From: Macrostomum lignano
Lineage: Eukaryota
Direction of reading: 5' to 3'
Assembly: GCA_002269645.1 (NCBI GenBank)
Contig: NIVC01003826.1
Location: 10,944 to 74,943, forward strand
Length of the DNA stretch: 64,000 nucleotides
Shown one piece after another: positions 1 to 64,000 of the stretch; positions within the stretch are counted from its first letter, which is position 1, and each line of letters opens with the position of its first letter. The notes beneath the pieces were generated by a model that was not told the DNA's origin, did not search any database, and saw nothing but the letters and a program-made list of their open reading frames with translations. The position numbers and the translations under genes were made by a program.

Positions 1-1722
1 GCCATCTTTCTCATACTCATCAATCTGGAACTCGACCCTCATGGAGAGGTACGACTCGGCAGTTTGGGGGATGACGCTCACCCTCCAACCAGTCATGTCA
101 CCCAGCGCAGTTGAGAAAATCAAATGCAGGTCATATCCGCGAAGATTGTGGAAAACTATTGGCAAAAATCGCCGTTTTAGCCGAGCAAGCTTGTTACACG
201 AAGCGCAGGCAGCACCCTTGTATTCACCGCTGAGGTGGTCGTGATCCCAGTGCTTGTCAGAAGATGAAATAAACACTGCATTGCATAAATAGCACTGTGG
301 GGCATCTTGAAAGCTGCGCCTGTTGTCATCTCTGTTTCTGTCAGCAATCTGATGACTAAACTCGGTATTCCAACCATAAACTTCACGAGCAAGACGTTCG
401 AGTGAGGCCAAAAACTGTTTCACGACAGAATTCGGATTGGGTCCGCTGCAGAGGAAAACATCCTCACTCGGCCTCAGAATTTTGCTGCTCATACCCTCTC
501 TTGGAATAACAATGTAGCCAGCAGCTACAGGTACATGCTCAGTTAACTTGGTGACAGTAACTTCTCTTTCAGACTCCACTGGTTCACGTGGGGTGTTCAG
601 AGCTTCAAAATCTGCGTAGACAACAAATGGGGGACTGATTGTCTTTTCCCAAGCCATGAACTGCATTGTGTTGCTACTTGCATCAGGCATGCGCTCCATG
701 ATGGCTGGTTTCAGTTGAGGATTGCAGCTGTCTCGATGCTGCTCCAACTCTTCCTGGGATCGAAACGGAGAAATGCACTTCTCACACCATTTGCGATTCC
801 TCAGACCTTTTTTGCTGTTCAGGAGCCGGTCCAGGTTCGAAACTGCACACCAGTGTCCAGTCCCACAATTCTCATCACCACCACCATCATCATCAGCATC
901 ATCGGTGCTGGAGTTGCGAAGCAAGAGTAGAGGAATAACCTTGCGAGAGGCACAAATCCCAGGAAGAGGCTGGCGAATGACATAGGCCTCATCATCTTCC
1001 CAGCTAAAAACTGTGAAACAGATTTCGGAATTATTTTCCTCTATAACGTTTAAATCGGAAATTGCGACTGGTAGTGCGATGCCGCTCAGATCGATTTCAT
1101 CCAACCATCTGCTGTAAGTTGTTAGTCGATGGCAAGACTTCATCACACCAGGATCTCTGATGTGCAGGTAAGCGAGACAGGCAAACAGAAAGCAATTGTT
1201 TCCATCGCTCGGTGGGTTGATTATGGCCTTCTTAACCGCCAGCTGATTGGGCAAAGTAAAATTCGCGCATCGTCCACGATAGTAGCGAATGCGATCAGTG
1301 AGGGCAGAGCACAGATCAAAATAGTTGATTTGCTCAACCATCCAACCGCTCCCATTTGAATTGTAGGCATCAATCTTGCGTTCCAGCTCAGAAAACTGCT
1401 GCAACCACCACAATTCAAAATCTCTTAGATCAGAGAGAAGCTCAAGACCGCATGCGATCCACTTATCTTCTGCATTGATTACCGCAGCTTCCTTGATTCT
1501 CACCATTCTGATGTTGAACTTAAGCTGCGCTCGAATAGATTTATTCTCGTATGAATCGAATCTCATCTCAACAGCCTGTAGCACTGCAAACTTCGTTGAT
1601 GATAAAAAATGAAATGGCTCGAGATCTCTTGATGCTGGAGTGAAGCGTCTGACCTGCAGCGTGTCATCATGCGCACTAGCGTGAATAGCCGAGCTGAATT
1701 GAATGCCTGCATGAATTAGCAT
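1..1722 (-). CDS. polB: Protein-primed family B DNA polymerase, N-terminal half (Polinton type), 3'-truncated by the window edge
   Basis: Manual translation gives an ATG at 1722 and no stop over 574 codons to position 1. Motifs: KIDAYNSNGSGWMV, KKAIINPP..NNCFL, PFVVYADFE (Exo I), CYLC...DHDHLSGEYKGAACASCN, IVFHNLRGYDLHLI (Exo II). All align with element 2 PolB (SRGSGWVV, PFVVYADFE, DHCHYTGKFRGAAHNTCN, FCHNAKNYDMHLI). Confidence 0.9.
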   Translation of the reverse strand, partial: MLIHAGIQFSSAIHASAHDDTLQVRRFTPASRDLEPFHFLSSTKFAVLQAVEMRFDSYENKSIRAQLKFNIRMVRIKEAAVINAEDKWIACGLELLSDLRDFELWWLQQFSELERKIDAYNSNGSGWMVEQINYFDLCSALTDRIRYYRGRCANFTLPNQLAVKKAIINPPSDGNNCFLFACLAYLHIRDPGVMKSCHRLTTYSRWLDEIDLSGIALPVAISDLNVIEENNSEICFTVFSWEDDEAYVIRQPLPGICASRKVIPLLLLRNSSTDDADDDGGGDENCGTGHWCAVSNLDRLLNSKKGLRNRKWCEKCISPFRSQEELEQHRDSCNPQLKPAIMERMPDASSNTMQFMAWEKTISPPFVVYADFEALNTPREPVESEREVTVTKLTEHVPVAAGYIVIPREGMSSKILRPSEDVFLCSGPNPNSVVKQFLASLERLAREVYGWNTEFSHQIADRNRDDNRRSFQDAPQCYLCNAVFISSSDKHWDHDHLSGEYKGAACASCNKLARLKRRFLPIVFHNLRGYDLHLIFSTALGDMTGWRVSVIPQTAESYLSMRVEFQIDEYEKDG

Positions 1723-1807
1723 GTTGTTGGATGTACGCGTTTCACTCGACAGTTAAAATTTATAAATCATATTCCTAATTCCACCTCATTATGGTGCGGG
1801 AATTGGT

Positions 1808-2447
1808 TAATCGGGAATCAGTGAATCGGGAATCGGCGAATCGGGAATCGGTGAATCGCTAATCAGTGAATCAGGAATCGGGAATCAGTGAATCGGGAAT
1901 CGGCGAATCGGGAATCGGTGAATCGCTAATCAGTGAATCAGGAATCGGGAATCAGTGAATCGGGAATCGGCGAATCGGGAATCGGTGAATCGGGAATCGG
2001 CGAATCGGGAATCGGTGAATCGCTAATCAGTGAATCAGGAATCGGGAATCAGTGAATCGGTGAATCGGTGAATCGGGAATCAGTGAATCGGGAATCGGCG
2101 AATCGGGAATCGGTGAATCGGGAATCGGCGAATCGGGAATCGGTGAATCGGGAATCGGCGAATCGGGAATCGGTGAATCGCTAATCAGTGAATCAGGAAT
2201 CGGGAATCAGTGAATCGGTGAATCGGTGAATCGGGAATCAGTGAATCGGTGAATCGGGAATCAGTGAATCGGTGAATCGGGAATCAGTGAATCGGTGAAT
2301 CGGTGAATCGGTGAATCGGGAATCGGTGAATCGTGAATCGGGAATCGGTGAATCGCTAATCAGTGAATCAGGAATCGGGAATCAGTGAATCGGTGAATCG
2401 GTGAATCGGGAATCGGGAATCGGTGAATCGGCGAATCAGGAATCGGG
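1808..2447. repeat. Short-unit satellite built from GGAATCG/GTGAATCG 7-8-mers
   Basis: About 640 bp of permuted (G/GT)GAATC(G/A) units directly upstream of the polB start. Confidence 0.95.
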
Positions 2448-3232
2448 TTTTATGACTACTTTTTCTTGTACTTATAGAGGGAAGAGTCTACTTTACTGGC
2501 TTTACTAATCACATTGGATTGACTCACTGGTTGGTTCGATTTCGATAGCAAAATTGGTAGACTCAAGCGGCCGATCACTTGCTGATGATGATGATGAAGT
2601 TTCTCTCGAAGAAGGCATCTCGGTTCGGTTGATGACACGGCTTAGAGCATTTTCGATGAGAATTAGATGAGGAAATTTGCTGAAATACATATTTGTGAAA
2701 TTATTTTTTCTTGCAAAAGTAAATTTAAATCCCTAATTTGTGGATATACGCTCGTATTAAGTGTACATATTTTCGAAAGTTGTACTTCGGGTCTTGTCGT
2801 TACGTGTCAAATTTCGGGGTCTAATAAAGGGTCTAATAAAAGGGTTTAATAAAAGGGTCTTATAAAACGAATTCTAAAAATATTTCAAAATAACTCAAAG
2901 CTGCAAACTTTTCCAAAATTCAGCGCTTCATTGCGCTTTAAAATTTATATTTTAAAAAAGCAATGATACGCTACATTATTAGAAGCACAAGTTAAAGAAG
3001 GAGATTACAAACCCAAACAGAATCAAACCCAATCTGCATTCACACCCAAGCACAGCTTGATCAACGCGCACTGCCTGCATAAATATGAACTTTAAAAATA
3101 GCAATGAGATGTTGAAAAGGAAAATAAATATTATTCACTTTTGCAATATACAGATAATCATCTCGCAATTTAATTCAACACAGAATGTTTGCTAATTTAA
3201 TATTTAACGACTGGTACATTAGAATTATTAGT

Positions 3233-4144
3233 TTAGAATTGAGAATTGCTCAGGCGAATACGGAAAGCCCCTCCCAAGTCAATCCAATATTCACCCGTAA
3301 CACTGTTGGGCAGAACCAGCTGGATGCAGAGAGGTGCTGGCTGCTGCACTTCATTAGCGGCCGCAGGCTGAACCTCAGTCGGTGGTGGCGGTGGTGCAGG
3401 CGCAGGGCCTGAGTCCATATCGCGAATCAGGTCAGACAGGCTGACTTCGGCCGCAGGCTGAACCTCAGTCGGTGGTGGTGGTGGTGGAGGCGCAGGGCCT
3501 GAGTCCATATCGCGAATCACGTCGGACAGGCTGACTTCTGCCAGCATCCTGGCACGCTCCATATTTTTTTCGGGAACAGGGATTGCACGCCGCTGCTGCT
3601 GCTGTTGCATTTCTTGCTGCTCCTGTGCTTCAGGCTCACCATCGAGGTTCTCGAAGAAAGCGGTGTCCAGCTCATTCAGCTCGAAGTCAGGGGTGCCACC
3701 TCCATCAGCAGCATCAAGCAGGGGAGCTCCGACATCACCGTCGAGTAGAGCAGCAGAAGCAGCAGCAGGCTGGGCGTTGGGCTGGTCACCAGTGTTCGTT
3801 ACTCGGCCGCATAAGCTCGTGATAACTTGACTCAAAGTGCTCACCGGCTCTCGAATGCGTTCTGCCGCCCTGTTGCGTTCCTCTTGACGTGCAACTTCCA
3901 GAGCAGTAATGCGTGCCTGCTCGCGGTCTTCAGCAGAGCTCCAATTAACAGTCGAATGATTTTTATGCCTTTTGATTTGGCCTCTAACGGTGAAGAGCTC
4001 AACGGACTGGCATTCATGGCATAGTAGCCATCGGGTGACACTGCAGCCTTCATTCGCTACATGGTGCTTTAGTCCACCGAGCATACTAATATTGCAGGTG
4101 ACACACACCTCATGAACGTAGGATGGGCACCGAGAATGGCTCAT
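3233..4144 (-). CDS. Polinton accessory protein, 303 aa: Cys/His (B-box-like) N-terminus, coiled-coil, acidic/Pro-rich tail with a 30-aa duplication
   Basis: True ATG in an AAACCATG context and an uninterrupted ORF. Pattern CVTC...CHEC...HKNH. A 90-bp direct duplication at about 3358-3540 encodes AEVSLSD(V/L)IRDMDSGPAP...TEVQPA twice. Confidence 0.7.
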   Translation of the reverse strand: MSHSRCPSYVHEVCVTCNISMLGGLKHHVANEGCSVTRWLLCHECQSVELFTVRGQIKRHKNHSTVNWSSAEDREQARITALEVARQEERNRAAERIREPVSTLSQVITSLCGRVTNTGDQPNAQPAAASAALLDGDVGAPLLDAADGGGTPDFELNELDTAFFENLDGEPEAQEQQEMQQQQQRRAIPVPEKNMERARMLAEVSLSDVIRDMDSGPAPPPPPPPTEVQPAAEVSLSDLIRDMDSGPAPAPPPPPTEVQPAAANEVQQPAPLCIQLVLPNSVTGEYWIDLGGAFRIRLSNSQF

Positions 4145-5575
4145 GGTTTAAAATTTAATCAAGGGTTTTTGTGAAAATTTGAAATTTCGAAGTCCGTTTA
4201 AATCTCAACAAAATATATTTTAATGGCTCAGTAGAATTTTTCAGTCCTTATATTCAAATCACCAGGCAATATCGCCTATATGTACACATACAGATATGTT
4301 TACACGTTACATATGTGTATGCACTAATTATTTTCTTACCGTTATTGAGCAATAATAATAATAAAACTGATAACATTCCCCCGTCCCGTGCATCAGTTAG
4401 TTTTAAAGACCTCCACCCCAGACCTGCACCCCACTTCCCCGCGGCCAAATCAGCAGTATCAAGAAAAACAATAACAAGGCAATAAACGGCGCTTTGCAAG
4501 CTCACTTTCACAACAAATTCAGTCCAATTTGCGAGACTCGTACTAAAGTGCGGAGGAACTCATGAACATAGGCCTATGTATTCCCACTGCCAACAAAGTT
4601 TAAATATTGTGGAGATCGGAAGCCAGGTTCGCCCAATTTTCAATTAACTATGGCTAATGTACACTAGAGAAGTTTTTTACTATTTTTAGAGAGTCAGTTT
4701 TGGGCTTCCCAGGAACTTGTGCTGCTTTCCCCTGCGGCAGAGTCCACCAATCCATTTACATAGAGCTCTATTCGGCTTTTTTCATTGAAGATCGAGTAGT
4801 AGGAAAATGAAAAGCGTCAAATTTTTCTTTTTTTGTCTAATTAGCTTAATTACTTCTCAAAGGATAAAAACATTTTCATTTAAAATCTAGAAACTAGTAT
4901 TCTTTTGAAATGTTTGAAATGTTATTTCAAATTCGTCCTTTCGTTTCTATAGAAATACGATAAAAGATCGAGAAAATTTCTCGAACCGAATTCCAGAATC
5001 GGATCGCGGTTTTGGAACCGACTATGAAAACGGAACAGACAATATGAAAAGCTTCGAACCGATTCTGGTCCTGGAATCGGTCATATGAAAAGCCCGTATA
5101 TTTCGCTGTCCGACCCCCCCCCATGGAAATTCCGTGGCTTTCCCTGCGGCAGAGTCCACCAATGCATTTACATAGGCGCTATGTTTACACACTATAGGCC
5201 CGTGGTTTTCCCACGGAAATTCCTGCGGCAGAGTCCACATTTCCCCTACTACTCTTACAGCAACAACAAACGGCATTCAAAATTGGTTTTCTTTTAAGCG
5301 TTGATGACTAGCAATCTATACCCCCTCCTGTTGGGGCGGCAGCAAAGAAACGAGTAAAACTTTGAGTAAACTACTTGTAGCTTTTGACCTTTAAGAGCCA
5401 CTATTATTAGTTTTTAAAAGAAAATATTATGCAAAGCAAAAAAGAAAAAAAGTTTTGAGCTTTGGCATCAAAGCTTCCTTTTAAGCCATGGCTTAACCTT
5501 AACTCTTCCTTTGATTTTTTGGCCTACCAACAACTCCCAATTGACCCTTGAAATCTCAGCAAAGGACACTGCCAC

Positions 5576-5762
5576 AGAATTTCAGCAATTCACACAATGA
5601 GCCTTGAGAATTTCAGCAATTCACACAATGAGCCTTGAGAATTTCAGCAATTCACACAATGAGCCTTGAGAATTTCAGCAATTCACACAATGAGCCTTGA
5701 GAATTTCAGCAATTCACACAATGAGCCTTAAGAATTTCAGCAATTCACACAATGAGCCTTGA
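5576..5762. repeat. 31-bp minisatellite, about 6 copies
   Basis: Unit GAGAATTTCAGCAATTCACACAATGAGCCTT. Confidence 0.95.
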
Positions 5763-6924
5763 CATCTTGGCAATTCCTTATGAGTTTATGGTTGACATGG
5801 CGACTCTTTTATTTAGTTTCTTTCATTTGATTTGATTCAGGTGGCTTCAGTTCGAAAAATACTTTTATTAGTAATATTTAATCACGGGATCAAAATTCGA
5901 ACCCAGGTGCTGCTTATATTAGCAATTCAGTCTGTTCACATCTAGACTAGCCTACATCAATTAGTGCTTGCCTTAACTCGGCTAGAGAAAAGTCACAGGA
6001 AGGAGTTTAACATAATCAATTTTTCAGTCAGTCTGTATCAGTTTCCATTAAATAAAGTTAACTACATATATGGTAATACAATCTAAATCAAGTCTAATTT
6101 GAAATACATGCAGTATTCTGCTATGTTACCAGATTCTGTTATAGTTACGCAATTCAAGTCGGAGCTTATGATGCAATCTATCATCATTTGATTCCAATCG
6201 GAATGGCATTCATAGTCAAAAAGTTCTGCTAGAACTTTATCAAAAAGAATGTTTCTCAAATATTTAATCTGATAAGCATTGAGCGATTTCTTAAAAACGA
6301 CATTTGTAGGCGCAAATTTCATGAAAAACATTTGACACTTTTTTCCGGTCCCGGGGATTCGAGCCCAATTTCAGGATCCCCGGGGATTCCGATCCACTAA
6401 GTGCAACCCGCTGTAAACTGGATATTGCAAGGACGAGATGAAGTAAAAAATGGAAGAGATCTATATAGAACGACTGGTTAAGTGGATTAATGTAATTTCG
6501 ATTTAGTCTTCAAAGTAGTTGCGAATGGAGTGGAGAAAGGGCGTGCAGGCTCAACATGCTGCTCCTATTCCTCCTGGGACCGCTGGTGGGGTCAGTCCAG
6601 TCAAAAATTCTAAAATAGCTAACTAGATGAGCCACTTAGGCATATTATATAATACTTAGTAAACAGTTTTCTACTTTCAGTTCAGTAGCAAGGAAAGAGT
6701 TTATGATTAATAAAGCTATTTATAATAAATATAGAGGCTATTAAAATGGCACTCTGATAAGATACGAGTAGGATTCCAAGCTAACAGACGAAATAAAAAA
6801 TTGCTATAGGGACATATGGGTTCAGCCTCAATGCACATTAGCCAGTGCACCTTCGAACTGTATACATGGCAGCTTTATGCTGAAAAACACCGAGGGAGAG
6901 GGGGTTGAGATTTTATGTCCTCAG

Positions 6925-9445
6925 GCGCGGTTGGAGGGGTTCAGCTTGGGGGTAAGAGATTCTATGTGCAAAGTCGCGGTTGGAGGGGTTCAGCTTGGGG
7001 GTAAAAGATTCTATGTGCAAAGTCGCGGTTGGAGGGGTTCAGCTTGGAGGTAAAAGATTCTATGTGCAAAGTCGCGGTTGGAGGGGTTCAGCTTGGGGGT
7101 AAGAGATTCTATGTGCAAAGTCGCGGTTGGAGGGGTTCAGCTAGGGTGGGATAAGAGATTCTAGATGTGCAAAATCGTGGCTGGAGGGGTTCAGCTTAGG
7201 TGGGATAAGAGATTCTAGATGTGCAAAATCGTGGCTGGAGGGGTTCAGCTTGGGTGGGATAAGAGATTCTAGATGTGCAAAATCGTGGCTGGAGGGGTTC
7301 AGCTTGGGTGGGATAAGAGATTCTAGATGTGCAAAATCGTGGCTGGAGGGGTTCAGCTAGGGTGGGATAAGAGATTCTAGATGTGCAAAATCGTGGCTGG
7401 AGGGGTTCAGCTTAGGTGGGATAAGAGATTCTAGATGTGCAAAATCGTGGCTGGAGGGGTTCAGCTTGGGTGGGATAAGAGATTCTAGATGTGCAAAATC
7501 GTGGCTGGAGGGGTTCAGCTTGGGTGGGATAAGAGATTCTAGATGTGCAAAATCGTGGCTGGAGGGGTTCAGCTTGGGTGGGATAAGAGATTCTAGATGT
7601 GCAAAATCGTGGCTGGAGGGGTTCAGCTTAGGTGGGATAAGAGATTCTAGATGTGCAAAATCGTGGCTGGAGGGGTTCAGCTTGGGTGGGATAAGAGATT
7701 CTAGATGTGCAAAATCGTGGCTGGAGGGGTTCAGCTAGGGTGGGATAAGAGATTCTAGATGTGCAAAATCGTGGCTGGAGGGGTTCAGCTTAGGTGGGAT
7801 AAGAGATTCTAGATGTGCAAAATCGTGGCTGGAGGGGTTCAGCTAGGGTGGGATAAGAGATTCTAGATGTGCAAAATCGTGGCTGGAGGGGTTCAGCTTA
7901 GGTGGGATAAGAGATTCTAGATGTGCAAAATCGTGGCTGGAGGGGTTCAGCTTGGGTGGGATAAGAGATTCTAGATGTGCAAAATCGTGGCTGTAGGGGT
8001 TCAGCTTGGGTGGGGTAAGAGATTCTAGATGTGCAAAATCGTGGCTGGAGGGGTTCAGCTTGGGTGGGGTAAGAGATTCTATGTGCAAAGTCGTGGCTGG
8101 AGGGGTTCAGCTTGGGTGGGGTAAGAGATTCTATGTGCAAAGTCGTGGCTGGAGGGGTTCAGCTTGGGTGGGGTAAGAGATTCTAGATGTGCAAAATCGT
8201 GGCTGTAGGGGTTCAGCTTGGGTGGGATAAGAGATTCTAGATGTGCAAAATCGTGGCTGGAGGGGTTCAGCTTGGGTGGGGTAAGAGATTCTATGTGCAA
8301 AGTCGTGGCTGGAGGGGTTCAGCTTGGGTGGGGTAAGAGATTCTATGTGCAAAGTCGTGGCTGGAGGGGTTCAGCTTGGGTGGGGTAAGAGATTCTAGAT
8401 GTGCAAAATCGTGGCTGGAGGGGTTCAGCTAGGGTGGGATAAGAGATTCTAGATGTGCAAAATCGTGGCTGGAGGGGTTCAGCTTAGGTGGGATAAGAGA
8501 TTCTAGATGTGCAAAATCGTGGCTGGAGGGGTTCAGCTTGGGTGGGATAAGAGATTCTAGATGTGCAAAATCGTGGCTGGAGGGGTTCAGCTTGGGTGGG
8601 ATAAGAGATTCTAGATGTGCAAAATCGTGGCTGGAGGGGTTCAGCTTAGGTGGGATAAGAGATTCTAGATGTGCAAAATCGTGGCTGGAGGGGTTCAGCT
8701 TGGGTGGGATAAGAGATTCTAGATGTGCAAAATCGTGGCTGGAGGGGTTCAGCTTGGGTGGGATAAGAGATTCTAGATGTGCAAAATCGTGGCTGGAGGG
8801 GTTCAGCTAGGGTGGGGTAAAAGATTCTATGTGCAAAGTCGTGGCTGGAGGGGTTCAGCTTGGGTGGGATAAGAGATTCTATGTGCAAAGTCGTGGCTGG
8901 AGGGGTTCAGCTTGGGTGAGGTAAGAGATTCTATGTGCAAAGTCGTGGCTGGAGGGGTTCAGCTTGGGTGGGATAAGAGATTCCTTGTGCAAAGTCGTGG
9001 CTGGAGGGGTTCAGCTTGGGTGGGATAAGAGATTCTATGTGCAAAATCGTGGCTGGAGGGGTTCAGCTTGGGTGGGGTAAGAGATTCCATGTGCAAAGTC
9101 GTGGCTGGAGGGGTTCAGCTTGGGTGGGGTAAGAGATTCCATGTGCAAAGTCGTGGCTGGAGGGGTTCAGCTTGGGTGGGATAAGAGATTCTAGATGTGC
9201 AAAATCGTGGCTGGAGGGGTTCAGCTTGGGTGGGGTAAGAGATTCTATGTGCAAAGTCGTGGCTGGAGGGGTTCAGCTTGGGTGGGGTAAGAGATTCCAT
9301 GTGCAAAGTCGTGGCTGGAGGGGTTCAGCTTGGGTGGGGTAAGAGATTCTATGTGCAAAGTCGTGGCTGGAGGGGTTCAGCTTGGGTGGGGTAAGAGATT
9401 CCATGTGCAAAGTCGTGGCTGGAGGGGTTCAGCTTGGGTGGGGGA
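6925..9445. repeat. G-rich minisatellite array with 48/52/54-bp unit variants, about 47 copies
   Basis: Core unit GTGCAAAATCGTGGCTGGAGGGGTTCAGCTTGGGTGGGATAAGAGATTCTAGAT. The periodic ORFs here are artefacts. Confidence 0.97.
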
Positions 9446-10231
9446 CGTAAAGAGCCAATACAGGAGTATCGTCTTACTCTTATCAATACACCTAAAATGC
9501 TTCTTATTTTTCTGTTTAACAAAAGTAGCTTACACGCAAATTTTCCGAGGGATCCATCTCTGAACACTGAACTGCAGTCTGAAAACTGACAGGGTAATTG
9601 TAAACTTTATGCGCCTGTCTGATTTGTGAGCCACCACCAATGCGGCAGCAAATAAAAGGGGCTATAAAATATAATGAATTCGGCTACGAGAGACTGCTGC
9701 ATTAGCCAATAGTTCCAGGGCTCTGCATGGACCTTTCACAAATAATTTAATAGCAAGGCATAAAATAAATGCTGTTGGCAGAAAGCCATTTTGGCGCCCA
9801 GCAGGCGGTCCTTAAGTGTCGCCTGACATCCCCCATATTTGATGACCCTTACACGAGGGTACGAGTAATTATTAATTTTTTTTCCGGAATGTTTTGTCAG
9901 TATAAATTTGAAACTCGAGCAGATATATGCGAATGTGACAATGGAAAGTAGTTTCAAATTTCATACTAAACACACTAACACGCACAAACTGCATGGCTTC
10001 TTAGTTAACGCGTTGACTAGCACAGTACTGAAAAGTGCAACTTTTTCTAGAAAGAACTGAACTTGTATCAAAGAACACTTTTGTTAATGAATTTCCCCTG
10101 TAATTGTCACGATTCCTAGCAGAAGTTGCATCGGTTGATTAACACTCACCCATGGACTACTGAAAAGTCGACACGGATTTTAATGTTAAATCAATATGGA
10201 ATTTTTACGAGGCTTGCAAATTCTAAGGTTA

Positions 10232-10668
10232 ATCGTAGCCCAGTGGCCTCTAGCGCGGCGCTCTGATGTGCAAGCGGCCCAGGCTCGATTCCAAGTGCAG
10301 TCACATTGATTTGGTGCTAAATTGGGTCTACGAGCTTTGCCTTCGAACTTTAGCTGGAAACTTTCCGGCTGGCAAAGTTCGTACTCCCGGTTAAATTAGA
10401 ATCTCGGCTTGGGTGCAGTTTTAACGGTCTTGAGGGCCAACCTCCAAGGCACAGTGAAGTGTACATGCCTAACGATAAATAAAGTTAGGGCCGCTGTACA
10501 CTCCTGTGTGAGTGTGTGCCTGTGCGTATGACTGCGTACGAATCCGCGCCCATGTGTGCCTGCTCAGGGGAGTCGGCGGAATGGGCAGCAATGCCTCTCG
10601 CCGGTTGTGTGACAATGTCGCTTAAAGTGCGCCAGGGTGAACGCAGCCCCTGCCTTTAACTAACTAAC
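10232..10668 (+). mobile_element. tRNA-derived SINE
   Basis: A-box-like TAGCCCAGTGG (about 10236), B-box-like GGCTCGATTCC (10282-10292), about 380 bp of unique body and a (TAAC)3 tail at 10657-10668. Confidence 0.65.
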
Positions 10669-11887
10669 CATTGGTGACATCATCCAGCATGGGCTTCAAC
10701 CAACGGGCCACCGAGAATCTGCCCCGAGCGCCTCACTCTGGTGGTGCCAGGAGCTTCAAGCTATACTGCATCCGCATAGTGGTGGAATAACTGGGCTCTT
10801 TTGTCAAAAGTTCCACTTTGGTGGTCTGGTTCCCGCCACCTTCAAGATCGAATGGAAATAACTTTTAGCATGCATTTAACCTTTAATTTCCAATTAGAGG
10901 GCTTCAAAATCAGTCGTTTTCTGATTCCTATCTGCGTTAGATTATCATATTACATGTGCAGAAGATAGTCTACAGCTAACAACAAACCGTTTCCGCTAAA
11001 AGTACCCATTGCGCCTTCCGAGGTACTCAGCGCCCTTTTGGGTGAAAGTATGAAAGTAATATAGCATTAGTGGATGAAAAATGCCTAACCCTACCTTGTT
11101 AGCGAAATTAACGGTTTTGAAGCTAAAATTGGCTTCAAAACCTTGAGTGTGACAGTTTTGTGTTTAAAGCAGCCAGATAATTAATATAGACTTCTGAGGC
11201 CGCTCTCAAAAACAGTCTGCGAAATTTTAAACATTCAGAAGATTTCCTTAAAGGTTCTGAAGTACCAGCATAATAGAGGTAAAGCTACGTGACTTCATTT
11301 ACGAGAATATAGCATTTGATCTTTACTTGATCTCGGTGCGCCATTCTTTCGCAAAGCCTGCACGATGTTGCTTTAAATCGGCTTAAACGGCTTAAAAGCA
11401 AAAAAGCAACCGGCAGCTAGGCAAAAAGCACGAGATTCTATAAGATTTAATCTTACGATGACAGCCGATTTAAACAAAAATCCGGAATTTTTTGCAGCAA
11501 TTCAGCTAGCTATCAAGTCTGGCTGATCAATTTTTGACCAGCGTAGCTAGCTGAGAGTCTTCCCTAAGCGACTGTGGATCAATGCCAATTGGAAATTCAA
11601 CACCCATCTGTATAGGACTAGGCAGCTATAGTCTAGATAGGAAATATGAAAAAAGACTGCGTCTTACATAGGGACTGAGCAAGGTTATATTCCCTGTTTA
11701 ATAAAGTTGCCCCTTACACTCGTATGCCAAGAAAATCGATTAGGGGTAAAGGCAAAATCATCTCAGCAATGCACCTTAAATTGCACTCTAAAAGCGTATT
11801 CACAATGACATCAAATAAAACCATTGAAGTCATTTTTTGCACAATCACAAAGCTTTGATGGTTTTTTGACGGTAGCTTGAATATTTT

Positions 11888-12203
11888 GCCAGTGACATTT
11901 GACTGCCAGTGACATTTGACTGTCAGTGACATTTGCTTATCAGTGACATTTGACTGCCAGTGACACATGACTGCCAGTGACACATGACTGCCAGTGACAT
12001 TTGACTGCCAGTGACATTTGACTACCAGTGACATTTGACTGCCAGTGACATTTGACTACCAGTGACATTTGACTGCCAGTGACATTTGACTGCCAGTGAC
12101 ATTTGACTGCCAATGACACATGACTGCCAATGACACATGACTGCCAGTGACACATGACTGCCAATGACACATGACTGCCAGTGACACATGACTGCCAGTG
12201 ACA
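11888..12203. repeat. 17-bp minisatellite
   Basis: Unit GACTGCCAGTGACATTT with a GACACAT variant; about 18 copies. Confidence 0.95.
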
Positions 12204-13532
12204 GGTAGCAAGAGCAACCCATTTCATTCGATGGGCCACTGCTATCCTCAAGTAACTTTGATTCAGTCAAAATTTAGAATACTTCCAGCTTCATGAAATC
12301 CTTCAGATTTTTTTCATTATTTAGCATCTAATAATGAAGAGAATCGAGAATTTTCATTACTTTATTTTGTTTGTACGACTGAGAAAATGGTTTACAACAT
12401 AAGTAGGCTGTGCGAATTTTAATTCCTTTTGTACTAGGAACCATTATCAGAGGTTTACTATTAATCAGCTAGGGTAAACCTACTTATCAGTATAGATATT
12501 TATGTATTCTATAATATGTATGCTATATGCTTTCTTATTAGCTACAAGTACATAAGCACAGTTTCTAAGCCTAAAATACTACCGAGTACCTAGGGGCACA
12601 GATAAGCTGAAATTAATAATTCAAAAAAATTGTTTCGGTAAATGGTTGCTTAGTTAAACAAGATTAACAAGATCTCACCAATAGAAAAGTAAAGCAATTG
12701 TATATTTTCCAAATAATAGTAGTTATATTACCGACAGAAGGCAAATTATAATATCCAACTAGCACTAGAAGGCAACAGTGTTCAATGAATATCTGCGAAT
12801 ACACATTCACACATTATTATTTATATACGACTGTAGAATTCTATAACCAAATCATGCTCACAAATATGCCTACTCAAATAGTTCTCAAACAAAATAGGAG
12901 TGGACTGCAGGGCTTCAGTTGGAAAAAAGTAGAGTTGGTAACACACTTAAACTTTATAATTTATAGTTGAAAGCTTAATCTTTCTACAAATTATTAGACA
13001 CATGAAAACTGAAATAAAAGAATGCAAAATCAACAAAAGAGAAACAGCAAAATAAGAATTAAAGCAAATCATGAACAATATCAAATGAATGCAGAGAACT
13101 ACTAATGGAAGCATTTAGAAATTCACAAACGCAATGAAATACTGATTAAAGTTCTCTTGCAAGGCAGTTCAATGCAACCGTAAGAAATCCGTTTAGTAAT
13201 ATTAAATAATCAAAACTGATTTCTAACGTTTAACCGGTCTCTTGTCAAGCGAGCCATGGAGCCCTGGAAACACTCTCTGGACGGGAAAAGCTAGCCGATA
13301 AATAATCACAATGTCTAAATTTAAACTGAAAGATCACAGCGCCAATTTGACTTTCTAATCGTCAGGCACGTACGACTCTCTGCGCGTTGGGGGCCGGCCC
13401 TCATAGCTAAATATTCTAAAGCCTTCTTAACAATGTCGTCACTGTTCTAACCTGATAGCTGCAACTCCAACTTATCCATAATTCTACTCGTCCAGAACGG
13501 CTCCAGGGCTACAATGCACACACAGCATAGGC

Positions 13533-16347
13533 CTAGGCCCCGTGCCGATGGCCGAACCCTAGCGAGATGCCCGCCACCAAACAGAAGCCAATCAGAGTGG
13601 CGGCAAACTTGACGCCCTGACGACTGCGTCCGTCTTCGCCATTGCCAGCTGGTGCCAGCTCTGGCGGCAGCAGTTCTATGAATATCACATAGGCGAACGT
13701 GCCCGAGGCCAGGCCCTGCGAGTTCGGTGCGAGGGGTGGGTGCTCTGTGTTATGGAAAAGAGACGGTCCGGCATGTAAGAGTTGACAGTCTGTGGCATGC
13801 AAGAGTGATAGTCCTAACATGTAAGAGTGACAGTCTGCGGCATGTTAGAAGGACAGTCTGTGGCATGCAAGAGTGACAGTCCTAACATGCAAGAGTGACA
13901 GTCTGCGGCATGTTAGAAGGACAGTCTGTGGCATGCAAGAGTGACAGTCTGTGGCATGCAAGAGTGACAGTCTGTGGCATGCAAGAGTGACAGTCTGTGG
14001 CATGCAAGAGTGACAGTCCTAACATGTAAGAGTGACAGTCCTAACATGTAAGAGTGACAGTCCTAATATGCAAGAGTGACAGTCCTAACATGTAAGAGTG
14101 ACAGTCCTAACATGTAAGAGTGACAGTCCTAATATGCAAGAGTGACAGTCTGTGGCATGCAAGAGTGACAATCCTAACATGTAAGAGTGACAGTCCTAAC
14201 ATGTAAGAGTGACAGTCCTAATATGCAAGAGTGACAGTCTGTGGCATGCAAGAGTGACAATCCTAACATGTAAGAGTGACAGTCTGTGGCATGCAAGAGT
14301 GACAGTCTAGAATGTAAGAGCGACAGTCCAGCATGTAAGAGTGACAGTTTCAATATGAAAGAGTGACAGTCCATACATGTAATAGTGACAGCCCGGTATA
14401 CAAGAGTGATAGTCTGTGGCATGCAAGAGTGACAGTCTGTGGCATGTAAGAGTAACAGAAGACTCAGGCAGTCTAAAAGAGAAGAAAATTATGTTCAAAT
14501 TACTGCAGCAGAAATCACTAGATACTACTGTACAGTAGGATGTAAAGCTTTAGAAATCGGAATGGAGCTCAAGAGTAGAAACTTGTTCACAAGCAATAAC
14601 AAAAATGCCCCAGACAAGCCGCAAACCTGAAGCGCCGCCACTGCTCTGTGAGCGGAAATTGCCGATTCTCCAGTCTGACTGCCCACGCCAGCCTCAATAG
14701 CCAAGCCAATCGCTAAGCCGGCAGGTATTAACGCGGAGAACAGGCCAACAAGGCAAGCCTGCAGTCTGGGCGGCGCTCCGCCCCTCAGAAGGGCCACGCC
14801 AAGCGACAGGCTGCACAATGACTCGTGCATCAGCATAGCGGCTAGCAGGGTCAGCACGGTTGCGCCCGACTGGCTGACCCCGGCGCCAATGCCTTCTAAT
14901 AGGCTGTGCACGCCCATTGATAGGGTCAGCAGGATGGCGTTCATTGTGGCAGCCGGGCTTGACGAGTCTGGGCGAGGGAATGCAGTACGCGCTTTGCGGC
15001 TAGCTGGCTGTAAGTCCTATCTGTAAGCTTGTCTGTACACTGTAAGTCTGTCTGTAAGGTCGATCTATAAGCCTGTATGTACAGTCTGTCCGTAGGTCTG
15101 TCTGTAAAATTATGTCTGTAAGCCTGTCTGTAAGGCCTATCTCTAAGTTCTGTCTGTAGGCTTGTCTGTAAGGTCTGTCTGTAGGTCTGTCTGTAAGGTC
15201 TGTCTGTAGGCTTGTCTGTAAGGTCTGTCTGTAAGCCTGTCTGTAAAAGTCTGACTGTAAGATCTGTCTGTAGGTCTGTCTGTAAGGTCTGTAAAAGTCT
15301 GTCTGTAAGGTCTGTCTGTAGGTCTGTCTGTAAGGTCTGTCTGTAAGCCGGTCTGTAAGGTTTATCTGTTAGGATGTCTGTACTGTGTAAGCTTGTCTGT
15401 AAGCCCGTCTGTAAGCCTGTCTGTAAGGTTTATCTGTAAGCCTGTCCGTAAGGTGTGTCTGTAAGCCTGTCCGTAAGGTGTGTCTGTAAGCCTGTCTGTA
15501 AGCTTGTCTGTAAGGTCTGTCTGTAAGCCTGTCTGTAAAGTCTGTCTGTAAGCCTGTATATAAGCCTGTCTTGAGGAAAGTCGATCTATCAGTACAAAAA
15601 AGGCAGCTAACCAGCTCCAATGAAGAAGTCGTGATGGTGATGGCCGTGATGCTGCAGCTGGTGGTGCGACCGGTCAAAGGCGGTCTCCTCAGCGTCATTC
15701 TCGTCCTCGTCGCCGGAGTCGGCCAGCAGAGGAGCCGCGCCGCTCAATGACACCGAAGACGAATCAGCTGAAGACGGCGATGAGATCAGCTGATCACCGT
15801 TCGACATTCGTTCGCCGTTAGCTTGCCGTTGCAGCTGTCTTTTTCGCCATTGGGGCAATTGCAATTGCCGTTGCTTTTGCTGCTGCTTCTCTTTGGAAAA
15901 GCAGCAATGGCCGGAGCAGGCCCAGTGAGCGAACAGGTCCAAGGCCCAGACGGCAAAGAAGCCGGACATCAAGCTGAGCTCAGTGAGCGGCAGGTGGCTA
16001 CCCGGATACAGGCGAAGGAAACTGGCTCGAACCGAGGGTAACAGGCCGACAAAGCAGGAGGCCAGAAACACCCCGGCGCTGAAGCAACTGGCCGGGCTCA
16101 TCCAGGCCCGCAGACGGCTTCCGCCGCCGCCCCTGGACCCAGCAGTGCCAGTTCCAAGGCACCGAGCCCGGAGCGCTAGCGGCAATAATCCAGCCATTAT
16201 ATTGGCGGCAAAGATCAAAGGGATTCCAATAGCTTTGATCGTAACGTAGCCGTCGCCGGTGTCATCGTGGTTGATGTCGACGCCGGACAAAGTCGACGGC
16301 GTTGTTGAATTTGGGGCCACGGAGTGCAACTGGAATTGGCGATGCAA
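13533..16347 (-). CDS. ZIP (SLC39 subfamily II, ZIP1-3-like) metal transporter, 3 exons, start codon unresolved
   Basis: Exons about 16329/16347-15612, 15003-14627 and 13715-13533 join in frame over GT-AG introns. Motifs: SCFSAGVFLA, a His-rich loop (HHQLQHHGHHHH), TM4 HSLLEG, TM5 MHE, LQGLASGTFAYVIFIELLP. Position 16347 is TTG, not ATG. Confidence 0.9.
13780..14455. repeat. Intronic 22/23-bp minisatellite (ZIP intron 2)
   Basis: Units GACAGTCTGTGGCATGCAAGAGT and GACAGTCCTAACATGTAAGAGT. Confidence 0.95.
15010..15560. repeat. Intronic degenerate short-unit satellite (ZIP intron 1)
   Basis: Repeated CTGTCTGTAAG-type units. Confidence 0.9.
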
Positions 16348-16399
16348 TGGCCGGCTAAGGGCTCTCAGGCTCCAGGAATTGCATTTGTGAATGCTTAGC

Positions 16400-16900
16400 G
16401 GGGAATTCTTAATGGGGAATTTCTCAAATCTGGGATTTTCTCAATAGGGATTTTCTCAACGGGAAATTTCTCAAATATGGGATTTCTCAATGGAGGATTT
16501 TCTCGATTGGGGATTTTTCAAATGGAGAATTTTCTCAATGGGAAATTTCTCAAATAGGGGATTTATCAATGGGGGATTTTCTCAACGGGAAATTTCTAAA
16601 ATAGGGATTTCTCAATGGGAAATTTCTCAAATAGGGATTTCTCAATGGGAAGTTTCTCAAATAGGGATTTCTCAATGGGAAGTTTCTCAAATCGGGGATT
16701 TTTCAAAAGGGAATTTCTCAAATGAGGGATTTTCTCAATGGAGATTTTCTCAATGGGGAATTTCTCAAATGGAGATTTTTCAATAGGAAACTCTGCAAAC
16801 CAGGGATTTTCTCGATGGAGAACTTCTTAAATTGGGATGATGGGGAATTACTCAATAAGGATTTTCTCAGAGGGGGAATTTCATGAGGAATTTCTCATGA
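16400..16900. repeat. Degenerate repeat between DnaJ and ZIP
   Basis: Repeated GGGATTT(T)CTCAATG-like units. Confidence 0.8.
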
Positions 16901-17202
16901 AGGTAAAAAAATCAACCAAACCAAAATGCAAGTACCTCTATAAAAATGGCAAATCATTCAAAGATGCGGTTGAGTTTTAGTTTATGACAAAAGCTCATAT
17001 TCCGGATATATATAGCAAAACTATTGAAGTCTATGCATAAGCAAACGAACAGCAGGCATGGTGGTGGACACTGAGCTGGAACACATCTAACATTTATTAA
17101 TAATATTCAAACGGCTGGACGATAAGAATCTTTTAAAACTGCTTGATTTGACTGCAGACTGACGATATTTTTTACTAACAAAATTGCTCATTAATAAATC
17201 CA

Positions 17203-20200
17203 TTAACCCAATACAGCTTTCTTCAGGTGCCAACCAATCTCTTTCAGTTTGTCGAATAGGCTCAATTTACGGTCAGCGAGCACTCTGAGTATTGTGCTCA
17301 GCAGCTCTGAAAAGGCGAAATGTGGGGCGGTTTTAGGAGTGAGTAGAGGGGGGTTTTAGGAGTGAGTAGAGGGCGGTTTTAGGAGTGAGTAGAGGGCGGT
17401 TTTAAGAGTGAGAGGGCAGTTTTAGGAGTGAGTAGAGGGCGGTTTAAGGAGAGAGTAGAGGGCGGTTTAAGGAGTGAGTAGAGGGAGTTTTAGGAGTGAA
17501 TAGAGGGCGGTTTTAAGAGTGAGTAGAGGGTGGTTTTAAGAGTGAGTAGAGGGCGGTTTTAAGAGTGAGAGGGCAGTTTTAGGAGTGAGTAGAGGGCGGT
17601 TTTAGGAGTGAGTAGAGGGCAGTTTTAAGAGTGAGTAGAGGGTGGTTTAAGGAGTGAGTAGAGGGCGGTTTTAAGAGTGAGAGGGCAGTTTTAGGAGTGA
17701 GTAGAGGGCGGTTTAAGGAGTGAGTAGAGGGCGGTTTTAAGAGTGAGAGGGCAGTTTTAGGAGTGAATAGAGGGCGGTTTAAGGAGAGAGTAGAGGGCGG
17801 TTTAAGGAGTGAGTAGAGGGCGGTTTAAGGAGAGAGTAGAGGGCGGTTTAAGGAGTGAGTAGAGGGCGGTTTAAGGAGTGAGTACAGGGCGGTTTAAGGA
17901 GTGAGTAGAGGGCGGTTTAAGGAGTGAGTAGAGGGCGGTTTTAAGAGTGAGAGGGCAGTTTTAGGAGTGAATAGAGGGCGGTTTAAGGAGAGAGTAGAGG
18001 GCGGTTTAAGGAGTGAGTAGAGGGCGGTTTAAGGAGAGAGTAGAGGGCGGTTTAAGGAGTGAGTAGAGGGCGGTTTAAGGAGTGAGTACAGGGCGGTTTA
18101 AGGAGTGAGTAGAGGGCGGTTTAAGGAGTGAGTAGAGGGCGGTTTAAGGAGTGAGTAGAGGGCGGTTTAAGGAGTGAGTAGAGGGCGGTTTTACGAGTGA
18201 GTACAGGGCGGTTTTAGGAATGAGTACAGGGCGGTTTTAGGAATGAGTACAGGGCGGTTTTAGACATAAGCACAGGGTGGTTTTAGACATGAGTACAGGG
18301 CGGTTTTAGACATGAGTACAGGGCGGTTTTAGGAATGAGTACAGGGCGGTTTTAGACATGAGTAGACTCCTAAACTTCTCCAAAAAGTTGACTATCCTAA
18401 AACATAATTACGCAACAATGACTGCAGTGAGCAGAAGCCTCACCAGCAGTGACAGACCGCAGCACCCCGTCAACAGTTCCACCCCGATAATCGTTTGCTC
18501 CCTCCAGCTGGGCAAACTTTAGCAGCAGTTCGCGCTGTTCCTGACTTAACCGGCGAGGCGATTTGATTCTCACGTGCACAACATGATCGCCGTTGCCGTA
18601 GCCGCCGATGCGGGCGATGCCCTGGCCAGACAGGCGAATCGTATCGTGAGAGTTGGTGCCCGGCGGCAGATTAACGCTAAGCTGTTCACGGAGACCTCTG
18701 ACACTGATTGTGCCGCCTAGCACTGCCTGGCTGATGCTCACCTATAAGAGTGTAATTATGCTTCCTCCTTATAGTACAAACAAACATCGCGTCAGTTTTT
18801 GATATTGATAGGCCATCTGATAGATATCCTTCTGACTACTTGCAGTCCTATGTATGGCAAACTCTATCCATTGCAATAGCTTAGGATTCCGCTACCCTCC
18901 TCAGGTGTATTAATCAGTGGATTCCGCTACCCTCCTTAGGTGAAATTATCAGTGGATTCCGCTACCCTCCTCAGGTGTATTCATCAGTGGATTCCGCTAC
19001 CCTCCTTAGGTGAAATTATCAGTGGATTCCGCTACCCTCCTCAGGTTTATTCATCAGTGGATTCCGCTACCCTCCTCAGGTAAAATTATCAGTGGATTCC
19101 GCTACCCTCCTCAGGTTTATTCATCAGTGGATTCCGCTACCCTCCTCAGGTGTATTCATCAGTGGATTCCGCTACCCTCCTCAGGTGTATTCATCAGTAG
19201 ATTCCGCTACCCTCCTCAGGTGTATTCATCAGTGGATTACGCTACCCTCCTCAGGTGTATTCATCAGTGGATTCCGCTACCCTCCTCAGGTGTATTAATC
19301 AGTGGATTCCGCTACCCTCCTCGGGTGTATTAATCAGTGGATTCCGCTACCCTCCTCAGGTGTATTAATCAGTGGATTCCGCTACCCTCCTCAGGTGTAT
19401 TCATCAGTGGATTCCGCTACCCTCCTCGGGTGTATTCATCAGTGGATTCCGCTACCCTCCTCGGGTGTATTAATCAGTGGATTCCGCTACTCTCCTCAGG
19501 TGTATTCATCAGTGGATTCCGCTACCCTCCTCAGGTGTATTCATCAGTGGATTCCGCTACCCTCCTCGGGTGTATTAATCAGTGGATTCCGCTACCCTCC
19601 TCAGGTGTATTAATCAGTGGATTCCGCTACCCTCCTCAGGTTTATTCATCAGTGAATTCCGCTACCCTCCTCAGGTGTATTCATCAGTGGATTCCGCTAC
19701 CCTCCTCAGGTGTATTAATCAGTGGATTCAATTTGTGTTTATGCAATTCCACACCCAGCGGAATCTAATCTGGGGAATCAAACCAGGCAATAACACAGAG
19801 CTAACAAACCTCAACATCCGAATGCACATCGGCCCGGTCGCGTCGAAACCGATCGCTGGGCGTCACTTCAATTCGAGCCCAAATCTCCTCCGTGGAGCCG
19901 CCACCGACGCCGCTCAGCGGCACCCGCAGAGTCTGGCCAGATTCCACCCCGGCGGGCACAACAATCTGCAGATTGCGCCGTTGAATAGTGCGACCTTTGC
20001 CGCCGCACTCGGTGCACGGCGTGGCGGCTGCGCGCCTGGCGCCGCCGCATCTGCGACAGGTGGAGCGCATGTAGAAGGCGCCAGTTGACAGAGTCTCGTA
20101 GCCTGCCGAATGCAATTGTGTTGCAGCGGTGCGAGTGCTGCTATAGTCATTGATTGGGGCGCTTTCACAAGCTAGCAATTCCACAAACTAGCAATTCCAT

Positions 20201-22201
20201 AAACTAGAAATTCCACAAACTAAGATAGCAATTCCACAAGCTACCAATTCCACAAGCTAGCAATTCCATAAACTAGCAATTCCACAGACTAGCAATTCCA
20301 CAAACTAGCAATTCCACAGACTAGCAATTCCACAAGCTACCAATTCCACAAGCTAGCAATTCCATAAACTAGCAATTCCACAGACTAGCAATTCCACAAA
20401 CTAGCAATTCCACAGACTAGCAATTCCACAGACTAGCAATTCCACAAACTAGCAATTCCACAAACTAGCAATTCCACAAACTAGCAATTCCACAAACTAG
20501 CAATTCCACAAACTAGCAATTCCACAAACTAGCAATTCCACAAGCTAGCAATTCCACAAACTAGCAATTCCACAAACTAGCAATTCCACAAGCTAGCAAT
20601 TCCACAAACTAGCAATTCCACAAACTAGCAATTCCACAAGCTAGCAATTCCATAAACTAGCAATTCCATAAACTAGCAATTCCACAAACTAGCAATTCCA
20701 CAAACTAGCAATTCCACAAACTAGCAATTCCACAAACTAGCAATTCCATAAACTAGCAATTCCACAAACTAGCAATTCCACAAACTAGCAATTCCATAAA
20801 CTAGCAATTCCACAAACTAGCAATTCCACAAACTAGCAATTCCACAAACTAGCAATTCCACAAACTAGCAATTCCACAAACTAGCAATTCCACAAGCTAC
20901 CAATTCCACAAGCTACCAATTCCACAAACTAGCAATTCCACAGACTAGCAATTCTACAAACATAAAAAACCACAAACTATAACACGAGGCTATTATTCTG
21001 CTAAAATATTCTACTTACTCCAGCCGTTTACCCTAAAGAATGCGCTCACCTGTGCCGTTGCACTGCGGACAGTTCACAACTCTGGAGCCAGGCTCAGCGC
21101 CAGAACCGCGACACTTTCTACAGTCGCCGACAGCGTTCACCTGTACAGCCTTGACAGCGCCGCAGGCGGCCTCCTCAAAGGTGAGCCGAAGCGACATCTC
21201 TTTAGCCGGCCCGAAGCCGAATACGCTCTCGGCGAAGCCTTGTGTTGCCGAGTCATTGTTGTTGAAACCGCTGAAATCGAAGCCGGCATCGCGAAAAATT
21301 CTACGAAACAGCTCTTCGGGATCAATGGAGCCGTGGTAGCTCTCGAAACCGCCCTGCGGGTGGAGTCAGCGGGAACAACAAGTGGGAAGAATATTTGAGA
21401 ATACTGATCCCGAATCTTTGAGAATACTGATCTCGAATCTTTGAGAATACTGATCCCGAATCTTTGAGAATACTGATCTCGAATCTTTGAGAATACTGAT
21501 CCCGAATCTTTGAGAATACTGATAATGAGAATACTGATCTTTGAGAATACTGATCCCAAAAACTTAAGAGTACCAAATCCCTGAATGTTAAGAATCCCGA
21601 ATGCTGAGAATCCCATATCTGTGAACGTTGAACATCCCGAATTACTGAATGTTGAGCATCCCGAATTACTGAATGTTGAGCATCCCGAATTACTGAATGT
21701 TGAGCATCCCGAATTACTGAATGTTGAGCATTCCGAATTACTGAATGTTGAGCATCCCGAATTACTGAATGTTGAGCATCCCGAATTACTGAATGTTGAG
21801 CATCCTATGAGCATTCTATTGTCCGCACAGAAAATAGAATTTCTACAATAAGCTACCTGGAACCCGCCACTGCCTCGGCCACTAGCTGAGGCGGACTGCC
21901 CGGGACCGCCACTGCCGCCTCCAGCCATGCCGTATGCGTCATACTGCCGCCGCTTGGCCTCATCCGACAGCACCTCGTAGGCCTCCGACACTTCCTGGAA
22001 CTTCTTAGCCGCGCCTGGATCATTCTTATTAACATCCGGGTGATATTTTTTAGCCAGCTGATAATAAGCCCGTTTAATATCTTTCTGATCGGCCTGACGG
22101 CCGAGGCCCAGTACTTCGTAATAGTCGCGTTTGAACAACGCTGACGATGTGCGCAGCGAGCGGCGACACATTAATGAAAGCCATGGCACTGCGGAGCGCA
22201 T
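17203..22201 (-). CDS. dnaja3: Mitochondrial type I DnaJ/Hsp40 (DNAJA3/Tid1-like), 5 exons, 447 aa
   Basis: Exons 22201-21857, 21353-21050, 20102-19810, 18741-18444 and 17306-17203 total 1344 nt, in frame, all introns GT-AG. Features: Arg/Ser-rich presequence-like N-terminus, J domain (DYYEVLG, HPD), G/F region, four CxxCxGx motifs ([32 protein letters not shown]), C-terminal domain and SLFDKLK tail. AATAAA at about 17098-17093. Confidence 0.93.
17325..18365. repeat. Intronic 23/24-bp minisatellite (DnaJ intron 4)
   Basis: Unit GGAGTGAGTAGAGGGCGGTTTAA. Confidence 0.95.
18884..19728. repeat. Intronic 35-bp minisatellite (DnaJ intron 3)
   Basis: Unit CAGTGGATTCCGCTACCCTCCTCAGGTGTATTCAT; about 24 copies. 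Confidence 0.97.
20168..20960. repeat. Intronic 16-bp minisatellite (DnaJ intron 2)
   Basis: Unit GCAATTCCACAAACTA; about 49 copies. Confidence 0.97.
21397..21808. repeat. Two intronic minisatellites (DnaJ intron 1): 23-bp and 24-bp units
   Basis: GAGAATACTGATCCCGAATCTTT (about 21397-21560) and GAATGTTGAGCATCCCGAATTACT (about 21625-21808). Confidence 0.93.
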
Positions 22202-22555
22202 CTGCAAGCATGTTGGTACTTATTGGCTTAGAATTCTAGATATGCTATATGAAAAATGCGTTTATCTACTCTTTTCAGTAGCAAAATGAGCGTTTTTCCT
22301 CTTTATCATAGTAAAAAATATTCAATTTTTTAAAATAATTTTGTTTTTGAAGCTTTCAACAAGCAGACCCATGAAATGAGTAATTTCATTCTGTTATTTA
22401 TATAAGAAATCAATTTAAGACTGAAGATTGCAGCAAAAAAGCCTTTAAAAAACTTTAAAAAGCCACATCCAATGCGTGTGCATTGCAAGCAAGAGAGAGA
22501 AGGGGTGGCGCGCCAGGCCAATAAACAGTTGGACTTACCTCTTTCCCTCTTATGT

Positions 22556-22951
22556 CTGACTTTGACCTCTCACCTTATTGCTCTCTCATTGGCTGAACAG
22601 ATTGGGCCTGCCCCCCTAGGCCGAGTTCTGTCTGTGACTTTGACCCTCTCACCTTATTGCTCTCTCATTGGCTGAGCAAAATTGGGCCTGCCCCCCTAGG
22701 CCGAGTTCTGTTATGTGACTTTGACCCTCTCACCTTATTGCTCTCTCATTGGCTGAGCAAAATTGGGCCTGCCCCCCTAGGCCGAGTTCTGTTATGTGAC
22801 TTTGACCCTCTCACCTTATTGCTCTCTCATTGGCTGAGCCAAATTGGGCCTGCCCCCTAGGCCGAGTTCTGTTCTGTGACTTTGACCCTCTCACCTTATT
22901 GCTCTCTCATTGGCTGAGCCAAATTGGGCCTGCCCCCTAGGCCGAGTTCTG
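22556..22951. repeat. 80/81-bp tandem repeat, about 5 copies, upstream of DnaJ
   Basis: Unit TGACTTTGACCCTCTCACCTTATTGCTCTCTCATTGGCTGAGCAAAATTGGGCCTGCCCCCCTAGGCCGAGTTCTGTTATG. Confidence 0.95.
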
Positions 22952-23680
22952 TCCATCTTGCTTGTTAAGTGATTGTTGTTCACTCTTAACTCTAAATGCT
23001 CCTAAGGCCACAAACCTCAAGGAAGGAAAAGAAACTTTAGCTACCACATTAAATTTAAGTGATATTGTGTTAACAATATTAAAAAAAAATTTAAACACTG
23101 TGCAAAATTAGACAAAGCCAAAAATTATAGATTAGATACTTAAGTTAATAGGCTAGTGGTGATAAACAATATTGTTCTTTGCATAAGATGCCAATTGTAT
23201 AACTTGCAGTTGCAATGGGAGAAATGGCTTACTAGCTTAGGGTGGATACTTTACTATGTCTACCAGATTGCTAAAAAATAGATTGATAGAATTAGAGGTT
23301 GGACAAATACCTTTATTGTGCAAATGTGTGAAATTTCATGATTTTGTTTTTGTTGGGTAGGATTATTATTGTGATTGTGGAAATTATTGCCAATATCATT
23401 TGCTAATCACTAATCACTAATAAAGCTAAAAACTGAAACAAGACAAAGCTAAAAACTAAAAATAGCAGTTTTATATTTAAAATGTTTCTATCCTTGAAAA
23501 CAGTAATAAACTTTGTGCATTTTTGTTAAAGATAACAAACTTTAATTAGTAAAGAAACACAAAATTTTTTGGGATGCATTAATTTTACAAAACCCCTTAA
23601 TATAGATGTCACTAAAATGAGTTGATTTTTTGCAATAATTTAATTTATTTTGAATTCAATATGTTTATATTGATGTCTAG

Positions 23681-24776
23681 TGTAGTGAGTCGCTAGTTTA
23701 GTTAGGCGCCGCACTAGTCAGCTGTTGCCCTCGCCCTCGCCCTGGGCTTCTGTCTGCCGCTGGGCAGTTGCCTGTCCCCCCCGCCTGTCCTCTGGCTTGT
23801 CCTCTGCCCGTTTGCCTGCCTGTCTGTTTGTCCTCGTTTGCCCCCTTTTGTCTCGTTTTCTCTTTTTGCAGTGCCAAGACAGCTTGGTCTGGCCTGCCTC
23901 TGTTTCGTTCTCTGTTTGGCATCTCCAAATTTGGAGTGCCATTCCGTTTTCCGGTCCCACGGTCACGAGTGCCTTCACTTGTGGGCCTTTTCCCCTTGTC
24001 ATGTGAGTCAGTCACATGACAAGGCCTTCTTCCTTCTTCAGTCCAAAGTGCAATGATTTCATCATTGTGCGCTGGGCTCGTGTTTATGGGGAGATCACGT
24101 GCGCCCGGACCCCCCTTGCCTCCTCTGAGGCAGGGGCCGCTTGTTTGTTGCTAAAAATAGCAACAGAGTCACTTATGACTCTCAGCGGGGGCCTTTCGTG
24201 CTATGGTGCAATCGATCCTCCCTATAAATGCGGCCCCTCTCATGGCTTGGCTCAGACAAGCGTTTCTGCGTTTCCGCGTTTTTCCAGATTCATTTCTCCT
24301 CTCCGCCGTTTCGATCAGCGCGTGTGCTAAAGTTTAAACTCCAAGACTCCCGACTTTGTGCGTGACTGCCTCTGATTGTTCCTGCTATCAATTAGCAGGC
24401 CAGCTCGGATCGCCCGAAGCTAGCACTTTCGCTCTCACCCCGCACCAGCCCGGCAGGGACTGCTGACGGTGGGCACCTCTGCGCGAGAACTGCTAAATCT
24501 GCACGAAGTGCGAGTCTCTTTCTCTCGTCTTAGTTATTTGCTTCTATGAGCTCAGCACCTCACCGAAGGCTGCGACTCTGCGAAGCTGGTGGCAGCGCTA
24601 CCTACGCTACGAGAACTATTTTCTAAGAAACTGCCAACTGGAGGTCACCAACCAAGAGCCAGAAGATCTGCTAGGCCACCTCTAGATGCTATCGAGGAAA
24701 TTATATAACAACACTTCATTGGTGGCAGCGCTCCTATAGAAGGTCTCTAGACAACAGGCAAGACAACTATACTTCA
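23681..24776 (+). repeat. 5' LTR (1096 bp)
   Basis: TGTAGTGAG...ACTTCA; TATAAA at 24223-24228; roughly 98% identical to the 3' LTR by manual comparison. Confidence 0.97.
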
Positions 24777-24777
24777 T

Positions 24778-24801
24778 TGGTGACTCAGCGGTGGGATTCG
24801 A
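24778..24801 (+). promoter_or_regulatory. Primer binding site, tRNA-Leu-like
   Basis: TGGTGACTCAGCGGTGGGATTCGA lies 1 nt after the LTR. It is complementary to a tRNA-Leu-type 3' end (TCGAATCCCACCGCTGTCA-CCA, recalled from memory) except for a 2-nt insertion. Confidence 0.7.
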
Positions 24802-25040
24802 CGAGTCAACGACACGACTATTTGGGATTCGAGCGACAAGTCAAGGATCCGACTTCGAAACACCCAAGACAACCGCTCTTTCGAGTAAGACTTCGGCTAT
24901 TCTACTAATTTGAAATTTTTAACGAGAGAGAAGAGAGCCGGTGCAGCAGCCGGTTGAGTCAGCACGAGCATATCAGCAGTTCAAGGCCTGCAGCAGCAGC
25001 GGCTGCCGCAGCAGCAGCAGTCAACGACCTTGGTCAGCAG

Positions 25041-26117
25041 ATGCCGCGGCGAAGTGCGAGAAGCGAAGTGTCCGAAGATCCGCCAGACGAGCTTCTGCCA
25101 GGTTTGGACGACCTCGGCCAGAACATCAGGCCCCAGGATGTGAGAACGATGATGGCAGCTCTGCAGCAGCAGATTGAGCGGCCGGTAAGCAAGTCTGTTA
25201 AAATTGTAAAGTACACGCCCAGCCAGGACATCCACGTCTGGCTCGCCGCGTTCGAGCAACGCTGCGAGATGGAGCATATCGAAGACCCGATCGAGATGGA
25301 GCATATCGAAGACCCGATCGAGATGAAGCAGCACCTCGTTGCGAGTTTAGATCTGGCGACTGCTTACCCGGCTCTGCTCAGTATGCACCTCTCACGCTAT
25401 GCTGGCTACGAGGAGGTCAAGCAGCGATTGATCGAGAGATTCGCCCGCCACGGTGGCGCTGATGAATATCGAGAGCTGCTGAGGCGCCGTCAGCAAGGCA
25501 AGAACGAGTCAGCAGAAGAGTACGCTGATGCCCTGCGCACCTTGGGAGAGCGAGCGTACCCTCGAATGCACCCTGAGGATCGAGAGCGGGAGCTGGCTGA
25601 TCAGTTCCTAGCTGGCATCAGGACGACACCAGATCTGCGCGAGCGGCTCTATTGGGTCCGCCCGAACAATCTGCTAGCCGCTATTCGAGAACTCCATCGT
25701 CTGGAAGGCGCCAAAGAACTGGTGCAGCGCTCTGCTCAACCCCCGGTTCGCATGCTGAACGGGGAGCGCGACGGTGACCCGACGCCCGACGCCACCGCTC
25801 AAGCTCTCCTAGCCCTGACTGATCTGCTAGAGAAACAGCAGCGACTGCTAGACAACCTGGTGCAGCGTGACCAGCAGTAGAAGACGAGTCCGCCTGCGAA
25901 AGCCATGATCTGCTATGGCTGCGGTCAGCCTGGTCATCGCAATGCACAGTGCCCGTTACGCCAGAACCAGGGAAACGGCGAGACGGAGAGCGCCCACGGC
26001 AACGCCCTCCGCAGAGCCCAAGCCCCGGCTACTTGGCAGACTCCGAACGCTCACCAGAAGAAGAGGATGTCGGCTGCGCAGGCGCCAATGCCCAGTCCGA
26101 CAGTCGCTCATCAGTAA
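25041..26117 (+). pseudogene. gag: gag (capsid plus CCHC zinc knuckle) interrupted by an in-frame TAG
   Basis: First true ATG at 25041. Capsid-like WLAAFE...QGKNESAEEYA...QFLAGI. TAG at 25878-25880 is followed in frame by CYGCGQPGHRNAQC. A 24-bp duplication gives MEHIEDPIEMEHIEDPIE. Confidence 0.85.
25970..26011 (+). promoter_or_regulatory. Putative -1 programmed ribosomal frameshift signal
   Basis: G GGA AAC heptamer in gag phase (25970-25976), a 7-nt spacer, then a CGGAG-A-GCG/CGC-C-CTCCG stem-loop. The -1 frame is open to 26233. Confidence 0.7.
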
Positions 26118-26157
26118 GTGAGGCTGAGTGCGGAGGTTTCGTGGACACCTCCGATGA

Positions 26158-29100
26158 TCAAAAATCCATGCGCGTGAGGCTGATCCGTACGTCACCGGCC
26201 GATTGGCGGGCCGAGAAGTCCCTTTCCTACTAGACAGCGGCAGTCGGAAAAACTTTCTTGGAGCGTCGACCTGGGCCAATGCTAGACGTCGGATGCCTCG
26301 TTGTATCATATCGCATGCTATCCCGGATTGCGTGACCATGTACGACGGTACGCAACTACCCCTTGCGTGTAAGGTGATCATCTCGGTGGAGTTCGGTGAT
26401 GTCGTCGCGGACACCGAATTCCTGGTCACGGTCATCGATTGTGAAAATTTGCTTGGTATTAATTTCATGCGTGAACACTGCCAAAACTTGGACTTTGCTC
26501 AAGGAATGTTAAAGTTCAACAATGGCGCGTGCATTCCCGTTTGCTATTCGCGCCGTGAGCTTCAATCATGCCGGGTGTACACCTCCGAGAAGTGCACTCT
26601 GCCGCTGAGAAGCTCAGCGCTGTTGGCCGTCCAGTTGGATGTCGGCCACCCCGAGAACCGAGGATCGCCATCAATCGTCGAGCTGGTGAAGTCGAGACTG
26701 CACCCCAGCTGCAACACTCTGGAAGCAGCTCCAGCTCTGATGACGATGCCTGAAGGTCGAGGCTACATCGAGGTCGTCAACACTGCTGACTGCGAGGTGT
26801 TCCTGCAGTCGGGCATCCGCGTTGGTGTTGCGACACCACTTAGAACTGCCGACCTGATGTACCTGGAAGAGACGCTGGAACCTGAAGTGCGAAATTTGCC
26901 AAGGAGCCCTGAAGAGTCCAGCACAGCTTGGCTAGAGGAAGTCGAGATCAACAGCGAACTGTCCGAAGATCAACGACAGAGAGTGCGAGATCTACTAGTT
27001 AAGTGTCAAGCAGCCTTCTCGAAGCACCTGCTAGACGCTGGCCTGACACACCTGGTGACTCACGAGATCATCCTGAAGGATCGGACACCAGTCGCGCTAC
27101 CACCGCGCAGGATCCCGCCTCATCTGAAGGACAAGCTAGACGCGCTGCTAGACGAGATGCTGGCGAAGCACATCATTCGCCCAGCTTATTCTAGCTACAA
27201 CTCGCCAATGCTGATAGTGCCCAAGAAGGACGGCAACATCAGGCTGGTGCATGACTTCAGAGCTCTCAACGACAAGTGCGTGTACCACCCGTACCCGCTG
27301 CCGCACATTCAGGAGACCTTCGCGAAGCTGCGTGGTGCCCAGTGGTACTCTAGCTTGGATCTCGCTCAGGGATTCTGGCAGATCCCGCTGCGCGACTGCG
27401 ATCAGCACCTGACGGCGTTCTCTGTGATTGACCGCGGACAATTCTGTTTCAATGTTCTACCAATGGGTCTCCACGATAGTCCAGGCAGCTTTCAGCGTTG
27501 CATCAATAAGCTCCTGGACGGTCTGACGCCAAAGACTGTGCTTGGCTACATGAACGACATCGTGGTGCACTCCGTGACCTTCGAGGAGCAGCTGGACAAC
27601 CTGCGGACTGTACTCCAGCGGATTATCGCAGCCAACCTCAAGGTCAAGCCGAAGAAGTGCCATTTGTTCCTCAAGGAGCTGCATTATCTAGGCCACGTCG
27701 TGACTCCCAACGGCCTGAAGACCTGTGAGGACAAGATTGCGCAGATCCGTGATTGGCCCGTGCCACAGTCCGTTACTCAACTGAGACAATTCCTAGGCCT
27801 CGCCAATTACTACCACAAGTTTGTCAACGGCTACGCTGGATTTGCTGCGCCGCTGCATGCCCTGACTCGAAAGGACATCGGCAGCCTGCGGCAGCATTGG
27901 ACTGATGAGCACCAGGTAGCGTTCGACACGTTGAAGAAGAAGTTGTGTTCGACTGAAGTTCTCGCTCTGCCTGAGTTTAACTCAGATCCTGATGTGAAGT
28001 TTGTCCTAGACACTGATGCCTCAGACATTCGCATAGGCGCTTGTCTTGGACAACGGCAATCCGACGGCGTCGAGCGCCCAATTGCATTCTTTAGTCGGAA
28101 ACTTCGTGATCCTGAGAAGCGCTACACGGTCACGAAGAAAGAGCTGCTTGCAATCGTGGACGCGATGCGACATTTCCGTCACTATTTAATCGGCAAGAAG
28201 TTTGAAGTTCGTTCTGACCATCGGGCCTTGCTGTGGCTGCTGAACCAGACGCAGGTCACAGGCATCTTGGGCCGTTGGATTGAGCGATTAAGCGAGTTCC
28301 GCTTCCAGCTTCACCATCGCAAAGGCAAGGACCACGCCAACGCTGACGCCCTGTCAAGACGCCCGGAGACACCACCGATTGACTTCGAACATGGCCGACT
28401 GCTGGAGCACTCCGGTTCTGCAGCCCGACCCGGTGATGACACCAGCCTGGAGCAGGACTTGGACACCACACGTGGGGCCACTGCGAGAGCAGCCCGCACG
28501 AAGAAGGTCCACACTCGCAACAAGGAGGCCGAAACTGCCCTGGCCGAAGACCTGGAGGCCACTGCGCCAGCAGCCCTTCAGCACGACGATCATCACTGCA
28601 GTCAACGCCTGGAGACCAGTTTGGACAGCAACCCGGAGGCCACTGACACCTCAGCCCTCCGCAGCGACGCCCACGCCGACTGCCGTTACTTGGAGATTCG
28701 CCCGGACAAAACCTCGGAGGCCACTGCTGACGTAGACCTCCTTGATGATGTCCAAGACTGCGGATCTCGGAACCTGGAGACGCCCATGGACTACGACTCA
28801 GAGGCCACTGAACAAGCAGCTCTACTGATGACAGCCCACAACACGAATCCAGACCAGCAATGTAAGTTCAACTCCCCGGAGTTTTGCGCTGAGAGTTCTC
28901 GCCGTGTTGACAGAGGCCAGACTCTCGCGACGGCTGCAAGGTCAACGCTCTGTCCCCCGAGCCGACAGACAGCTGCTCATCGCCTGTGCGGAAAGTCGAG
29001 TCCCCCTTTGCGACACCGCCCAGTGCTGGAGAAGACTCACCCAATGACGACGATGATCGAGCCGACGGCTACGGCTGCCTGCGACGAGGCGGGCTTCACG

Positions 29101-29379
29101 TGTTGCGTCTCGCCTTACAGCCAAGAGTCGCCTGGGCTGTGCAGTGGAGGCAAGTGCACTGCACCAGCTGCGGAAATTCCTGTCAAGAGAGCGACGATGA
29201 GAACTTCGAAACGAGATCAGCGATTGTACGCCGACGTTGCGAGACAAAGTCCCTCGGAGCGACCTAATCCTGACGCCGACAAGACGGAGTCGCGTGATCA
29301 ACTGCGAGCCACAGAAGCGGAGGCTGAAGAAAAATCCGGAACCCTCAGCCATGCCGCGCCGTGCTCACCGATTTTCTGA
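26158..29379 (+). pseudogene. pol: pol: aspartic protease, reverse transcriptase, RNase H and a long linker
   Basis: YVTGRLAGREVPFLLDSG; LVHDFRALN, SSLDLAQGFWQI, PMGL, YMND (YxDD mutated at 27553); DTDASD, KELLAI, NADALSR. Confidence 0.92.
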
Positions 29380-31502
29380 GGTTGCCGATGACGCGGCAAC
29401 AGTTTGTCGACGCGCAGCGCGCCGACCGAGCTATCAGCTATGTGCTCAATTTGGTCGAGAACAAAGCCCCGAAGCCTGAGTTCGACGCCCGGTTGCGGCT
29501 GACGAAGGAGCAGCGGAACCTGCTCGGATATTACGATAATCTACGAGAAGACAACGGCCTGCTGATGATCGATCTGACTGATGGCCAGCAGCCCCCGAAG
29601 GTTGTCCTGCCCGAAGCTCTAGATGCCCAGGTGCTCCAGGAGCTCCACAGTTCGCCACTGTGTGGACACCTCGGCCAGACGAAGACGTTGAAGCGGCTAC
29701 GTGAACGATTCTGGAGGCCCGGACTAGCCCGTGTCACCGAGAACTTTATTAGTAAGTGCCGCGCCTGTCTTGAAAGTAAATCCCGAAGACGAGACCGAGT
29801 ACCTGTACAGAGCTTCCCTGTGTGCGAAGTTCTGGGAAGAGTACATTGCGACGTAGTAGGCCCTATTGCCCAGAAGAGCAAGAGCGGAAACCGCTACATC
29901 TTGACGCTATGCGACGCGAATTCGAAGAACCCGTTCGCCTATCCGATGAGGAACCAGAAAGCCAAGACGGTCATCAAGATCCTGCAGGAGCGCTTGATCC
30001 CTGACTTTGGTGTACCATGCTGGATACACACTGATCAAGGAACCAATTTCATTGGCTCAGCTTTCAAGAAGTTCTGCGACCTGTTTGGCATCCGGCATAC
30101 GACGACAACACCGTACAATCCATCTTCAAATGGGCAAGTCGAGAACCTCAACAAGCAGCTGAAGAGTGTCCTCACCTGCCTCCTCGAGCGCAACCATAAC
30201 GACTGGGACACCTTTCTCCCAGCCTGTCTGATGGCTCTCCGCTCTAGTGTACACCCGGTGACAGGCTTCACGCCACACTACCTGGTGTTTGGTCGAGATT
30301 TTCGACTACCAATCGACAACGCGATCAAGAAGCTGCCGGAGTATGCCGATCTGCCTGACTATGTTAATGACTTCCAGCGCCGATTGGACGAAGCAACCGA
30401 ACTGGCCAAAGACCGCCTGCATCTGCACCAGCAGCTGCGCGACGAGCCCTACTCGAACCTGCCCGCCGCCAAGAAGCTCCAACCTGGTGACCTGGTTTTC
30501 CTCAACAACCCGGTGCTCGAACCGGATGAAGCGGCGAAGTTCCATCGACCTCGCAAAGCGCTGTACGAGGTAGTCGAACCCAAGGGCGAGGTCGTCTACA
30601 AGATTCGCCGTAGAGTGCCAAACCCGCGGGCCAGACGCGACGAGCTAGTAGTCCATCGCCGGAATCTGCTGCTCGTACCTGATGCCGACTACCAGCTGAC
30701 TTCGGATCCAGAAGTCGACAAGGCCAAGAAGCGCCGCAGGTCGACTGATACCCCGGACGGTGCAGGACCCGCGACCCTGACACCGATCCCGGAGGACGAT
30801 CCCGATGACGATGATGATGACGATGACGCATGGTTGGCCTTCCGGTGGCACTTCCGGCCGTTGGCGATCCCGGATGTGCGGCCAGGAGGTGGACCGGTCA
30901 CGACACCAGCGAACCAGGCAAGTGCATTTCGGCGTGAGCCACTGCCGTATGGTGATCGCCATGATGGTGTGCCTGGTTTGAATGCGTCTGCACCTGCTGC
31001 TTCTTTTTCACCTGTCCATGCGTCTCCTCTTCCCGAACCTTTTTCTGCGGTGCAGTCTCCTGCGCCACCTTCTTGCACCACTCAGGTGGAAGCGTCTCCC
31101 ATACCAGTAGTGGTAGGTAGGCCAGTTAGGGATCGGAGGCCGCCGGAGAGGCTTCTGATTAGCGATCGTAGGGCCAAAACGTACGTTAGTCGCACCGCCC
31201 GCATGCGTGTGCACAAATTAAAACCTTGCAGCGCAGAAATGCACAAGCGACAGCACCAGCCGACTCCAAGCTCGTCATCCGAGAGTGACCAGGGCCGGCC
31301 CAGTCGGAGCCGCCAAAGGCCGGGCACCCCGTCCTCCCCGGAGGTCATGGGCATTCCGCGCCGGCCTCTCGCCACTCGCCAATTGGCCCAAGTGGAGGGC
31401 CGCGAGCATCCAGAGCGCCCGCCTCGACGCGGACGGGAGCACGGCCGGCGAAGCGACTCGCCATCGCCGGAGCCGCGGATCACAGGACACTGTCAGGGCT
31501 GA
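29361..31502 (+). CDS. int: Integrase (HHCC, DDE, GPY/F-like) with a long low-complexity tail, frameshifted from pol
   Basis: HSSPLCGH...KCRAC; HCDVVGP, HTDQGTNF, GQVENLN; RPVRDRRPPERL in the tail. Confidence 0.9.
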   Translation: MLTDFLRLPMTRQQFVDAQRADRAISYVLNLVENKAPKPEFDARLRLTKEQRNLLGYYDNLREDNGLLMIDLTDGQQPPKVVLPEALDAQVLQELHSSPLCGHLGQTKTLKRLRERFWRPGLARVTENFISKCRACLESKSRRRDRVPVQSFPVCEVLGRVHCDVVGPIAQKSKSGNRYILTLCDANSKNPFAYPMRNQKAKTVIKILQERLIPDFGVPCWIHTDQGTNFIGSAFKKFCDLFGIRHTTTTPYNPSSNGQVENLNKQLKSVLTCLLERNHNDWDTFLPACLMALRSSVHPVTGFTPHYLVFGRDFRLPIDNAIKKLPEYADLPDYVNDFQRRLDEATELAKDRLHLHQQLRDEPYSNLPAAKKLQPGDLVFLNNPVLEPDEAAKFHRPRKALYEVVEPKGEVVYKIRRRVPNPRARRDELVVHRRNLLLVPDADYQLTSDPEVDKAKKRRRSTDTPDGAGPATLTPIPEDDPDDDDDDDDAWLAFRWHFRPLAIPDVRPGGGPVTTPANQASAFRREPLPYGDRHDGVPGLNASAPAASFSPVHASPLPEPFSAVQSPAPPSCTTQVEASPIPVVVGRPVRDRRPPERLLISDRRAKTYVSRTARMRVHKLKPCSAEMHKRQHQPTPSSSSESDQGRPSRSRQRPGTPSSPEVMGIPRRPLATRQLAQVEGREHPERPPRRGREHGRRSDSPSPEPRITGHCQG

Positions 31503-32277
31503 AGCCCCTGAAGTGATCGATCTAACGGCTGATTCCCCGCCGGAGATCAGCAGTGTTCGCCGACTCATGGCCCAGCGGTTGGCCGCGGCTTTTGCCTACG
31601 TCCAACTGAAGCAGGAGGTCAGCCGAGGCCTCCAAGCGGTCCGCCGCCACATTGCTGATTCTTTTTCAGGAGCGGGACCAGAAGCCCTGGGTGCAGCCCG
31701 CCAACATGATCCTGGCGAGGCCACGAGTGCCGGGCCGCGGAACGCGCCGGCAACAGGGATCCATTATGCGCAGGCGGAGTCGCCGATGTTGATCGCCGAC
31801 GGCGTTCCGCTGCCAAGTAGCGGCCACAGAGATCCAGACCCGCCGAACGACCCGTGGGACGACCTTCGGGAAGCGTTGGGCCGCGAGCTGCCCCGCGCCC
31901 CGCCGCCCACGCCGGCGGACCCGCCACTACTGGTCCATGTCGGCACCCAGACCAGCGAGCTACCGGATGATGACGGACGAGCGGCGCTGCTGACCGCCGC
32001 CTCTTGCCTGGCGAGTAATCTGTTAGGCAGCGCGGCCCGCCATGGACACGTGCCCGCTGTGCTCGCGGGCCCTATCTGGAACAGCCTGCGCCAGACTACC
32101 GTCATTGAGCGCATGACAATTATGGAAGAGGCTGTTCGCCTGAGCGGCTCTGATCTGCAGCCGCCGCTGCGGCCGTACGCCGCGCACCATGCCACGCTGG
32201 TCGTGATGCGACACCTCGGCGGCAGCGAGGCAGAGCTGCCTGCGGTCCTGGCTCGCCCTCCGCTGGACTATCTGTAA
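31285..32277 (+). CDS. Extra ORF 3' of integrase, unknown function, no env features
   Basis: 330-codon open frame; first internal ATG at about 31567; EVIDLTADS at about 31510; helical C-terminal part. No signal peptide or TM segment. Confidence 0.55.
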   Translation: MTRAGPVGAAKGRAPRPPRRSWAFRAGLSPLANWPKWRAASIQSARLDADGSTAGEATRHRRSRGSQDTVRAEAPEVIDLTADSPPEISSVRRLMAQRLAAAFAYVQLKQEVSRGLQAVRRHIADSFSGAGPEALGAARQHDPGEATSAGPRNAPATGIHYAQAESPMLIADGVPLPSSGHRDPDPPNDPWDDLREALGRELPRAPPPTPADPPLLVHVGTQTSELPDDDGRAALLTAASCLASNLLGSAARHGHVPAVLAGPIWNSLRQTTVIERMTIMEEAVRLSGSDLQPPLRPYAAHHATLVVMRHLGGSEAELPAVLARPPLDYL

Positions 32278-32794
32278 ACGGAAAGGAAGACATGCTTGCT
32301 CTCGACTCTGCCTTAGCCGGCCCACTATTTATCCTAGGGACCGGTGCCCGCAGTTCCCCTTTTTGTTGTTGGTTGATGCCGCGATGTTGGTGTTCTCCAG
32401 CATCTAGGTTTGCACGGAATTGCCCAGCTCAGCCCCTTTTTGGGGGTTGCCCCTGTTAAGGTGTTGTAGGCCGGTAGTTATTTTATTCAGGTCGCGGCCT
32501 TTGAGTCTCCAGCTGCTCGCTCTGGGTGTGGAGCTAGCTCAGGAACGAAGAGCGCCTTTGTTTAGTGGATTGGCGCCCACACCGGTATTTAGGCGCCTTT
32601 CTGATAGCAGGCCAGTGCCCCTGCGGTATCGGGCGAGAACTCTGTGGCCTGCCCAGCCAAGCAATTACGTAACAGCATTTTATGTTAGGCCTCAACTTCC
32701 GTTCCTTTTTATTTGACATTTGCATTAAACCTGCATTTGATTTTAAATAAAGCGCGCGCCGCTGCACTCCGCCTCTTTATTTGAACATGGAGAG

Positions 32795-33891
32795 TGTAGT
32801 GAGTCGCTAGTTTAGTTAGGCGCCGCACTAGTCAGCTGTTGCCCTCGCCCTCGCCCTGGGCTTCTGTCTGCCGCTGGGCAGTTGCCTGTCCCCCCCGCCT
32901 GTCCTCTGGCTTGTCCTCTGCCCGTTTGCCTGCCTGTCTGTTTGTCCTCGTTTGCCCCCTTTTGTCTCGTTTTCTCTTTTTGCAGTGCCAAGACAGCTTG
33001 GTCTGGCCTGCCTCTGTTTAGTTCTCTGTTTGGCATCTCCAAATTTGGAGTGCCATTCCGTTTTCCGGTCCCACGGTCACGAGTGCCTTCACTTGTGGGC
33101 CTTTTCCCCTTGTCATGTGAGTCAGTCACATGACAAGGCCTTCTTCCTTCTTTAGTCCAAAGTGCAATGATTTCATCATTGTGCGCTGGGCTCGTGTTTA
33201 TGGGGAGATCACGTGCGCCCGGACCCACTCTTGCCTCCTCTAAGGCAGGGCCCACTTGTTTGTTGCTAAAAATAGCAACAGAGTCACTTATGACTCTTAG
33301 CGGGGGCCTTTCGTGCTATGGTGCAATCGATCCTCCCTATAAATGCGGCCCCTCTCATGGCTTGGCTCAGACAAGCGTTTCTGCATTTCCGCGTTTTTCC
33401 ATATTCATTTCTCCTCTCCGCCGTTTCGATCAGCGCGTGTGCTAAAGTTTAAACTCCAAGACTCCTGACTTTGCGCGTGACTGCCTCTGATTGTTCCTGC
33501 TATCAATTAGCAGGCCAGCTTGGATCGCCCGAAGCTAGCACTTTCGCTCTCACCCCGCACCAGCCCGGCAGGGACTGCTGACGGTGGGCACCTCTGTGCG
33601 AGAACTGCTAAATCTGCACGAAGTGCGAGTCTCTTTCTCTCGTCTTAGTTATTTGCTTCTACGAGCTCAGCACCTCACCGAAGGCTGCGACTCTGCGAAG
33701 CTGGTGGCAGCACTACCTACGCTACGAGAACTACTTTCTAAGAAACCGCCAACTAGAGGTCACCGACCAGGAGCCAGAAGATCTGCCAGGCCACCTCTAG
33801 ACGCTATCGAGGAAATTATATAACAACACTTCATTGGTGGCAGCGCTCCTATAGAAGGCCTCTAGACAACAGGCAAGACAACTATACTTCA
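32795..33891 (+). repeat. 3' LTR (1097 bp)
   Basis: TGTAGTGAG...ACTTCA, preceded by only a weak purine tract (ACATGGAGAG). Confidence 0.97.
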
Positions 33892-36800
33892 CTAGGTAAT
33901 CTACGCTATATTTAGAATATTGGTATTTAACCTAGGGCTCTTGGTTTTATTCTATTTTATATATCTAGGATTCTTGTGATGTAGTCTTATTTTGAATGAG
34001 CTAATAATAAAATTAAATTAAATTTTTATTAAAATTATAATTAAATTAAAATTAAATTAAATTAAATTAAAGCTTAAACTAGGATAGAACTTTGTATTTT
34101 ATATCAATGTAATTTTTTATGCCAAGTCCAAAGTTGTTTATATGTCAATTTTTTGAGAATATACATTTCTAAAATAAGAAAGTTTTACTAAACTTTAAAA
34201 AGATTTTTTTCCCTAAAAACTGATGTTCTTTGTTTTAATTGATATTTTATAGTTTTGCTTCTTATTATTTTTGAAAGAGCTTTTATTGGTTGATATTTAA
34301 CTATACAATTTACATTAGGCTATGGTGGTAGGGTTACCAGTGTGCGGGCGTAACTTTTTCTATAACTTTTTCTGTGTAATTTTTGCATAAACTTTTCTGA
34401 GTAACTTGTGCATCATCTCTACTGGAGGGCCTGACATCACTGCCTCCCATTGGCCCAGCTCATGACCCAATGGTTGTTTATACTCGCAGTGCATGGTGTA
34501 GCAGCTACCTCCACTACTAGTATTTTTTTCCTTTTTAATTTCTTTTGCTTATTTTGCACAGAGCCCATCTTGGGATCCCCAGTTTGGTTTGCTTTACCCA
34601 CCTACGGATCCTATGAAGGCCCCCTTTTCTGGCTTATGTTAACTCCCCTATTTATATGCTACTTAGTATACCCACTCATTATCCCTATTGGAATAATTTG
34701 ACAAAACGCGGATGACCGTCCGTCGCATTTTTGGATTCTCCTGGTGTCGCGTCGTGCGATAGTGGTGTCAAGTGATGTGTGTCGCGTCGCGCGACACTGT
34801 CGAAACCTGGTGTCGTCATGGGTTGTGTCGCACGACACGACACAACGAGACGCGAAAGTGTGGCAACTTGGCGGCTGGTGTCGTCATGTGTCGCGTTGCG
34901 GCCTAGATCTGCAGCCAAAACCTCGCAAACTGTTCTTCTTTATTCTTCTTTCTTCTTGAATTGTTCTTTTTTATTTTGATGGTAAAATAACTAATACTTC
35001 AAATATAATTTTTAGAAATGTTACTTGTTAGTTACAATGCATGCACTGTTTTTCTAACTGTTGTACTTTTGTTGTTTTACTGTTTATTGTTTTTAAATTT
35101 CATTTCTTTTTTCCGCAAAATTGAAAGGAATACTCTTGTCCCTCGCTTCATGGTCTTGGTGTTGGGAGTGAACGGCAGAACGAGAATTGTCAATTGCAAC
35201 GTGGCTGCTGTGGCGTCCTCCCCCTTCGGTCATTTGGTCAACAGACATTGGTGTTGTGTTGCGCGTCGCTGCCCCACAGCCAACAAAATTTGGTGTTGCG
35301 TTGCACTTTTGAGGGCACAATTTTGGCACCCGTGTCGCGCGTCCGCGGGTTTTTGAAACTTATTCCAATAGGGCTCATTGTGCCTTCTCTTCCTTCCTTC
35401 CTTTGTTGCATTTCTTTTCTATGTTCCTTGATCTTGTGCTTGACTATGCCCTTGTCCTTGACTTCATTTTATTCTCCATTCATTAAATTTGCTAATAAAT
35501 ACCACTACTATTAACTTAGCTAATTATTATTCCACACCCCAGCACACTAGATAAACCTTGTTGGTATTGGCTCCTCTTTTCTATCAATTAACTAGTTTTA
35601 TTTTCTTTGTAATTTAAGCCTAACAATTAATAATAATTGATATTAGCACTGAAAACCATATTTATTTGTTTTAATATTAAAGCCATAGCCTATCTTAAGT
35701 CATTTGCCTGTGGGGCATTAAATAACCAGCAGCTCTCATCTTAAAGAAAGCTCTGAGACTTCAATGTTCCATAATATAAAATTACAGTGCTAGCAATGTT
35801 ACTCTACTGACAGTAATCAGCTAAGTATTCAATGTACATTGATCTTAATGTTTAAGGACCCAATCTGAACAACTACGCCTATTAAATAACTGCTCAACTA
35901 CAATTATGACTACCTCCCCCCTGGTATTGAGGGAGCTGATGGAATATCTAAGGAGATAATTGACCTAAACAAGTCTGTGAAACTTTGCAGCTTTATGAGT
36001 GCCAAGTTATGGATAGTGGCAATTTGAATTTACAATTCCTACAAAACCATATTGACAACCACAATAATTTTTTCTTTTCTTGACCCCCATCTCAAGGCCT
36101 GCCTGAACTTGGCTTTTTTATATGCGTTTTTGTATGCCAACTCTCTATACTTCATATATTGAATTTGAAAATTCTATATATCAAGTATATGCCAAGATTG
36201 TTAGCAAGGGCAAAAATATGCCAGAATTTACTAGCATAAAGGCCACTTTCCTAACTACGGCTTGTAACAATAAAACAAAGTTATTGCATTTAAAAGCAAA
36301 GCCACTGAGCATTAGATGAACATTAAAACAGAAGTAGGTCTATAAATTTTTATGAAAATATTTAAACTTTGTATGAGATATCCTAAGAAAAGTGGCTAAT
36401 AAAATTTAAGCACCAAAAACTTGTACAGTTTAGGGTAAAAAACTTGTACAAAAAAATTGCTTGCACCTTTTGTTTCAAAACTGCTATGCAAAGATTTGAA
36501 CTTAGAGCTTAAACCCAATTTTTTTTAATGTAAATTAACCTTTTTACATAAAATGAAGGAAAATTTGTATAGTCTAGAAAGCCAATGATAAACTTTTTGC
36601 TTCTTTAAAATTAACAATAAATAAAACTACTGTAAATGATTGCTAAGAATGTAAATTTTGCATTATTTTTTCCGTAGGTTTAATTTAAGTTTGTTTAAAA
36701 TGAAAATATTTTTAATATTTAAAAAGACTTTGTATTTGTATATTTAAGAAAGCCTTTCTTAGAAAACTCTACTCATGAAAACCAAATGACCTTTTTTAGG

Positions 36801-39800
36801 AGGAATTTTTGACATACATTTTAGGGAAATTTTTTGTTTTTGGTATACACTGGCATACATTTACCTGAGATAGGATTCTTGTTCAGCATATACTACTACA
36901 CAATCTGGACCCTGGTATGCTAGATTAATCTGGCGTATACTCACAATTTTTGGTATACTACTTGGCATATAATTTTTTTTACACTGGCATACTATCTGGC
37001 ATATAAAAATGGATATTGAAAAGTGTTTAGATATATAGAATGTAGTTCAGAGTTTTTTATGTTTACGAGTATGTCACAGTCAGGCTTTTCATATCTTGTA
37101 GGCCTAGTTGCAGAATCAAATTGTGAAATAAAAGTGAATTTAAATGGAAAGTAATTATTTTGAACGAATGAAATAAATCTTGGCATATATTGACTTCTTG
37201 CTATAAAGAGTATTAGCAAAAAAGCAAAAAAGTAAAATGAAGGAGCAAAAAAGGTCATTTAGTGTGCCGCAACACTAGAAATAAAGCTTGTAACAAGCCT
37301 TCTTTTTTCTAGGATTACAAATTTTTCGAGTTGGAAAAAAATTGCTATATGCCATAAACTAGCACATCATATAAATTGCCAGATTTTAGTCTGGCATACA
37401 TTCAAGATGTTTAAAACTATGGCTATTGCCTTTGTCAAAGTGGGTCACTTTTTTATTGAGATAGGTTATTGGTTTACCAAATTTTATTTGGACAATCTGA
37501 CTTTGCCAGCTTTAACTTGTGCCAATTTTTGAGTAGGCCTAAGCTGAATTTATAGTTTATAACCTACAAAGCCCCCAAAAATATTATTATTAAATAGACC
37601 AAGACTTATTTATTCAATACAACACAAGTTTCATAACAATAAGGCTGAAGGGCTAAGTTGTAGTTTTTCAAATGGTAACAATTGCACCATAGGTGGTAGG
37701 CCTAATTTATTAAGCAATGCCTAGGGACTAGGGTTACCAGTTATTGGCCTAAACAATAAGGATATGTTATATGCCACTACCTTACTACCTAATTGCAAAG
37801 ACTATAAATTAATAGTCTAATAGCTTTAATTCAAATATCTTATGCATATTATCCAAATATCCTACGAATTAAAACACATTAATGACAAATTGACAATGAC
37901 TGACAATGGATAAGAAAAAATAAAACTGAAGTATATTTTTTATTGAGTAGAATAGACCTGGCTATAGGCCAAGGTCTTTTGCAAGATCAATGAAACACTT
38001 TGTGACAACTGGCACAGCAGAGACACAAGCAAACATACTGAACTAAGCCATGCACATGCAAATCATACAAATCCCGTGCCAAATAATCGAGAACTAAAAA
38101 ACCTAAAGTGTCTAGGAAAGTCGAACTTTGAATTATAGTGCTCGCGATTTTAAAATCCGACACATTTAAACAAAACAAAAGCTATCTAATTAAACTCTGG
38201 CTAATTATTTATCTATGAAAGACAGACTGACGACCTCAGCTGCTTGTATTCTACGGCTGTTAGTATATATTTACCGGAAGATGTTTTTATTAATTCGATT
38301 GATTTGATATAAGCATAGATAGATATAGATATATAGAATGTAGTTCAGAGTTTTTTATGTTTACGAGTATGTCACAGTGAGGCTTTTCATATTACCAATT
38401 CCAGAATCAGAATCGGTTCGGATCTACCAAGAAAAACAGCAGTATAACTATTTAATTCTGTTGAATGTTTGACTGCCTTAACAACCTCACTTAGCACAAT
38501 TTTCACTTTCTTCTTGGCGATTGTCATTCAATAATAAAAACTTTATAGCACGTATCTCCCTCTAGTTATGGAGACAAAAAGTTATACTTCACAAATTCGT
38601 TCTGGTTCTGGAACCAGAACAAGCAATATGAAAATTAGGCCCACTGTGTTAAATGTACCCATTACCGGAATAAAATTAATTGCAACACAAACTTACATGT
38701 TAATTAAAAGTTAAGTTACATCAAAATTGGTTGCAGGTTCTGTACATGCACAGAAATGTCGCCCATGGACCCCTGTATAAATAGCCAATATAGATATTGT
38801 ATTTTTAGTTCTGCAATTTGATCGCTTGGAAACAAATTTTATCCCTCGTCACGACGTGGATTTTGAACTGCCATGCATGTGTAATAACTAATGGGGAGCT
38901 CTTATTTGCATGTAAGTTCAGTCAGCTGATCTATTGATACTTTGTGAGTAAAAAACACACATTTGCATTCTGCGTCTATTTCGAGCGCACAGGAAATTGA
39001 AATGTTAAGCTCTACTTGTAGGACAGGGAATTAGACTCATGTAGCAGCGCTCGGGAAACAAATGAGCTACACAAATTAAAAGCCTACAGCGATTCGCGAG
39101 CAGAAATTATATACTCGGCAGCTGATCCAAACCAGAGAAGCATAATATAATTATAGGACGATGTCGTGATGTTTACAGTCAGTCTCTCGATCCATGCCGA
39201 TACAATTTGCAAATAAATACACTATACTCGTAAATTTACATGTAGGTCTTAGGTTCATTGTTCTGTGGTATCTTTTACATGTTTATTGTCTTTATATATC
39301 TTTATGTTTTTACCTGTACGTGTAAAAGTAGATTTTAAGGATGTGCAGGTCCCGTAAAAATACCAGAGCTACAGAGCTTATTGCCAGGCAAAACACATAC
39401 GAGCTACGTAGTACACCTTCTATTTCACCAACAACAACTGTCCATCACTCCATATACATGTAGCTGCTAGCTGCGTCTTCATCGACCAAAACGCGAGAAC
39501 CGCTAAATGCTAGTCGTGCTATGTTTGCAAGAATCGATTCTGCGAGGAGGGGGGGGGCAGCGAGGATCGACGGACATGCAGCAGACGGGACAGTGATGTG
39601 TCCTAACACGTGTGCCTCCATGGCACTTAAAGTCCTTTTCTCGCACAGTTTCCCTGATGGTGCGGCAAGCCAGCTGTTCCGCAATCCGCGGCACAAATCA
39701 ATTGCGACAGGCTCACAACTTTGCTTATGTGAATTATAGGAACGCTAAATGTAGCTATATACTCCTAAAACATTCAATAAGCTTTTAACCCTTATTAGAC

Positions 39801-40505
39801 TAACCGTTTCTGGTAGCATAATAAATAAACCAACATCAAAAAGTGGGTAAAACAACACTACTGAATTTACCTGCATGGGCATCGAGGCATGTAACGGAAC
39901 GTGGTGCACTTTTAGTTATGAAGCTTTGAAGCGAAAGCATGGGCGTTTATTTTTTAACAGAAGTTATTACACAGCGATTTTGGAATTGAAAATAAATATG
40001 ATGATTTATTGCAAATTACACGATCGCTGATCCACAGTACGCAGCATGCGCGAGGTGTCCTTGCATATACAGCACTGCGCATCGAGTATAACACCGTTAA
40101 AACTGACAGCAATAGTGCTAACGACACTTTAAAGTAGATTTGAAAACTTCGACCTGCCTCCATATGTTGTCAACTTAAGCACCGAATCTGAACCGGAAGC
40201 TCAGGTCCGAAAAGTCTAAAATAAGATTAATGATGAGACCAGTGGAACCCATCACCTGAGAGTTTTTTGGCTTCCTATAAGTCAGTTGGCTTGGTTTGGA
40301 GCTTCACTTCGAAATCCATTCCGGTGCTTGAGTTTACATCCTTTCTTGTGTAGAATCCCAGAGTTCTCTAGTAACTTTGTAAAGGCACCCAATCTACCAT
40401 TGCTATCATAGGACTCTAGGCATGAACAAGCATAAAACTATTATGACCCATATATTTGCTCCTGCCGGAATGTCAGTCTGTTGTCAAAGCGCCGCATCAG
40501 GTCAG

Positions 40506-40997
40506 CTAGCTGTCCGCCCACCGCCCTAAGGTTTCCATAACTTCAGGCGTCTGCAGAATTCTCAGCAGATCGGGATCCGTGAGGACGCCCTCAACGAATT
40601 CCTGGTGCGAGATCAGGCAGTTCCTATCCGTGTCCAGCTGTTTGAAGAAGTCTTCGCACACCTGCAGTGGCGTCTTTCTCAGCTGTACGCCGCGATCGCG
40701 AGCAGTCTGAAAGACGGTGTTCATTATAGTCAACACCTCGTCTTTTGAGATGCTGTGATCTTTATTGGCGTCAAATAATTCAAAGAATTGATGCGCCTTC
40801 TTGCGCAACAGTTCAGCCGAGCTGTGCGTCTTGGCTAGCAGGTTGAGAAAGTCAGATCGGCTTCCGGACGGCTGAGTGGCCTTGAAGTCAGCGTACAGCT
40901 GGCGCACCTGGTCTCCGGTCAGACTGCTGGCGTCGGCTAGGAATGCCACGGACTCGGCGTCGAGCTCCAGCGGGGCTACTGACCTGCACTGAGTCAT
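40506..40997 (-). CDS. Neuronal calcium sensor (NCS/recoverin)-like EF-hand protein, 163 aa, intronless, shortened
   Basis: True ATG. VRQLYADFKATQPSG resembles the NCS N-terminal/EF1 region. EF loops DANKDHSISKDE and DTDRNCLISHQE; NCS-like C-terminus EGVLTDPDLLRIL. Confidence 0.85.
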   Translation of the reverse strand: MTQCRSVAPLELDAESVAFLADASSLTGDQVRQLYADFKATQPSGSRSDFLNLLAKTHSSAELLRKKAHQFFELFDANKDHSISKDEVLTIMNTVFQTARDRGVQLRKTPLQVCEDFFKQLDTDRNCLISHQEFVEGVLTDPDLLRILQTPEVMETLGRWADS

Positions 40998-42256
40998 TGC
41001 CGTCTCCCTGCCATGCGATGCGGCTGATTGATAATAACTTCTTGAACAACAGGGCCGGATATTGCTTGACAGGATCCCGGCAACTACAGACTATGCAAAC
41101 GGGAATGTTAATGCTTTAAAAGCAGGCGGCGCGGGGGGGCGGTTAGTATGGGGGAAGAGAGGAGGAGCTAAAGAAACCAAATCTGCTTCCGTCTACAAAT
41201 GATGAGCGGCAGTGAAAACTCCCAGCGCTTTTGGCTCAGGCCAGGCAATCGATGAAGCCCTATTGGCGCGAGAGGAAGGATATTAAGGCGGATGGCTCGC
41301 GGATGCGACCATTCGCTCTTTAACCAATCGGGAAATCTAATAAAAAACAGAAGCGTATTTTCGGCTTCAAACAAGATTGTTATAAGACAGGGAAGCACAG
41401 CATACGATCATATACTTTCTACGTATTATTGCACTAGAATGAATTAGAAAACTACAAATGACTATACTTGTATAGTACATGTACAAACTTTTCTGTGCTA
41501 GCACAAAAAATTTGATTCTAACGCGACAATTAAGAAAGCAAGAAAACTTCACTGATAGATCCTTGAAATTAAATTAGCTTAAAATCTTTTGCTAGGCTTT
41601 CTAGTGAATTTTAAAGCAACGATTTAGGACAGTTTTTGAAAATTTCGAGATGAGGAAAAGTATAAGTTTCCAGACCTGACTCTGAAAATTAGAAGCTTTC
41701 CTCTTTCTGAAGAAAGAAAACAATGGCCATGAGGAGCAATTTGCTTCGGCACACGGCATCTAAAAATACCCAATAGCATGCAATATTCCAAGTCTGCATT
41801 GCCTGTCTTAAGATATATAATTAGCGATGCTGCTCTCTCTTTGCATCCGTAATTTCAGAGTTGAGAAGAAACGGCCTCACCCCTCCAGAAGGCATATTAA
41901 CTGCATGGATTTCACTTCGAAGAATCATTGCATTAAAGCGCCTGCACGCTTCTTGAAGAAAAACTCCGAGCTCAGCTTGGGTTGACGTGTGTACGCCTGA
42001 AATGAGCACACTGCTCATGCATGCCCGTCCCCCCACCCATAGCCATTTACACGCTAAGGCTTGCATTGTTCTACAGTCTTCAAGATATCAACGTGCAGCC
42101 TTTTGGTGTTGGGTGAAAATGAGATGGCAAGAGAGAGAAAGGTTTCGAGTGTGTACAAAATGCAAAATGATGCACACAAAAGACAAGCTATAAGATTCCC
42201 ATACAGTTTTATAATAATGATGCTCTGAAGGCTCTCTCATCTGAACTCCTTAGAAG

Positions 42257-43171
42257 ATGTCAATTTTATACTTGATTCAGTTTTCACCAGTCTTCTGGCT
42301 AACTTTTCAGCTTGTTATTAATGCAAGTAGGGCTCATTCAGACAGCTGCCAAGCCCTTTTGAGCACTCGGCAGCTTCTCAAACGTACCAGCCACCTGCAG
42401 CCGGTCAGCGAGGCTGAGTTCTACGCCAGATTCCGTTTGGGCGACCAACTCGGCGCCGGGTCTTCGGGCTTCGTTGTTTCCGCTGTTGACACAATGCCCC
42501 AGCGGGCGCACACCGGATCGCCGAAGTCATTAGCCGCGAAGTTCGTCCGCATTGAATCGCCAGCGGATCGACGTCGCCTACTAGCTGAGCTGACGGTCAA
42601 TATTCGGCTCGGTCTCCATCGTGACGCCATGCTGTTGAACGACAGCTGCGCCGCGTTGCTGACGCCGCATCGCGCCGGCGGTTCGCTGCGTCAGGCGTTG
42701 AACCGTCTGCGACGTCAGCGCAGTCTCGGCGCCGCTGTCGAAGAGGCCACCGCGTCGCGCTTCGCCTCGGCACTTCTTCGCCAACTTCGTCGGCTGCACT
42801 CGGCCGGGTTTGTCCACGCCGACGTCAAGCCGGAGAACATCGTCCTGGACGATCCGGACGACATCGCGTCGCTTACCCTGGTAGACTTCGGTTCAGTGAT
42901 TGCCGGCAGGGTGGCCACCGCCAGGACTGCAGGCTACGCGGCCCCGGAGCTGCCCGAGGTTGCCACGCCCGCTGCGGACATCTGGTCGGCTGGCCTGGTC
43001 ATCCGGGAGGTGCTGACGAGCGTCGGGCAGCATCGAAACAACTGGACGCCAGCGTCTCGTCTGGCCGCGGACTTCCTAGCCCAGCTGACGAAGACCCAAC
43101 CGGAGGACCGGCCGACCAGCGCTCAGGCTTTGAGGCATCCGTGGCTGTCGAATTGGCGGCGTCGACATTGA
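42257..43171 (+). CDS. Compact Ser/Thr protein kinase (CAMK/DAPK-like), 5' end uncertain
   Basis: LGAGSSGFV, AAKFV, LAEL, HADVKPEN, DFG, YAAPE, DIWSAG, RPTSAQALRHPWL. Confidence 0.88.
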   Translation: MSILYLIQFSPVFWLTFQLVINASRAHSDSCQALLSTRQLLKRTSHLQPVSEAEFYARFRLGDQLGAGSSGFVVSAVDTMPQRAHTGSPKSLAAKFVRIESPADRRRLLAELTVNIRLGLHRDAMLLNDSCAALLTPHRAGGSLRQALNRLRRQRSLGAAVEEATASRFASALLRQLRRLHSAGFVHADVKPENIVLDDPDDIASLTLVDFGSVIAGRVATARTAGYAAPELPEVATPAADIWSAGLVIREVLTSVGQHRNNWTPASRLAADFLAQLTKTQPEDRPTSAQALRHPWLSNWRRRH

Positions 43172-44174
43172 ATACCATGTGCAGTAGATTGCCAAGCTCC
43201 TATACGCATTTGTTGCACCTGACTCAGGTTTTACCGAAAAATATACATTACAGAAAATGGAGGCTTTCATTTTTCAGCCCACAAATTGTTATCGCTTTTG
43301 ATAAGGAGACAAACCCAATGTTCATATTTTGATGAGCCTCGTATAGCTCTGCTGATATTCGTAGAGCTTTTCATTTAAAAGTTTAGGATTCTTTGTTAAT
43401 TTTATGACATTACGTATACATATCCAGTGTCTTAAAAATGCGAATTTGACTTATTGATTTGATGAATTTATTTCATTATTTTTCTGCCACACATTTTGGT
43501 AACACAGTCAGCTAAGACTGATAAATGAATAAAAACAGTAAATGATGCTCATTGTTTCATTCATTTACTGTATGGGCATTGTGTTCACTTTCATTCACAT
43601 CTGTACGACCGATTTCTGCTATGAATGTATACGGTAGGTGTATACACAAGACTTACGGTAGGTCTTGCTTTAATTAAATTACCTAAGCCGGCCATATTTT
43701 GCACGATATATTGTTAAGTATGTTACTTTTCATGGTGCAGTGTGGTACAGTGTTTTGTTTGTTTAAATGCTCTCGTTTAGGCGCCAGTTTAAGCTTCCTT
43801 TTGCGCACACCTGTTGTTACGTCATCAAGGTAATACTGTCTTGAAGTAGGCAATTAATTAATTTGCGCCTCTCAGGCTTAATAAATAAATATATACAACC
43901 TTGCATCTGATATAGCATTGCCCGAAATATTTGTTCATGGCAATGACCTCCGGACAATGACCGGCCATTTTCTGGAGGTAAAAAAACAAGACTGGACAAC
44001 AATACCATAGGCGAAAAAAGTAACACGAAGCGTGAAATTCTTATATTTATTGAAGTCCAACAAAAAATGTTCCAACAATAACACTGCTTAGTCAATTGAG
44101 TGCAAGTCTAACCTATGGTCATGTTCTCATCACGACAGCAGGAGAAAGTCCAGAAAATACGACGGTTGAGTCCA

Positions 44175-44500
44175 TTACTCAAATTTGCAACCATTGAATG
44201 AACAGTTGTGGAAACTGTACCTGACCGACGGATTGTCATGACTGATGCCGGTGATCTGCACGGAAGACGACACAGGTACTGGCACCGGTGAACTCTCACG
44301 CAATGGAGTCGCAACAGCTTGTGAAGAACCATTCAAATCAAGTGCCATAGAAACAGCCTCACTGGTAGACTGCAGCGAGCGATCACGGCGCTTGGACAGG
44401 TAACGGCGAGTTGTCCTCTCAGAAACCTGACCGGTTATCGACATGATGTCAGCCAGGTTTTTGGCCGTTGCCTGGAGTTCTCTCTTCCAGTTAACCCCCC
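44175..44500 (-). pseudogene. Possible C-terminal remnant of a Crypton-like tyrosine recombinase
   Basis: RELQATAKNLADIMSITGQVSERTTRRYL resembles the HSLRAT...I...TGH.S...Y box II. It ends FHNCSFNGCKF. Upstream frames are closed. Confidence 0.35.
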
Positions 44501-45009
44501 ATTATATTAGTCCAAGACTTCCCATGCATAGAAATTTCGCATGATAATAGATTTTAAAACCTGTAGCTAAGTCCTTTTACTGCATCAGTATTCCTAGATG
44601 TATTAGGTATAGGCCTTCACTGTTAATTCCCGAAATTCCTAGAGGATGCGCCCTCTTACTTACAAAACCCTGGACTGCTTGTCCGCACAAGATTTACCCT
44701 TTACTAATCTATATTAAATCTCTAGTGTGTTAGCGCAAACTCGACAATTTCTGCGATAGTCAAAGATATCCAAGGAGGCCTAAAACACACTTTAGTTAGT
44801 CTGGAGTAGCAATTCTAGACTAGACTTCCCTAAGCTTTCACCTTCGTGTCATGATCGTATCAGTTGCAGTTAACGCGAAATATATGCGCCAATTGCCATG
44901 GCTATTTATAAACCAAGGGTTGGCATACTTTTTACCTCAAGGGCCAGACAGAGAACCAAGAGCATGACTGCGGGTCAGAGGAGGGGACAGAGGAGAGGGA
45001 AAAGAGATA

Positions 45010-45125
45010 GGAGAAAGGAGAGTCGAGAGAATAAAGAAGAGAGAAGAGGAGAGGAGAGGAGAGAGGAGAGAGGAGAGGAGAGGAGAGGAGAGAGGAGAAC
45101 AGAGAACAGAGGAGATTAGAGAGAA
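45010..45125. repeat. Polypurine (GAGAG/GAGGA)n microsatellite
   Basis: Seen directly in the sequence. Confidence 0.9.
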
Positions 45126-45159
45126 GGGAGCTGAGAAGACAAGAGGCGCAAACCTTAAA

Positions 45160-45243
45160 CGGGCCGGATTGCTATTGTGAAAATTTAAAGGACCCGAGGG
45201 CCGGATAGAGAGGCATTGCGGGCCGGATTTTGCCGACTCCTAT
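45160..45243. mobile_element. Probable end of a non-autonomous hAT-like element
   Basis: Three GGGCCGGAT subterminal motifs followed by TTTGCCGACTCCT, similar to ...TTTGCCGACCCCTG hAT-type termini. Confidence 0.4.
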
Positions 45244-45378
45244 TATAAACGATATACGTTTAATAGCTCCTTCTATTTGTTTAGCCAATATTTTTGTTTA
45301 ATCAGTGAGTTACAGCGATCGATTTCACAATAATTTGATGTCGCCTTGATTTCCTAGAAATATTCCTAGAACATTGAG

Positions 45379-48300
45379 AGTAGAAGGCATGAGGGGGCTT
45401 CTGGGACAAAATTTTTCACCTCCTCCATAATCCCATTAAATCCATCCATATTATCCCTGACAGAATCAGAAAAAAAGGGGGGTCGCACCTGCTCCAAAAA
45501 CCTCCTCCATAATCCCATTAAATCCATCCATATTATCCCTGACAGAATCAGAAAAAAAGGGGGTCGCACCTGCTCCAAAAACGTCCTCCATAATCCCATT
45601 AAATCCATCCATATTATCCCTGACAGAATCAGAAAAAAAGGGGGGTCGCACCTGCTCCAAAAACGTCCTCCATAATCCCATTAAATCCATCCATATTATC
45701 CCTGACAGAATCAGAAAAAAAGGGGGGTCGCACCTGCTCCAAAAACGTCCTCCATAATCCCATTAAATCCATCCATATTATCCCTGACAGAATCAGAAAA
45801 AAAGGGGGGTCGCACCTGCTCCAAAAACCTCCTCCATAATCCCATTAAATCCATCCATATTATCCCTGACAGAATCAGAAAAAAAGGGGGTCGCACCTGC
45901 TCCAAAAACGTCCTCCATAATCCCATTAAATCCATCCATATTATCCCTGACAGAATCAGAAAAAAAGGGGGGTCGCACCTGCTCCAAAAACCTCCTCCAT
46001 AATCCCATTAAATCCATCCATATTATCCCTGACAGAATCAGAAAAAAAGGGGGGTCGCACCTGCTCCAAAAACGTCCTCCATAATCCCATTAAATCCATC
46101 CATATTATCCCTGACAGAATCAGAAAAAAAGGGGGTCGCACCTGCTCCAAAAACCTCCTCCATAATCCCATTAAATCCATCCATATTATCCCTGACAGAA
46201 TCAGAAAAAAAGGGGGGTCGCACCTGCTCCAAAAACGTCCTCCATAATCCCATTAAATCCATCCATATTATCCCTGACAGAATCAGAAAAAAAGGGGGGT
46301 CGCACCTGCTCCAAAAACCTCCTCCATAATCCCATTAAATCCATCCATATTATCCCTGACAGAATCAGAAAAAAAGGGGGTCGCACCTGCTCCAAAAACG
46401 TCCTCCATAATCCCATTAAATCCATCCATATTATCCCTGACAGAATCAGAAAAAAAGGGGGGTCGCACCTGCTCCAAAAACGTCCTCCATAATCCCATTA
46501 AATCCATCCATATTATCCCTGACAGAATCAGAAAAAAAGGGGGGTCGCACCTGCTCCAAAAACCTCCTCCATAATCCCATTAAATCCATCCATATTATCC
46601 CTGACAGAATCAGAAAAAAAGGGGGGTCGCACCTGCTCCAAAAACGTCCTCCATAATCCCATTAAATCCATCCATATTATCCCTGACAGAATCAGAAAAA
46701 AAGGGGGGTCGCACCTGCTCCAAAAACCTCCTCCATAATCCCATTAAATCCATCCATATTATCCCTGACAGAATCAGAAAAAAGGGGGTCGCACCTGCTC
46801 CAAAAACGTCCTCCATAATCCCATTAAATCCATCCATATTATCCCTGACAGAATCAGAAAAAAAGGGGGTCGCACCTGCTCCAAAAACCTCCTCCATAAT
46901 CCCATTAAATCCATCCATATTATCCCTGACAGAATCAGAAAAAAAGGGGGGTCGCACCTGCTCCAAAAACCTCCTCCATAATCCCATTAAATCCATCCAT
47001 ATTATCCCTGACAGAATCAGAAAAAAAGGGGGGTCGCACCTGCTCCAAAAACGTCCTCCATAATCCCATTAAATCCATCCATATTATCCCTGACAGAATC
47101 AGAAAAAAAGGGGGGTCGCACCTGCTCCAAAAACCTCCTCCATAATCCCATTAAATCCATCCATATTATCCCTGACAGAATCAGAAAAAAAGGGGGGTCG
47201 CACCTGCTCCAAAAACCTCCTCCATAATCCCATTAAATCCATCCATATTATCCCTGACAGAATCAGAAAAAAAGGGGGTCGCACCTGCTCCAAAAACCTC
47301 CTCCATAATCCCATTAAATCCATCCATATTATCCCTGACAGAATCAGAAAAAAAGGGGGGGGTCGCACCTGCTCCAAAAACGTCCTCCATAATCCCATTA
47401 AATCCATCCATATTATCCCTGACAGAATCAGAAAAAAAGGGGGTCGCACCTGCTCCAAAAACGTCCTCCATAATCCCATTAAATCCATCCATATTATCCC
47501 TGACAGAATCAGAAAAAAAGGGGGTCGCACCTGCTCCAAAAACGTCCTCCATAATCCCATTAAATCCATCCATATTATCCCTGACAGAATCAGAAAAAAA
47601 GGGGGGTCGCACCTGCTCCAAAAACCTCCTCCATAATCCCATTAAATCCATCCATATTATCCCTGACAGAATCAGAAAAAAAGGGGGTCGCACCTGCTCC
47701 AAAAACCTCCTCCATAATCCCATTAAATCCATCCATATTATCCCTGACAGAATCAGAAAAAAAGGGGGTCGCACCTGCTCCAAAAACGTCCTCCATAATC
47801 CCATTAAATCCATCCATATTATCCCTGACAGAATCAGAAAAAAAGGGGGGTCGCACCTGCTCCAAAAACGTCCTCCATAATCCCATTAAATCCATCCATA
47901 TTATCCCTGACAGAATCAGAAAAAAAGGGGGGTCGCACCTGCTCCAAAAACGTCCTCCATAATCCCATTAAATCCATCCATATTATCCCTGACAGAATCA
48001 GAAAAAAAGGGGGTCGCACCTGCTCCAAAAACGTCCTCCATAATCCCATTAAATCCATCCATATTATCCCTGACAGAATCAGAAAAAAAGGGGGTCGCAC
48101 CTGCTCCAAAAACGTCCTCCATAATCCCATTAAATCCATCCATATTATCCCTGACAGAATCAGAAAAAAAGGGGGGTCGCACCTGCTCCAAAAACCTCCT
48201 CCATAATCCCATTAAATCCATCCATATTATCCCTGACAGAATCAGAAAAAAAGGGGGGTCGCACCTGCTCCAAAAACGTCCTCCATAATCCCATTAAATC

Positions 48301-48671
48301 CATCCATATTATCCCTGACAGAATCAGAAAAAAGGGGGGTCGCACCTGCTCCAAAAACGTCCTCCATAATCCCATTAAATCCATCCATATTATCCCTGAC
48401 AGAATCAGAAAAAAAGGGGGTCGCACCTGCTCCAAAAACGTCCTCCATAATCCCATTAAATCCATCCATATTATCCCTGACAGAATCAGAAAAAAAGGGG
48501 GTCGCACCTGCTCCAAAAACGTCCTCCATAATCCCATTAAATCCATCCATATTATCCCTGACAGAATCAGAAAAAAAGGGGGGTCGCACTCGCTCACAAA
48601 ACGTCCTCCATAATTCCATTAAATCCATCCATATTATCCCTGACAGAATCAGAGCATTATCCCTGACAGAA
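45379..48671 (+). repeat. Left TIR (~3.3 kb) made of about 40 copies of an ~82-bp unit
   Basis: Unit CCATAATCCCATTAAATCCATCCATATTATCCCTGACAGAATCAG-A7/8-G5/7-TCGCACCTGCTCCAAAAAC(G/C)TCCT. Confidence 0.97.
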
Positions 48672-48785
48672 AGAAAAGAAACAAAGACTCATTATATTTT
48701 ATTTAAGATTTAAGATTATATTTTATTTTCGTAAAGGTGTTTTATGTTTACTAACAAACGACGACTGCAGAATCTTAAATCGAAA

Positions 48786-49353
48786 CTAATTTATTTGATG
48801 ACTTTCAATCGCTCTCTCCATTGCCACATTTGTTTGCAATTGATCGATCGTCTTGGATGTTATCGCACGACACTCTGGACATGTTATACTATTTTCTGCC
48901 GCATTGTACAAAGTTTGGACACATCTCAAGCAGAACGAATGCGGGCAGTCCAGCTTCCTAGAAGGCGAAAGCCAGTTGTAGCACACTGGGCATTCGCATC
49001 CACGCGGGATGTTTTCCCTCTCGCGGCTCTCCAACTCCTTCTCTTTAATTTGAATCTTTTCCTTTAGGTCTTTAACCACCTTCAAATAGTAATAAATGAA
49101 ACAATGCCATGATTAATGATAAAAAAGTACCCAGAAATACACAGAAAACACAAATTTCGAGTCTTACCTGCACTGATTTAAAAAATTCCGTATTTCTCTG
49201 AAGTGAACTTTCATTCCACACTATATATATAGTCTCTAGCGGACAGGTTTTGAGGTCGCTATCAGCGTGCAACGCGGTTGTCACATTTTGTGCAGTCCGT
49301 AGTTTTGACTTAAGATTTTGCAGTCGCCGTTTATCAGTAGCAGTTGAGGGCAT
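48786..49353 (-). CDS. Spliced C3HC4 RING-finger protein (TRIM-like RING), 159 aa
   Basis: Exon 1 is 49353-49168 (ATG, 62 codons). The intron GTAAGA...TTTGAAG spans 49167-49080. Exon 2 (49079-48786) is in frame and contains CPVC...CPHSFCLRC...CPECR. Confidence 0.8.
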
Positions 49354-49620
49354 ATGTGGGGAGAAGCAGCCCGAGTGTTTCTGTGTTTGCTTAAATATAG
49401 CTAGCCGTAGAAAATTCTAGAAAATTCCAGACTGTACAATCTTGGAGTCAAGCAGGGAAAACAATCGATATAGCTCAGTGTACGATAGAGCATGAGGCGT
49501 GTGAATGTGAGGGGTGAGACTTCTCTATAGACAAAGCATAGGGTGAGGAGGCGAGGAGCATGAAGGAGAAGCATGGTGGAAAGAGAGATTGTAGCCGAAA
49601 CCAGTGTGCTCAAGACTGTA

Positions 49621-49748
49621 CACTTGTGTGGAGAAAAGCGAAGCGAAGGCCAAAAGGCCAGTTTGCGATAAAATTTGGCCTTACTCGAGGCCAAAATCCT
49701 TTGCGTTCTGGCCTTTTGGCCTTCGCTTCTTTTCGCTCCACACAAGTG
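49621..49748. other. 128-bp imperfect palindrome
   Basis: CACTTGTGTGGAGAAAAGCGAAGCGAAGGCCAAAAGGCCAG ... CTGGCCTTTTGGCCTTCGCTTCTTTTCGCTCCACACAAGTG, with an inner TTTGGCC/GGCCAAA hairpin. Confidence 0.9.
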
Positions 49749-49757
49749 GAGAGAGAA

Positions 49758-50207
49758 TCATTCTGCTCTCTCAACCCCCAGCTCTTTCAACAGTCTTCCT
49801 AGTTCTTGACTTGGCGCGTGCAATGCAAAACCCACCCCACCTTCGCCTTGAACCCCCAACCCCAGTTTTGTCTTACTAAAAATAACAGCTTTAACTAGCT
49901 TCCGAGCGATCGACTCACGAAATCCGCTTGAAGCCCCTATATTGTCTAGTCTCTTAAGCATTTCTTTGTCCCAACGATTCTTCTCCTCAGGAAAATCTCT
50001 ATATTTAACGTCATGCCACATGCAGACAGAGTCTAGCTCGTTCACAGGCTCATGCCCAGGATTTGGGTTGTTGTTTCCATCCAGCTGTATTTCAAGAGGA
50101 TTCAAAGGCCCGCAATATTTATAGCCGGGAAGTGTCCAGCCTTTGTTTGGATGAGGAAGCTTTTCTATCAGTCCATGTGAATCTATTTTACCACCAGAGC
50201 GCTGCAT
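49758..50207 (-). CDS. Parvovirus VP1u-type phospholipase A2 domain protein, 149 aa
   Basis: ATG at 50207; LPGYKYCGP Ca-binding loop and NELDSVCMWHDVKY catalytic HD motif. Confidence 0.88.
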   Translation of the reverse strand: MQRSGGKIDSHGLIEKLPHPNKGWTLPGYKYCGPLNPLEIQLDGNNNPNPGHEPVNELDSVCMWHDVKYRDFPEEKNRWDKEMLKRLDNIGASSGFRESIARKLVKAVIFSKTKLGLGVQGEGGVGFALHAPSQELGRLLKELGVERAE

Positions 50208-50237
50208 TATTTTATTTAAAATTTTCTTTTTAAATAA

Positions 50238-51275
50238 ATGACAGATCAGAAACTTAAAAAACTCTACTACAGCGACAAAGGATTCTTTGTAGGCAAAAAT
50301 GCTGTTAGTAAACTCATGGAGCTGAGTAAAGAGCCAAAAGCTACAGTAGAAAAATGGCTCTCTAAGCAGGCTGTCTTTCAAGTCTATTTCCCACCAGTAA
50401 AATTTGAAAGGCCCCATTTCAGTATTTATAAACCTAATGAAGCGCACCAAGCAGATCTTTTGTTTCTCCCCAACGACTCAGGCTACAAGTATGCTCTTAC
50501 AATTATTGACATTGCTTCCAGATATAAGGAAGCTCGCCCACTCAAGACGAAGAAGTCAGAGGTTGTTGCCAGCGCACTGCAAGATATTTATAAAAACTCT
50601 CCGCTCACATACCCCCAAATCTTTATGACCGACCCGGGTAAGGAATTCATGGGTGTAGTGAAATCCCTTATGGAAAAGAAAAACACAGAGATTCGCTATG
50701 GCAGAACAAACTTGCACAGAGACCAGGCTTTTGTGGAAAGATTCAATCTAACTCTAGCCAAGAGACTATTCACTAAGCAGACAGCGCAAGAACTCAAACT
50801 GAGTGCGGGGCAGTACTATACCAAGTGGACAGAAAGACTCCCCACTGTTATAGAGCAACTGAACAATGAAGTCACACGCATGACTGGATTGAAACCATCC
50901 CATGCAATTAAACAAGACACTGTCGAACTTAAGGCATCTCATAGAACAGACAACAACACGACAACCCCACACAACACGCACAACACAAAACACACCTCGA
51001 ACTACCCTAAGCTTCCAGGAGTTGAATCACCATACATACTGACAAACTCTGAGTTTCTACGCTTTTTATATCTACCTGGAGAGCTAGAGAAAGACACCAA
51101 AAGAAGAGCTACAGATCCATACTTCAGCCTTGATGTGCATAAAATAGACAGACATTTTACCTCCGACTCCGGTGACTATTACTTTTTATCTCAAGCCTTT
51201 AACCCTAAATCCCCCACGCGGTCATTCACTAGAGCTGAACTCCTAGTGATACCAGCTGACACAGAAATTAATTAA
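50238..51275 (+). CDS. int: Polinton retroviral-like (rve) integrase, 345 aa
   Basis: QADLLFL, TIIDIASRY, TDPGKEF, VERFNLTL; intact ORF. Confidence 0.95.
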   Translation: MTDQKLKKLYYSDKGFFVGKNAVSKLMELSKEPKATVEKWLSKQAVFQVYFPPVKFERPHFSIYKPNEAHQADLLFLPNDSGYKYALTIIDIASRYKEARPLKTKKSEVVASALQDIYKNSPLTYPQIFMTDPGKEFMGVVKSLMEKKNTEIRYGRTNLHRDQAFVERFNLTLAKRLFTKQTAQELKLSAGQYYTKWTERLPTVIEQLNNEVTRMTGLKPSHAIKQDTVELKASHRTDNNTTTPHNTHNTKHTSNYPKLPGVESPYILTNSEFLRFLYLPGELEKDTKRRATDPYFSLDVHKIDRHFTSDSGDYYFLSQAFNPKSPTRSFTRAELLVIPADTEIN

Positions 51276-51291
51276 AATATTAAAATAAAAA

Positions 51292-51747
51292 ATGACAAAG
51301 ATTGAAACTAGAACCATCAATAAACTCAATAAAATCATTGAATCAAAGAAACCAGGTATTATATCAATTAAAGGTGTCAAAGTAAAAATCGATCCCACGC
51401 AGCAAATAGTTCAGTGTAATGAACAAAGACACAGCATCACAGATGAAAAGTCAGGAGGAATCCTACCATTAGCAGCTCTTATTCCGATCATTGCAGGCGC
51501 TGTAAGTGCCGCAGGTGGTGTAGCTGGAGGTGTAGCAACTGCTGTTAAAGCTGGGAATGATAGAGCCCACCAGCTGGAATTGCAAAAGATTGCAAGAGAC
51601 AAAGGTATAACAATTAAGGCAGGAGATGGTTGCCCTGATTTTGATGATTGTGATGATTGTGAGCATGAAAATTCTGTAAGCAAGTCTGACATTGTCAAAG
51701 CCATCATGACACTGCACAATGCTGGGTTTACAATAATGCGGATGTGA
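51292..51747 (+). CDS. Small protein with an adenovirus pX-like hydrophobic Gly/Ala segment, 151 aa
   Basis: SGGILPLAALIPIIAGAVSAAGGVAGGVA, similar to adenoviral GGFLPALIPIIAAAIGA; basic N-terminus. Confidence 0.7.
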   Translation: MTKIETRTINKLNKIIESKKPGIISIKGVKVKIDPTQQIVQCNEQRHSITDEKSGGILPLAALIPIIAGAVSAAGGVAGGVATAVKAGNDRAHQLELQKIARDKGITIKAGDGCPDFDDCDDCEHENSVSKSDIVKAIMTLHNAGFTIMRM

Positions 51748-51869
51748 TGAGGTTTAAAACCCCACTTTATCCAGCTTCATAAACCTAATACTACTTATAG
51801 GATGTAGAAACAGTTCAACTTTTCTATCAGGGTGGTCACCCTCAAAATTTTTTTATATTTTCGAGAAAA

Positions 51870-54800
51870 ATGCCAAAAGCTAATCCAGCAAGAGATTTAG
51901 TCAACAAATATTTTTCAAAAGGCGTCTCATTTCAAGACAAAAGTAATTCACTAAGAGAAGCATGCAAACAAAAGTTCAACACCGACCCTGGTCACCTGGG
52001 AAGCTATGAAAAACAGTTGGAAATCATCAATCAATTAGAATCAAACCAGTATGCGCCTATAAAAAATTCTGCAAAGGAACACCAAGAGAGGAGTCGCAAC
52101 TTAGTTAACAAATATGAAACTCTCACTGGTGAAAAAGCAAAGTACCCACAAAATAAGCAGGAACAAGAGAAATTAGAGCAATTAATCCATTTAAAAGAGT
52201 CGGAGCTTGCCACTGAAGAGATTAATTTTGCACAGACGAAGTTTACAGAACATTACATAGAGTACACAATCCCAATTAACGGCACCAACGGTACCACCGC
52301 AAATATCTACGACTATAAAGACAGCATCCAATCAGTTGTTGATCACACACTCAAAACACGCAAGACCTTTAAACTACAGATATCATTCAAGATTGCGTTT
52401 TATATGCCTGCAAAACCCACTGAGCATCTCGAGTATTACATGACAACAAAGGCAAAGCCATTCACCCCAACAGACACACTGGATCCTTTCCTTCAAGATG
52501 TCAATAAGAAAATTGAAGCGTTTACATCCAGAGGTTCCGGATGGGTCGTGGGAGGGATTCAAAGAGCGACTGTCAGGGTCATGAAATATGACCCACTTAA
52601 AGCCTCCTCTTATATAGAGCTCCCGCATAAGCTAGCCGGTAAAAAAGCTTGCATAAATGTTAAAAATAAAGACAATTGCTGTGCTCTATGGGCAGTTCTT
52701 TCTGCACTTTTTAGTGTCCCTCACCACCCCGAAAGAACCTCAAATTATCAAAATTATTTTAACTACTATCTCATTGAATGCGAAAAGAAGGGAATCAGGT
52801 TTGACAAAGGAGGCTTGGCATCTCTCAATCCCAAAGCTAGAAGAAGTGTTTAATAACAAAATTAGAATCACAGTCTTTGAGTGGAGTGAGAAAACTGAGA
52901 AAGTTCAACCGGTCAGATGTAGCAAAGACGTTTTAGATCCGAGGGGAAAAGGCGGACTGAAGTGGATCTTCTAGTGATTGGTAATTTACTAGAGGAGGCT
53001 CACTATGTTTGGATTAAAGATCTTTCAAGACTCATACACAAGCAGTTGAATAATCATCACGAGGCTGTTGCCATCTGCCGCTTGTGCCTTAAGCATTACA
53101 GTGGACCTGAACGCTTTGAAAAACTAGCAGAGCATGAATTATCATGCGAGGATCACCCGACAAACTGCTCTCTTCCTTCAGCTGAAGAGAAGTATCTCCG
53201 GTTTAAGAACTATCACAAGATGGAGAAGCTCCCATTTGTTGTATATGCTGATTTCGAATGCTCAATCGTGCCAGAAACTCAAAAACAAACTCAAACTCAA
53301 AAACATGTCCCCAATTCAGTAGCATATGCTTTATTATACAAAAGACTTGTTGAGTATAATTATTTCTTTGGAGAGCAGTGTGTGGAGCAGTTTATTGCCA
53401 GAATGTTAGAGTTGCAAAAATTGATTAGCACCCTTCAACCTGTTCCAATAATGATGACTGAGGAGGATGAAAGCAATTTCCTATCAGCAACTCATTGCCA
53501 CATCTGCAGGAAACATTTAACTTGCACTAATATTAAAAACCCCACCGTTAGGGACCACTGCCACTATACTGGGAAATTTAGAGGTGCAGCGCATAACACC
53601 TGTAATCTAAAGCTAAAATCGAACATTCATGATCTAACGATATTTTGTCACAACGCAAAGAACTATGACATGCATTTAATAGTTGAAAAAATCGGCATGA
53701 TTCCAGACATACACCTTGATTGCATCGCAGAGAACAAGGAGAAGTTTAAGTGTGTTGATATTAAACAGGATAATTCGGGTAAAGGTAAAATAAGACTGAA
53801 GGATTCATATCAATTTCTAGCTGCCAGTCTAGACGAACTAAGCAAGAATCTAAAAGATGAACAATGTACATATACAAAGATGTTTGCAAGTAAAATTAAC
53901 AACACTGATGAATCATTTAAACTCCTGAGAACCAAAGGCTTCTACCCCTATGAAAATATTACTGGGTATCACGTATTTGAAGAAGGTTTACCACCACAGG
54001 AGAAGTTCTTTTCAAAGCTAACAGACTCTGGAATCTCTGACAAAGACTATGAGCACGCGAAGCATGTCTATAATTACTTTAATTGTCAAAACTTCTTCCA
54101 GTATCACCTGCTTTACCTCTACACAGATGTGTTTCTGCTGGCCGATGTGTTTGAAACCTTCAGATCACCTGGTACACAGCATACGGCCTCGATCCAGCAC
54201 ATTATGTGTCTCTGCCTGCCACTAGCTGGGAATCTTTGCTTAAAATGAAATGGGATCAAGATCCAGATTGGTACATTGAACTTCTTACAGACATTGACAT
54301 GTACAATTTTGTCGAATCGTCAAAGCGAGGGGGAATCTCAATTTGCACCCATAGATATGCAAAAGCAAACAATCCCTACATTGAATCTTACAATAAGGAG
54401 CAGCCCTCAAACTACATTACTTACTTGGACGCTAATAATCTCTACGGGTGGGCGATGAGTCAAGATCTTCCAGTTAGAGATTTTCGATGGTTACCCTCAT
54501 CAGAATTCAAACGGGACTTTTCATTGGCTGCCATTTATGAGGTTGATGTTTACATTCCACCAGAGCTTCACGACTATTTCTCTGACTTTCCACCCTTCCC
54601 AGAGAACATCAAGTGCCCGAAAATAATCGAAACTCCCAATGATAATAATGGAACTTGGCGCTTGTCAGGAACAGAAAAAGAACATACAGAGAAACTAACA
54701 CAGAATCTAAACAACAAGACACGTTACAAAATCCATTACAAACTGCTTCAGTATTTTATCTCACTTGGTTGCAGGGTCACCAAAGTTCACCGGGCTCTTA

Positions 54801-55680
54801 CATTTACAGAGGAAGCGTGGATGAAACCCTACATTGATAAGAACACCCAGTTTAGGACCAAAGCAACCAACGACTTTGACAAGAACCTCTTTAAGTTGGC
54901 CAACAACTCTGTCTATGGCAAGACTCTTGAGAATGAGCGGAAAAGAACAAACCTGAAACTTGTTACCTCATCAGAGCCTGATGTTATTCAGGCAAATTGT
55001 CAAAGCCAACATTCAAAGAACTCCATATCTTTAATAGCTACTTAGGTGTGATCATATTTTACAAAACCAAGGTGACGCTGCGCAAGCCGATCTATACAGG
55101 TGTCACTGTTCTCGACGAATCAAAACGTCTGATGTACCAGTTCTTCTATGGCATGAAGCAGCAGTACAAGGATAAAATGAAACTCTTGTACACTGACACA
55201 GACAGTTTTATTATGGACATTCAAACAGAAGACATTTATCAGGACATGCTGCAGCAAAAAGATTTGTTTGACTTGTCTGAGTATGATGAATCTTTCAGGA
55301 CACAGAATGGCGATCAAGTGTTTGACGCCACTAACAAGAAAGTGATTGGGAAAATGAAGGACGAGATTGCTGGTGACATAATCACTGAATTCATTGGGTT
55401 GAGAGCAAAGTCCTATTTTATAAAATGTGAGTCGTCAGACCCAATCAAAAAATCAAAGGGAATTCCGAAACGTGTAGTTAGGAAGGAAATTAATGAAGCT
55501 GAATACAGAGACGCCTTGAATTGCAACAAAAAGACATCACATGAGTTCTCAAAGCTACAATCCAAAAACCATATTATTCACACAATTCGCAAAAGAAGAT
55601 TGGACTGTCAGGTGCAGATAACAAGAGATTCATTTTTGATGACAATATCAACAGTCTACCGTTCGGCATTGGAGGTTAGG
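51870..55680 (+). pseudogene. polB: Protein-primed DNA polymerase B, split by about 5 single-base frameshifts
   Basis: YADFE, FCHNAKNYD, YLYTDVFLLADVF, YGLDPAHY (hidden frame), YLDANNLYG, KLANNSVYGK, YTDTDS, KKSKGI, and C-terminal KIGLSGADNKRFIFDD...LPFG (hidden frame). Breaks at about 52820, 52960, 54165, 54990 and 55590. Confidence 0.95.
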
Positions 55681-55738
55681 TTTAGGAGGTGGATATTGGG
55701 TTTAGGTTTGAGAGAAAGTTTAATAAACCTCATAAAAA

Positions 55739-56140
55739 ATGACAACAAATAACTTTCTTGAAGATTTGGCTAACGAACTGGAAATCCCAAACTTTAGAGG
55801 AATATTTATGAGGGACACTCTGCCTGATTTTCCTCTAAGAAAAGAATGCGGCATCATGAACTTTGACACCACCGATAAGCCAGGATCTCATTGGGTTTGC
55901 TGGGTGATTGATCCCAATCGCAAGCACAAGTGTTATTACTTCGATAGCTATGGGACGGCAGTACCAGAAGAGCTAAGAAATTATATGAAGGGAAAAAATA
56001 ATAAAAAAATTTATCGCTCAGACTTTATTCTCCAAGGTCTTAGCAGTGATATTTGCGGTGAGCTGTGCATGACTGTTTTGTATGCAATGACCAAAACACG
56101 AAAGACCTACAAGGAAATTATTCTTGGCTGTGTTTCATAG
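55739..56140 (+). CDS. Adenain-like cysteine (maturation) protease, 133 aa
   Basis: GSHWVCW, YYFDSYG, QGLSSDICGELC (His/Asp/Gln/Cys catalytic set). Confidence 0.93.
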   Translation: MTTNNFLEDLANELEIPNFRGIFMRDTLPDFPLRKECGIMNFDTTDKPGSHWVCWVIDPNRKHKCYYFDSYGTAVPEELRNYMKGKNNKKIYRSDFILQGLSSDICGELCMTVLYAMTKTRKTYKEIILGCVS

Positions 56141-56813
56141 GGTTCATTGTGCATTCCTCGTCGTCCTTCTTGCGAATTTCTTGCCGAATTTTTCGCCGAC
56201 TTTCTTTCCGCATAATGTTGAAAACTTTCTCGAGTTCATTTCTCAGCTGACTCATGTCATCAGTACCGACCATGTTCAAGTTCATTCGAATTGATTGTTC
56301 ATAAAGATCCTGAATGGTTTTGAACTCATCCTCTGAAATGAACTTATCGTCTATTGCTCTTGAAATGTACCCTATGATTGAAGTGTGCACCCCTTTCTCT
56401 TTTACTTGCTTCTCCTGTAGCTGCTTTAGTTTTTTTCGCCTGTTTCGCGCTAATGCTCCAGTAATTGCTGAAATAAGTCCACATGCAGCACCCACAGAGC
56501 CGAGCGGGATTGCGATTGGGGCTGTGATGACTGGCAACACTGAGACAGCTGCAGCAGATCCAGATAGAACAGACACAGATCCTAGAATCATATTGCTGTA
56601 GTCGAAAAATTTACAGTGGTTGTCATAGCGCTTAATTTTCTTTGTGTTGTGGAAAATATTTTTTTCAAGATCATCGCGCATTTTTTGAATCTCCACTAGT
56701 CGAAACTGTTGAGAGTTACAAGTAATGACGGGGTAGAGTTTTTGTTGCTCATATTGGGGTGCACTAGGTGCTGTGGGAGCATTCGGATCATAAAGAGAAT
56801 TTTGAGCATCCAT
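56118..56813 (-). CDS. Polinton membrane-associated protein with a hydrophobic hairpin, 231 aa
   Basis: Long hydrophobic stretch (MILGSVSVL...ITGALA), then RNRRKK and ISRAIDDKFISEDEF; intact ORF with an AAAAAATG start. Confidence 0.75.
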   Translation of the reverse strand: MDAQNSLYDPNAPTAPSAPQYEQQKLYPVITCNSQQFRLVEIQKMRDDLEKNIFHNTKKIKRYDNHCKFFDYSNMILGSVSVLSGSAAAVSVLPVITAPIAIPLGSVGAACGLISAITGALARNRRKKLKQLQEKQVKEKGVHTSIIGYISRAIDDKFISEDEFKTIQDLYEQSIRMNLNMVGTDDMSQLRNELEKVFNIMRKESRRKIRQEIRKKDDEECTMNPMKHSQE

Positions 56814-56921
56814 TTTTTAGGGAATTTTTTTAAAAAAATCGGCAACTAGTTGGTGGTGGCTAGATTTGTTTTACGGTTGATTGCTTCGTCTGCAGTGACG
56901 GCAACAGGTCTCTGAATCTGC

Positions 56922-57653
56922 CTATTCATTATCTGTGAGCTCCATTCTACGCATGATCTCAAACAAGTCGGTTGGATCACTTGTTTCCCTTGTGGTCTGT
57001 GGTGCCTCTTCAGCGTCAATGTTTTTGAGATTATGCAAGCGTTCAAGACGACCGATTCTTCTCACCGATTTCTGCCATTCGGTAAAAACTAAATCTACAA
57101 AGACTTTAATTGCAGTAATTCTTACTTTGATTCGATCATGCAACGCTGTTGACTGAGTCATGAACTCTTCTAAATTCCTCACTTTACCTGTGTTGGTTGC
57201 GACGTTTTCTTTAATTCTATCATGCAACGCTGTTGACTGGTTCATGAACTCTTCTAAATTATTCACTTTAGCTGTGTTTGTGAAAACTCCTCCTTCAAGA
57301 ATACGCATCCGTCTATCAGTGGAATTTCCCAGAAGATTAACTGTCGATCTTAAGCTGTTGATTTGCGAGACTGCCGAAGTTATTTCTGACCTAAGTTCAT
57401 TAGTTGCGTTTAACAACGGCACATAAAGCTTATCACTTTCAAACTTCTGCCTGGCTACTTTAAGCCTGAGATCTTCCATGTTTATTTGCAACTGGTGCAT
57501 GGAGCGCTCTAGGGTTTTCAGTCTGTTTTTATTCAGTTTGATCTCTGGGATCTTTTCGTCGCTGTTGATATATCGCCTGTCAAGGATGGATATCTGAGCT
57601 GATGTAAGAGCGCTGTTGCCAGAAATGGATTCACCTGCAAAGTTTATCGACAT
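56922..57653 (-). CDS. Coiled-coil protein with a 26-aa internal duplication (candidate fibre/spike), 243 aa
   Basis: TNT(A/G)KV(N/R)NLEEFM(N/T)QSTALHDRIK occurs twice; heptad pattern. Confidence 0.7.
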   Translation of the reverse strand: MSINFAGESISGNSALTSAQISILDRRYINSDEKIPEIKLNKNRLKTLERSMHQLQINMEDLRLKVARQKFESDKLYVPLLNATNELRSEITSAVSQINSLRSTVNLLGNSTDRRMRILEGGVFTNTAKVNNLEEFMNQSTALHDRIKENVATNTGKVRNLEEFMTQSTALHDRIKVRITAIKVFVDLVFTEWQKSVRRIGRLERLHNLKNIDAEEAPQTTRETSDPTDLFEIMRRMELTDNE

Positions 57654-57669
57654 CTTTTAATAGCAAATT

Positions 57670-58470
57670 TTAAATTACAGTTCTTTTTTCTTTGCTGATA
57701 ATCACAAACTGGTAAGGCTGATTCCACTTGTCATAGCAAAGATTAACGAATTCCTCTTGTGAAATCTTTCTGCTTGAGTTTTTTGTTGGATTTATGAAAT
57801 AGGCAGGCGCAATGACCTCATTGTAAAATCTTTTTAACCTGTCCTGTGGAATGGTTGGAAACAGGAGAATCAGATTGCAGTTCCCACGAATTGTTTTGTT
57901 CGGGAGCTCGAACCAGTTCTGTGCAATGTAAATTACATTACAATTGTTATGTCGCCCTCTTGTAAAATAGTTTTCTATCTGCTTCTGTGGGCCTGTCATA
58001 CAATCATCAAAGACGATCAAATGCTTTCTCCCCTTTTCTAGCTCATCTGGTTGGGGTAGAAGTTTGGTCTTTGGATCAGCCTGTGGATCTCCATAGGTGA
58101 ACACTTTAATGTTCTGCCATTTTTCATTGTCTTTGAGGTGCTTTGCATATTCGGCAGCTACAATTTCAGGGTTACTGGGAAGGCTCATTTGGTTATTAAA
58201 ACATGCAATAATGTCCTCTTTGTTCAGCTTGTTTTGAAGCCCTGCAATCAGCATTCTATACTCATCTTGATACAGTGTGGGAGAGTAGATGTGCAGAGTG
58301 TCATAGTCGATAAAGCCAGGTCTAAGAAGCATGTTAAAGACTCTGAATGTTTTACCTGAACCTGATGAACCAACAACAATGCATCTGAAGTGACTCGGGA
58401 TTGACTCATGATGAGAAAACTTAATCTGATTACGTGTCCAGTGAGGATTGAAGTCGTTTGAAAAGTCCAT
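57670..58470 (-). CDS. A32/FtsK-like DNA packaging ATPase, 266 aa
   Basis: Walker A IVVGSSGSGKT, Walker B LIVFDD, and RGRHNNCNVIYIAQ. Confidence 0.95.
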   Translation of the reverse strand: MDFSNDFNPHWTRNQIKFSHHESIPSHFRCIVVGSSGSGKTFRVFNMLLRPGFIDYDTLHIYSPTLYQDEYRMLIAGLQNKLNKEDIIACFNNQMSLPSNPEIVAAEYAKHLKDNEKWQNIKVFTYGDPQADPKTKLLPQPDELEKGRKHLIVFDDCMTGPQKQIENYFTRGRHNNCNVIYIAQNWFELPNKTIRGNCNLILLFPTIPQDRLKRFYNEVIAPAYFINPTKNSSRKISQEEFVNLCYDKWNQPYQFVIISKEKRTVI

Positions 58471-58508
58471 TTTTTCTATGATGAAAAAAATTTAAATAAT
58501 AAATAATG

Positions 58509-58677
58509 TAGATGTGTCATTTCGGGACTTAGATGTGTCATTTTGGGACTTAGATGTGTCATTTTGGGACTTGGATGTGTTATTTTGGGACTTAGATGTG
58601 TCATTTTGGGACTTAGATGTGTCATTTTGGGACTTAAATGTGTCATTTTGGTACTTAATTGTGTCATTTTGGGACTA
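58509..58677. repeat. 21-bp tandem repeat, about 8 copies, immediately upstream of the ATPase
   Basis: Unit GATGTGTCATTTTGGGACTTA. Confidence 0.95.
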
Positions 58678-58718
58678 GTCTTGTACCTTTACATTTCTTG
58701 TACCCTCGGAAAGTACCT

Positions 58719-59117
58719 TTAGTCAAATTTGAAACCACTTCCTTTTTTAATGCTAGCTCTCATCTTCTCATAGACTGCAGGGTCCACACTGTCTGGATTT
58801 GGGGCCAGCGGGGCCAGCGGGGCCAGCGGGGCCAGTGGAGGTTGAATCTCTTGTTTAGGTGTTACAGTATCCTTTATCTTTTTGGCTGCTGTGGCTACAC
58901 TGCCAGCCGCTTCGGCAACGTTCTTGATGTTCTCTTTGTTCTCTCCAATGACCTTAAAAATCTTAGCCCCCTGAGCGATCAAATCAGCAAGGCCATTCCC
59001 AGAGCGTTCTTTTCTTGGATAGTGGCCTGCAGGGAAAAGTCCAGATCCGCGTTTAATGAGATTAAGTTCCTCTTTGTCATAGTATTTGTCAATGTCTTTT
59101 TCGAAAATAATTGGCAT
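58719..59117 (-). CDS. Small Lys-rich protein with GxG motifs (candidate virion core precursor), 132 aa
   Basis: KRGSGL, RSGNGL, KKGSGF and an (LAP)4 repeat. Confidence 0.7.
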   Translation of the reverse strand: MPIIFEKDIDKYYDKEELNLIKRGSGLFPAGHYPRKERSGNGLADLIAQGAKIFKVIGENKENIKNVAEAAGSVATAAKKIKDTVTPKQEIQPPLAPLAPLAPLAPNPDSVDPAVYEKMRASIKKGSGFKFD

Positions 59118-59119
59118 CT

Positions 59120-60324
59120 TTTTAAATAGAAATTATTTTTTGTTAAACCGCGAAAGCAAAAGTTCTCTTGCTCTTTTATCGATATATTTCTCTCAAGCAT
59201 TTTGTCCAGGATGTTGACAAATTCTTTTCTATTCTCGTCTTTCATTCCGGTCTTTGCCGCTCCTAGAAGAACGCTAACCGCTTGTAGATTTCAGCATCCT
59301 TTTCCAGTTGAGGGCGGTTGGTCTTGAGGTTGTGGAGTTGGTTGGGCTTGTGGCTGCTGGGGAGGTGATGCAAAAGACTGCTCACTTTCAGAGACGGAAC
59401 TGTCATGTGGTGCCTGTCTTTGTTGAGGTGTGAAAACTCTTTGCTTGATTCTGTTCATTCGATCTGGAGAGTGTTGTTCTAAGTGTTGCCAATCTGTTGG
59501 GTTTTGTTTCTTATATTCAGCTACTTGAGTCGGATCTGCATTTTCCAGTTGCCTGAGTACTTCTGTGAAATGTTGCTGCTGCTGTGGTTGTGGTTGTTGT
59601 TGCTGTTGTTGTTGTTGTTCTAGATATTTTATGACTTCCGCCTGATCTGGCAAATCGAACCATTGTTTAAAGTGATTGTACTTTTTGAATCTAGTCAGGT
59701 TGACACCGTTATCATACATAAGTCTCAGGACTTCTGGGCCTTTAGTATTGCTATATCTCTAGCAAGAGCAAAAGTCACTAGATCTCTATAGTTCTTTAGC
59801 TGTTTGTCCGAGATTCTCTCTTGGTTCTTGGTCATAAAAGTCAGTAAGGTTTCTGTGAAAGGAATGCTCTTAGTTTCCGAGCCTTTGACAACAGAAATAT
59901 GTTTCTTATTTATGTCGATATAATATTCCACTGGTTCATTATAAATGTTTCTTCTCCACATACTTATTCCAAATACATATTTCCCATCATGTTCGACACG
60001 CTCTACTGGTCCAAAAATGTTATCTGTCACTTTTAGTTGTGATTGATGTGGTTGTGGTTGTTGTGGTTGCGGCTGTATCTGTGGTGCTTCTGGAATTTTG
60101 CCCAAAACCTTTTGCACTTGGGTTTCCTGTATGTCGTCGATAGTTTCTTTGACCTGATCAATATTTTTCTTAGCTTCTCCATACCCGGGTTTATGAAACT
60201 CTGTGGCTGCTTGGACAAACTCATTGTAGGATTGTTGCTCCTTATTTATTAGCCGGTAACTCGTTTCTCTGCTTGTGCTAGCTTCTCCAATTCAGATATC
60301 TGCTGTGTACTTTTTCCGCTTCAT
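59120..60324 (-). pseudogene. Frameshift-fragmented conserved Polinton protein with Gln/Pro-rich inserts
   Basis: ATG at 60324. Fragments 60117-59725, 59719-59291 and about 59270-59130 read as one protein (TDNIFG...FGIS; LKNYRDLV...RFKKY; VLLGAAKTG...EFVNILDKML). The 3' end is approximate. Confidence 0.55.
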
Positions 60325-60354
60325 TTCTTATTTTATTTTATTTTTAGTTAAAAA

Positions 60355-61636
60355 ATGAACGACCCACTGACACCAGTTTTCTACAAAATTAACAAGCCTA
60401 TTTTGAGTGATGATAGCACAATCAAAGCGACACAGTTAAGAGTTCCGAGTCACGAGAATCAGAATGAAACTAATTTGGTCCAGGTCAAACACTGACATTT
60501 ACATACAATGGATGTTCGTCTCTGGTTAGTGTGCACAGTCTTAAGAGCGGCTTCCATATGACATTTCAATTCAAGACAAAGGTGGTGCGGATGCGGCTCG
60601 TGCTAACGTTGACAAGCATGATGCGGATGTGGCTCTGATCAGTAACTTTTGGGCGTACATGTTCAAGGAGTTTAGTGTATCGAATGGGAGCACTGAGTTG
60701 GAGCGAATCGCCAACTTTGGAATTGTCTATGACGCTCATTGTTTGATCGAGAATCCTGATTTTATTCAGTTGGGAAGTGGTGCGGGTTTTATTGCAGAGA
60801 AAAAGAAGGAGATATCAATGACAGTGGCTATAAAAAAGGAAGAAGAGATACAACTATGCATTGCAAGGTGCTGATGATGCTGCTAAAAACCCGCTGTATC
60901 GGTCTGTTGATGTATTTGTACCATTGAGATTCATGAGTGGATTCTGTAATACATTTAATCGACTGACTAGTAACTTTAGCTACACATTTAGGATGACTAG
61001 AGATGATCGCAGTAGAGTGTTGTGGACTGGGGCGGACCACACAAGGATGGAGGTGAAGCTAACCGGAATCGAGCTGTATTTGGAAGTCATTGAGCCAAAG
61101 ACTGCACTAAAAGCAGACTATCTTAAGGCAATAGAGAAGGACATTGATGTTGCATACACAGCCTACATGTGTCGAGATGAGCGAAACGAAACTAGAACAA
61201 ACATCTGCATTAAAGAGGGATCATGCAGCAATCCAAGGTATATTATTATTAACATGAGAAACCCAAATAGCATTATACGCTACATGCATGGAGACGTGCG
61301 GTCCATTCAGCATGAAATCAGTGATAATCTTTACCCTGCACTGCCACAAAATGGAGATTTCAGTCAGAACAAGATTAGCAAATTTTATAGCGAGTTGGTC
61401 GACTTGGCTGTGAAAGAGAACAATGGAATTGCTATCACTGCTCTTCAATATGGAACTCTATATCCAATGTTTGGCGCTGATGTGTCTGCCAGACAAATGC
61501 CTACTGATAACAGCCCTGTGAATATCGTGACAACATTGAGAGGACTGTCGCAACACCCGTGGACTTGTACATTATCTATGCATTTGAGAGGAAGGTGAAG
61601 CTTAACATGATCAACAATTCATCCAGTAAAGTTTAA
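60355..61636 (+). pseudogene. Major capsid protein (double jelly-roll), frameshifted
   Basis: ATG at 60355 (ILSDDSTIK). Polinton MCP-like segments ALISNFWAYMF..NGSTELE, VPLRFMSGFC, NPRYIII, YPALPQNGDF, FGADVSARQ. Probable stop at 61636. Confidence 0.85.
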
Positions 61637-61659
61637 ATATTTTTTTTGTGGGTGAAAAA

Positions 61660-62520
61660 ATGGAAGCTATAGCCGAAAGACTAAACAATATTATTTCGCA
61701 CTCCAAGGAGAGCATTCCTATTACAATAACTGGGCGGATTAATGACTCAAACGGGATATTTGTTCAAAAATTAGAGCAGGCGATTAGCCTGGATCCAGGT
61801 GCTAATTACCATGTCTATCTTAACGACTTCACTGGTTGGTCAAACGTTCCCAATGTGACGGCAGCAAATAATAAGTTTTATTACAAATGGAAAGGTGCAG
61901 CAGCAGAACCTGTGGTATTCCTGTGAGCACGCAAAGTGTGGATACCTACAATTACTTTCTAGAAACGTCTTTACTAAAAGAGGCCATTTTGAGACACCTG
62001 ATATGAGTAAGCCAGAGAAGAAACTGTTCCCTGTTAAACTAACCTATGATCTCACTGTAATGAGAGTGGTCATGCAAGTTACAAAGATGCGGAGGTTGAG
62101 TTTAAAGATGACACTTGGTATAGGGAATTGGGATTCGTGAAGAAAGTTTATAAGGCAGAATCCACAGCGCGGACTGTCACTCAAGCATCGGGGGCCGTTA
62201 GCATGGCCCGGGAAAGTGTACGCGGTTTGTTCTTAGCACCCAATATAGCAGACATTGTAAAGGGTTTGAATATTCTAATCAGAACTAATCTCAGTCTTGA
62301 TTGGGTATTTAAGGGAAAGCGAACTAATATTTTGTACAACATCTCCAACTCTGTAGCTGGAGGACAGATGGTGGTAGAGAAACCAAATCCAGTGAAAAGA
62401 GTTGTATTGAGTAATAAGGAGATTCACGAGATTGTGCTTCAGTTTGAGACTGAAGATGGGATGGGCGTTGATTTTAATGGGGAAGAGTTTGTATTGACGT
62501 TAATCATTGAGAGAATGTGA
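61660..62520 (+). pseudogene. Minor capsid/penton protein (single jelly-roll), frameshifted
   Basis: ISLDP..YHVYLNDF..SNVPNV...NNKFYY; TNILYNI...GGQMVVEKP; GVDFNGEEFVLTLII. Confidence 0.82.
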
Positions 62521-62524
62521 GAAA

Positions 62525-62764
62525 TCACAATTGCCTAATGATTTCTGCAAAGTTATAGTAGCTGTCATAATCTTTTACATAGGTTACTCCATACTTATGA
62601 AACCAATGTCTTTGGAGAGCTTGATTAATATTAGGGACATTGATTTGAACGTCGGGCCAATATTTTCTCATGTATTCGCTGCATTCAAGTTTGCATCGGT
62701 ACTTACTCTTGTAATTAGGCTCGTGCGTTTTGTAATAAGAACCTGGAGAGACAACTGGAAACAT
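62525..62764 (-). CDS. Small Tyr-rich hypothetical protein
   Basis: Open frame from ATG at about 62764 (MFPVVSPGSYYKTH...), convergent with the penton gene. Confidence 0.4.
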   Translation of the reverse strand: MFPVVSPGSYYKTHEPNYKSKYRCKLECSEYMRKYWPDVQINVPNINQALQRHWFHKYGVTYVKDYDSYYNFAEIIRQL

Positions 62765-62970
62765 TTTTATTGAAAATTTAATTTTTTTCAAAGGGTAAGG
62801 ACCCTGCGCTGATGATTTAAAGTCTTAGGGATCTGGTTTCACGTTGCGGATTGAATGTGGGGAGAAGAATGCAGATTATTTTCTGATTGTTTCGAAGATG
62901 CTATGGGTGGATGTCAGTGGATTATGTCAGTGTCAGTGAGCATAACAGGTGTCCTACTGTTATGCTCTGA

Positions 62971-63975
62971 TTCTGTCAGGGATAATGCTCTGATTCTGTC
63001 AGGGATAATATGGATGGATTTAATGGAATTATGGAGGACGTTTTGTGAGCGAGTGCGACCCCCTTTTTTTCTGATTCTGTCAGGGATAATATGGATGGAT
63101 TTAATGGGATTATGGAGGACGTTTTTGGAGCAGGTGCGACCCCCTTTTTTTCTGATTCTGTCAGGGATAATATGGATGGATTTAATGGGATTATGGAGGA
63201 CGTTTTTGGAGCAGGTGCGCGACCCCCTTTTTTTCTGATTCTGTCAGGGATAATATGGATGGATTTAATGGGATTATGGAGGAGGTTTTGGAGCAGGTGC
63301 GACCCCCCTTTTTTTCTGATTCTGTCAGGGATAATATGGATGGATTTAATGGGATTATGGAGGACGTTTTTGGAGCAGGTGCGACCCCCTTTTTTTCTGA
63401 TTTGTCAGGGATAATATGGATGGATTTAATGGGATTATGGAGGAGGTTTTTGGAGCAGGTGCGACCCCTTTTTTTTCTGATTCTGTCAGGGATAATATAT
63501 GGATGGATTTAATGGGATTATGGAGGAGGTTTTTGGAGCAGGTGCGACCCCCCTTTTTTTCTGATTCTGTCAGGGATAAATGGATGGATTTAATGGGATT
63601 ATGGAGGACGTTTTTGGAGGCAGCGTGCGACCCCCCTTTTTTTTCTGATTCTGTCAGGGATAATATGGATGGATTTAATGGGATTATGGAGGAGGTTTTT
63701 GGAGCAGGTGCGACCCCCCTTTTTTTCTGATTCTGTCAGGGATAATATGGATGGATTTAATGGGATTATGGAGGACGTTTTTGGAGCAGGTGCGACCCCC
63801 CTTTTTTTCTGATTCTGTCAGGGATAATATGGATGGATTTAATGGATTATGGAGGACGTTTTTGGAGCAGGTGCGACCCCCTTTTTTCTGATTCTGTCAG
63901 GGATAATATGGATGGATTTAATGGATTATGGAGGAGGTGAAAAATTTTGTCCAGAAGCCCGCCATGCCTTCTACT
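62971..63975 (-). repeat. Right TIR (~1.0 kb) with about 12 copies of the 82-bp unit
   Basis: Reverse complement of the left TIR, including the same variant innermost unit (…GCACTCGCTCACAAAACG…AATTCC). Confidence 0.96.
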
Positions 63976-64000
63976 ATTGAGTCGTTTTTCGGGAAGATCG

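Follow-up and report, generated by a model that had tools for sequence, protein, structure and literature searches.

The first 5253 positions of the window, the whole 64,000-nucleotide stretch of Macrostomum lignano DNA analyzed here, are best explained as one arm of an integrated group 1 (Beta, pPolB1) Polinton/Maverick (probability about 0.85). The arm would belong to a young, multicopy M. lignano family, unrelated at the family level to element 2, a further Polinton of the window. Three components of the arm were directly observed: the N-terminal half of the polymerase, the end at 5253 and several near-identical copies. The arm is known here by one end and half of PolB. To the left of the window one would expect the remaining ~2 kb of PolB, a second TIR and the genes for integrase, ATPase and capsid, together with the partner of the target-site duplication (TSD). 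In the model of Krupovic 2024 (PMC11161782), DNA synthesis would start at the AGT-repeat ends with the terminal-protein domain as its primer. The OTU protease would cut the terminal protein off, and the polymerase would copy the linear element. In the same model, a retroviral-like integrase would insert the element with a 6-bp duplication.

An earlier note on this DNA had described a hidden, intact PolB on the minus strand. The frame at 1–1722 is indeed open for 574 codons, with an ATG at 1722 and no stop before it runs off the window edge; its stop-to-stop extent is 1–1752. The remaining five frames across this stretch carry 19–48 stops each, and 1000 base shuffles gave no open frame longer than 234 codons, as against the 574 seen. 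PolB is absent from the ORF track, but it is "hidden" only because the frame runs off the window edge. The description "intact" holds for an unbroken N-terminal half, which is the non-catalytic one: ~574 of an estimated 1250–1270 residues are inside the window, and polymerase motifs A–C lie beyond its edge. A TATAAA box (1759–1764, minus strand) is located 42 bases upstream of the ATG, which sits in a CAACATG context. By the usual consensus, this box would be part of the PolB promoter and the ATG context would be a good one.

The Polinton PolB motifs ascribed to the frame are borne out by 194 proteins that match it at E<=1e-30 and by its fold. The sole Pfam match is Endonuclease_7 (residues 471–512, E 3e-7); DNA_pol_B_2 was not matched by the window PolB in the Pfam search. 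The predicted fold (pLDDT 87) contains a terminal-protein fold (residues ~10–144), an OTU protease (155–296) retaining C177 and H290, a zinc finger (C313, C316, H329 and C333) and an exonuclease (Exo I D371/E373; Exo II N526/D531) that holds an HNH/EndoVII insert at 457–525. All catalytic residues examined are retained. In structural comparison, residues 18–144 resemble the little-finger/PAD of Y-family polymerases (Z 9.3, rmsd 2.6, 108 aligned), 155–296 an OTU (Z 6.9, rmsd 3.4, 109 aligned), 361–565 a family B exonuclease (Z 7.4, rmsd 4.4, 116 aligned) and 457–525 an HNH domain (Z 6.0, rmsd 4.9, 68 aligned), these single-domain Z-scores falling in the range that the comparison tool rates as common. 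A Foldseek search of the fold against the PDB returned nothing at E<=0.001, with Y-family polymerases as the top rows; the best viral matches by fold are the PolBs of adintovirus/MELD. The fold predicted for 1–1722 is that of a protein-primed family B polymerase, of which the frame covers the N-terminal half. The domain order of protein-primed Polinton PolB is TP-vOTU-EXO-PALM (Krupovic 2024, PMC11161782), and the TP-like, OTU and exonuclease folds of the window PolB stand in the order TP-vOTU-EXO, with PALM outside the window. PALM is seen partly in the sister gene model P0003 and whole in the relative P0037.

Near-identical copies occur as M. lignano gene models. The 17 compared show 4–7 differences per 200 residues and therefore point to a young, multicopy family, in agreement with the age proposed in the earlier note. 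The family spread recently; that it still moves is possible but less likely than not. Another possible, though not probable, reading is that the arm is real while a deletion or break to the left, or the lack of a capsid module, makes this copy or the bulk of the family defective or non-autonomous. This copy departs from all 17 compared models at two residues, many of its non-coding positions are unlike every contig in all four runs, other copies omit 770–880 bases of the arm, and the adjacent element 2 has a fragmented PolB. In vertebrates, 96% of loci are eroded (PMC8097293). The stop-free frame and its retained catalytic residues speak against a defective derivative, as do open PolBs that recur in M. 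lignano assemblies at 1263 and 1280 codons, with an integrase downstream (Jeong 2023 table, PMC10748475), which fit an estimated length of 1260–1281 and are linked to the arm by length only. The PolB C-terminus is present in P0003. Polymerase motifs A, B and C were seen in no sister gene model, so the copies may be broken or the gene models poor.

Between PolB and the end of the element (1723–5253), no integrase was found. Within the element there is a satellite of period 15 with ~43 copies of GAATC-type units (1797–2446). This is followed by a 61-codon ORF without a Pfam match (2505–2690, minus strand), the translation of which also opens many sister gene models, and by ORF2 (3233–4144, minus strand; 303 codons). 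The ORF2 product has a C2H2-like finger (residues 42–63), a charged helix and two 30-residue proline-rich repeats. A 90-bp tandem repeat in ORF2 (3358–3542, 2.1 copies) is present in more copies in P0003. No Pfam match was found for ORF2, and among proteins of near length a sister model was its sole match, with no relatives outside the family; its Atlas matches were 0.81 or lower.

Most probably, ORF2 is a gene apart from PolB and has a start of its own. The alternative, which is unlikely, keeps the same element and makes ORF2 the first exon of a spliced PolB, with a 1588-base intron (1707–3294, minus strand) holding the satellite. ORF2 would then add a zinc finger and a low-complexity linker before the terminal-protein domain. 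An in-frame GT..AG at 3294/1707 would lead from ORF2 to Gly6 of PolB, just ahead of the first strand of the fold and with CTAAT immediately before the acceptor; four sister models (P0003, P0013, P0015 and P0081) share exactly this predicted join. C2H2 fingers begin 10 of the 16 clade PolBs examined, and the nearest sister group has a long low-complexity linker. ORF2 is also conserved, with 3 of the 39 listed differences (40 of 70 rows) falling in its 912 of 2799 bases (p 0.0003). Against splicing, contigs of runs X2 and X3 (the latter RNA by guess only) cross the donor unspliced, and no loose end occurs at the donor among those listed. The same four models leave out segments of open frame, other models start with a different exon, and for this reason the models look ab initio. 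PolB is preceded by its own TATA box and ATG, and ORF2 has no sequence similarity to the N-termini of the clade PolBs (E>0.3). Introns are absent from intact vertebrate elements (PMC8097293); a literature search for a spliced Polinton PolB gave no direct report, and introners occur in dinoflagellate elements (PMC11957031). Runs with a guessed RNA origin cover coding and non-coding parts of the arm alike.

Towards the end of the arm, the three subterminal direct repeats of the earlier note were recovered as a 17-bp core at 4731, 5143 and 5222, which occurs nowhere else in the window. Two copies (4727–4763 and 5139–5175) extend to 37 bp and are alike at 95%, while the third (5222–5238) is the core alone. 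The core was found at five loci in viral contigs, approximately chance level by a rough estimate. A high-copy dispersed repeat lies within a stretch at about 4951–5120, bounds approximated from depth bins and loose ends; 5055–5094 resembles 38381–38420 at 90%.

The element ends at 5246–5253 (minus strand) with 5'-AGTAGTAG, of the (AGT)2 type. Read on the plus strand, CTACTACT at this position is single in the window, and there is one AGTAGTAG at 4795. Composition predicts ~2.3 such 8-mers per 64 kb, and therefore the motif by itself is no evidence. Its role as a terminus, as first proposed, is supported by run X13, in which a contig covering 5135–5253 (depth 3303) stops at 5253. A flank contig of the same run (675 letters, depth 202) matches 5254–5498 only from letter 431 and carries other DNA ahead of 5254, as an empty site would. 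The exact boundary at 5253/5254 rests on this one public run; in run X1 the flank contig matches from 5292 only. Depth falls from bin 5159–5262 to bin 5263–5366 in four of four runs (6576 to 202, 395 to 17, 28 to 1 and 17 to 0). The internal element contigs of X13 have depths of 398–1741, and its terminal contig stands at ~2.4 times the typical internal depth (3303 versus 1350–1440), as two ends would give, contig depth not being copy number. A loose end in three runs represents a related terminus with three ACT units. A terminus at 5255 was ruled out, as the common contig stops at 5253. The predicted 6-bp TSD would be CTTACA (5254–5259, plus strand), with its partner outside the window. The host is described as a neopolyploid; given this, the supposed empty site could be a homeolog, and the gene models could be redundant. 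The termini of the arm and element 2 (AGTAGTAGG versus AGTAGAAGG) have eight of nine bases in common and are variants of one motif, so the different terminus claimed earlier was an overstatement. A reading of the 5253 end as a chance motif or misjoin, with the PolB fragment bounded elsewhere, is very improbable: the expected frequency of the 8-mer and the lack of a bridge across 5253/5254 among the contigs listed would allow it, but the exact meeting of the X13 contigs, the depth drop and the match to the TSD-proven end of element 2 count against it.

Group 1 Polintons, also Beta adintoviruses or the pPolB1 class, have an OTU-bearing PolB with a weak Pfam PF03175 score (PMC8502044; PMC10748475). 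The arm shares with them the OTU-bearing PolB, the poor PF03175 score, the animal host and the AGT-type end; neither the window protein nor P0037 matched PF03175, in line with the class definition. The arm appears to be of this type, as assigned by the class description rather than by named Alpha or Beta references. It differs in that its sub-clade, for which no name was found, reads GGDTDS in motif C and often has C2H2 fingers first. Like vertebrate Mavericks (PMC8097293), the arm has a 5'-(AGT)2 end and an expected 6-bp TSD, whereas an orphan ORF and a satellite separate its PolB from the end, 3.5 kb away. The closest full-length relative, P0037, has 48% identity and all motifs, typical relatives being at ~30%. 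The M. lignano PolB families BOX15_Mlig020163 and Mlig004794 are in the same clade (support 0.999, SH-aLRT 98), but at 49–60% identity they are separate families.

The metagenomic Polinton-like loci L015, L018, L030 and L041 also have a GGDTDS-type PolB with an HNH insert, L015/L018 being the sister group (SH-aLRT 87). In contrast to the arm, these loci have PolBs that are single long ORFs and include the zinc fingers, the whole ones measuring 1290–1615 aa. With most ORFs scanned, the long clade loci carry an rve-chromo integrase and an ATPase-like gene in four of four cases; a protease was found in one of four, a PLA2 gene in two, and a single capsid match fell below the cut-off. No close relatives were found in the viral contigs searched. 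GCA_001188465.1 is a further M. lignano assembly. Among 748 flatworm pPolB1 loci, 175 rows belong to it and 78 to GCA_002269645.1 (Jeong 2023, PMC10748475). A literature search returned no paper on Macrostomum Polintons, and PMC12801592 contains neither "polinton" nor "maverick".

The arm adds one family of an already known type to a genome with many catalogued Polinton polymerases, and its importance is small as things stand for that reason. It is a rather remote prospect that this is a still-mobile family of the unnamed GGDTDS clade in a model flatworm, with insertions differing between lines and an N-terminal zinc-finger module that has come to occupy an ORF of its own, which is either expressed by itself or joined to PolB by splicing out an intron filled with satellite. 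If true, an otherwise intact animal Polinton would have an intron in its core polymerase, which would contradict the intronless rule for intact elements (PMC8097293), and there would be a system where Polinton movement could be watched. The arm would gain importance if the insertion were polymorphic between laboratory lines; a tractable host with a young family makes expression, silencing and new insertions observable. As of 2021, particles of animal Mavericks had reportedly not been observed.

Element 2 spans 45379–63975, and the gap from 5253 is 40.1 kb, close to the ~40 kb first given. The two elements are both Polintons with AGTAG ends, in the same host and with the same PolB domain set. 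The divergence of their PolBs, also noted earlier, amounts to 25% identity (63/253 residues; 23–29% across comparisons), and no DNA similarity was found between arm and element 2. The tree places the two polymerases in separate clades; in an AU test on 32 rows and 278 columns, a single clade holding both elements was not rejected (p 0.065). On these comparisons, the arm is assigned to a family other than that of element 2. Element 2 further differs in that its own PolB is in pieces, its integrase adjoins PolB, and its TIRs are long arrays of 81–82-bp units.

The first 5253 nucleotides of the window form a genuine terminal arm from a Polinton family that is young and distinct from element 2, a separate Polinton at 45379–63975. 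The PolB gene of this arm lies on the minus strand, with an ATG at 1722 and 574 codons open up to the window edge (from 1752 when read stop-to-stop). The remaining five frames of the region contain 19–48 stops and the longest open run in 1000 base shuffles was 234 codons, which bears out the open frame described in the earlier note. The ORF track overlooked it only because its stop falls outside the window. That note also called the PolB intact, which overstates the case: less than half of the complete protein, estimated at 1250–1270 residues, is visible, with Exo III and motifs A–C beyond the window.

The sole Pfam match of the window PolB is an EndoVII/HNH domain (residues 471–512), and a full-library search returned 5642 relatives, 194 of them at E≤1e-30. 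In a structure model with 74 sequences as input (mean pLDDT 87), residues 18–144 resemble the little-finger/PAD domain of Y-family polymerases (Z 9.3, rmsd 2.6, 108 aligned), 155–296 OTU proteases (Z 6.9, rmsd 3.4, 109 aligned), 361–565 family B exonucleases (Z 7.4, rmsd 4.4, 116 aligned) and 457–525 an HNH nuclease (Z 6.0, rmsd 4.9, 68 aligned). Taken one by one, these Z values are all middling, and Foldseek of the model against the PDB gave nothing at E≤0.001. Polinton pPolBs are described in an excerpt of PMC11161782 as having a TP-vOTU-EXO-PALM layout, with the TP derived from LF/PAD. What carries the fold assignment is that the domain order follows this layout and that the top viral fold matches are adintovirus/MELD PolBs. 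The window PolB keeps the catalytic residues conserved across the alignment, namely OTU C177/H290, Exo I D371/E373 and Exo II N526/D531, together with the zinc ligands. By the description excerpted from PMC8502044, the arm probably belongs to the group 1/Beta-type class. Judging from the literature, protein-primed copying would start from the AGT ends, the OTU domain would release the terminal protein and an integrase would insert the element, giving a 6-bp duplication; packaging may be possible.

The motif CTACTACT occupies 5246–5253. As approximately 2.3 such 8-mers are expected by chance per 64 kb, it is insufficient alone as an end marker and outside support is needed. Contigs from four of 24 listed public sequencing runs aligned to window 2455–5560. 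In run X13, a 119-letter contig (depth 3303) spans 5135–5253 and terminates there, and a 675-letter contig (depth 202) matches 5254–5498, beginning at its own letter 431. Given an element end at 5253 and a duplication start at 5254, this pair shows the pattern of an empty site, although it may be a homeolog instead. With the X13 contigs meeting at 5253/5254 and depth falling past this point in all four runs, the proposal that the motif marks the element end is upheld. Counting against this boundary, the match of the flank contig from run X1 begins only at 5292. No contig bridging the junction is among the matches listed for the four runs. The three subterminal direct repeats proposed with the motif were also found: the only occurrences of a 17-bp core in the window are at 4731, 5143 and 5222, two copies extending to 37 bp (95%). 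In three runs, loose ends at 5155 run on into a related end, which has three ACT units. The usual Maverick motif, in an excerpt of PMC8097293, is (AGT)2 ends with 6-bp duplications.

Typical internal contigs exceed the flank in depth, at 1350–1440 versus 202 in X13 (~7x) and 114–162 versus 21.5 in X1 (5–8x), which is only a hint of multiple copies as depth does not equal copy number. Other copies skip 770–880 bases of the arm, the window base differs from every aligned contig of the four runs at many non-coding positions, and the subterminal region holds, near 4951–5120, a high-copy dispersed repeat (X13 depth up to 27,700) that also occurs at 38381–38420. Thus, the window copy is not the commonest form.

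The family has several young copies. The proteins closest to the window PolB (97–98%) are gene models that UniRef lists under Macrostomum lignano. Of 19 models compared over residues 46–245, two depart and 17 align throughout, with 4–7 differences from the window PolB in the 200 residues. These 17 form eight haplotypes, none identical to the window PolB, which differs from all of them at residues 58 and 225. M. lignano is characterized as neopolyploid in excerpted literature, so model counts exceed the true locus number. Two near-identical sister models (P0003 and P0015) include the C-terminus and skip motifs A–C; this gap says little on integrity because models also omit pieces of open frames. 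Two further M. lignano PolB families stand at 49–60% to the window PolB, and an unnamed full-length relative at 48% (P0037) has every motif.

Upstream of PolB, the 303-codon minus-strand ORF2 (3233–4144) carries a C2H2-like finger at residues 42–63 and proline-rich repeats, and searches gave it no relatives outside the family. It holds three of 39 listed differences, on the basis of 40 of 70 rows. ORF2 or a 61-codon ORF also precedes PolB in several sister models, so the arm layout is common to the sisters. The 61-codon ORF, at 2505–2690, is conserved among sister copies. It is unlikely that ORF2 is spliced in frame onto PolB. Four sister models do join it to PolB Gly6, using GT/AG sites that the window possesses, and N-terminal C2H2 fingers occur in 10 of 16 clade polymerases examined. 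However, PolB has a putative TATA box and an ATG context of its own, which weighs against splicing. The sister models with the join also look ab initio, unspliced contigs run over the donor in two runs, and introns are absent from intact vertebrate elements in the excerpted account (PMC8097293). More likely, ORF2 is a finger gene that was split off or is unrelated.

Element 2, 18.6 kb long, is a complete Polinton with ends AGTAGAAGG..CCTTCTACT and the TSD ATTGAG on either side. Its TIRs are arrays of 81–82-bp units (~40 left, ~12 right), and it encodes an integrase, protease, ATPase, capsid, PLA2-like protein and protein X, with a PolB fragmented across 51801–55752. This PolB shares 23–29% with that of the arm in local alignments and, over the aligned region of the tree set, 63/253 residues. 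Judged by sequence identity alone, the two are different families, as the earlier note held from the divergent PolB. Its claim of a different terminus is overstated: eight of nine terminal bases are in common, making the termini variants of one motif. By tree distance from the arm PolB, element 2 ranks 140 of 168 rows (13 removed for coverage, seven without match). A quick tree of 92 rows (nine of 101 dropped) places the arm PolB within a 30-row clade (SH-aLRT 99) and element 2 among the other 62. Motif C reads GGDTDS in 8/8 locus rows of this clade where it is readable and in none of the 62. A smaller tree gave the same placement, and an AU test on it did not reject the arm and element 2 forced together (p 0.065). 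Across the broad pPolB clade (P0037, P0039–P0044 and loci L013–L030), GGDTDS replaces YTDTDS in motif C, and GDTDS is present in every full-length member aligned. The predicted duplication (5254–5259) and the proven one of element 2 (45373–45378) both end in AG when read into the element (n=2, may be chance).

From seven related loci, 81 ORFs were called and 50 scanned. An rve-chromodomain integrase is present in all four long GGDTDS loci, as is an ATPase-like gene; a PLA2 gene occurs in two, a protease in one and a capsid match below cut-off in one. In two Polinton-like loci of the arm PolB's sister group, the ATPase-like gene adjoins a sequence encoding a TATA-binding-protein domain (L015:14633–15139 and L018:4707–5207; Pfam TBP at E 1e-15), and L015 additionally encodes a KilA-N protein.

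No paper on Macrostomum Polintons was found, with Repbase outside the search; bulk catalogues do cover the species. Assembly GCA_001188465.1 is taken here to be M. lignano. The excerpted catalogue of Jeong et al. 2023 (PMC10748475) counts 748 pPolB1 loci from flatworms that have an integrase nearby, with 175 table rows in that assembly and 78 in GCA_002269645.1, which is M. lignano according to an excerpt of PMC12801592. Among 84 rows of this table, lengths of 1221 (14), 1263 (5) and 1280 (3) recur, with the integrase mostly 6.4–7.1 kb downstream (PMC10748475). The stop-to-stop estimate for the arm PolB, 1260–1281, agrees with two of these. The catalogue may therefore already include the family, a match by length as the table holds no sequences. 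The integrase length and PolB spacing of element 2 also fit recurrent rows in this part of the table (PMC10748475).

Elsewhere in the window, a Gypsy-type LTR retrotransposon (25041–32277) has gag, an RT/RNase H frame of 1028 codons, an integrase frame of 704 codons and a further ORF of 236 codons that matches nothing in Pfam. Pieces of host genes (ZIP zinc transporter, DnaJ, EF-hand protein and protein kinase) lie at 14525–16197, 21137–22201, 40506–40997 and 42257–43171, surrounded by many minisatellite arrays.

What the first reader, a model, noticed from the sequence alone, without database searches (positions are those of the whole stretch)
45379..48671. Giant, asymmetric terminal inverted repeats built from an 82-bp tandem array (about 40 vs 12 units)
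Seen: both ends share a ~40-bp unique tip, then the same 82-bp unit, then an identical variant innermost unit and a partial duplication. Only the unit count differs (3.3 kb vs 1.0 kb). Units are near-identical apart from one G/C dimorphism and homopolymer length, and each contains a small CTGA-CAGAA-TCAG hairpin. Known: Polinton TIRs are usually up to about 1 kb, and tandem arrays inside ITRs are a poxvirus trait. Inference: an expandable, telomere-like origin or protein-binding array, homogenised between ends during protein-primed replication.
Basis: partly seen in the sequence, partly recalled or inferred. Interest (0 to 1): 0.8.

Follow-up and report, generated by a model that had tools for sequence, protein, structure and literature searches.

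The report
Minisatellite-built ends of a flatworm Polinton
A virus-like jumping element inserted in a flatworm genome has its two ends built from the same 82-base tandem repeat, with 39 copies at one end and 11 at the other; this design is known from other transposons, and the unequal length most likely reflects ordinary repeat slippage, although an assembly error is not excluded.

Summary
Positions 45379-48671 are the left terminal inverted repeat (TIR) of a complete 18,597-bp Polinton/Maverick (adintovirus-like) insertion, 45379-63975, with a 6-bp target-site duplication. The host is probably the flatworm Macrostomum. Each arm is a 42-44-bp tip, then 81-82-bp units (39 left, 11 right), then an identical 66-bp stub. 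The unit occurs nowhere else in the window.

Corrections: the G/C variant order is not shared between arms. The right arm carries 11 indels against 1 substitution, which looks like sequencing error. The hairpin is chance-grade. Nothing is telomere-like.

Best reading (0.6): a foldback-type TIR whose internal minisatellite was copied to both ends by the element, then changed copy number independently by slippage or unequal exchange. The extra units are probably neutral. An assembly error in the length difference remains possible (0.2), though single-collapse and single-stutter models fit no better than shuffles.

Precedents exist in Galileo, Tetris and the polinton-like virus Gezel-14T. My searches found none for an animal Polinton. 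Verdict: new variant of a known kind, interest 0.38.

The parts
45373..45378 (.). Left target-site duplication (6 bp)
   Evidence: Identical 6-mer directly outside both tips
45379..45422 (+). Left unique tip, 44 bp, starting AGTAGA; presumed pPolB/integrase-recognised end (inferred)
   Evidence: weak likeness to the second half of the unit, p=0.04
45423..48605 (+). Left array, 39 units of 80-84 bp; among the first 38, 15 are C-type and 23 G-type; unit 39 (48524-48605) is the innermost variant
48606..48671 (+). Left 66-bp stub: truncated variant unit plus partial re-duplication of the 23-bp dyad-bearing sub-motif
48789..49112 (-). RING-finger (C3HC4) accessory reading frame, its 3' end facing the left TIR; lies between 40-bp inverted repeats at 48749-48788 and 49300-49339
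   Evidence: Pfam zf-C3HC4 E 1.6e-6
49616..49753 (.). Long imperfect palindrome (66-nt arms), function unknown
   Evidence: -54.2 kcal/mol, z -11.7
49758..50207 (-). Parvovirus-type phospholipase A2 domain gene
   Evidence: PF08398 E 7e-14
50238..51275 (+). Retroviral-like integrase, unbroken (345 aa)
   Evidence: PF00665; 10 of 10 homologs tested align full-length in one frame
51292..51747 (+). Adenovirus protein X-like core protein
   Evidence: PF05829 E 4.6e-7
51870..55752 (+). Protein-primed DNA polymerase B with an endonuclease-VII-like finger; broken by frame changes near 52.83-52.92 kb (two), 54.17 kb, 54.98 kb and, more weakly supported, 55.6 kb
   Evidence: PF03175 and PF02945; tblastn tiling with 77 homologs
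55739..56140 (+). Adenain-like protease
   Evidence: PF00770 E 1.1e-4
57670..58470 (-). A32-like packaging ATPase
   Evidence: PF04665 E 3.6e-6
58509..58676 (.). Internal 21-bp minisatellite, 8 copies, unrelated to the TIR unit
60355..61630 (+). Double-jelly-roll major capsid gene in five pieces (four frame changes, no stop in the matching frames)
   Evidence: PF21738 E 3.7e-4, below the curated cut-off; 67%-identical relative P0245 passes the cut-off; tiling
61660..62520 (+). Probable minor capsid (penton) gene in three open stretches; its 3' end faces the right TIR
   Evidence: Position; open stretches; atlas lead to Sputnik V18/19 at 0.92
62938..62967 (.). 11-bp perfect hairpin just inside the right TIR, overlapping a further copy of the 23-bp sub-motif; absent on the left
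   Evidence: z -3.6
62971..63036 (-). Right 66-bp stub
   Evidence: Identical to the left stub
63037..63933 (-). Right array, 11 units; among the first 10, 4 are C-type and 6 G-type; 11 indel events and 1 substitution against best-matching left units
63934..63975 (-). Right unique tip, 42 bp
63976..63981 (.). Right target-site duplication (6 bp)

Best explanation
The interval is the left TIR of a young, full-length Polinton whose TIRs have a foldback-type build: a short unique tip that the polymerase/terminal protein and the integrase act on, followed by a variable-number tandem repeat. Step 1 (shown): one insertion, two inverted arms, same edges. Step 2 (inferred): the unit arose at the element's end, perhaps by duplication of terminal sequence, and was copied to both arms when one end was templated on the other. 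Step 3 (inferred from the patterns): afterwards each array gained or lost units through many small slippage or unequal-exchange events, in the host chromosome or during out-of-register pairing of the arms. These events are far more frequent than point mutation, so units stay identical while number and order drift apart. Step 4 (inferred, untested): a few units may serve as auxiliary binding sites; the 28 extra left units are probably neutral.
For: 6-bp TSD and inverted tips. Complete Polinton gene set. Stub identical and innermost variant shared, with both G and C types in both arms. Unit absent from the rest of the window (best hit 11 nt, E 0.88). Order unrelated between arms: one-deletion model leaves 3 of 10 mismatches and one-stutter model 14 of 38, matched by 52% and 49% of shuffles. 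No private substitution in 38 left units (3,101 bp), against 23 substitutions between the two LTRs of the neighbouring Gypsy element. The host DNA expands arrays to the same scale: 38% of 1-23,683 is tandem repeat, including 54 bp x 47. Galileo shows different repeat numbers in the two TIRs of one copy (PMC3573991) and Tetris shows expansion of TIR repeats (PMC4079207).
Against: No long duplicated block of variants is visible in the left array (longest repeated block 3-4 units, p 0.89-0.996), whereas a recent expansion by a few large unequal exchanges should leave one; the same test found such a block in 1 of 5 host arrays. So many small steps or conversion must be assumed. Regional structure in the G/C order is only marginal and post hoc (p 0.04-0.06). 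The right arm is error-rich, so its length may rest on few reads. Only one copy of this family was seen, so typical copy number is unknown.
Confidence: 0.6

Rival explanations
1. The array-built TIR is real, but the 39-versus-11 difference is an assembly product: the right arm collapsed, the left was over-extended, or reads from several genomic copies were merged.
For: Right arm plus tip has 13 indels to 2 substitutions against 1 to 23 for the LTR pair (Fisher p=1.7e-7). About nine frame changes in pPolB and major capsid with no isolated nonsense codon also suggest consensus error. M. lignano is described as a hidden polyploid that is hard to assemble (PMC10468722, search listing and passage). 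TIRs caused assembly problems for mavirus-like elements (PMC8547959).
Against: A single collapse of a mirror-identical arm, or a single stutter of the short arm, fits no better than shuffles. The left array has no period of 8-12 units. Both arrays are bounded by unique sequence and a matching TSD. Indel-type errors point to long reads, which can span 1-3.3 kb (general knowledge).
Confidence: 0.2
2. One reading: the array is a functional, expandable origin, enhancer or protein-binding platform that changes and is homogenised during protein-primed replication, with copy number under selection.
For: Near-perfect unit identity. The 23-bp sub-motif holding the CTGA-N5-TCAG dyad is re-duplicated at the inner edge of both arms and once more on the right. 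A second Polinton in the window has three iterated motifs near its end. Galileo TIR repeats hold secondary transposase sites (passages).
Against: A 3.5-fold difference is tolerated in one insertion that has an intact TSD. Variant order is not shared. The dyad is chance-grade. The flanking RING and minor-capsid genes point their 3' ends at the arrays, and the 12 interior starts examined have their own A/T-rich upstream tracts. One small unassigned ORF (62525-62764, minus) does read away from the right TIR.
Confidence: 0.12
3. The unit is a host minisatellite that the element captured at one end and then mirrored.
For: The host is rich in minisatellites of many unit sizes. Only about 45 kb of host DNA could be searched.
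Against: No copy outside the TIRs in the window. The tip weakly resembles the unit (p=0.04) and runs straight into it. No exact match in GTDB genomes, phage records or Rfam; these say little about an animal host.
Confidence: 0.08

Closest known systems
Animal Polintons/Mavericks (adintoviruses, Alpha/Mayetiola-type virion module)
   Same: Size, 6-bp TSD, AG-starting ends, integrase, pPolB, ATPase, protease, double-jelly-roll capsid, PLA2 and protein X domains.
   Different: TIR up to 3,293 bp against 46-1,447 bp in 134 intact vertebrate elements (PMC8097293). TIR almost wholly tandem array. End motif AGTAGA rather than (AGT)2 or (AG)3. PLA2 and protein X are separate ORFs on opposite strands instead of the fused PLA2X (PMC8502044).
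Foldback-type TIR transposons Galileo and Tetris (Drosophila)
   Same: Long TIRs with internal tandem repeats of variable number, unequal between the two ends of a copy, able to expand to kb arrays (PMC3573991, PMC4079207; passages).
   Different: These are cut-and-paste elements (Galileo has a P-type transposase) with 210-220-bp units and usually 0-4 copies per TIR. Here the element is a self-synthesising virus-like element with 82-bp units and 11-39 copies. It works like their TIRs but is not a member.
Polinton-like viruses and virophages with long TIRs (Gezel-14T/PgVV, cryptophyte PLVs, mavirus-like EMALEs)
   Same: Gezel-14T TIRs are described as near-identical units with a dinucleotide variation (figure legend only) and a >300-bp direct repeat. 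TIRs reach 4,435-4,449 bp in C. borealis PLVs (Table S3 first row) and 2.3 kb in EMALEs.
   Different: Protist hosts. I did not see evidence that those TIRs are long homogeneous minisatellite arrays; the Gezel figure and its supplements were not viewable.
Poxvirus ITR tandem arrays and Tetrahymena Tlr1 inverted repeats (both recalled, not checked here)
   Same: Tandem arrays inside inverted terminal repeats with unstable copy number.
   Different: Poxvirus ends are covalently closed hairpins kept mirror-symmetric, with no TSD or integrase. Tlr1 repeats are recalled as 19-mers; the one paper I opened (PMC5182062) gave no detail.

Membership tests
Polinton/Maverick | Protein-primed DNA polymerase B | tested here: met
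   PF03175; 2,163 longer homologs at E<=1e-20; gene is frame-broken in this sequence
Polinton/Maverick | Retroviral-like (rve) integrase | tested here: met
   PF00665 E 2e-8; unbroken
Polinton/Maverick | TIRs with 5-8-bp (typically 6-bp) TSD | tested here: met
   6 of 6 identical bases
Polinton/Maverick | Length 13-25 kb | tested here: met
   18,597 bp; range from PMC10748475
Polinton/Maverick | Packaging ATPase, adenain protease, major and minor capsid genes | tested here: met
   the minor capsid rests on position plus an atlas lead only
Polinton/Maverick | End motif (AGT)2, (AG)3 or (AC)3A as in vertebrate elements | tested here: inconclusive
   Ends read AGTAGA at both tips, 5 of 6 matching (AGT)2
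Alpha adintovirus virion module | Fused PLA2X gene | tested here: not met
   PLA2 and protein X domains are in separate ORFs on opposite strands; not filed as a member
Alpha adintovirus virion module | Phylogenetic placement of pPolB and capsid with named Alpha references | not tested
   No tree built
Foldback-type TIR architecture | Long TIRs with a unique outer tip and an internal tandem array of variable, unequal copy number | tested here: met
Foldback transposons (Galileo/FB/Tetris) as families | P- or Mutator-type cut-and-paste transposase | tested here: not met
   None among the ORFs scanned; rve integrase and pPolB instead
Foldback-type TIR architecture | Repeats carry binding sites for the element's enzyme | not testable with these tools
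   Needs a binding assay
Telomere-like terminal array | Short G-rich repeats at the very end, G4-forming | tested here: not met
   0 TTAGGG, 0 three-tier G4 motifs, array lies behind a unique tip
Poxvirus-type ITR | Mirror-identical arrays at both ends | tested here: not met
   39 against 11 units, unrelated order
Host satellite | Copies elsewhere in the genome independent of the element | tested here: inconclusive
   None in the window; the host genome could not be searched

The most novel reading that the evidence does not exclude
This Polinton lineage uses a variable-number array as a tunable end module. Out-of-register pairing of the two arms during the element's own replication both homogenises unit sequence and reshuffles unit number, copy number sets origin or integration efficiency, and abandoned arrays seed the many unrelated minisatellites seen in this flatworm's DNA. 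Such ends would be systematically missed, because inverted-repeat finders report only the shorter arm (the self-BLAST here gave a 999-bp match) and short reads cannot span them.
Probability: 0.12. Interest if true: 0.72.

Novelty: new variant of a known kind. Interest (0 to 1): 0.38.

Why it matters
How Polinton ends work has been proposed but, to my knowledge, not shown in animals. An element whose arms carry a built-in two-state barcode (G or C in each unit) makes that testable: comparing unit order between the two ends of many insertions would show whether ends are re-templated at each replication cycle or drift only after integration. It also extends the foldback TIR design to self-synthesising elements and warns that Polinton TIR lengths may be underestimated. 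If the extra units are neutral host-driven slippage, as I think most likely, the result is a structural curiosity in a minisatellite-prone genome.

Tried and rejected
Hairpin as a structural feature: rejected; the unit folds no better than shuffles (144 and 194 of 200 shuffles fold as well). Structured RNA: 0 Rfam matches in the window. Coding array: the 100-210-aa ORFs over the arrays are repeat read-through and were not pursued. Shared or periodic variant order: not found. Linkage between G-run length and the G/C site: not significant (p 0.31 and 0.73); whether G5/G6 is a real dimorphism or homopolymer noise is unresolved. Bacterial, archaeal or phage origin of the unit: 0 hits. Bacterial promoter scan of 62700-63100: 1 site against 0.8 expected and not meaningful for an animal host. 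PDB sequence search with the capsid relative: 0 hits. Exact look-up: 1 of 10 window proteins is in the collection, and none of the 5 Polinton proteins tried. Integrase search: 605 hits, best 69%, none of the 120 listed names an organism, so no sister element with readable ends was obtained. The 54-bp x 47 array at 6932-9442 as a TIR of the second Polinton: rejected, since that element's terminus lies at 5253. Likeness of unit 6-mers to homeodomain or E-box motifs, of the dyad geometry to the adenovirus NFI site, and of two units (163-164 bp) to a nucleosome length: all recalled, untested and expected by chance in 82 bp; not used. Viral and metagenome contig collections were not searched, so free or sister copies there stay unchecked. 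No structure or complex predictions were run.

Full report
1. Observation. The interval 45379-48671 is one arm of an inverted repeat whose partner is 62971-63975. Reading inward, each arm has a unique tip (44 bp left, 42 bp right), a run of 81-82-bp units (39 left, 11 right), and a 66-bp stub made of a truncated variant unit and a partial re-duplication of a 23-bp sub-motif. The stub is identical in both arms, and the innermost full unit is the same variant apart from G-run length. The same 6 bp (ATTGAG) lie directly outside both tips, so the two arms belong to one insertion of 18,597 bp. A 33-nt piece of the unit matches 47 times in the window and never in 100 shuffles. Outside the two arms the best match to the unit is 11 nt (E 0.88).

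2. On the left, 0 of 38 ordinary units differ except at the G/C site and the A- and G-runs; on the right 8 of 10 do. Against their best-matching left unit, the right units show 11 indel events and 1 substitution in 897 bp, and the tip 2 and 1. The two LTRs of a neighbouring Gypsy element show 1 gap and 23 substitutions (Fisher p=1.7e-7). I infer that the right-arm differences are mostly consensus errors. The CTGA-N5-TCAG dyad is present 40 and 12 times, but the unit folds no better than shuffled sequence, and 65% of shuffled units have some 4-bp dyad. There is no telomeric hexamer and no three-tier G4 motif.

3. What the element is. Between the arms lie 14,299 bp with a RING finger, a parvovirus-type PLA2, an unbroken rve integrase, adenovirus protein X, pPolB with an endonuclease-VII-like finger, an adenain protease, an A32 ATPase, a double-jelly-roll major capsid and a probable minor capsid. 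That is a Polinton/Maverick of the adintovirus-like kind; named pPolB relatives come from corals, insects and molluscs at 35-43% identity. PLA2 and protein X are separate here, unlike the fused PLA2X described in PMC8502044 (passages). pPolB has four clear frame changes and one weaker one, and the major capsid has four. The only stop flagged in a conserved context (4 of 77 queries) lies in the short out-of-frame stretch near 52.86 kb. If these nine breaks were neutral decay, 2 to 9 nonsense codons would be expected for substitution:indel ratios of 5 to 23 (P of none 0.13 to 0.0001), so they too are probably at least partly sequence error. This estimate leans on a single LTR pair. The three named hits of a neighbouring EF-hand gene are all Macrostomum lignano (63-72%), so the host is probably that flatworm or a congener.

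4. How the arrays relate. Both arms contain G-type and C-type units (23:15 left, 6:4 right), but in unrelated order: 4 of 10 in-register matches from the tip, 7 of 10 from the inner edge, longest common run 7 (p=0.58). Deriving the right arm from the left by one deletion leaves 3 of 10 mismatches; deriving the left from the right by one stutter leaves 14 of 38; 52% and 49% of shuffles do as well. This argues against the two simplest assembly errors and also against wholesale copying of one end onto the other in the last replication cycle. It does not exclude a consensus merged from several copies. The left array has no long duplicated block (p 0.89-0.996), although the test found one in 1 of 5 host arrays. 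That counts against a few large jumps and requires many small steps or conversion. Alternation in the outer half and G-type enrichment near the inner edge are marginal and post hoc (p 0.04-0.06).

5. Context. The host DNA in this window is itself prone to arrays: 38% of 1-23,683 is tandem repeat, with one 54-bp x 47 array of 2.5 kb; 33,872-45,378, next to the element, is only 2% tandem. The element also holds an unrelated 21-bp x 8 array. A second, unrelated Polinton-like element begins the window (pPolB-like frame at 1-1752, terminus with the canonical (AGT)2 motif at 5253). Its end region has three spaced copies of a motif but no tandem array. So iterated subterminal motifs occur in both elements, while a giant array occurs in one of two.

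6. Mechanism. Shown: one insertion, shared edges, shared dimorphism, unshared order and number, no private substitution in 3,101 bp of left units. Inferred: the unit arose at the element's end (the tip resembles the second half of the unit weakly, p=0.04) and was mirrored when one end was templated on the other, as the proposed stem-loop replication intermediate would allow (mentioned in PMC2646287, passage; details recalled). After that the arrays behaved as VNTRs, changing by slippage or unequal exchange much faster than by point mutation. Function of the units is untested. The adjacent RING and minor-capsid genes point their 3' ends toward the arrays, and the 12 interior starts examined have their own A/T-rich tracts, so a promoter role is not needed. 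I give this 0.6, assembly error in the length difference 0.2, a selected expandable origin or binding platform 0.12, and host-satellite capture 0.08.

7. Comparison with what is known. Vertebrate Maverick TIRs are 46-1,447 bp (PMC8097293, section 7 and passages) and Polinton TIRs are given as 100-1,500 bp (PMC10748475, passages); the right arm is inside that range and the left is more than twice the top. Protist relatives reach further: 2.3 kb in EMALEs (PMC8547959, passages) and 4.4 kb in C. borealis PLVs (PMC12220804, passages and the first row of Table S3). Gezel-14T TIRs are described as near-identical units with a dinucleotide variation (10.1101/2022.07.28.501842, passages and a figure legend; figure and supplements not seen, and they may bear on novelty) and contain a >300-bp direct repeat (PMC11296320, passages). 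Among cut-and-paste elements, Galileo has unequal tandem-repeat numbers in the two TIRs of a copy (PMC3573991, passages) and Tetris TIR repeats expand into arrays of up to 66 copies (PMC4079207, passages). A review of transposon-derived tandem repeats has no occurrence of 'Maverick' or 'Polinton' (PMC9659126, passages). PMC6431247, PMC5182062 and PMC10468722 were seen as passages only and gave nothing on array-built Polinton TIRs. Poxvirus ITR arrays, Tlr1 19-mers and adenovirus origin details are recalled, not checked.

8. Novelty. Six searches aimed at tandem arrays in Polinton ends and three aimed at Macrostomum surfaced no description of a multi-kilobase minisatellite TIR in an animal Polinton; I opened 14 papers, not every listed hit. 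The library lacks most subscription papers, and I did not read the founding Polinton and Maverick papers or Repbase reports, so absence is weak. The element is a member of the Polinton family, and its ends work like foldback TIRs without belonging to those families. Verdict: new variant of a known kind, interest 0.38. The G/C barcode makes the end-copying question testable once more insertions are compared.

Noticed in passing
window 1-5253: End of a second, unrelated Polinton-like element: unbroken 584-codon pPolB N-terminal frame at 1-1752 (minus), a 15-bp array at 1797-2446 upstream of it, an orphan 303-aa ORF at 3233-4144 (minus), three spaced copies of a subterminal motif (4708, 5120, 5199) and an (AGT)2-type terminus at 5253.
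   Followed up: partly
window 49616-49753: Long imperfect palindrome (-54 kcal/mol, z -11.7) directly downstream of the PLA2 gene; could be a small foldback insertion, a terminator or an internal origin.
   Followed up: partly
window 48749-49339: RING-finger accessory frame enclosed by 40-bp inverted repeats (85% complementary), with what look like splice signals on the minus strand near 49.08 and 49.17 kb; possibly a captured cassette.
   Followed up: partly
window 62938-62967: Perfect 11-bp hairpin just inside the right TIR only, overlapping an extra copy of the 23-bp sub-motif.
   Followed up: partly
window 62525-62764 (minus): 79-aa ORF with the element's typical A-rich start context, reading inward from the right TIR; no Pfam match.
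   Followed up: partly
window 50206-50237: PLA2 and integrase diverge from a very short A/T-only spacer that contains an 11-bp inverted repeat; likely a bidirectional promoter.
   Followed up: no
window 23681-33891: Gypsy-type LTR retrotransposon with 1.1-kb LTRs 97.8% identical, a 4-bp TSD, gag, pol in two ORFs and an extra 236-aa ORF at 31567-32277.
   Followed up: partly
window 5576-22952: More than a dozen unrelated minisatellite arrays (units 12-81 bp), some apparently interrupting host genes such as a DnaJ gene near 21-22 kb and transporter-like exons near 14.5-16.2 kb.
   Followed up: partly
window 40506-40997 and 42257-43171: Single-ORF EF-hand and protein-kinase genes upstream of the insertion; the EF-hand gene gave the host assignment.
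   Followed up: partly
window 56118-57653 and 58719-60322 (minus): Several unassigned Polinton ORFs, including a 231-aa protein with a hydrophobic hairpin and Q/P-rich pieces that overlap in different frames; no Pfam match above cut-off.
   Followed up: no
window 48672-63975: Apparent error density rises from left to right: no break seen in the integrase, about five in pPolB, four in the major capsid, 13 indels in the right arm, which hints at falling read depth toward the window's right end.
   Followed up: partly

Follow-up and report, generated by a model that had tools for sequence, protein, structure and literature searches.

Background

The closest described systems to the element analysed here are the adintoviruses (Eupolintoviridae), in which PLA2 and pX are standard genes (PMC8502044), and the Mavericks of vertebrates and nematodes. 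In vertebrates, Mavericks consist of two converging modules of intronless genes, with TIR lengths of 46-1,447 bp and no more than 38 intact copies (PMC8097293). For nematode Mavericks, no transcription of the fusogen or of other Maverick genes was detected (bioRxiv 10.1101/2022.07.12.499685). As to flatworms, Polinton-type insertions in genomes of Rhabditophora, related to Orthopolintovirales, are mentioned in the accessible text of bioRxiv 10.1101/2025.04.19.649669, which holds no family-level description of them and may overlap with the family studied here. Particle formation and the integrated-phase role of animal Polintons are a long-standing open question. The bare finding of a Polinton with capsid genes is ordinary; the ~170 or more near-identical, partly polymorphic copies described below, in what is probably a laboratory flatworm (Macrostomum lignano), make this question directly observable.

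Boundaries and age of the focal insertion

The window, that is the whole stretch of 64,000 nucleotides that was analysed, contains at positions 45379-63975 a Polinton/Maverick of 18.6 kb, which lies within the 13-25 kb length of such elements. It has TIRs with AG...CT ends, and its matching termini are 5'-AGTAGAAGGCATG...CATGCCTTCTACT-3'. An rve integrase is accompanied by an exact 6-bp TSD on either side. The features are as follows.

45373..45378, +, left TSD copy ATTGAG (single at the empty site in contigs C1374 and C463)
45379..48671, +, left TIR: short unique end and array 45421-48653, in which an 82-bp unit is repeated ~40 times
48749..48788, -, inverted-repeat 3' arm over the RING stop codon, pairing with 49300-49339
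48786..49079, -, RING exon 2: coiled coil and C3HC4 RING, TRIM/RNF8-like (Pfam; PDB sequence matches)
49080..49167, -, RING intron, 88-bp GT-AG, phase 0 (loose ends in RNA-like run X15, contig end in X9)
49168..49353, -, RING exon 1, 62 codons, containing the 5' stem arm 49300-49339; TATA-like box 46 nt upstream
49621..49748, no strand, imperfect 128-bp palindrome (98/128 self-complementary) between RING promoter and PLA2 end
49758..50207, -, parvovirus-type PLA2 (PF08398, E 1.5e-13), probable start 50207
50238..51275, +, retrovirus-like integrase, INT (PF00665, rve, E 2e-8)
51292..51747, +, pX-like small virion protein (PF05829, Adeno_PX, E 5e-7)
51870..55735, +, protein-primed PolB with EndoVII-type insertion (DNA_pol_B_2, Endonuclease_7), in five overlapping pieces, end approximate
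55739..56140, +, adenain-type maturation protease (PF00770, Peptidase_C5, E 1e-4)
56118..56813, -, TM-like protein with central hydrophobic segment (20-21% identical counterpart in a second Polinton family)
56922..57653, -, coiled-coil protein, length varying among copies
57670..58470, -, A32-like packaging ATPase (PF04665, Pox_A32, E 4e-6)
58509..58676, no strand, intergenic, 8 tandem copies of a 21-bp repeat
58719..59117, -, putative core protein with GxG motifs, label inferred, no Pfam match
59130..60324, -, Q/P-rich gene in pieces (~400 codons in several siblings), ends approximate
60355..61630, +, MCP, double jelly roll, in pieces, end approximate
61660..62520, +, putative penton/minor capsid protein in three pieces, identified by position, size and a 24% identical family-2 counterpart
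62525..62764, -, 79-aa ORF, in several siblings inside the TIR, at both ends
62970..63975, -, right TIR: array 62989-63935, with the 82-bp unit repeated ~12 times
63976..63981, +, right TSD copy ATTGAG

The first-pass annotation had described an exact 6-bp TSD, matching termini and a recent integration, and had proposed to count copies and to look for empty sites; the TSD, the termini and the recent integration held. In fact, a site with a single ATTGAG is found in contig C1374, with flanks 99.8% and 99.1% identical, and again in contig C463, with flanks 93-95% identical, both in the same assembly, and the junction question was answered from these contigs rather than from junction-spanning reads. 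The exact 22-nt termini occur 346 times (reversed control: 0), and the family amounts to about 170 or more copies in the genome. Since the same assembly contains the unoccupied site, we hold with good confidence that the focal insertion is very young and still polymorphic, and that it belongs to an expanding adintovirus-like Polinton (class Polintoviricetes) in a flatworm. Among 17 copies with both ends on one contig, 11 have exact 6-bp TSDs, all different, and 6 lack an exact one. Moreover, all 40 scored ATPase matches among 291 candidates are 99-100% identical, and 130 penton matches of at least 92% were scored from 600 candidates, all with open frames of at least 288 aa, in a ranking that favours open copies. 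Many siblings are ~15-16.5 kb long.

Gene content and possible formation of particles

The 14 genes in four alternating strand blocks, as read by the first-pass annotation, are present in the focal copy, and the Polinton core set that it named is supported. Pfam matches were obtained for RING, PLA2, rve, Adeno_PX, DNA_pol_B_2, Peptidase_C5 and Pox_A32. The packaging ATPase and the adenain protease match PF04665 and PF00770, and protein-primed PolB matches PF03175 both on the window piece and on a sibling's open frame of 1,295 codons. The double-jelly-roll MCP is counted as present on a PF21738 match below the curated cut-off (E 3e-5 with a sibling's open frame, 4e-4 with the window piece); 10 of 10 MCP homologues examined carry PF21738, while a sequence search of PDB gave no match. 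The PLA2 frame is open up to an ATG at 50417, overlapping INT. No informative family match was obtained for the small ORFs or for the penton, core, TM, coiled-coil and Q-rich genes, in part with siblings' frames as queries, and the penton has none in Pfam, PHROG or NCBIfam; these labels are therefore drawn from position and motifs. For example, the GxG motifs at 58719..59117 are what we take to mark a core protein. The TM-like gene is also found in the second Polinton family of this genome and has Atlas look-alikes. A 63-aa ORF in the 21-bp repeat (58509..58676), probably spurious, and many ORFs within the 82-bp arrays were rejected as genes.

From this gene set, it is somewhat more probable than not that the family packages into particles. 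The MCP, ATPase, protease and penton frames are open in many copies, and MCP relatives of 71-78% identity occur in environmental assemblies, both of which speak against a spread only inside cells as a self-synthesising transposon that keeps its capsid genes and forms no infectious particles. Such a transposon is nevertheless a substantial minority possibility: in RNA-like runs the signal over the core genes between PLA2 and ATPase, both included, stays close to background (MCP and penton lie outside the compared stretch), and particles of Mavericks had not been observed according to the accessible part of PMC8097293.

As for the relatives of these proteins, 5,808 PolB homologues at E<=1e-30 were found among 8,000 candidates scored. 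A quick tree was built from 51 of the 120 listed matches (11 named and the 40 best unnamed) with two Polinton rows of this genome, where the placement of the focal PolB is unsure because of its long branch. The nearest named protein is the PolB of a Corynactis coral adintovirus, 35% identical over 1,218 columns; the two align in the N-terminal region at a Cys and His motif, possibly that of an OTU domain, for which there is no Pfam match. The MCP matches unnamed proteins at 71-78% and 41-45% and otherwise mostly at 21-35%, none of them a named protein, and no MCP-related locus was found in IMG/VR or JGI metagenome contigs. None of the relatives sampled, a set without Repbase families, exceeds 48% identity in the polymerase domain, and the lineage looks undescribed, in support of the first-pass annotation, and no description of the focal family was found in the open-licence literature.

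The RING gene and its apparent transcription

The RING gene is spliced and encodes a protein of ~160 aa, and an end-to-end RNA stem is predicted from the inverted repeat. Its intron had been overlooked in the first-pass annotation. The best PDB sequence matches of the protein are TRIM69, TRIM32, TRIM31, HOIL-1 and RNF8; no substrate-binding domain was recognised in it. The splice sites are retained in variants whose exon-2 protein is only 46-52% identical. Recent host capture of the gene was rejected as the main reading, since 8 of 8 inspected distant RING loci adjoin Polinton-type genes; about a dozen weaker matches (35-51%), outside the inspected set, could include a host donor. The focal cassette would be a long-resident Polinton gene, of spliced Pol II type, for a small coiled-coil/RING E3 ubiquitin ligase. 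RING cargo in Polintons was not found described in the open-licence literature.

The summed depth of the two RING bins is 16,700-29,800 in X15 and 280-1,700 in X9, compared with 35-230 and 0-34 in the other 28 bins, and in DNA-like runs this pattern is reversed; the depths are those of contigs, summed over copies, which are weak evidence and cannot strictly rank genes, and the RNA status of the runs is predicted. As to splicing, loose ends are seen in X15, and contigs of X15 and X9, which come from two studies, end at the splice site, while a contig of the DNA-like run X5 runs into the intron. The RNA contigs carry a sibling allele at 48796, and the signal is read at the level of the family. 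No RNA-like run was listed for the ATPase-MCP stretch, which was counted neither for nor against. The RING cargo appears strongly transcribed while neighbouring viral genes look quiet, and the cassette would be transcribed from integrated copies with the adjacent core genes near background.

It is conceivable, at somewhat under an even chance, that the predicted ligase, while the element is integrated, acts on a protein of host silencing or defence. On the other hand, the gene might be a passenger: captured from a host long ago, it would have a strong, working promoter and yet do nothing for the element, and the stem would have come about incidentally, through template switching at the arm. 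In fact the RING gene seems dispensable, since most copies lack it and carry other cassettes instead (11 full-length matches at 90-100%, against ~170 elements); decayed copies exist (C293, C1178), and none of the pairs in the stem was found to be doubly compensated. We regard a passenger as doubtful, considering that two synonymously saturated lineages (pN 0.34 between them) retain an open frame together with the intron and the RING motif, and that each has a stem over the stop codon with arms of unrelated sequence.

More tentatively, a functional RING cargo could belong to a prophage-like latency in an animal Polinton. An exchangeable arm cassette, here a spliced RING E3 with a stem-closed mRNA whose stem arose twice, would be highly expressed while the core stays quiet, and the family would still insert in the germline and shuffle its cassettes by recombination like the morons of temperate phages. 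A strongly transcribed, spliced cargo would mean that integrated Polintons are not silent, and would offer a first way into how they interact with the defences of the host.

Integrity of the reading frames

The first-pass annotation had called the element complete. Its gene set stands, but its frames are not intact as assembled: PolB is split into five pieces that overlap, the penton into three, and the MCP and Q-rich gene into about three each. These breaks are most likely long-read errors, judging from the contigs compared. A copy that is truly dead, with real frameshifts and moved in trans, would explain the four broken genes, and real insertions of other elements are indeed present in several siblings. 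We consider it improbable, however, as another contig that covers this insertion departs from the window mainly through single-base indels (48 indel events, 45 of them single-base, and only 18 substitutions over 13.6 kb) and has an open penton frame. Moreover, the breaks fall at different positions in each copy, short-read contigs differ from the window by single-base indels within PolB (at family level only), and substitutions relative to the nearest independent copy are 0.0-0.3%.

Interchangeable cassettes and terminal arrays

Between the left TIR and INT, 23 sibling copies carry nine non-alignable cassettes. This interchangeable slot, like the 82-bp array of the TIRs, is absent from the first-pass annotation. 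As to mosaic distances, the focal copy and C142, both TSD-matched, have identical pentons, different cassettes and an INT divergence of 1.8%. The copies are in all likelihood mosaics of one another with interchangeable left-arm cassettes, and the slot shows cargo turnover within one genome. Besides RING, the slot holds weakly related helical proteins of 170-260 aa, whose kinship is clear for D with X (E 3e-22) and F with G (E 5e-5), weak for B (leave-one-out E 0.05) and unsupported for C. A DUF3102-like identity of these proteins was rejected, being unsupported by Pfam, PHROGs, NCBIfam and Atlas, as was a swapped primase replication module, the primase belonging to the second Polinton family nested in the focal one.

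The focal TIRs are mostly tandem array, with 39.6 copies of the 82-bp unit on the left and 11.6 on the right, compared with mostly 1-7 in other copies. Of the 10 other TSD-matched copies, 8 have the same number of units at both ends and 2 differ by one. No description of tandem arrays in Polinton TIRs was found in the open-licence literature. Following Polinton and adenovirus biology, the rve integrase would make the 6-bp duplication, the protein-primed PolB would replicate a linear copy starting at its TIR ends, and both TIRs would become alike by panhandle pairing, so that new insertions would carry equal unit numbers; long unequal arrays such as 40/12 would for the most part have arisen once the element was inserted. 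The slot would be swapped when co-replicating copies recombine, with the TIR and the PLA2/INT genes as anchors. The unit shows how Polinton-like elements can seed minisatellite arrays.

Flanks shared across contigs (C66/C1707, C1664/C3027), together with the 6 of 17 copies lacking an exact TSD, mean that part of the mosaicism may be chimeric assembly. That both the cassette diversity and the long unequal arrays were created in the assembly, by noisy long reads of a high-copy repeat, as chimeric-looking contigs and frequent indel errors might suggest, is highly improbable, since the cassettes are non-homologous sequences of 1-2 kb with their own open frames that recur in 2-7 copies, different types occur in TSD-matched copies, and the second contig of the focal insertion again has the 12-unit array on the right and, on the left, one of at least 29 units.

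Comparison with known systems

Small viral RING E3 ligases include ICP0 of herpesviruses, IE2/PE38/CG30 of baculoviruses and p28 of poxviruses. The present protein shares with them and with cellular TRIM/RNF8 a C3HC4 RING preceded by a coiled coil, and differs in being ~160 aa, spliced and an exchangeable Polinton cargo.

With adintoviruses the family shares pPolB, rve integrase, adenain, FtsK/A32 ATPase, hexon-like MCP, putative penton, PLA2, a pX-like sequence and ITRs, whereas here the TIRs contain a VNTR and the branch of PolB is long; the main text of the adintovirus paper (Starrett et al. 2021, PMC8502044) mentions neither a flatworm nor RING cargo. The Corynactis PolB is placed in the Alpha-PolB panel of Fig. 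S2, in the part of that source available. The Alpha-class comparison comprises this one Alpha-panel PolB, and the PF03175 score of the focal family is weak (59 bits). Unlike in Alphadintovirus, with its PLA2X fusion, PLA2 has no Adeno_PX match and the pX match is on a separate gene of the opposite strand. What had been annotated as unusual accessory cargo is not unusual for PLA2 and pX, and the variable cargo is that of the left-arm slot; earlier work on adintoviruses and nematode Mavericks has already described PLA2, the pX-like gene and a left-arm slot for intron-bearing cargo.

With vertebrate Mavericks (Barreat and Katzourakis 2021, PMC8097293) there are in common AGT//ACT-type ends, a 6-bp TSD, a length of 13-25 kb and a core flanked by accessory regions, whereas here four strand blocks, a cargo intron, a left TIR of 3.3 kb and at least 130 open-penton copies are found.

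As in nematode Mavericks (Widen et al., bioRxiv 10.1101/2022.07.12.499685), a variable region with intron-bearing genes separates the left TIR from the integrase. The cargo is not markedly high in GC (41-44%, against 38-42% in the core, in 1-kb windows), and no fusogen was recognised in the focal family. In place of the WASP proteases and KRMA kinases of nematodes, the slot carries the RING ligase or 170-260-aa helical proteins; moreover, the swapping is here seen within one genome, and the cargo appears to be transcribed from intact-type elements.

Gene content and integrity of the element

The Polinton/Maverick element at window 45379-63975 is flanked on both sides by the 6-bp ATTGAG and terminates in AGTAGAAGGCATG and its reverse complement, so the exact target-site duplication (TSD) and matching termini described in the first-pass annotation are confirmed, and the same arrangement of 14 genes in strand blocks was recovered. 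Pfam supports the RING, PLA2, integrase (INT), pX, PolB (with an EndoVII-type insertion), adenain protease and A32 ATPase genes. The MCP matches the double-jelly-roll Pfam model below the model's cut-off, and this domain is found in all 10 of the 10 MCP homologues. For the penton, core, TM, coiled-coil, Q-rich and small ORFs, Pfam and other family searches gave no informative family match, and the names penton, core, TM, coiled-coil and Q-rich given to such ORFs are ones that we infer. The element carries the Polinton-defining features that were tested, beside a putative penton with no family match and frames that are broken as assembled in this copy; it is a real, young and abundant Polinton, which as such is an ordinary finding.

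The earlier description of the element as complete is not confirmed in the assembly, where PolB falls into 5 pieces and the penton into 3, with about 3 pieces each for the MCP and the Q-rich gene. Contig C5003 of the same assembly carries the same insertion (same duplication, same right flank) with an open penton frame, and over 13.6 kb the two sequences are separated by 18 substitutions against 48 indel events, of which 45 involve a single base. Because the same insertion differs mainly by single-base indels, the fragmented genes probably result from sequencing error, and judging from these alignments most frame breaks of the window copy are very likely to be artefacts. Moreover, the siblings, namely other copies of the same family, have their frame breaks at differing places, and within PolB the short-read contigs, which blend all copies, depart from the window sequence by indels of one base.

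Age and abundance

The suggestion that the element was recently integrated is borne out by the empty site, which is present with a single ATTGAG in two other contigs, C1374 (flanks 99.8% and 99.1% identical) and C463 (93-95%). Since this empty allele lies in a near-identical version of the locus, the insertion of the window copy is very recent. A copy count had also been proposed as a check: the exact 22-nt terminus occurs 346 times, with 0 occurrences of the reversed control, and therefore about 170 or more elements are present. ATPase matches are 99-100% identical in 40 of the 40 scored (291 candidates), and all 130 scored penton matches (600 candidates), in a ranking that favours intact copies, reach 92% identity or more and have frames open over at least 288 aa. 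Among 17 copies with both ends in a single contig, 11 have exact 6-bp duplications, all different, 1 has a partial duplication and 5 have mismatched flanks; some mismatched flanks find partners on other contigs, a sign that contigs are chimeric or that ectopic recombination has occurred.

Exchangeable cargo in the left arm

The position between the left terminal inverted repeat (TIR) and PLA2, here called the slot, holds nine mutually non-alignable cassette types in 23 copies, which were drawn from the 40 best ATPase matches (three more contigs are without a PLA2 anchor) and include two pairs that are one insertion seen twice. The types are represented by 3, 7, 4, 2, 3, 1, 1, 1 and 1 copies. 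Six of them encode helical proteins of 170-260 aa without known family, whose kinship is only partly shown; the RING cassette of the window has 11 full-length matches at 90-100%, and a UniRef entry named for Macrostomum lignano matches a sibling cassette protein at 99.5% identity. The cores are also mosaic among copies. For example, the window copy and C142, each with a matched TSD, have identical pentons and different cassettes, and between C2787 and C3027 the INT differs by 0.3% and the penton by 5.7%.

As to the working of the family, the integrase would insert the element, protein-primed replication would start from the TIRs, and recombination between copies may be the route by which cassettes are swapped. 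The formation of particles by the family is predicted as plausible, and we consider it somewhat probable. The RING ligase may act in the integrated phase, and a role there against a host silencing or defence factor is a tentative proposal, a little short of probable.

Several copies are themselves interrupted. In C2787 (L023, L025) one family copy has inserted into the cargo slot of a second. Elsewhere, with labels assigned by eye, other mobile elements interrupt copies: INT holds a LINE-like element (L037:812-6509), PolB a DIRS-like element (L040:1-5049) and the coiled-coil gene an insert of 2.2 kb (L024:3591-5808).

The RING gene

Contigs of sequencing runs were aligned over window 48700-58480, a stretch without MCP and penton. 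At 49081 and 49166, loose ends in X15, an RNA-like run, continue with the letters of the other exon, and contigs of X15 and of X9, an RNA-like run from a separate study, end at 49081, while a contig of the DNA-like run X5 continues into the intron. These loose ends and stops define a GT-AG intron of 88 bp (49080-49167) that separates an exon of 62 codons from the RING exon. The gene has a TATA-like box 46 nt upstream and AATAAA signals downstream. In X15 the contig depths sum to 29,790 and 16,690 for the two RING bins and to 35-230 for each of the other 28; in X9 the corresponding figures are 1,691 and 284 for the RING bins and 0-34 for the others. In the DNA-like runs X1 and X5 the RING bins are the lowest of all. 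As contig depth cannot rank genes and the RNA status of the runs is a guess by the tool, these depths hint strongly that the RING gene is highly transcribed compared with its neighbours but fall short of measuring it. The RNA contigs bear the sibling allele at 48796, so the signal can be assigned to the family, not to the window copy in particular.

A second RING lineage occupies the same slot in other copies with the same intron; its exon-2 protein is 46-52% identical, and comparison of the two lineages gives saturated synonymous sites and a pN of 0.34. Polinton-type genes adjoin 8 of the 8 distant RING loci inspected, from a set with about a dozen further weaker matches, and the RING domain resembles those of TRIM and RNF8. 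An inverted repeat of 40 nt, with one arm at the 5' end of the coding sequence and the other over the stop codon and 3' UTR, forms a stem (z -3.9, 20 shuffles). The second lineage likewise has a stem across the stop codon, with an arm sequence unrelated to the first (z -7.4), and a decayed RING copy folds no better than shuffles; no doubly compensated base pairs were seen in the RING stem. Decayed or interrupted RING copies in C293, C1178, C2014, C963 and C1541 (L132-L136) lie beside Polinton fragments and ends of the AGTAGTAG type, and are possibly small non-autonomous derivatives.

Tandem arrays in the TIRs

The TIRs consist largely of an 82-bp tandem unit, which in the window copy is repeated 39.6 times in the left TIR and 11.6 times in the right, while most termini examined have 1-7 units. 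In the 10 other TSD-matched copies the unit counts are equal at both ends in 8 and differ by one unit in 2. Panhandle-based copying of linear genomes is a feature of adenovirus-type replication, and the equal counts would fit such copying. Long arrays are rare and unequal, namely 40/12 in the window copy, at least 29/12 in C5003 and 18/34 in one insertion divided between C67 and C1830, beside single ends with 10 and 18 units; these would fit instability after insertion.

Several siblings have the 79-aa ORF of window 62525-62764 within both of their TIRs, but the window copy has it at the right end only, which means that the TIR boundary itself moves. In C543 (L086:3160 to L087:5643) the right TIR unit of a partial copy abuts about 12 kb of TTAGGG repeat within the contig, a possible case of telomere healing at the element end, or a misjoin.

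A second family and the rest of the window

Polintons in this genome are frequently nested in one another. A second family, with AGTAGTAG ends, interrupts the TM gene of a copy that carries the RING cassette; it is flanked there by a 6-bp duplication, at the site corresponding to window 56557-56562, in C67 (L101-L102), C1830 (L097-L098) and C5112 (L094-L096), and in C1391 (L110-L111) a terminus of the element's family lies within the second family. The latter has both pPolB, whose pieces are 26-48% identical, and a Prim-Pol/PriCT-2/D5 primase-helicase, with about 30 near-full-length primase matches at 91-100%; it also contains a PLA2-integrase frame, F5/8-domain proteins and an Eco47II-like nuclease. 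Many intronic minisatellites surround the host gene pieces of the window, which are included in the following list.

Other features of the window
14525-16440, presumably a host gene piece, resembling a ZIP zinc transporter
21137-22219, presumably a host gene piece, resembling a DnaJ protein
about 23700-33300, Gypsy-type LTR retrotransposon (label by eye) containing frames for gag and pol, its two ends marked by LTR-derived ORFs that match each other
40506-41090, presumably a host gene piece, resembling an EF-hand calcium sensor
42254-43171, presumably a host gene piece, resembling a protein kinase
45141-45241, left flank, part of a dispersed repeat (352 candidates), about 100 bp long and separated from the insertion point by about 140 bp

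Comparison with known systems

The 120 best PolB matches are 39-47% identical over the searched region, which places this PolB in a large animal class, and their named sources include corals, an anemone, a sea slug, a crinoid and a snake. The PolB phylogeny proposed in the first-pass annotation, a quick tree of 53 rows, gives a long branch, with the polymerase domain at most 48% identical to the relatives sampled; the close relatives of the MCP are unnamed proteins alone. Corynactis adintovirus, an unclassified eupolintovirus whose PolB appears in the Alpha panel of Fig. S2 in the accessible material of PMC8502044, has a PolB 35% identical to that of the element. Membership in Alphadintovirus was set aside, since the element is without the PLA2X fusion.

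Polinton-type insertions in flatworm genomes are mentioned in the accessible text of 10.1101/2025.04.19.649669, and these could overlap with the element's family. Accessible parts of PMC8097293, 10.1101/2023.08.22.554363, 10.1101/2024.03.18.585575, PMC12220804 and 10.64898/2026.10.13.758929 were also compared; in the open-licence literature searched, no description of the family, the RING cargo or the TIR arrays was found. Nematode Mavericks, according to the accessible text of bioRxiv 10.1101/2022.07.12.499685, have a slot in the same position with intron-bearing cargo, and therefore the slot itself is of a known kind. What differs from the known slots is the content and the turnover of cargo inside one genome, and the notable part is an apparently expressed, exchangeable RING cargo in a tractable host.
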